From Amoeboradix gromovi X-113 (Eukaryota > Fungi > Sanchytriomycota), in assembly GCA_018985225.1 (NCBI GenBank), contig JADGIF010000072.1:1-23402 (forward strand): DNA of 23,402 nucleotides, given 5' to 3'. A model generated the notes under the pieces. That model had not been told where the DNA came from, searched no databases, and worked only from the letters and a program-made list of their open reading frames with translations. The translations under genes were made by a program, and so were the position numbers. This document shows positions 1 to 23,402 of the stretch, piece by piece; the stretch's first letter is position 1, and every line of letters begins with the position of its first letter.

Positions 1-444
1 CAAAGACCTCATATATTCGAAAGAGATGCAGGGTCTTCTACTTTTATTTTAAAAAGAGGAATACAATCAATGAAAGAAAATTGGTATAATAGAAGATCTT
101 TTATTAATGATAGCATTTCCTGCGTATGGAGCATCTCCTTTAAAAACGAGTTAGTCTAGTTTTTATATTTGGTGTCCCAATTATAGAAAGGTCAGATTGG
201 CAAATAAAAGTGACAGTAGAGCTATTTCGCCTGATTTCTAGGCCGTGAATTGTGTGTTACCTTCGCGATAAATAGTCTAAATTTGCAATGTGTCCAAAAT
301 GGGGTGAGTTTAAAAAGTTGAGTTAAATTTAATAATATTTCGATCTTGTGTTCATAAAAATCTTCCCCTATTTTGTATCAGTGTGACCACGTGATGCAAA
401 CAAATGTACAAATAGGAGCGACAATTTATTGAGATTATATTTAG

Positions 445-885
445 ATGATGTTCTTAGCAATTCTATTTTCGTTTGTAATTCCCGGTCACGGTGGAATATC
501 CATTTCGGAACACTATCCAACAGTTCCAATTACTATCTTAAGTAGAGCTAGTTCTGGGACCAGTGAGGATGATGGAATATTGGCAAAATTCTACAGATAT
601 AAAGATCGATTGTATAACTTGGATACTAATATGTACGCGGAACATATAGGGGCACTCAATGCGCTGAAGGCCACTATTAATGAAGGGGATAAAATTGCAG
701 CTATTCTAGAAAAGTATATGGAAGATGATGAGATAACTTATGACGTTGATCCACTTTTTGAAAACTTAGCTTCTAAAACAGAAGAAATGAAAAAGTTTTT
801 GAACAAAATTAAGGAAGATAGCAATCCAGAGCGAGCAACTCGAAACGACAGTAACGGCTTGCTCTTTCACATAGAAGATATATGA
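445..885 (+). CDS. Small, probably secreted protein of unknown function (146 aa)
   Basis: ATG-started ORF with a hydrophobic signal-peptide-like N-terminus (MMFLAILFSFVIPGHG) followed by a charged helical region; no family recognised. Confidence 0.6.
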   Translation: MMFLAILFSFVIPGHGGISISEHYPTVPITILSRASSGTSEDDGILAKFYRYKDRLYNLDTNMYAEHIGALNALKATINEGDKIAAILEKYMEDDEITYDVDPLFENLASKTEEMKKFLNKIKEDSNPERATRNDSNGLLFHIEDI

Positions 886-1104
886 ACAATAATAAACTAA
901 TTAACTACTTTGAAGTCAAATTTACACAACAGTTTGTTTATCGATCTTAAAGTTATTGACTTTTATAATTGTCTGAATACTCTGCATTCATGTGCCAAAA
1001 TTTCTTGAATAAAGTTTCAAAATTAATCTTTGGCGTTGTATCCCGTTGTACACCCCCTTAGGAGAAATTGCACAGTCAAAGAGTTGTACTAATGAGGAGA
1101 AATC

Positions 1105-2352
1105 ATGAAGCGCAAGTCTGCTGGGTTATTGATAGACGACGAAGGTGGTGCTTCAAATTCTAAGACAATGTTTTTGCTAATAAAGGCATTCCTAGGTACA
1201 GGAATTATATTCTTGGGCAAGGCGTTCTATGTAGGCGGGATTGTTCCTTCTGTGGTTATGATTGCTTTTAGTGCTTTTATATCAAATGTAGCAGGTGTAT
1301 ACTTGGTCAAATCGGCGGCTGTTGTTTCTGGTACCTATCAGGACATAGCCGGGCATTTGTACGGTCCCAAATTCAAGAAACTGGTATTGACTAGTTTGGG
1401 AATTGGTCAGTTGTGCTATTCCATGACTTACGTACTCTTTATTGCGGGTAATGTGAAAGATCTTGTCAGCACAATGAGTAATTGTAAATATCAATTAAAC
1501 GAAGTCTCCGTTATTATTCTTGCTGAATTGGTGGTCTTTATTCCAATGATACTGATGAGAAATATGAAGAGCTTCTCCAATTTTGCCCTTGCCGGTAACG
1601 CCACTGCACTGTGTGCTGTTGCTTACATTTTATACAACGACTTTGTCCAGTTTGGGAATGGTAAAATTGAGCCTAGATTATTTACGGACTTCTCTGGTGT
1701 TATTATGATCTTCAATATTTCTATTATGGCTTATTCTGGAATTGGTTTACTAATTCCAATTAGACAGGCAATGGCCACTCCAAAAGCAATGCCAAAATTA
1801 ATAACTGTTGCGTTGATTATTATGTTTTTGTTGTACACACTAGTTGGTGGGTTGTCTGCTCTGGCATATGGTAAATCGATTGAAACTATAATTTTATTAA
1901 ACATGCCCTCCGGAATAATACTTCAGATTCTGCAAATTGGTTACGTTTTCGCGATCACTGTTAGTGTGCCTTTACAGATGTTTCCTGCTTTTGAGATATT
2001 CGAAGCCAATATATTCCCGAATCCACAGTTGGGTCAAAAGTCTACTAATATGCAAGAACTGCAAAGATCCATATTGAGGGTAGTTATCATGGCAATTACA
2101 TGCCTGATTGCATATATGTTTTCCAATGTGCTTGATTTGTTCGTTAGCTTGGTAGGTGCGTTTATCTGCATACCTTCAACGTTTCTTTATCCACCCTTGT
2201 TGTATTTGAAAGCATCGAAAACTAAGGGAGTTGGGCCAAAGTTGATGATTGGATTTGCTCTTATAGCTATGGTGGTATCAACAGGGATGACGGTTATGAG
2301 TATCATTTCAGGTCACAAAGACGAGCAAGTCAACAGATGTATCGCACAATAA
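1105..2352 (+). CDS. Amino-acid transporter, Aa_trans/AAAP family (AVT3/AVT4, SLC36-like)
   Basis: 415 aa with roughly 11 hydrophobic segments; TM1 motif LLIKAFLGTGIIFLGKAF, IGLLIPI..AM..PK, LAYG..IETIILLNMP, PLQMFPA, LDLFVSLVGAFICIP. An in-frame TGA at 1093-1095 supports the ATG at 1105. Confidence 0.92.
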   Translation: MKRKSAGLLIDDEGGASNSKTMFLLIKAFLGTGIIFLGKAFYVGGIVPSVVMIAFSAFISNVAGVYLVKSAAVVSGTYQDIAGHLYGPKFKKLVLTSLGIGQLCYSMTYVLFIAGNVKDLVSTMSNCKYQLNEVSVIILAELVVFIPMILMRNMKSFSNFALAGNATALCAVAYILYNDFVQFGNGKIEPRLFTDFSGVIMIFNISIMAYSGIGLLIPIRQAMATPKAMPKLITVALIIMFLLYTLVGGLSALAYGKSIETIILLNMPSGIILQILQIGYVFAITVSVPLQMFPAFEIFEANIFPNPQLGQKSTNMQELQRSILRVVIMAITCLIAYMFSNVLDLFVSLVGAFICIPSTFLYPPLLYLKASKTKGVGPKLMIGFALIAMVVSTGMTVMSIISGHKDEQVNRCIAQ

Positions 2353-2433
2353 AATTTTAGTCTCACTTTTAACTTCCCGATTTCTCGTGCTAGAATCATT
2401 CTTACAAGTCTTACTTTAGAATATCATACGTTT

Positions 2434-2600
2434 GTATTTCATTGTAGTGTTCTCCTCATTAAAAGTCTGATTTCCGAGAAAATCGGGAATTTCCACAGAG
2501 AAACTAATGCTAGTTTCTCCGTTACAGTGATCGCTCACGCTTTCACTACCCTGAGGTGGGATTGAATAAGGATGCATATACTTGATGTATACGTTCCTTG
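2434..2600 (-). ncRNA. Predicted omegaRNA (scaffold plus ~20-nt guide) of copy A; 5' limit is approximate
   Basis: Hairpins at 2575-2593, 2526-2547 and 2498-2519 are kept in copy B. Loop CCUCA (2556-2552) is complementary to terminal UGAGG (2458-2454). The sequence diverges from copy B 3 nt further on. Expression is not shown. Confidence 0.6.
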
Positions 2601-2704
2601 CTGTCATATGATCTCTATCTATCTTCAAATGACACTTTTTACAGGTTCAGGTTTCTAAATTAGTTTTCTTTAAAGTACCACACCTCGTACATGGCATCGA
2701 ATTT
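2454..2704 (-). mobile_element. Fanzor2/IS607-TnpB-like 3' fragment with right end (copy A), non-autonomous relic
   Basis: Minus-strand translation NSMPCTRCGTLKKTNLET*TCKKCHLKIDRDHMTARNVYIKY matches the TnpB/Fanzor zinc ribbon plus RuvC-III (DRDxNAARNI consensus). In-frame TGA at 2649-2647. 2451-2693 aligns to 23086-23332 with 19 mismatches and 4 gap nt. Confidence 0.9.
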
Positions 2705-2816
2705 GTTCCATGGTGCCATGTGGTCCATGTCCACTTCGAAATGACACTATGTACATGAATAGCTCTCCAAATTGGTTTTCTTTAGAGTGCCACATATTGT
2801 ACATGGCATCGAATTT
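2705..2816 (-). pseudogene. Second, divergent TnpB/Fanzor zinc-ribbon/RuvC-III fragment (copy C), tandem to copy A
   Basis: NSMPCTICGTLKKTNLESYSCT*CHFEVDMDHMAPWN; ungapped 112-bp alignment to 2593-2704 with 84/112 identity; TAG at 2749-2747. Confidence 0.85.
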
Positions 2817-3067
2817 CCGTGTTTGGACTAGCTTATCAGTCTGAGACGAATGTATGCTGTACCTGTTAATTATTTATTTAGAATTGATTTACCGTTTGCG
2901 AAAAGGAAGAATATCGTGTGTTTAAGCTATTAGAAAAATCTGGAAAAGTCTTGAAATGATACAAAAATATATACAAACTCGCGATAAATGATTTATTCAA
3001 GAAAACAATCGAGCTGCTAATATTGTGGAGGATGTGATTTTATTTGTACGGGGTAAAACTCGGTTTG

Positions 3068-3988
3068 ATGCTAATTGCTGGCAAATATCGGTTGGGAAGA
3101 AAACTCGGAAGTGGGTCCTTTGGTGAAATCTACCTCGGGACCAACGTAGTCACAGGTGAAGAAGTAGCAATAAAAATGGAAAGTGTTAGAGCCAGACATC
3201 CACAACTAGAATATGAAGCCCGAGTTTATCGTTCTTTAGCTGGTGGCGTTGGAATACCTTTTGTTCGCTGGTATGGTCAAGAAGGCGAGTACAATGCTAT
3301 GGTAATTGACCTATTAGGTCCCAGTTTGGAAGATTTGTTTAATTATTGTAATCGTAAATTTTCTCTGAAAACTGTGTTGCTCTTAGCAGATCAAATGATC
3401 AGCAGAGTTGAATATATACATTCTAAAAACTTCATTCATAGAGATATAAAGCCTGACAATTTCTTGATGGGTCTTGGTAGGCGTGCTAATTTAGTCAACT
3501 TGATTGATTTTGGTTTAGCTAAGAAGTATAGAGATCCCAGAACTCATTTGCACATTCCTTATAGAGAAAATAAAAATCTAACAGGCACTGCTCGTTATGC
3601 TTCTATTAATACCCATTTAGGGGTCGAACAAGCTCGTAGGGATGACATGGAATCTTTAGGATATATGATGATGTACTTTTGTAGAGGTTCCCTTCCTTGG
3701 CAAGGACTAAAAGCAGCCACCAAAAAACAAAAATACGACAGAATAATGGAAAAGAAGATGACCACTCCGACCGAAGTCCTTTGTCGTGGTTTTCCCAAAG
3801 AGTTCACGGTCTACTTGAATTATTGTAAAGGATTGCGATTCGATGATCGCCCTGATTATGCTTATCTGCGTAGATTATTCAGGGAATTGTTTATTAAAGA
3901 AGGGTTTAGCTATGACTACATATTCGATTGGACTATAATTAAGAATGAAAAGGATGGCCAAGTATCATCCAAGGCACAGCAAGAGTAA
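3068..3988 (+). CDS. HRR25: Casein kinase I, Hrr25/Hhp1 (CK1 delta/epsilon) type
   Basis: [78 protein letters not shown]. First ATG is at 3068; the track start at 3044 is a TTG. The last codons may change through a possible 19-nt intron at 3985-4003. Confidence 0.95.
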
Positions 3989-4130
3989 ACCCGACTAACT
4001 TAGTGAGTAAGAAAACAATAAATATTATATTCCAATTCTCTACCAGTTTTTGAGGCGACATTTTAAATAGGACTTGTGTACCATGTAAGCACATTAGCTG
4101 CGATACTATTAAAATGCCAATTTATTAATC

Positions 4131-6025
4131 TCAGTTTTTAAAAATGGAATCCAAAAATGACTTGTAGTCATATCCGCCATCAACTTGCGGCATCTTACTC
4201 TTCAAATATGCCAACGTCTGAGGTTCCAATCTTGCCAACAACAAATCGTGCTCCGTTAAGTAAGCCTTGCCATTAGCGATTCCAGCAAACGCATCTCGTA
4301 ACTGACTTGGAGAAGTACGATCTTCCATGGTAGATTTCATGTATAATGAGAACTATGTTAAATATAGAATACCTGATTAAAGTTCATGGTTTCATTACCT
4401 TGACTCAACTCCTTGAAAAGCTTCTCAGGATCTGCTACTTGCTGACCTAACCCAGTTAATCCTCCTTTAAATTCTGCAAGTGTTAACGAATTTGAGCTGT
4501 CTTTGTCAAAATGTCTAAATGTCTTATCAATCTCTTCCAACTGCTGCGGAGTTAATCCAGACATGTTCTTCTTGGCGACAATCTGGTTTTCAATAAAGCT
4601 AGCCTTCTTTTTAATAACAAGTGTCAATAACTGCACATCAAAATGTAGATCGTCTACGCTATAAACTGTATAGTCATTCTCAGTGACATTAGCAGCTAAG
4701 CACTCTCTCTCTACTTGGTCCGCTTCCTGTAATCTTAAACTGACCTGTGCCAAATGTTCAGATAACTGAGTTACATTAGATTGCTGATCTTCTAAGCTAC
4801 CATTTAAGTTAGCAATATCGTTAGAAATTCGATCGATAGATTCCACTAATGAGTGCGCTACCTTTGCAAACTTTTGTTGCAAGTTATCCTTGATTTCCTT
4901 GATCTTGCTGTTAATTGTTGATTTACGGATTTTTTCATTCTTAACTAGATCACCCCATTGAGCATCCAAATCATTAAGACTACATCCATCAGGTGGCGAA
5001 TATGCTGGCAATTCGTATGTCTGTAATTTGGTCTGGATGTTAGCTAGTAGAGTATCCAGTTCTCGCTTCTCGCTCATCCATTCACGCTTTTCATGCGATT
5101 TGAAATATTGGAATTGGTCAGAATGCTGACGAGCATCCTCATAAGTACCCGTAAATACAGCAGACTTCCAATAAGATGTCTTGGACTTGAGACTATCTGT
5201 TAACAGTAAGCATCGGCGTTCATAATCATGTTCCATGTTCCAAGCGGTGCTTAACAAATCAGCAAACTTACCAACACGACGACCGCTTACTTCAACCTTG
5301 TCCATAACACTAAAAGCGTGAAAGTATTGAGCAACGTATGTCATGACTGATTTCTCATCAGGTTTTGCTAAATCAATTATGTCCTCAGGGTCCAATAGTC
5401 TTGCAATGTTTAATTTTGTATCAGCAACGCTGAATGCCAGTTCCATGTTTGCGTGTCTGTCCTTTTTGTTAAGCGAGTTGAAATCCAATAAATCCGGACG
5501 ATGACGGTGAATCAGAGCACAAAAAGCTAAACCGTCTTGCCATGAAAATGAAAACTCTTTAATATTAACTTCAGGTTGGTATGACTGAGTTTTACGTTGG
5601 CACCATAATAGCAGACCCTCCTTGGCACTCAAACCTTCTTCTGAGATGTCTGCGATCGAGAATCTAAGAATAATTGTCCAAATTAAACCCATAACCAGCT
5701 TCTCATTACCATCCATTATGTCTTCGGCACCAATATTTGTAATCGGAACATTTCTCGACTTGATGTATGCCAAGGCCAAATTCAAATTTTCAACTTTTTG
5801 GATTCTCATCTTAGGCGTCTTGTTAAACTTACCCAACTTTTCATCTCCAATGATTTCCAATAACTCAATCAACTTCACTCCATCTGCTATGTCTACTACG
5901 AGATCGTTAATCTTCAACTTCTGCATCTGTAATTTACTGTTGACCCACTTTGTAAATGTCTTCTTTTGAACATCCTGCCATTTTCTATCCATTACTCTTG
6001 AGCTGTCTACTACATGTTGATCCAT
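4131..6025 (-). CDS. ain1: Alpha-actinin, short fungal type; join(6025..4373, 4352..4131), about 624 aa
   Basis: CH1 (QKKTFTKWVNSKL, IGAEDIMDGNEKLVMGLIWTIILRF), CH2 (SAKEGLLLWCQRKT, DGLAFCALIHRHRPDL, KPDEKSVMTYVAQYFHAF), a short spectrin-repeat rod and an EF-hand (FDKDSSNSLTLAEF). The C-terminal EF region (QLRDAF...KAYLT...YDYKSF) lies in ORF 4131-4340 and is joined by a 20-nt intron. First ATG at 6025. Confidence 0.93.
4353..4372 (-). other. 20-nt spliceosomal intron in alpha-actinin
   Basis: CAG|GTATTCTATATTTAACATAG|TTC. GT-AG ends and a TTAAC branch-like motif; removal restores the frame (MNFNQ-FSLYMKSTMED). Confidence 0.8.
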
Positions 6026-6662
6026 ATTTAGAGAGACTGTTTCAGAGATATTACGTCCATGACTGCATTGACCTGTCCCTGTGACCAATCAGTAATCAAA
6101 ACGTCGTTTGAAAAACAAAAAAAGAGACATCAACTTTAAGATTAAGACCACGTATTTGCAGCAATAGGTTTCTTGTAATTTAGAACAATTAATTAATCTA
6201 ACTCGATTTATCACTAAGCAGGACGATTCCGAATTATGCAATCAATTCATCCTTGGCAAATGCAAGATCATGAATAAGGATGGTTTCACTAAATTTGTGG
6301 AAAAAGGGTAGCGGCCCTAGTAAATAATTTTATTGTCAGATACAATGATTTGTGAAAATACAAAAGTTATTAATTCATTGCACCACAATGATGAAACCCG
6401 AATAAGAGCGAAAGCACTAGCCCATACAGCTTATTGGACTCTAAAAGCTTCAAAGAGGATATGCTAAACCGTTCCAATCATTGCAGGTCTTTCTAAAAAT
6501 GTTGAAAGAACAATTTGGCAAACAAGAAGTGATAGTGGAACTCATTCGCACAAGCAAAATGGTATAGAATTTGGGACAATGCTACAAAATCTAGACAAAG
6601 TTATTCGGAAGTGGGTGTCTCATACAAATCACCAATATCGCTTTAAAGTGCAATACATTGAT

Positions 6663-9600
6663 TTATTGTGATAACAACATTGCTACTCCTCCCAATATCC
6701 ACTTATTGATAACGTCCTTTGATTTCAGATTCAATGTCCATATATATGTCGGCCCACGTTGCTTTGTTTTGTAAATCGGGCAAGGATACCCGTTCATATC
6801 TGCCTTGTCAACTGTCACTGCTTTCACATGTATGACTGGCATTTGGAAGTATAATTCTTTCATTCTAGAGTCCGTTAACCCGTTCTCATACCGCGCCCCT
6901 TCCAAATACAGTCCATCCATGTAAATTCCGTCTCTAGGGCCCTGTATTATTTCCTCTCTTGTCTTCTTCAACACTTCAATGTTCAACGTCATTTTATCTA
7001 ATGGCCATTCATTTCTCCGTGCGGTTGTTTGCATTACAGCTGTTAAAAACGCCTGTGGATTAAATAGCCATGACAAATTAACACATATTGGTACGTTAAA
7101 GTCAGAAATCCAACCTTCTAGCTGTTTGTATCTATTTAACAAATCAACAAACCATAAATTTAAACTGTTTGATGATGGATAAGTCATTTTTATCCAATTC
7201 TCTGGTATTTTGTTGAGATGCAATGATTGCATCATTTGTTCCATTAGGTCAGTAGTGCTCAAGTCTCCGTTAAGTCCCAACAACAATTCTATCAGCGATC
7301 TCTTCATTTCTGTTAATATTTTTGACATTCTATCGCATTCCTGCAGACATACACTCGTAAACGGAGTTTTATCCTCTATTTTAGCACTCATGTCTCCAAA
7401 CACTTCCGGTATTAGCACGATCATCTCTTCTATCATTACACGCAACAGCTCTTCCTTACTAACTTTGCCTTGGCCTAATGATTCTTTTGGTTGTAATTCC
7501 ATCATCGTCATAAAAAGCTTTTCACTTGTTATAGTCTGTACACTAATCTCCGCATTAGGATGCATGCCATACAGTAGGGGATTCTCTAACGGCAAATTTT
7601 CATCTATGTATCTATGGTATTCATTGTAGTCTAAACTGGGTGGAGCATTAAAATTCGCGCAGTAAAGCAATGAAGTGTCAAACAGTTCTTCACGTACGTA
7701 TACCTGCAGATATGTAGCACATAGTCTGCGATCTAAATCATCACTTATATGTCCGCCATACATAATCTCTCCAAATATGTATCTGATGTCATCCCACGGA
7801 ATCTTCGAAAACGACTCCAAATAATTGAACAAGACATCTACACTTATAGTCAAGTCTCCGTTATTAAAAGGGTAGCTTCTGTTCCATCCAATAGCTCCAA
7901 ATTTCTTACGTTCTACCACCACTGCATGAAAGTAACATAACGCAAATAATATTGACTTAAATTCTAATTCTTTGCTGCACTTGTCCAATATTTCCTGATC
8001 AAAGTTGTCCAACGCCTTGTGTAAATTAGCCTTCATCCCAGTTGGTGCTTCATTTGTTATTTTGATACTCTGCTGCAAGATAGAGGTAGGTATTATGTGA
8101 TATAATGGATCACCCGCCGGCTCAGCGCTAAGAAACAATCTAAAATTAACATTTATATCCAAGCGGAATATTTCCTCCATTTTCTTTTCCAGTGTCGGTA
8201 GCCACTTTGCAACTAAATGGATGTTTTGCAGCATCACCCATCCACCTTGGACTATAGCAATATCCAAGGCTCTTTCTGCTACTATTTCTTGTCCTTGTCC
8301 AAGCGATATATTATAAAAGTTGTTTAATTCTGTTGATATACCCAAAGTTTTTCCAATCTGCTCTACATCTTTCACAGGATCTACACCAGGACTCAATATA
8401 AAAAATATTGGAATGTATGCACTGCTTTCTTGGAATGTTGCGCCAAATGGTGTTCTATTGCCATTTACATATCGGTCTCCAATTTTAGTCGAAATAAACT
8501 GCCTCAAACCATACAATATCCTATCTGGTCTTAAGGCTCTAAGTATACACAATTGCTGGATTGCTGTTCTGTTCTTCCACTCCGATGGTAACTTTTCATT
8601 CTCTGGCTGCTCTAATTCACAATATTTCTTCCATCTCTTATTACTTTGTTCCAAATCATTACAGAGTTCTTTCAAGGCATCTATCTTAGTGAGCGCCTTT
8701 AGCGTTTGCCATTGGCCATCATTGATCCATTCAATTGGACATGTTGACACTTGGCGAGGACATCTTAACAAGTAATCTAAATCCACTGCATCTATTTCTT
8801 GCTCTTTAAGCATTATGTTGAACACCAACTGGCTAACAAATATTAATTTGTCATTCTCAAACAAGCCCCGGCTAGTAGAACTAAACACTTCAAAAGTAAT
8901 GCATTCAATTAAACACTTGACTCTATCCTTTACTTCTTCGGCTGTTTCTGCTTTGCTAATGGCTCTGAAAAAGACGTTTTTAAACGATTTTAAACTATAT
9001 TGATACATTGGGTGAATTACCCACATAGAGTTTAACAGAAAGTATAACATACTACTTCGATCCGCAACAGGCCTGTATATCTCCCTTATTTCATTGATTC
9101 TGATCTCGGTTTTAAAAGCTTCCTTGACTTTGAATTCAATTTCAATAGCAGTCCTTTTAGTAGATTCCAGATTCTCTACAAGTGTGGTGTCTCCTAAAAA
9201 ATTTCCCTGAGCACTGCTCAACTTGAACAGCAAATTGTCCTCCAATTCTAGCAGTTTTATTTTAAACTCATTCTGCTGTCGAGTCAGTTCGGCCCTACTT
9301 TTTTCCAACTCACTGCGCTCAACATTAACGACATCAGCTAATAACTGATCTTCTAATCCTTGTATAGTGACTGTAAAGTTTATAATACAAGTCTGTGCTT
9401 GTACTTCTGGAGTGTAATGGGGATTAGGCAGTCTAGTTTGCAAAATCAATTTAAACTTAGAATGAATCTCAACGTCCTTGTCACCCAATAAATAGTACTT
9501 GTTTTTTTTAATCTTGTTATTGCTAATGATGTTGTCTAATATGGGGTCTAATTGTTCACTGACATCTTCTAAAATACAGGTTAATCCCTCGCTAATACAC

Positions 9601-12600
9601 TTTTCAATCTTGTCCAAATATCCCTTGCTTCCTATACTGATTAACAGTGCATCTGGTAGTTTGGACTTTAGCCAATTTATACATTGAAGCTGCGGATCTA
9701 TAAATAGACACCACCTGCTTGAATTGGTATACATTAAAGCATTCTCTATTGAGACTGGATCTCTAGGCAACCCTTCATTTTGCCATTTACTAACATCTGC
9801 GTCATTTGATAGAAACCTTATTAAATCAAAGTCATCACTAATCATGATGTCTATTGATTTCAAGTACTGCTTAAAGTTATCAAGTAGTTCTCTTCTGTAT
9901 AATTTAGTAAATGGTCCGGCAGATGCCAAAAATGCTGCACTCAACAACACATCACCAACAAGTGTGGTTTCTAATTTACTGTACATATTAATAGCTTCTC
10001 CCCATCTTAATCTTTCGCTGCTTAACCCGTTTACCAATCTATCAGCCAATCCAAGTGTTTCTTGAGTTTTTTGGGCCTCATGTTCACATTTCAGCTTCTC
10101 ACTAGTTGCTTTCTCAAACTTGTTCCTTAACTCTATCAAGTCATTGTCTAACTGCATAACTTTGCTTTTTACTTGCTGTAATTTAGTTTGGGCATGATTT
10201 AACTGATCCGAAGATTCTTTTAGCGCTATTCTTTTAGGTTCTACATCGCAGAACACATGATAGTAAATAACTATATTCACAACCCACCCACAGAGTCCTG
10301 CTGCTGCTTGACTCTTACTTTTAATAAAATCTGCTGTAAAATCAGGATTTTGTAAATAAGGCTTCAAAGCGTCCAAATTGTTTTGATTAATGTCTTCTTT
10401 GTTAAAATTGACTAGGCTATCTAGAAATCTGTCCACGTTTGCCATTGCCGCTTTGCATGCCTTCCATGATTTATCCTTTACTATTTTACCACTAGGGCTT
10501 AACAGTATAATTACAGCCGCTACGACATCTTGAACTTCTTGGGATGGCGACCCAAATGATTTTAATTCTGTCAGGTTGGATTTATTCAATGTATTTAATG
10601 CGTCACTAGCTGCCGCCAGTGCGGGCTCTGCTGCTTTTAGGTCTTGTTCGCATAACCTTTTCTTTTCTTCAACAACTATTGTGAATTCTTGAACCTTTTT
10701 CTCTTCCTCGTCGGCCAGCTTTTTTTCATAATTCACCTTTTCAGTGTTCTCCGCTACCGTTGCTATCAGCTTTTCAGCATTTTCATTCTTTATCTTTAAT
10801 TCAACCTCCTGATCTGCTAGTTTGCTCTTTAAAATGTCTACCTGTTCACTAGTTGATTTTAGTTTACTCAACCCATTCTCTAGTCTTTCTTTACCTCTAG
10901 TCAAATCTGATGATTTTCTTTCCAAAAGCAGTTTAAAGAGGTTTATGTATTCAAGAAACGATTTAGGTGTTGCATAGTTGTATCTCTTGTCTATAAGTAG
11001 ATACTTCTTATTTACCTCGTCACAGGTAGTTTGCCAATAGCACATGAACTTAGCCAACGTTTCTCTGCAGCCTACAGGTACTAATTCTATATCACTCAAA
11101 AACCTCATAGCTACACTGAACAATGCTTCTTGTGGCCATCCATGGAACCAATTTAAATAGGTGCTACTCATTAGTGCTGGAAATCTCCTGCATCTTCTTC
11201 TCAACTTGTCTCCTACAGGTGATAAACAGATTATAAGCCTTAAATTTAACTTCACATTATCAATAAACTTTGTCCAGCAATTCTCACTGTTATCAACTAA
11301 CCCCATCTGCTTGACCTCGCTTCTCATAGCATTTGTAATAGTTGATACTTCTTCGTCAGGGAACAGTTGAGGAACGTCCCCACTCGCTAAGAAGTCGTTA
11401 ATTACGATAAGCATTCTTTCATCTATCAAATGTGATTCAGTTATTAAAAACGTGATTTGTTGCTTTTTTAACCCACATTTCATAAACAACTGCGCTAAAT
11501 CCAGCTTAAAGTCTGCTATTCCATATCCCTTCTTTAGGCTGATTTGATAAATAGTTCTGCTTGCCAAGTATGAGGCCAATTTACTTAAAGATTGTTTACC
11601 GCTCCCACCGACTCCAACTAGCACGATATTACCTCTATTGAACTCCAATACTCTATTTATCCTGCAAACGTGTTTTATCGCATCCTCAAATAGCACTAGA
11701 TTCATCTGTGAGTTGATTTCATTATAATTATTAAGTCCTTCTTCTAATATTTTTCTGCTCTGTTCCACCGTTGTTTTTAAGTATTTACCTTCATTTAGTC
11801 CCTTGGCAAATTTGCTGAATAAATTTGGTTCAATCTTCTCATTAAACTCTTTGTTGATCAGTTCTGATGAAATCCTAGCATAGCTATCCACATCTTCCTT
11901 TGTCATCATTCTATCACCATATACCCTCTGGCATTCATGCTGAATCAGATTGGCAAGATCCAAGGTACTAGTCATTTCGCTGTCTGCTGCTAGTATGCCT
12001 TGAAATACGCTACTTATTTCTCTCATATTGAATATGTAATGAAATTTAACAGCTGTAGGTAGAAATGTCGTACTAATTTTTTTATGTATGCTTAACACAG
12101 CATTTACAATCTTAGGTAAGTGGACAGTAAAAGACTGGTTTATTTGACCAACACATATATTGCTGTATATCTTGTTTAAATCATCATCACTTGGTGCATT
12201 CATCACAAATATTGAAAAATGTCGCTGTAGTCTCTTTGAGATCGTGAAATTGCCACTGGTCGGATTCATTGCACATATATATTGACAATTTACAATGTCT
12301 TTTAGCTGCATCTTACTTCTATCATACCAATGATTGTAATCTAGCTGTTGTCTCAATAGCGTGTGACAGCTTACAGTCCCATATTTATCTACTTCCGGCA
12401 TGTTCAGGTCGTCTATGAAGTAGATCAGTTTTTTATTGCCCACAGGCCCATAAGTTTTTCCAACTTTCTTTTCCAATGGTTTCTCTAGTATTGGTTGTAA
12501 AGATGTCGAGTTTGTGTAATAATTAAATGGAATGTTAACAAAGTTATGAGTGTCTGTAAACTGCTGCAGTTTTTGTTTGATTAAGCAAGTTTTACCTACA

Positions 12601-15600
12601 CCTGCCATACCCACTAGAAGCGTAGGATGTCCGTTTCCTATTAAGATATCTAGAAGATAATATTGTCTAATTGTTTCTGTTATTGGTATCATGGTATCAA
12701 ATATCACGTCTTTCATTTCTGCAGTAAACATTCGCTGTTCCCAATTTACAAATCTCTTCTTCTCTTGATCATAAAAATAATCAAACACATTCATATCGGA
12801 TGCATAAACAGTGTTAAATTCTTGCTTAAACATTTTACTAAATTCTAATCTGTAATCTATTAGGGCATCCTGCATAATTGTTCCACCAAATGCCCACACA
12901 CAGCTAAACGCAAAGAATCCTTCTAAGACTTCCTTTTCAAAAGGCTTTGTTAAAAAATGGTCCAAGAATCTGAACAAAGTGTTAATCATGTTAAATGGCA
13001 ATATGTCACAGTGTTTAACTTTTTTTATAAATTCTAAACATGCTGCTACATATCTTTCAAATAATTGCGATAAAATAGCCCTCTCGTTTGCATCCTCTCT
13101 TTTTTGTATCCAGCTATTTATTATTGCATTCATGCTAACATCATTCTGACTTATGTACAATATACCTGCCCTACTAACCGTTGCTGGCGTTGCATACTTT
13201 AAATCACCAATTTCAAATATCAGCCTCATATTATCTTTTAAAGGTATTCTCTCATTACTAGCCAATGTCAACACTTTATTATCATCCATAACAGTATTCA
13301 GAGATTCAATCCACATTGGATCTATGTCCCCATCTAGCAAGATCCACTTGCTGTCGTTGTTACCATTTGAAAAGTCTCTCATCACAGTACTGAATAACCC
13401 ATCTTTCCATTCCCTGGTCGACGGATTCATGAACCCGAACAATTCATCATTTGTCACTGCTTTTGGATCTAAATCAGCAAATTGACACTTTCTATTCAAT
13501 TTATGATATGCCCTGAACAGTGTTTTCCATACTTTGGATTTTCCAGTAGCCGCGTCACCTAAAATAAATACACAGTGTCGCACCTGTAACAACTCTTCTA
13601 GCTGTACTACTTTTAATATAAAACTATCTTCTGGCTGCAAATTCAGCTCCAAAGCACTACATCTAATCTCGGTTTCCAATTTGTGATCTCTTTTTCTCAG
13701 TACTTCCAATTTTGGGAATAAATCGGCAATCAATCCCATAAATATAGGAACATCTTCCAACACTATTTTAGGAACGTTAAAATCACGCAATGCTCTCATT
13801 AGCACTTGATCTTCTGGCGTAGTATTTGGCTCACTCCGCTTTAAGCTGCCGGCTACAACTAAAACACTCTTTATTGCTCTCAATCCCCAATCATAATGAT
13901 CTTGCTTGCTGAGGAGTTCCCTATTTAGTTTATATAATGTGTTAAACTTTCGGGCTAGTAGGTTTGCACTTGTAAATCCCTCAGCCATTAGCATAATTTC
14001 CATAATTAGTTCTAAATTAGGAACAACCATGGAACACGGTCTAAACAATGCTTTTAAATTATCGGGTAGTTCGGCTCTGCCTGCATATCCCGGGTTCATG
14101 GTAATCCAAATACCAACCGTCTGTTTCAATTTAATATCTTCTCCTAAGAAGTTGAACCTCTGTTTTTTAGCTCTTAGAGCGTCCTGAATACTCTTAACCT
14201 GTGTTGCAATTACACTTAAAACCTCCACACTGATTCTGTTAAACTCATCAAAACAGCCCCAACTACCACTCTGTGCTAGACCCTTGTAAATATTACCTAC
14301 ACTTTGATAGTCCATCTGCTCTGAACAATTAAAGACATATACCATAATTGCCATTGCTTTTCCTAAATCTTTGACTGTCTCTGTTTTACCAGTTCCAGCA
14401 GGTCCTTGAGGACTTCCTCCTAACTTCAGATGCAGCGCTTGTGATAAAGTTATATAACATCTATCTGTCAATGGGGTAACCACCAATCTAGCCGTATTGC
14501 CAAGATACTCGTAATTGTATCTAAACTTCGCATCACAAATGTTTATCAAGCAGTCTTTTTCATCATCATCCCACCGAATTCTTAATTGCGACTGCCAGCT
14601 CCAACACTGCGCATTTGTTGCCTTCTCCATTATCAGTTTACTCACTACATCTCTAGCATGTACATCTAATGTGCAAATGGTCATAACAAGAGTTCTGTCA
14701 TTTTTGCTCAAAGTTCCCTGTATTAGTGTTATTAGATTGGTAAGCTGCACACACTGCTTTTTGTACAAATCCTTCATTGCCATCTCATTCCCTTCTTCCA
14801 TTTTGATAAATGCCATGTTCACTTCTGAAGTCCAGAAGAGTTGAGTTCCCGCCAACGCTAGCTGAGAGCAGTGTTCTAAAATCCATTTTTCCCTTGGCCT
14901 TTCATCGTATTGTGCTATAGCATCGTTCAATTTGTATTTCAAACACTTCTTCATTTCGTTCTCTATGTCGCATAACCAGTGCTCTACAGCTCCCTTCAAC
15001 ACCAATGGCTGTTGAAACTCGACATACTCTTTCTCTCTGCTGTACATTCCTTTAATTACACTGCAATTTTCAGTTGCATCTACGAACTCTAAATCGCATA
15101 AATTATCAAACAACTTGCTCAAGTGTGATGATACCGATCTGGGGCAATTTCCATTACTCAATATGTCTAGCAAATCGGCACTGCTAATGAAATAAAATCG
15201 TGGAAATACCAGTCTTTTTGTCTCCAAATAGTCACTCAGTGCTTTTTCGCATTTCTGTAATTCATAGTGATATCCCTCCAATTTATCTAGTAGATTAGGC
15301 GTATTGCACATATCTATTATACCCGTCTTTTCTGTAACATGGAATTCTGTCATTAATGCTATAAAGTCCTCTGAAGTATTATGAAATCTTAATGTGTCAT
15401 CGGGTAACTGCTTCTTTATATCCTCGCTCTGACTAAATATGGTCTGCAAGTGACACCATGTAGTTTGCACAGTATTCAGTATAGTTATAATGCTATCCAC
15501 AGTTCCTAGAGTATTCTGCCATTCTACTATGTCACTTTTGAAGTAATCTATATTCTTACTATTCAGTAGATTCTGCAGCATCAATTGGTTATCCTCGAGA

Positions 15601-18600
15601 CATTCTACTAGATTATCAGGCATTTTGGCAATATAAGCATTTGAACTCTTCTCAAATACAAAGTTCATCAACTGCCATTGTTGATTAACATCATTAAGTA
15701 CCTTTTGTATTGATTGCTCCTTGTTCGACTTGTCAATTATAGTGCGCACATCGTCTTCATAGTGATGTAATTGCAACAGTAGCAGATCCTGCAGTGAATT
15801 CTTGTCGCTAATTATAATATTTACCTTAGCTAGCACCATCAACTGATCCCAATGGCGCTGTTTAATAAATGGACTCTTTAATTCACCAATTATTGTTATT
15901 TGCATAGTAATGTCTTTTACGTATTTTTCTACAAATGTAAATATTGGCCATGCCTTGACATCTTTGTCCATTTTTTTCAAATCCTTTAGCAAATCCTTAC
16001 TAAATTGTTCAATATATTCTACATCTATTAACTTCCACTGCATTTTTCTATAATGCTCAAACTTGGTGAGAGTGTAGAATGTAAAATCCCACACACTCTT
16101 TAACTGCCTCAAATTGAACAGGCAAGCGTCTAGCAACTCCATCCTTGGCACTTCAATCTCTAATACACTACTTACATTAACCAGTTCCTGTTTTTCTATT
16201 AAAAGCTGCCCTATTTCCCTTTGATAGTCATTAATTTGTGAATATTTAAATTCTGCATTATATTTGTATGGTCCGTTTACCAAGAAGTCTTCTCTGAAGT
16301 TCAATACCTTTCTATGTAGCCTTTTTAATTTCGATTCGATATTCTCTATCACTTGGACTTTCAGCGGGAGAATAGTCTCATTAGTTTTAAATGCAATTTT
16401 ATTCAGGCTCGCATGAAATTCTTTCAGCTCTTTGAAATTGTTCATTACTCCATCACTTGCGATGTTATTGCCCTTTAGAACTGATATTGTATTCTCCATC
16501 TGATCAAAAAAGTGCTGCTTGGTTTTATCAAACGCCGAAATCTGATTTATTGTTCGTATCTTGTCTATCAACAGGCTGTAATTGTCTGCATTTAAATCTT
16601 GCTTTAACAATTCCATTTGCTCATTAAACTGTGATGTATACTTACTTACCAGCACATTAAAATCGCTCTCATATTGATTTAGCAACTGGCCAATAGTCTT
16701 TTTAATACAGCTGCTGATGTAGTTCTTATAATTTCTCATATCCATTTTTATCCACCCATTAATTAAAATCTCATTTCTCAGTTCCTTTATCTGTACTTGC
16801 AGTGATTGTAATTTGTCCAGTTCTTCTTGCACTTTATCGTCCTTTAAGGTTTTCTCAATCCACGATTGTCTAGATATGTTATATAGAAATTGATAAACTA
16901 CCAAGTCATGCTTAAAATCGTTACCATCTTTCTGTGTTTTATCAATATTTATCACAATCTTCGATTCTAAATCCTTCACTTCAAATGAGTTCATTATTAT
17001 ATCATAAACATTCACCTCTCCATTTTTTCGGAACAACGTTATTTGTTTTGCTGTGTTCTTTATTTGGTCTACAATAAATTGTATTAATTCATATATGCTG
17101 TTCTTTGTCTTACTTATGTTAGGCATTAACACTAGTTCGTGATTTATTACATCTACTATTACCTCTACAAATACTTGCTCGCTTGCCATTTTTGTGTTTT
17201 CCAACAAAATCTTCAACGTGCTGATAGTCCATTCTTTTATTGCAGTAATCAACAGCTCATCCAAATAGTCATGAAATATAGAATAGTCTGAATGCACTAC
17301 AACAGAATGAATGTTCTCTAATTGTGAATTAAACTTTACAAAGCTAGAGCTTATCAGCATCTCTATGTTTGAATATCGCTCTTTTATCTCTGAAACTGTT
17401 ATGCACTTTTTAACATCTTTATCTAGCAATAAATGCTGCATCCACTCTTCTGTTGTGAGTTTAATTAAGTTCATTAACTGTTGCATTAAAGAATATCTCA
17501 TAATACAGGTGTCTATGGCATTCCATAGATTATTAACTAGGTCACCGATGTCCTGATCCCAAGTCATTGTATATCTACATTCATCAACATGTTGGGCAAT
17601 TATGGTCAAATAGTCTGCTAACATATCTTGACTCATTGAATCCATCGGAAGTATGATGTTATTGTATGCATTACATGCTTTTCTAAGTATTCGAATACAA
17701 TTTTGTATGGTACTACTCTTTTTATAAAATGCTGTTACAAAATCCGGAAGCATTAATTCAAATTGTAATTGCTGTTTGTACGCTATAAACAGCCTAATCT
17801 CATGCATATTGACTATAATATCACTGTTAATGTTGATTTTTATAGCGTTTGAATAGTTATCGGTTTTGCATTCCGAAAACACTGTGCTCAAGAAAGCTTG
17901 CTTTTCAACCTGCAAGTCTAGGCTACACAGCAGCGGAACCTTTAGATTAGAACTGGTTACATCTTCCATGTCTAAATGCCATTGCTTCCAGGTTATACCA
18001 ATCTCGGTAGTAATATACTCAATCATTTTAGAACATTTATTTATGAAAACGGTGAAGTCCACATCTAATACAACATATCGAGTTACTGTCGAAGTAAGTT
18101 CTTCTAACTTGCGTTTATACTCATAAGCTTCTACAATATATCCCATTACAGGAGGAACATTGTGCAGGTTAATCTTAATAGATTTGACACAATAAAATAT
18201 TGATTGAACGGTAGAATGATACTCCTCAAAGAGCTCAATATAGAAATTGATTAGATACTCTAGCACTGCAGGTCTCTTTAAGAAAGACTCTAAAACTTCT
18301 AAAACCCTCAATTTCATCCAAATGTCACCATATTCGTCGCAGTTACGTTTAATTACACTGGCAATATCCCTATCTAGTTGGTAAATCATCTTAAAAAAGT
18401 CCAAATAATCACACGTTGAAACACCAATATCTAACAAATCGCAAGATTTCGATTTAAGTTCTTCAAAGGATTTATTATACTGAAAAAACGATTTAGTAAT
18501 AACGTCGTTATAGATTTCGTTCTTGATGCCACCTAATTCTATCTTTTCTAACTTACAATACACCGACTGTGATTCAACAACCTCCTGAATGAACTCTAGT

Positions 18601-19649
18601 CTTTTAATGAATTCGCTACAATCATAGTACATATTGCCCGAGACATCAGGAAAACATTTTAGTAAATACTCTACATACTTGAGCACTACGGATTTGAGAT
18701 ATTTTAAACTTGTCGTGGAAACATAGCAATCAAGTGACAGGTAGTCCAGACCATAAATATTTTTAAGTAACTCAACTACTTCTTTTGATACTTTTGGGAT
18801 AACAATTTCCAATAAATGCTCTTTAGAGTATTCTTGAAAAAGCGGTAGTGATTCTTTTAAAGCTTTAGGAATCATAGCAATAGCATACTCTACATCTTTG
18901 ACATCAGGCGAAGTCTCTTTTAGAATGGACAACCATTTCTCGCATGCCTTAAATCCTGAGCAGACCTCTAAAGTAGTTTGAAGCAGGTGTAACTTCTCTT
19001 CAACATTCTTTAGAGTAAATCTAAATGGGGAGAATTCAAGCAGCTTCTCGACCTGACTGAATATTGGGGAGGAATGCTTATCACGAACTTCAAAGTAGAT
19101 GGACTGAATTTCATCCCAAAAAGAAATCTCTTCACTGAGAGTTTCCCGCCTCTGATTTGAAATTCGATCCAGCAATTGCTGTAATCCCTCTTTCCAGTTC
19201 ATAATCAGTGATTCTGAGTTTCCAATAGTTTGCACTCCGAATTCTACTTCCTTGAATTCAATTTTATGCAGTGCCTGTAAAGCCGCATTTTTAATGTTTT
19301 GAGTGGTCGTAGACAATACCATCTGCTCCACATTATTACCAGATGCCATATTTAAAACGACCAAGTCGTTTAAGAATCTCGTAGGTAGACTCTCATGGTA
19401 AATAGTGTGTCCATTTAGCTTTGAGTACACGTAAATTTTCTTTTTCATGTTCAAACCTGGTAGCATGCTATCTTTTGTTATTACTAGCTCATCTTTCAGG
19501 GAAATGTACACATAAATTGTGAAGTTGTGGGTTTCTTGAAATTTACTTAAAAGGTCAGAGTTGTCCTGGATTCCTTTTCTCAGCTTGTCTTGCTTGCAGT
19601 TTACAGTTTGCAAAATCCATTCTTGGATTTGTGGCTCTGCTGTTGGCAT
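6663..19649 (-). CDS. Axonemal outer-arm dynein heavy chain, beta-type (DNAH9/11/17, Chlamydomonas ODA4 class), about 4328 aa, single ORF
   Basis: P-loops GPAGTGKT, GDAATGKS, GMAGVGKT, GVGGSGKQS; VYVFNCSEQMDY, WGCFDEFNRISVEVLSV, LLSKQDHYDWGLRAIKSVLVVAG; C-terminus CPIYKTKQRGPTYIWTLNLK typical of the DNAH9/17 class. First ATG at 19649. Confidence 0.95.
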   Translation of the reverse strand: MPTAEPQIQEWILQTVNCKQDKLRKGIQDNSDLLSKFQETHNFTIYVYISLKDELVITKDSMLPGLNMKKKIYVYSKLNGHTIYHESLPTRFLNDLVVLNMASGNNVEQMVLSTTTQNIKNAALQALHKIEFKEVEFGVQTIGNSESLIMNWKEGLQQLLDRISNQRRETLSEEISFWDEIQSIYFEVRDKHSSPIFSQVEKLLEFSPFRFTLKNVEEKLHLLQTTLEVCSGFKACEKWLSILKETSPDVKDVEYAIAMIPKALKESLPLFQEYSKEHLLEIVIPKVSKEVVELLKNIYGLDYLSLDCYVSTTSLKYLKSVVLKYVEYLLKCFPDVSGNMYYDCSEFIKRLEFIQEVVESQSVYCKLEKIELGGIKNEIYNDVITKSFFQYNKSFEELKSKSCDLLDIGVSTCDYLDFFKMIYQLDRDIASVIKRNCDEYGDIWMKLRVLEVLESFLKRPAVLEYLINFYIELFEEYHSTVQSIFYCVKSIKINLHNVPPVMGYIVEAYEYKRKLEELTSTVTRYVVLDVDFTVFINKCSKMIEYITTEIGITWKQWHLDMEDVTSSNLKVPLLCSLDLQVEKQAFLSTVFSECKTDNYSNAIKININSDIIVNMHEIRLFIAYKQQLQFELMLPDFVTAFYKKSSTIQNCIRILRKACNAYNNIILPMDSMSQDMLADYLTIIAQHVDECRYTMTWDQDIGDLVNNLWNAIDTCIMRYSLMQQLMNLIKLTTEEWMQHLLLDKDVKKCITVSEIKERYSNIEMLISSSFVKFNSQLENIHSVVVHSDYSIFHDYLDELLITAIKEWTISTLKILLENTKMASEQVFVEVIVDVINHELVLMPNISKTKNSIYELIQFIVDQIKNTAKQITLFRKNGEVNVYDIIMNSFEVKDLESKIVINIDKTQKDGNDFKHDLVVYQFLYNISRQSWIEKTLKDDKVQEELDKLQSLQVQIKELRNEILINGWIKMDMRNYKNYISSCIKKTIGQLLNQYESDFNVLVSKYTSQFNEQMELLKQDLNADNYSLLIDKIRTINQISAFDKTKQHFFDQMENTISVLKGNNIASDGVMNNFKELKEFHASLNKIAFKTNETILPLKVQVIENIESKLKRLHRKVLNFREDFLVNGPYKYNAEFKYSQINDYQREIGQLLIEKQELVNVSSVLEIEVPRMELLDACLFNLRQLKSVWDFTFYTLTKFEHYRKMQWKLIDVEYIEQFSKDLLKDLKKMDKDVKAWPIFTFVEKYVKDITMQITIIGELKSPFIKQRHWDQLMVLAKVNIIISDKNSLQDLLLLQLHHYEDDVRTIIDKSNKEQSIQKVLNDVNQQWQLMNFVFEKSSNAYIAKMPDNLVECLEDNQLMLQNLLNSKNIDYFKSDIVEWQNTLGTVDSIITILNTVQTTWCHLQTIFSQSEDIKKQLPDDTLRFHNTSEDFIALMTEFHVTEKTGIIDMCNTPNLLDKLEGYHYELQKCEKALSDYLETKRLVFPRFYFISSADLLDILSNGNCPRSVSSHLSKLFDNLCDLEFVDATENCSVIKGMYSREKEYVEFQQPLVLKGAVEHWLCDIENEMKKCLKYKLNDAIAQYDERPREKWILEHCSQLALAGTQLFWTSEVNMAFIKMEEGNEMAMKDLYKKQCVQLTNLITLIQGTLSKNDRTLVMTICTLDVHARDVVSKLIMEKATNAQCWSWQSQLRIRWDDDEKDCLINICDAKFRYNYEYLGNTARLVVTPLTDRCYITLSQALHLKLGGSPQGPAGTGKTETVKDLGKAMAIMVYVFNCSEQMDYQSVGNIYKGLAQSGSWGCFDEFNRISVEVLSVIATQVKSIQDALRAKKQRFNFLGEDIKLKQTVGIWITMNPGYAGRAELPDNLKALFRPCSMVVPNLELIMEIMLMAEGFTSANLLARKFNTLYKLNRELLSKQDHYDWGLRAIKSVLVVAGSLKRSEPNTTPEDQVLMRALRDFNVPKIVLEDVPIFMGLIADLFPKLEVLRKRDHKLETEIRCSALELNLQPEDSFILKVVQLEELLQVRHCVFILGDAATGKSKVWKTLFRAYHKLNRKCQFADLDPKAVTNDELFGFMNPSTREWKDGLFSTVMRDFSNGNNDSKWILLDGDIDPMWIESLNTVMDDNKVLTLASNERIPLKDNMRLIFEIGDLKYATPATVSRAGILYISQNDVSMNAIINSWIQKREDANERAILSQLFERYVAACLEFIKKVKHCDILPFNMINTLFRFLDHFLTKPFEKEVLEGFFAFSCVWAFGGTIMQDALIDYRLEFSKMFKQEFNTVYASDMNVFDYFYDQEKKRFVNWEQRMFTAEMKDVIFDTMIPITETIRQYYLLDILIGNGHPTLLVGMAGVGKTCLIKQKLQQFTDTHNFVNIPFNYYTNSTSLQPILEKPLEKKVGKTYGPVGNKKLIYFIDDLNMPEVDKYGTVSCHTLLRQQLDYNHWYDRSKMQLKDIVNCQYICAMNPTSGNFTISKRLQRHFSIFVMNAPSDDDLNKIYSNICVGQINQSFTVHLPKIVNAVLSIHKKISTTFLPTAVKFHYIFNMREISSVFQGILAADSEMTSTLDLANLIQHECQRVYGDRMMTKEDVDSYARISSELINKEFNEKIEPNLFSKFAKGLNEGKYLKTTVEQSRKILEEGLNNYNEINSQMNLVLFEDAIKHVCRINRVLEFNRGNIVLVGVGGSGKQSLSKLASYLASRTIYQISLKKGYGIADFKLDLAQLFMKCGLKKQQITFLITESHLIDERMLIVINDFLASGDVPQLFPDEEVSTITNAMRSEVKQMGLVDNSENCWTKFIDNVKLNLRLIICLSPVGDKLRRRCRRFPALMSSTYLNWFHGWPQEALFSVAMRFLSDIELVPVGCRETLAKFMCYWQTTCDEVNKKYLLIDKRYNYATPKSFLEYINLFKLLLERKSSDLTRGKERLENGLSKLKSTSEQVDILKSKLADQEVELKIKNENAEKLIATVAENTEKVNYEKKLADEEEKKVQEFTIVVEEKKRLCEQDLKAAEPALAAASDALNTLNKSNLTELKSFGSPSQEVQDVVAAVIILLSPSGKIVKDKSWKACKAAMANVDRFLDSLVNFNKEDINQNNLDALKPYLQNPDFTADFIKSKSQAAAGLCGWVVNIVIYYHVFCDVEPKRIALKESSDQLNHAQTKLQQVKSKVMQLDNDLIELRNKFEKATSEKLKCEHEAQKTQETLGLADRLVNGLSSERLRWGEAINMYSKLETTLVGDVLLSAAFLASAGPFTKLYRRELLDNFKQYLKSIDIMISDDFDLIRFLSNDADVSKWQNEGLPRDPVSIENALMYTNSSRWCLFIDPQLQCINWLKSKLPDALLISIGSKGYLDKIEKCISEGLTCILEDVSEQLDPILDNIISNNKIKKNKYYLLGDKDVEIHSKFKLILQTRLPNPHYTPEVQAQTCIINFTVTIQGLEDQLLADVVNVERSELEKSRAELTRQQNEFKIKLLELEDNLLFKLSSAQGNFLGDTTLVENLESTKRTAIEIEFKVKEAFKTEIRINEIREIYRPVADRSSMLYFLLNSMWVIHPMYQYSLKSFKNVFFRAISKAETAEEVKDRVKCLIECITFEVFSSTSRGLFENDKLIFVSQLVFNIMLKEQEIDAVDLDYLLRCPRQVSTCPIEWINDGQWQTLKALTKIDALKELCNDLEQSNKRWKKYCELEQPENEKLPSEWKNRTAIQQLCILRALRPDRILYGLRQFISTKIGDRYVNGNRTPFGATFQESSAYIPIFFILSPGVDPVKDVEQIGKTLGISTELNNFYNISLGQGQEIVAERALDIAIVQGGWVMLQNIHLVAKWLPTLEKKMEEIFRLDINVNFRLFLSAEPAGDPLYHIIPTSILQQSIKITNEAPTGMKANLHKALDNFDQEILDKCSKELEFKSILFALCYFHAVVVERKKFGAIGWNRSYPFNNGDLTISVDVLFNYLESFSKIPWDDIRYIFGEIMYGGHISDDLDRRLCATYLQVYVREELFDTSLLYCANFNAPPSLDYNEYHRYIDENLPLENPLLYGMHPNAEISVQTITSEKLFMTMMELQPKESLGQGKVSKEELLRVMIEEMIVLIPEVFGDMSAKIEDKTPFTSVCLQECDRMSKILTEMKRSLIELLLGLNGDLSTTDLMEQMMQSLHLNKIPENWIKMTYPSSNSLNLWFVDLLNRYKQLEGWISDFNVPICVNLSWLFNPQAFLTAVMQTTARRNEWPLDKMTLNIEVLKKTREEIIQGPRDGIYMDGLYLEGARYENGLTDSRMKELYFQMPVIHVKAVTVDKADMNGYPCPIYKTKQRGPTYIWTLNLKSKDVINKWILGGVAMLLSQ

Positions 19650-19773
19650 TTTGACCTTTAGCACGAAACACTTGAATTCAGGATATTTATAGTAAAATCC
19701 TTAAACTGTGACAATGGTGGCAAACAATGTCGTATTACCTCTATTAAACTAAATGTATTTACTTCAATTACTT

Positions 19774-20736
19774 CTACTTCAATATTGAATGGCATTTAGA
19801 CAACGCTCCGAGTAGCTGGATTTTTCCGTTTCCGACTGTTATCTTTTCACTGTATTCCCCAAATACCATTGCCAAGCTAGATTTCTTGTCTTCTAACATA
19901 TCCATATCAATTGTTAGCATATCAAACAGCTGATTAAGTACGTTTGACGCACCATACCCCTCCATGATAATGTCATCTACACATCCCATCACTTTCACAA
20001 AATCATTGCTTTTCAACAAACTCCATAACTCTTCCACCCAGTCAGTGGGCACGATACCCAATATGTCTTCAACGTTTGTAGTATTCAGTTGGTGCAATGT
20101 CTGTAAAGCGTAAACACACCGACGCATGTCTCCCTCACAAAAATTGACTATTTTGAGGACGTCTTTCTTTCCTATTTTTAAACCTTCATCATTGCATATT
20201 TGCTCTAGTTTTGATCGAATATCTTCTTCGTCTAGTCCTTTAAACTGAAACTGGGCACATCTACTCTTTATTGGGTCAATAATCTTGCCAGCATAATTGC
20301 AAATCAAGCAGAATCTTGTTACGCTCACGTAGTCTTCCATGATTCTGCGCAAAGCAGCTTGAGCATCCATAGTCATAGCATCGAATTCGTCTAATATGAT
20401 GACTTTATATGGGACATCTTTACAAGTTTGCCTTGCAAATAATTTAACCTTTTCTCGTACAACTTGTATACCACGCTCATCGCTTGCATTGAGTTCTAAT
20501 ACATAATCTTTATAGCTTTTGCTATATTGGGAATAAAACTGCTTTACATACGCTAAAATTGTAGAAGTTTTACCGGTTCCAGCTGCTCCATAAAATAACA
20601 AATGAGGCATACTGTTGGTCTTCAGGTATCCTTTTAAAGAAGACACGACATGATCCTGGCCACAAATATCCTCCAGAGTGTGTGGACGATATTTCTCTAC
20701 CCAAACCTGACTTTGAGTGGCTCCCACTTGTACCAT
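19774..20736 (-). CDS. RFC2: Replication factor C small subunit (fungal Rfc2 / human RFC4)
   Basis: WVEKYRP, Walker A GAAGTGKTS, LELNASDERGIQVVREKVK, YKVIILDE, AQAALRRIME, TRFCLICNY, SRC motif, GDMRR. Confidence 0.92.
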   Translation of the reverse strand: MVQVGATQSQVWVEKYRPHTLEDICGQDHVVSSLKGYLKTNSMPHLLFYGAAGTGKTSTILAYVKQFYSQYSKSYKDYVLELNASDERGIQVVREKVKLFARQTCKDVPYKVIILDEFDAMTMDAQAALRRIMEDYVSVTRFCLICNYAGKIIDPIKSRCAQFQFKGLDEEDIRSKLEQICNDEGLKIGKKDVLKIVNFCEGDMRRCVYALQTLHQLNTTNVEDILGIVPTDWVEELWSLLKSNDFVKVMGCVDDIIMEGYGASNVLNQLFDMLTIDMDMLEDKKSSLAMVFGEYSEKITVGNGKIQLLGALSKCHSILK

Positions 20737-20791
20737 TGTTGGTTACAAGGGCCAAAAAATAATTTTAATTTTACTGTAAGTGATTTATTAT

Positions 20792-21133
20792 CTACATCAT
20801 AAGAGATATATAAACTGATGCAATTAAAATTGTTTTGAACAATGCACTCGTTGATGATCCACTTGTAATCGTACCAGGATTTCTGTTTCTCGGCTGAGCA
20901 TCTGCATTTGTTGTATTTGTTGTGTTTGTTGTGTTTGTAGCATTGGCTGCATCACTAGCAGCCAGTGGAGCATCACTTGTTGTTTCGACAGCTGTTGCAA
21001 TTGGCGAAGGTGCTTGGGTGGGTGTTGCAGAATCTAAATTTCCTGATCCCTCCAATGCTTTTGCTAGCTCAGTTGGTAGGCTTTCATTTGTTTGTCCTAA
21101 AATGAACGGGCTCAAAAATAAAATCAGTTTCAT
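20792..21133 (-). CDS. Small secreted Thr/Ala/Ser-rich, probably GPI-anchored surface protein (113 aa)
   Basis: Signal-like MKLILFLSPFILG, low-complexity core with NxT sequons, small-residue stretch SGSSTS then a hydrophobic C-terminus ALFKTILIASVYISLMM. Confidence 0.7.
   Translation of the reverse strand: MKLILFLSPFILGQTNESLPTELAKALEGSGNLDSATPTQAPSPIATAVETTSDAPLAASDAANATNTTNTTNTTNADAQPRNRNPGTITSGSSTSALFKTILIASVYISLMM
20903..20944 (-). repeat. 9-bp coding tandem repeat (NAT-NTT-NTT-NTT-NA)
   Basis: AATGCTACA AACACAACA AACACAACA AATACAACA AATGCA on the minus strand. Confidence 0.85.
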
Positions 21134-21325
21134 TCCCCCACACTTGCCGACTTGAAACTAAACTATCACTAAATAATGGTTTACACAGCATGCAATCTCC
21201 ACATTGTCTTTGGCCATGCGAGTGTAACCACATCAATGAGGCTTATAATCTAGAAATGGGACAGATCAGGTGATTGTTAGTAATTGTAAAGTGGAAACCC
21301 AGGAGCACTCGATATTTTATACAAT

Positions 21326-22744
21326 TTATTGGTTTTCATAACTATATTCATATATATGCTGATCTTCCGCACCCTCATTTATATCACTATCTTCCACGTA
21401 TTCAACTATTTCCTCATCAGTGCTTTTGTCATCAAACATCTTGAAATCATGCAGTGATGAAGATCTAGCCGGTGGATAGTCTGTCAAACTTCCTTGACTC
21501 TTCATTATCGTAGGAATCACTGCTCCTAGTAACGGTGTCCGTGTATCTTTCTTTACTGCTATTCTGGTCCATTTCCTTTTTCTGGAGACGTGTTTTTCAG
21601 GCAAAGTAGGGTTGAACTCATCATCGCAAAGGCACCATCCTTCGTCGTCTACTTTGTTCCATTGACTATCTATATGCCACTCGTTTAAAAACTCATATCC
21701 TGGCGGGGTTTTATAATCTCCTGGGGCCGGGAATGGAATTGTTCCCTGAATATCCGAGTACGGCGGGGGATCATTACCAAGGCATGTAGCAACATATATG
21801 CCCTCTATTAATCTTTGGTTTTCAAATATGGTCAAATTAGCTGTGTTTGTAACTTGACTGGAGAAAGTAGCTGGAGCACTTGACGATGTGTCAGGTGATG
21901 ACAGAACCGGATGATTTGTGCTTGACATAGAAGTAGCAGTTGTATCACCAGGTAGCCCATCAGACCTAATATCAATGTTTGAAATCCTTCGTTTAGCTTT
22001 TACAGCAGGTTGTATTATATCCTTGATAATCGGGGAAATCTCATGAATATGATCTTTTAGAGGTGAATTAATCAAGAACAAACTCCAGCCAACAATCAAG
22101 CAAATAATATTAAAAGGAAAAAACAAATATACTATAATTACGATAGGAATGCAAGCAATGCTAAATTGAATTACTTTCATAGTATGCTCTTCATTTCTCC
22201 ACGCTAAATGCTCATGATACTGAATGACAACGCTATCTATTGCTGCAGAAGCGTTAAACATTAAGTTTTGGATAAATTGGAGGTTCAGTTTGTACTCTTG
22301 GTGGGAGGTTTTTGGAGGAACCAAATAAGTGTGCTGTGGCTTCATTCCCGATAAACGGGGATGAGATACTATAGAGATGAATATGACAGCAAGATTCGGT
22401 AGCAAGAAAAGCAAAATGGGATACAGACATAGCAGAGTGAATATCAACAGGCAAATAATGGAGATTGTTGGATCACTCCACAACAAGATGTTCAGAAGCA
22501 TTTGCTCAGTACTTCTTAAAAAGCCAATTCTCAATAAAAACTTGTGCATATTCTTTGTTGTTCTCATCATATTTAACGGTTTAGCAACTGCCTCGATACA
22601 CGGCAATATTGGCTGGCATTGATGATGCAAACTGATTTTGCAATCTACACATTCTCTACCTTGCTTAACGACACCCCATATGAACTTGTGACAGGCATCA
22701 CAGAATGTAGGTTGATGAAAGGTTGCGGTTTGTAGACTGTGCAT
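21326..22744 (-). CDS. Pex23/Pex28-32-family ER membrane protein with N-terminal C1 zinc finger and C-terminal dysferlin domain
   Basis: C1 pattern HSLQ..FHQPTFCDACHKFIWGVVKQGRECVDCKISLHHQC...PC; LLWSDP plus hydrophobic hairpins; NLQFIQNLM; DysF motifs TIFENQR, PPGYEF..EWHID, VDDEGW, RKRKWTR. Confidence 0.8.
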   Translation of the reverse strand: MHSLQTATFHQPTFCDACHKFIWGVVKQGRECVDCKISLHHQCQPILPCIEAVAKPLNMMRTTKNMHKFLLRIGFLRSTEQMLLNILLWSDPTISIICLLIFTLLCLYPILLFLLPNLAVIFISIVSHPRLSGMKPQHTYLVPPKTSHQEYKLNLQFIQNLMFNASAAIDSVVIQYHEHLAWRNEEHTMKVIQFSIACIPIVIIVYLFFPFNIICLIVGWSLFLINSPLKDHIHEISPIIKDIIQPAVKAKRRISNIDIRSDGLPGDTTATSMSSTNHPVLSSPDTSSSAPATFSSQVTNTANLTIFENQRLIEGIYVATCLGNDPPPYSDIQGTIPFPAPGDYKTPPGYEFLNEWHIDSQWNKVDDEGWCLCDDEFNPTLPEKHVSRKRKWTRIAVKKDTRTPLLGAVIPTIMKSQGSLTDYPPARSSSLHDFKMFDDKSTDEEIVEYVEDSDINEGAEDQHIYEYSYENQ

Positions 22745-22850
22745 CGTGGTTTCGATGCCACTCCTAGTAAATGCGACACACTACAAAACTAGACAAACTT
22801 TTAAAACAAATGTGTCAAAGACAGAATTAGCCAGGTACTAGTGTCAAATG

Positions 22851-23077
22851 TTATGTCACCTCTGCTTTAGAACATAATTCTCTGTAACTGATTACTCCTC
22901 GTTGCCAATCAAGCGTAACGTTACTCCATAGACTATCAATGCATAGAATACTAATTTTAACCGGTATTCATATCTCGATCTAAAGGTCGATCCACAGCTA
23001 TTTTAGTCCGCCACATTGAGCAAACCATGTACCTCAATGAGATCTCTAAAAGCCATTTTAATTGCAATTACTATCAT
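22851..23077 (-). pseudogene. Heavily degraded Fanzor1-like C-terminal relic
   Basis: With several single-base frameshifts it reads FRDLIE-VHGLL(23032-23018)-xCGGL-NSCGSTF-DRDMNTG*N(22980-22954)...LR-x-DWQRG(from 22910). The motif order matches my recollection of the Fanzor1 pattern VHGLLxC..C..NRDxNAAxNI...RP. Confidence 0.55.
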
Positions 23078-23240
23078 GACAGCTGTCTCCTCGTCAAAAG
23101 TCCTGATTTCTTAGAAAATCAAGAATTTCCACAGAGAAACTAGCAATGCTAGATTCTCCGTTACAATGATCGCTCACGCTTTCACTACCCTGAGGCGGGA
23201 TTGAATAAGGATGCATATACTTGATGTATATGTTCCTTGC
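23069..23240 (-). ncRNA. Predicted omegaRNA (scaffold plus ~20-nt guide) of copy B; 5' limit is approximate
   Basis: Same hairpins as copy A (23214-23232, 23134-23158, terminal CUUGAUUUU-CUAA-GAAAUCAGG). Loop CCUC pairs with terminal GAGG (23092-23089), followed by a unique flank. Confidence 0.6.
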
Positions 23241-23402
23241 AGCCATATGGTCTCTATCTATTTCCAAATGACAATTTGTACAGGTTCAGGTTTCTAAATT
23301 GGTTTTCTTTAAAGTACCATACCTCGTACATGTCTGACTAGTAAATGATTCATTGCATTCGACCATCGTCTTTCCTCTTTGCTTACACTTGAACTTCAAG
23401 CG
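23089..23402 (-). mobile_element. Fanzor2/IS607-TnpB-like gene 3' end with right end (copy B), continues beyond the window
   Basis: One frame from 23402 to 23094: RLKFKCKQRGKTMVECNESFTSQTCTRYGTLKKTNLET*TCTNCHLEIDRDHMAARNIYIKY...NQDF*. This is the TnpB L.YK...G..V...E.YTS.TC..CG...C..C....DRD..AARNI pattern. Lesions: Cys to Tyr (23321-23319) and TGA (23288-23286). Confidence 0.93.

What the first reader, a model, noticed from the sequence alone, without database searches (positions are those of the whole stretch)
2454..2593. Predicted omegaRNA fold with structure-preserving changes and a terminal pseudoknot
Seen on the minus strand, A vs B: (1) CGUAUAC-AUCAA-GUAUAUG vs CAUAUAC-AUCAA-GUAUAUG (G.U vs A-U); (2) CCC-ACCUCA-GGG vs CCC-GCCUCA-GGG (loop change); (3) AGUGA...UCACU vs AGUGA...UCAUU (G-C vs G.U); (4) GAGAAACUA-GCAU-UAGUUUCUC vs a 3-nt-longer version that extends the stem but has one U-U mismatch; (5) GAUUUU-N4-GAAAUC with loop CUCG vs CUAA. 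Loop CCUCA is complementary to the terminal UGAGG (5 bp in A, 4 bp in B). Known: TnpB reRNAs pair their last scaffold nucleotides with an internal loop just before the guide, and IS607 junctions use GG. Inference: the scaffold ends at 2454 and 23089. The same DNA also encodes about 40 C-terminal residues. Two sequences are too few to show true covariation.
Basis: partly seen in the sequence, partly recalled or inferred. Interest (0 to 1): 0.78.

Follow-up and report, generated by a model that had tools for sequence, protein, structure and literature searches.

The report
Fanzor2 guide-RNA scaffold in fungal transposon
This is the right end of a broken, many-copy DNA transposon in a fungus-like genome. 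It is predicted to fold into the guide-RNA scaffold of a Fanzor2 DNA-cutting enzyme, and related intact elements keep its pseudoknot pairing through matched base changes. The kind is known, but the element ends in AG rather than the usual GG, which likely means a CAG target motif.

Summary
The five stems are present as described, and both copies fold better than shuffles (z -4.2 and -3.5). The region is the right end of a 565-bp, internally deleted IS607-Fanzor2 element (2452-3016, minus strand) with at least dozens of insertions in this genome.

The A-versus-B differences carry no structural signal (2 of 10 break pairs; 2.25 expected, P=0.59). Three diverged relatives with full-length Fanzor2 genes supply the test. 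In the 8-pair core (3-bp hairpin plus 5-bp pseudoknot helix), three pairs change on both sides and none breaks, while the sequence between is no more alike than shuffles.

Corrections:
- The boundary is 2 nt further out (GGAG|, 2452 and 23087).
- The shared junction dinucleotide is AG, not GG, and left junctions read CAG|CT.
- Stem 1 is probably not part of the conserved scaffold.
- Both window copies have a stop upstream of RuvC-III.

The pseudoknot is already known for Fanzor2 omegaRNAs. New here are a fungal high-copy family and a predicted CAG TAM. Expression and activity are untested.

The parts
2452..3016 (-). Copy A: complete 565-bp internally deleted (non-autonomous) IS607-Fanzor2 element, junction bases included
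   Evidence: Depth of run X1 jumps from 136 to 1e4-1e5 over this span. 40+18 contigs diverge behind 3016/3017 and 42 before 2467 with a consensus reaching 2452. B shares the end.
3014..3016 (-). Left junction CAG: predicted TAM, whose AG is the predicted crossover dinucleotide
   Evidence: Contigs diverge at 3016/3017. L087 and L088 diverge immediately 5' of CAGCT; CAGCT occurs once upstream of the genes in L085, L086 and L088. TAM role inferred by analogy to IS607 GG/(T)GGG.
2452..2453 (-). Right junction AG: predicted last two scaffold nucleotides
   Evidence: All 6 sequences compared end GG-AG; 43 contigs diverge at the equivalent base 23087.
2454..2458 (-). 3' strand of pseudoknot helix (UGAGG)
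   Evidence: Pairs with 2556-2552; CUAGG in L085/L086 matches loop CCUAG.
2549..2560 (-). Pseudoknot hairpin: 3-bp stem, 1-nt linker (A/G at 2557), 5-nt pairing loop CCUCA
   Evidence: Outer pair C-G becomes G-C in L086. The only listed variant among X1 copies is the linker base.
2469..2547 (-).
   Evidence: MFE in A and B. Three hairpins at the same place in L085, L086, L087 with unrelated sequence.
2575..2593 (-).
   Evidence: Broken in about 55% of depth; 6/7, 4/7 and 4/7 pairs in relatives.
2518..2700 (-). Fanzor2 C-terminal remnant (zinc finger, RuvC-III), interrupted by TGA at 2649-2647
   Evidence: 52% identity over 61 aa to the L088 Fanzor2, E 1e-20.
2705..2816 (-). Diverged tandem duplicate (77%) of 2593-2704
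   Evidence: one X1 contig skips exactly these 112 bases.
2432..2451 (-). Flanking host DNA that would be the guide of copy A
   Evidence: Lies outside the family boundary; guide role inferred from Fanzor2/TnpB.
23087..23402 (-). Copy B: right 316 bp of a longer copy cut by the window edge; RuvC-II Glu, zinc finger, RuvC-III, scaffold
   Evidence: PF07282, E 1e-15. Best PDB match is ApmFz2 9B0L, with E18 on E467 and D51 on D501. TGA at 23288-23286.
23188..23199 (-). Pseudoknot hairpin of copy B
   Evidence: none of the 40 listed variant rows falls here.
23087..23093 (-). Terminal CGAGG-AG of copy B (4-bp pseudoknot strand plus AG)

Best explanation
This is the right end of a high-copy, internally deleted IS607-Fanzor2 transposon, and its minus-strand transcript is predicted to fold as the Fanzor2 omegaRNA scaffold, likely ending at GGAG (2452/23087) with the flanking host DNA as guide. 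Predicted fold: a 3-bp hairpin whose 5-nt loop pairs with the 5 nt before the final AG (H-type topology: 1-nt linker, helices able to stack), enclosing three stem-loops. Inferred mechanism in the intact parent: the serine recombinase TnpA exchanges strands over an AG dinucleotide at CAG target sites. Fanzor2 loaded with this RNA would cut the empty donor site (CAG followed by the guide match), favouring restoration of the element. Shown: repeat boundaries, family, IS607 TnpA in relatives, covarying core. Inferred: RNA expression, fold in vivo, TAM, crossover site. The two window copies cannot make active Fanzor2, so their fold is most likely inherited, and they were likely spread in trans.
For: Protein: PF07282, E 1e-15; Glu six residues before the zinc finger, aligned to ApmFz2 E467; nearest full-length relatives carry DPG. 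Family: window-family fragments plus L085, L086, L087 form one clade, SH-aLRT 97 in a quick tree of 73 rows. L086 and L088 encode IS607 TnpA above the NCBIfam cut-off (170 and 173 bits vs 110). Structure: across A, B, L085, L086, L087, 39 of 40 core cells pair, with three pairs changed on both sides. On the MAFFT alignment 37 of 38 cells pair, 12 of 500 shuffles reach this, and slid controls give 27-55%. The intervening sequence is 45-57% alike, against 46-48% for shuffles. In 5 of 5 sequences the MFE contains the loop-terminus helix; z -3.4, -3.5, -3.6, -2.0, -3.6. In L085 and L086 the partner strand lies beyond the stop codon, so coding cannot explain it. Ends: 43 contigs diverge at 23087, and 58 at 3016/3017. 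Literature: the pseudoknot is seen in the ApmFz2 structure with nt -4 to 0 (PMC11832414) and is needed by ISXfa1 TnpB (PMC10711439).
Against: Covariation rests on 4 families and two branches: the two pseudoknot pairs change together on one branch, and for 'pairs changed on both sides' 68 of 500 shuffles reach the observed 2. B and the 42-contig consensus have an A-C mismatch at the fifth pair. Two low-agreement loose-end consensuses (20 and 14 contigs, 0.47 and 0.46) read as altered terminal strands, unresolved. No pseudoknot-aware folder was run; support for the 3-bp hairpin is one compensated pair. L085 and L086 left ends come from single copies. L087 and L088 share their right flank, so they support only the left junction. 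A TnpA remnant in copy A is not detectable by tblastn (best E 0.6); only P0007 has a short similar stretch (8 of 14, E 0.004).
Confidence: 0.85

Rival explanations
1. The terminal GAGG pairs with the upstream CCUU(AUU) stretch to close an ordinary nested multiloop, and there is no pseudoknot.
For: Duplex energies are similar: -5.1 vs -5.3 kcal/mol in A. L087 also folds this way unconstrained.
Against: L085 and L086 lack the upstream CCUU, while their loop and terminus change in step. The same pseudoknot position is seen in ApmFz2.
Confidence: 0.05
2. The stems are DNA-level features (transposase-binding inverted repeats, or by-products of the protein tail) and no RNA function was ever involved.
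For: The hairpin lies in P-P-Q/R-G/A codons kept in all relatives. IS607 ends carry imperfect inverted repeats (PMC6188088). Stem 1 does look codon-driven.
Against: Long-range covariation over 85-100 nt with a partner outside the ORF in 2 of 3 relatives. G-U-dependent stems and better folding on the sense strand. Fanzor2 proteins are RNA-guided (PMC10432273).
Confidence: 0.04
3. The element is a Fanzor2* cut-and-paste transposon with a 2-bp AG target-site duplication, moved by a DDE transposase rather than an IS607 serine recombinase.
For: AG at both junctions looks the same as a 2-bp TSD. The first and last 7 nt are a weak inverted match. Fanzor2* with TSDs exist (PMC10711439). No host TnpA among the 120 listed of 2108 hits. 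L085 shows no TnpA ORF.
Against: The sister element L087/L088 and L086 encode IS607 TnpA and have the same CAG|CT and GGAG| junctions. P0007 keeps a TnpA-like N-terminal stretch.
Confidence: 0.06

Closest known systems
ApmFz2 / ISvMimi1 (mimivirus IS607-Fanzor2) omegaRNA, PDB 9B0L
   Same: Fanzor2 with shifted RuvC-II glutamate; IS607 TnpA partner; pseudoknot between a 5' loop and the last scaffold nucleotides; long variable stem-loops between them; 3-nt TAM (PMC11832414, PMC10530073).
   Different: TAM GGG versus predicted CAG. Scaffold about 205 nt and downstream of the ORF, versus about 110 nt from hairpin to end and overlapping the ORF tail. Here a nuclear, high-copy, non-autonomous family.
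ISXfa1 pro-Fanzor and CboIStron IS607 TnpB reRNAs
   Same: Three stem-loops plus a pseudoknot; the junction dinucleotide is part of the scaffold; the TAM contains the core dinucleotide (PMC10711439; bioRxiv 2023.11.20.567912).
   Different: GG core and GGG/TGGG TAM; bacterial; no intron seen here.
RAGATH-18 IS607 TnpB (ISFba1)
   Same: IS607 nuclease with an AG-ending TAM (AGGAG), so AG-ending IS607 motifs have precedent (PMC11061315).
   Different: A different TnpB group and RNA family (no Rfam match); 5-nt TAM.
Ghost Spu-1 elements of Spizellomyces punctatus (Fanzor1)
   Same: About 550-nt ORF-less copies in a zoosporic fungus that outnumber full copies and keep an omegaRNA (PMC10432273).
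   Different: Fanzor1 with 30-nt terminal inverted repeats and no pseudoknot; here Fanzor2/IS607 with a pseudoknot and no clear TIRs.
MmeFz2 and NlovFz2
   Same: Eukaryotic Fanzor2 with 3-nt TAMs (TAG, CCG; PMC10432273).
   Different: Mollusc elements are non-IS607 cut-and-paste Fanzor2* (PMC10711439); CAG is not among the TAMs in the passages read.

Membership tests
Fanzor2 (Fanzor/pro-Fanzor clade) | RuvC-II glutamate six residues before the zinc finger (Ealt) | tested here: met
   Copy B E18-SFTSQT-C25, aligned to ApmFz2 E467.
Fanzor2 (Fanzor/pro-Fanzor clade) | DPG motif in RuvC-I | tested here: inconclusive
   This part is deleted or outside the window. Present in the three nearest full-length relatives, L085, L086, L087.
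Fanzor2 (Fanzor/pro-Fanzor clade) | Phylogenetic placement among Fanzor2 in a eukaryotic genome | tested here: met
   Quick tree, clade support 97, among viral and metagenomic Fanzor2-like rows. Host genes are eukaryotic. No reference Fanzor1 rows were in the tree.
Fanzor2 (Fanzor/pro-Fanzor clade) | RNA-guided DNA cleavage | not testable with these tools
   Window copies are broken; relatives untested.
TnpB/Fanzor2 omegaRNA | Structured region at the right end, overlapping or following the nuclease C-terminus | tested here: met
TnpB/Fanzor2 omegaRNA | Pseudoknot between first loop and scaffold 3' end | tested here: met
   Three compensated pairs in the 8-pair core across 4 families; small sample.
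TnpB/Fanzor2 omegaRNA | Expressed RNA extending into the flank and bound by the nuclease | not testable with these tools
   No RNA run available.
IS607 family | Serine-recombinase TnpA upstream of and overlapping tnpB | tested here: inconclusive
   Met in L086 and L088. Not detectable in copy A; weak remnant in P0007; no ORF in L085.
IS607 family | Same dinucleotide at both junctions, no long TIRs | tested here: met
   AG at both junctions; no inverted repeat between the two ends among the 25 longest listed of 54.
IS607 family | Junction dinucleotide is GG (typical, not universal) | tested here: not met
   It is AG. Other related families also end in GCAC, GTCAG or TTTAG, so GG is not universal. 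Reviews say 'most' members end in GG.
Fanzor1 / ghost Spu-1 | Loss of pseudoknot; terminal inverted repeats | tested here: not met
   Pseudoknot present; no clear TIR.

The most novel reading that the evidence does not exclude
An AG-core, CAG-TAM lineage of IS607-Fanzor2 entered a fungal nucleus and amplified as short ORF-less copies that are still transcribed. Each copy supplies a pseudoknotted omegaRNA with a different flank-derived guide to a surviving Fanzor2 in trans. That would make it a serine-recombinase transposon acting as a dispersed guide library in a eukaryote.
Probability: 0.15. Interest if true: 0.7.

Novelty: new member of a known kind. Interest (0 to 1): 0.4.

Why it matters
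The pseudoknot of Fanzor2 omegaRNAs is known from one cryo-EM structure and manual predictions; this clade adds natural compensatory changes that pin its register and the scaffold/guide boundary. It yields testable, compact nuclease candidates (551-604 aa; L085, L086, L088) with a roughly 110-125-nt scaffold and a predicted CAG TAM, not among the Fanzor2 TAMs in the papers read. It also shows an IS607-type element reaching at least dozens of nuclear copies in an early-branching fungus-like genome. None of this changes the known mechanism.

Tried and rejected
No assembled genome was held, so copies could be seen only through summary tables of one DNA run (X1, possibly the window's own source), not as haplotypes. 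No RNA holder was listed; this says nothing about expression.

Searches that found nothing useful:
- Rfam: 0 matches at E<=1.
- Exact 24-nt core pattern in metagenome contigs: 0 hits.
- Two gapped hairpin-plus-terminus patterns in viral contigs: 11+12 hits, 0 of 23 with a Fanzor gene, so chance; these 23 loci were dropped from later counts.
- P0001 in viral contigs: 5 distant phage TnpBs.
- Longer homologues of P0001: 1 hit among 21 candidates, no host full-length protein. None among 32 hits of P0008 and no host TnpA among the 120 listed. All three are weak negatives.
- No second site matching AG plus either guide in the window.
- Three look-ups of earlier scan findings were empty.

Readings considered and dropped:
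- TGA read as Trp: rejected, because host genes use TGG and other copies have Tyr there.
- Generic pseudoknot-motif scan: 11 of 97 segments vs 1.8 in shuffles, but the anchor pattern missed L085.

Limits on the analyses:
- The careful tree did not finish; only the quick tree is used, and window rows fill 28-47% of its columns.
- Neighbour genes of L085, L086, L088: 8 of 10 had no Pfam hit, so a giant-virus origin of those contigs is untested.

Full report
SETTING. The window is a gene-dense eukaryotic contig at about 37% GC, with dynein heavy chain, an alpha-actinin-like protein, casein kinase 1, an RFC subunit and a Pex24-family gene (the dynein and CK1 names are my reading of the sequences). 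No assembly was held. The only long repeats are 2451-2693 matching 23086-23332 at 90.7%, and a 77% tandem duplicate at 2705-2816. The five closest proteins to the window frame (84-92% over 38 aa; 8 hits in all) are short fragments labelled Amoeboradix gromovi in EukProt. The host is therefore likely that fungus or a close relative (inference).

OBSERVATION. The A/B differences do not test the structure: 10 substitutions, 4 in paired sites, 2 breaking, against 4.9 and 2.25 expected, P=0.59.

WHAT THE ELEMENT IS. Copy B's minus frame is a Cas12f1-like TNB domain (E 1e-15). Its best solved match is ApmFz2, with the shifted RuvC-II glutamate and RuvC-III aspartate in register (residue numbers from PMC11832414). 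Both copies carry the same in-frame TGA; about 19% of laid depth has TAC there, and other copies have Tyr.

BOUNDARIES AND COPY NUMBER. In DNA run X1, 1,768 of 69,711 contigs lay on 2200-3100, and depth rose from 136 to as much as 1.3e5 only between about 2452 and 3016 (the tool warns this is not a copy number). Contigs leave the reference at 3016 (40) and 3017 (18) into flanks with no consensus. On copy B, 43 leave at 23087, with 16, 20 and 14 more at 23090, 23096 and 23097 (171 further rows not shown). So copy A is a complete 565-bp element with at least dozens of insertions, starting CAG-CT and ending GG-AG on the minus strand.

RELATIVES. P0008 (551 aa) and P0012 (604 aa) are full-length DPG/Ealt proteins whose tails echo the window's P-P-Q-G. 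A metagenome scan returned their DNA (L085, L086) and a closer element (L087/L088) among 80 loci kept of 505 (only 22 of 64 parts of the collection were scanned). Of 154 distinct C-termini from 283 loci, the best three matches to the window family were L087 (65%), L085 (60%) and L086 (55%); the next of the 40 printed were 51% or less. A quick tree of 73 rows (the 60 best and 8 worst of the 154, plus 5 proteins) puts these with the window family in one clade (97), L087 as sister (95). L086 and L088 encode IS607 TnpA overlapping the nuclease. L087 and L088 differ just 5' of CAGCT, fixing the left junction of a 1,890-bp autonomous element, but share their right flank. CAGCT occurs once in the 255-288 nt upstream in L085, L086 and L088.

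STRUCTURE TEST. Core sequences:
- A: CCC-A-CCUCA-GGG ... UGAGG-AG
- B: CCC-G-CCUCA-GGG ... CGAGG-AG
- L087: CCC-G-CCUCA-GGG ... UGAGG-AG
- L085: CCC-G-CCUAG-GGG ... CUAGG-AG
- L086: GCC-G-CCUAG-GGC ... CUAGG-AG
Three of eight pairs change on both sides; the only unpaired cell is B's A-C. The tool count on the MAFFT alignment, which gaps one of these columns in two rows, gives 37 of 38 cells paired (12 of 500 shuffles as high), 2 pairs with double changes (68 of 500), and 27-55% pairing when partners are slid. The spacer is as unlike as shuffled sequence yet folds into three hairpins in each family, and all 5 MFEs contain the loop-terminus helix. The evidence is real but thin: four families, two branches.

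VARIANTS WITHIN THE HOST FAMILY. 12 of the 40 listed variant rows (of 50) fall in the scaffold and none in the hairpin or terminal strand, though variants near contig ends are under-reported. Majority variants break stem 1 (55%), the middle of stem 4 (85%) and the extension of stem 5 (94%). B's G-U in stem 3 is private (98% have G-C). One 14-contig consensus (agreement 0.62) implies an A-U to G-C double change in stem 4. Two weak consensuses suggest altered terminal strands. Stem 1 is poorly kept in relatives (6, 4, 4 of 7), and I read it as a by-product of the N-I-Y-x-K-Y-M codons, probably 5' of the mature RNA. That last step is inferred from ApmFz2, whose RNA begins about 13 nt before the pseudoknot pairs.

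MECHANISM. By analogy with IS607 (exchange over a 2-bp core, TAM containing that core, core bases kept in the scaffold; PMC6188088, bioRxiv 2023.11.20.567912, PMC10711439), the parent inserts at CAG by exchange over AG. Its Fanzor2-omegaRNA would cut the empty site. The window copies lack both genes and would be moved in trans. Whether their RNA is made or used is unknown. An AG target-site duplication by a DDE transposase looks identical at the junctions, but is disfavoured by the TnpA in the sister elements.

KNOWN VERSUS NEW. The pseudoknot is described for Fanzor2 and IS607 TnpB. ORF-less omegaRNA copies of about 550 nt are described for Fanzor1 in S. punctatus (PMC10432273). Non-GG ends are not unique: among 66 loci with paired 3' ends, families ended in CGG, GCAC, GTCAG or TTTAG, and RAGATH-18 IS607 TnpBs use AGGAG (PMC11061315). 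I found no paper on this family or on a CAG-TAM Fanzor2 in searches; the library lacks most subscription papers.

PAPERS SEEN. PMC10711439: passages and sections 21, 23, 24, 26, 28. PMC11832414: parts 1-2 of 5. PMC3627910: passages and section 13. Passages only: bioRxiv 2023.11.20.567912, PMC10530073, PMC6188088, PMC4058570, PMC13565253, PMC10432273, PMC11061315. No supplements were opened; their locus tables could already list this family. The H-type geometry argument (a 1-nt linker crossing a 5-bp helix) is from my own knowledge.

VERDICT. Real feature, interpretation mostly right, boundary corrected to 2452/23087 with an AG junction. A new member of the IS607-Fanzor2 omegaRNAs, with a testable CAG TAM prediction. 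Interest 0.4.

Noticed in passing
window 2705-2816: Copy A carries a 77%-identical tandem duplicate of the zinc-finger/RuvC-III coding stretch; one X1 contig lacks it.
   Followed up: partly
window 2352-3070: Copy A fills most of the gap between the amino-acid transporter and CK1 genes; its left end is about 50 bp upstream of the likely CK1 start, so it could affect that promoter.
   Followed up: no
window 2840-2880 (minus strand): Reads SK*IINRYSIH, resembling P0007 (SKEIISRYSIQ) and the TnpA N-terminus of L088; not significant by tblastn.
   Followed up: partly
window 6663-19664: A 4,333-aa dynein heavy-chain-like ORF without introns, fitting a compact flagellated genome.
   Followed up: no
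L086 2530-2550: The candidate left junction lies in the last codons of a 514-aa ORF, whose stop codon would then be supplied by the element.
   Followed up: no
L087 1982-1988: The Fanzor2 stop codon TGA is the first three bases of the pseudoknot partner strand.
   Followed up: partly
L008, L010, L090, L093, L098, L099, L114, L116, L128, L131, L133, L135, L165, L205: A large pro-Fanzor-like group (including cyanobacterial genomes) shares a right end TGTTGCAC, i.e. a non-GG junction; L089/L094 end GTCAG and L230/L238 end TTTAG.
   Followed up: no
L270-L277, L286: Giant-virus Fanzor2 family with a very short 3' region (about 90 nt from RuvC-III to a CGG end), a candidate minimal omegaRNA.
   Followed up: no
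window 445-885 and 20792-21133: Two ORFs (146 and 113 aa) without Pfam match; the second looks like a secreted, T/A-rich, possibly anchored surface protein.
   Followed up: no

What the first reader, a model, noticed from the sequence alone, without database searches (positions are those of the whole stretch)
2434..23402. Unannotated Fanzor/TnpB (OMEGA) family: two copies with a shared scaffold and different putative guides
Seen: 2451-2693 and 23086-23332 are ~91% identical, 20.6 kb apart and in the same orientation. On the minus strand they encode a TnpB/Fanzor zinc ribbon and RuvC-III (DRDHMAARNI), and homology stops abruptly just after the stop codon (TGA in B, aligned TAA in A). Flanks after the predicted end ...GAGG are AGAACACTACAATGAAATAC (A) and AGACAGCTGTCATGATAGTA (B). 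Known: TnpB/Fanzor omegaRNAs overlap the gene 3' end and element right end and take their guide from flanking DNA; non-autonomous omegaRNA-only copies are described for Fanzors. Inference: the E-S-F-T-S-Q-T-C and DRD motifs and the GG end favour a Fanzor2/IS607-derived clade, and these loci could supply guides in trans to an intact nuclease elsewhere in the genome.
Basis: partly seen in the sequence, partly recalled or inferred. Interest (0 to 1): 0.92.

Follow-up and report, generated by a model that had tools for sequence, protein, structure and literature searches.

The report
Decayed miniature IS607-Fanzor2 transposon copies
The two repeats are dead, cut-down copies of a bacterial-style jumping gene that once carried an RNA-guided DNA-cutting enzyme (Fanzor2); more than 500 such copies litter this small fungal genome, a known kind of element at unusually high density, with no sign that their 'guides' still work.

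Summary
The repeat is real (247 nt, 90.7%), but it is not a two-copy family. It is one of at least 536 right ends in a 10.55-Mb genome identified through EukProt as the sanchytrid fungus Amoeboradix gromovi. Each copy is a 450-620 bp internal-deletion derivative of an IS607 element: left end, N-terminal HTH of the serine recombinase TnpA, fused to the Fanzor2 C-terminus and right end. Copy A is complete (2452-3013). Three intact metagenomic relatives share the AGGAG end and a co-varying pseudoknot; two keep a full TnpA. Both window copies have a stop in the zinc ribbon. Across copies the ORF (private dN/dS 0.97) and the RNA stems decay neutrally. No intact cognate nuclease was found; the one open Fanzor2 ORF belongs to another family with different ends. 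No RNA data exist. Ancestry is confirmed; guide supply in trans is unsupported. The scan noted this family on other contigs of the genome before.

The parts
2452..3013 (-). Copy A: complete 562-bp non-autonomous IS607-Fanzor2 element
   Evidence: ends fixed from 55 left and 70 right ends; loose read ends at 3016-3018 and near 2467
3014..3018 (-). Target motif AGCAG left of copy A (family: W-R-C-A-G); predicted AG crossover core and CAG TAM
   Evidence: logo; A/G at -4 splits about evenly in both left-end subtypes; no empty site seen
2826..2885 (-). Degenerate N-terminal HTH of IS607 TnpA (approximate limits)
   Evidence: profile of 54 natural TnpA heads hits 11 of 50 elements, sense strand only, best E 2e-10; position in copy A by homology to those copies
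2593..2816 (-). 112-nt tandem duplication of the zinc-ribbon segment (2593-2704 and 2705-2816, 77% alike), marks one subfamily
2459..2693 (-). Fanzor2 C-terminal remnant in A (zinc ribbon with TGA at 2647-2649, RuvC-III DRD; catalytic Glu motif lost)
2452..2580 (-). Predicted omegaRNA scaffold of A (5' end unknown); pseudoknot hairpin at 2549-2560 pairing with GAGG before the terminal AG
   Evidence: fold z -4.0; pairs counted; covariation
2432..2451 (-). Right flank of A = would-be guide (starts AACACTAC)
   Evidence: expression not tested
23087..23402 (-). Copy B: right part of a second element, cut by the contig end
23094..23402 (-). Fanzor2 C-terminal remnant in B: shifted Glu motif ESFTSQTC, zinc ribbon with TGA at 23286-23288, DRD, stop at 23094-23096
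23087..23219 (-). Predicted omegaRNA scaffold of B; pseudoknot hairpin at 23188-23199
   Evidence: fold z -3.65 on the minus strand, -1.33 on the plus strand
23067..23086 (-). Right flank of B = would-be guide (starts ACAGCTGT)
   Evidence: expression not tested

Best explanation
Both repeats are non-autonomous miniatures of an IS607 transposon that encoded a serine recombinase (TnpA) and a Fanzor2 nuclease. Internal deletions fused the TnpA head to the Fanzor2 tail and kept both ends (shown). The minis were most likely spread in trans by the parent's TnpA, which excises a circle and recombines its AG core with a genomic (A/G)CAG site without TIR or TSD (inferred from IS607 biochemistry). While the parent was intact, each copy's right-end transcript plus about 15-20 nt of flank could have guided Fanzor2 to the empty site (CAG + flank) and spared the filled site (GAG + flank), helping the copy persist (inferred). 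Today the sampled copies decay neutrally and no intact cognate nuclease is visible, so they are best read as fossils.
For: 536 right-end matches, control 0; 740 and 541 candidates for the two ends; 150 of 150 scored PF07282 hits over cut-off. Sharp ends, no TIR or TSD. TnpA head on the sense strand. Longer relics carry DPG and an inverted TnpA piece. Sister L086 (99/95 support) has a full IS607 TnpA (NF033518 172.8 bits), a 584-aa Fanzor2, a CAG|CT left junction at two different flanks and a GAGGAG end. Neutral decay: paired vs unpaired substitution 0.037 vs 0.034, p 0.63; 39 of 110 mutated pairs keep pairing, 35% expected; private dN/dS 0.97, 10 of 25 frames open; no pair of 50 elements above 95.3%. 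Only four loci keep the family's RuvC-I DNA; the two I could read have stops or frameshifts, and the protein searches split C977 over several frames and leave C477 at a contig edge.
Against: The assembly is a fragmented single-cell assembly filtered for bacterial-looking contigs (PMC8371127), so young near-identical copies or an intact parent may be collapsed or removed; many right ends lie near contig ends. 16 of 56 copies still keep all 28 predicted pairs and 46 keep the pseudoknot. No empty site and no circle junction were seen, so CAG as target rather than element terminus is inferred.
Confidence: 0.85

Rival explanations
1. The family is still active: an intact cognate element is hidden by the assembly, and some minis are expressed as omegaRNAs that guide it to their empty sites (ordinary selfish homing, as for Fanzor1 ghost loci).
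For: Fragmented, decontaminated assembly; copy B and many others sit at contig ends; scaffold folds well on the sense strand; ghost omegaRNAs of SpuFz1 work with the nuclease (PMC10432273).
Against: No near-identical pair among 50 elements; best genomic match to A is 94%; no intact cognate ORF; no circle junction or empty allele.
Confidence: 0.1
2. The copies were co-opted as a guide library for the open Fanzor2 ORF on contig C542 (host defence or regulation).
For: C542 holds an uninterrupted 671-aa Fanzor2 ORF with DPG, shifted Glu and DRD in the same wider clade (100/98), with a similar hairpin in the same place.
Against: Its ends share no DNA similarity with this family, its RuvC half is about 45-49% identical to the family's relic, its predicted scaffold is about half as long, its zinc finger is CxC, its TnpA has an in-frame stop in the HTH; no selection on the scaffolds; no CAG-plus-guide target away from a donor copy in 273 kb held.
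Confidence: 0.04
3. The repeat is an unrelated host repeat or a contaminating bacterial IS.
For: IS607-TnpB is mainly prokaryotic.
Against: Copies lie between eukaryotic genes (amino-acid transporter, casein kinase 1, alpha-actinin-like, dynein) on hundreds of contigs; read contigs join element and flanks; TnpA and nuclease homology are both significant.
Confidence: 0.01

Closest known systems
Fanzor2 in eukaryotic IS607 elements (IS607EU; ISvMimi/ApmFz2, PDB 9B0L; PMC3627910, PMC10711439, PMC11832414)
   Same: tnpA-Fanzor2 layout, DPG and shifted Glu, no TIR or TSD, scaffold overlapping the gene end with a terminal pseudoknot; 9B0L is the best PDB hit of the sister protein (E 4e-23).
   Different: AG core and predicted CAG TAM instead of GG/GGG; scaffold about 115-130 nt overlapping the ORF rather than about 205 nt after it; here almost all copies are miniatures, at 500+ copies.
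Fanzor1 ghost loci of Spizellomyces punctatus (PMC10432273)
   Same: About 550-nt copies that keep ends and omegaRNA region but no nuclease, in a zoosporic fungus.
   Different: Those are TIR elements with 134 ghost loci and 19 full-length genes, and the ghost RNAs were shown to work; here the mover is a serine recombinase, no cognate gene is intact, and no function is shown.
Bacterial IS607 TnpB (ISXfa1, CboIStron, ISFba1; PMC10711439, 10.1101/2023.11.20.567912, PMC11061315)
   Same: Matching core dinucleotide at both junctions; left motif differs from the right end by one base, as GGG vs CGG in ISXfa1; ISFba1-type TAM AGGAG shows AG-ending motifs exist in IS607.
   Different: Here AGGAG is the right end and the left motif is (A/G)CAG; no Rfam family matches the scaffold.

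Membership tests
Fanzor2 / eukaryotic IS607 | RuvC-I DPG motif | tested here: met
   Deleted in the window copies; present in longer relics of the same family L050 and L061
Fanzor2 / eukaryotic IS607 | RuvC-II Glu shifted to six residues before the zinc finger | tested here: met
   ESFTSQTC in copy B and relics; invariant Glu column; lost in copy A
Fanzor2 / eukaryotic IS607 | C4 zinc ribbon followed by RuvC-III RD | tested here: met
   PF07282 over cut-off on copy B; broken by TGA in both copies
Fanzor2 / eukaryotic IS607 | IS607 serine recombinase TnpA upstream of and overlapping the nuclease | tested here: met
   TnpA HTH in the left end of 11 of 50 minis; inverted TnpA piece in L050; full TnpA in sister L086
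Fanzor2 / eukaryotic IS607 | No TIR, no TSD, matching core dinucleotide at both junctions | tested here: met
   AG at both junctions of 50 complete elements, no duplication
Fanzor2 / eukaryotic IS607 | GG core (typical of most members, not universal: AG-ending TAMs are reported in PMC11061315) | tested here: not met
   Core is AG; treated as a variable trait, not a defining one
Fanzor2 / eukaryotic IS607 | omegaRNA pseudoknot between a hairpin loop and the bases before the guide | tested here: met
   Loop CCUC with GAGG here and in L086; loop CCUA with UAGG in L079 and L080. Prediction only
Fanzor2 / eukaryotic IS607 | TAM equals the insertion motif | tested here: inconclusive
   (A/G)CAG is inferred from flanks; no empty site found
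Fanzor2 / eukaryotic IS607 | Expressed RNA crossing the right end; RNA-guided cleavage | not testable with these tools
   Only one DNA run holds the stretch
Functional ghost omegaRNA loci | Ends and scaffold kept without a nuclease ORF | tested here: met
Functional ghost omegaRNA loci | Intact cognate nuclease in the same genome | tested here: not met
   limited by the fragmented assembly and by loci I could not fetch
Fanzor1 | TIR/TSD or Helitron host element and no pseudoknot | tested here: not met
   No TIR or TSD, TnpA head present, pseudoknot predicted

The most novel reading that the evidence does not exclude
Hundreds of miniature IS607 loci are still transcribed and form a genome-wide, flank-derived guide library that is loaded on an intact Fanzor2 (unassembled cognate or the C542 protein) and used by the fungus for something beyond the element's own upkeep.
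Probability: 0.05. Interest if true: 0.8.

Novelty: new member of a known kind. Interest (0 to 1): 0.33.

Why it matters
It shows that a serine-recombinase (IS607) transposon can throw off MITE-like miniatures and reach about one copy per 20 kb (roughly 3% of the DNA, inferred from 536 x about 570 bp) in the nuclear genome of a highly reduced fungus. I found no paper on Fanzors in Amoeboradix. The many flanks give a clean prediction for a small Fanzor2 clade: AG core, CAG TAM, compact pseudoknotted scaffold, testable with natural intact relatives. It does not reveal a new mechanism, and guide function is unproven.

Tried and rejected
Empty-site search by joining flanks of 50 elements inside a script against held loci: none. 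Circle or tandem junction pattern in the genome: none. Read contigs laid on 1700-3800: no joint that skips the element. RNA runs: none. Rfam: no match. RNAalifold on 59 rows collapsed because of decayed copies, so helices were taken from single folds and then counted; that count leans toward the given structure and most double changes come from the two outside relatives. IMG/VR search with P0125 gave only 22-23% hits. C542 rejected as the parent (different ends, single copy). A Fanzor1-like relic next to copy B was not confirmed by profile search. No structure prediction was run. No repaired protein was built.

Full report
Context. The window is contig C1040 of a 10,549,678-bp assembly in 1319 contigs. 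Two proteins encoded in this assembly's element families are listed in EukProt as Amoeboradix gromovi (P0001 is identical to the C542 ORF; P0124 is a translated mini-element). Size and method match the single-cell genome of that sanchytrid fungus (10.5 Mb, SPAdes, contaminant filtering; PMC8371127), although the paper gives 1167 contigs. The window holds compact eukaryotic genes. Copy A lies between an amino-acid transporter-like gene and casein kinase 1; copy B lies upstream of a C1/Pex24p gene and runs off the contig.

Observation. The repeat is real: 247 columns, 90.7%, E 2e-93. The minus strand encodes a TnpB/Fanzor zinc ribbon and RuvC-III. Both copies carry an in-frame TGA in the zinc ribbon; B has Tyr for one Cys; A has lost the Glu motif, carries a 112-nt tandem duplication and has a 1-nt deletion before the stop. 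Neither can make a nuclease.

Copy number and ends. A 17-nt right-end pattern matches 536 times, reversed control 0; DNA searches gave 740 and 541 candidates for the right and left ends. Summed contig depth over the right end is about 800-1000 times the flanks (not a copy number, but the same order). Fifty complete elements are 450-621 bp. Conservation stops after GAGGAG on the right and before W-R-C-A-G on the left; there is no TIR or TSD. Copy A spans 2452-3013, preceded by AGCAG. The -4 base is A or G about equally in both left-end subtypes (12/10 and 8/9), as expected for a target preference. Whether the C of CAG is target or element cannot be settled without an empty site, and none was found.

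Parentage. A profile of 54 natural IS607 TnpA heads hits the left part of 11 of 50 minis, on the sense strand only, best E 2e-10 (this lead came from earlier scan notes). The minis are therefore TnpA-head to Fanzor-tail deletions. Longer relics (C385, C565) keep the DPG motif but have stops and frameshifts, and C385 holds an inverted TnpA piece. The closest intact relatives are metagenomic: P0123 (59%), P0125 (57%) and L086, which is sister to the family (99/95). L086 has a full IS607 TnpA and a 584-aa nuclease whose best PDB hit is mimivirus Fanzor2. L086 and L087 are the same element at two left flanks, both CAG then CT. All three relatives end in AGGAG just after the stop; the L081 contig ends exactly there.

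RNA scaffold. The last 129-133 nt fold better than shuffles on the element strand (z -4.0 and -3.65). A CCC/GGG hairpin exposes a loop complementary to the four bases before the terminal AG: CCUC with GAGG in this family and L086, CCUA with UAGG in L079 and L080. This matches the pseudoknot described for IS607 TnpB and Fanzor2. It shows that the parent had a working omegaRNA design; it does not show that the minis are expressed.

Are the copies under selection? No sign of it. Paired and unpaired positions change at the same rate (0.037 vs 0.034, p 0.63), also in copies picked by protein match, and mutated pairs keep pairing no more often than expected (39 of 110 vs 35%). In the ORF remnant private changes are neutral (dN/dS 0.97) while all changes together give 0.29, which suggests several diverged, then-functional parents gave rise to the minis (inference). 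No two of 50 elements exceed 95.3% identity, though near-identical young copies would collapse in this assembly.

Is there a nuclease to use the guides? Only four loci keep the family's RuvC-I DNA; the two that I could read are broken, C977 is split over frames and C477 is cut by a contig edge. One uninterrupted Fanzor2 ORF (671 aa, C542) exists, but its ends match nothing else, its zinc finger is CxC and its TnpA has a stop in the HTH. A third, broken family is at C392 and C689. No RNA run exists.

Mechanism. Shown: anatomy, ends, copy number, decay. Inferred from IS607 work (10.1101/2023.11.20.567912): TnpA in trans excised circles and recombined an AG core into (A/G)CAG sites; Fanzor2 guided by the flank would cut the empty site (CAG) and spare the filled one (GAG). 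Not shown: any RNA, cleavage or present activity.

Comparison and verdict. This is a non-autonomous member of the eukaryotic IS607-Fanzor2 group and works like the Fanzor1 ghost loci of Spizellomyces (134 loci), but lacks an intact cognate gene. What is unusual is the density and the AG core, where a recent review calls GG strict although AG-ending IS607 TAMs are known. Earlier scan reports reached the same reading on other contigs; they are not independent evidence. New member of a known kind; interest 0.33.

Noticed in passing
window 1-180: End of a second dispersed repeat family with terminal inverted repeats (about 15 other loci, 74-93% identical); often close to the IS607 minis.
   Followed up: partly
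window 22775-23086: Degenerate stretch between the C1/Pex24p gene and copy B; 22775-22819 matches two other loci and resembles the terminal motif of the second repeat; the minus strand has Fanzor1-like peptide fragments, not confirmed by search.
   Followed up: partly
window 6663-19664 (-): Intronless 4333-aa outer-arm dynein beta heavy chain (best PDB hits DNAH17/DNAH9), although PMC8371127 says sanchytrids lack axonemal dyneins and have a non-motile flagellum.
   Followed up: partly
L046:1473-3488 (-) (G000:C542): Only uninterrupted Fanzor2 ORF seen (671 aa, CxC zinc finger) overlapping an IS607 TnpA with an in-frame stop; single copy, next to two unknown ORFs and a metacaspase-like gene.
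   Followed up: partly
L047 and L048 (G000:C689, C392): A third, broken IS607-Fanzor family with its own short derivatives (L022, L053).
   Followed up: no
L079:405-436: The metagenomic contig with the related Fanzor P0123 (no TnpA) carries a 32-nt motif 91% identical to the terminal motif of the second repeat of this genome, hinting at a related host or a shared vector.
   Followed up: no
L038:1702-1834: One copy ends in CTAGGAG with loop CCTTAG, closer to the intact relatives than to the family majority.
   Followed up: no
L082:3001-6151: A related Fanzor2 (P0136) lies next to an NCLDV major capsid gene, consistent with giant viruses carrying this clade.
   Followed up: no
   Followed up: no
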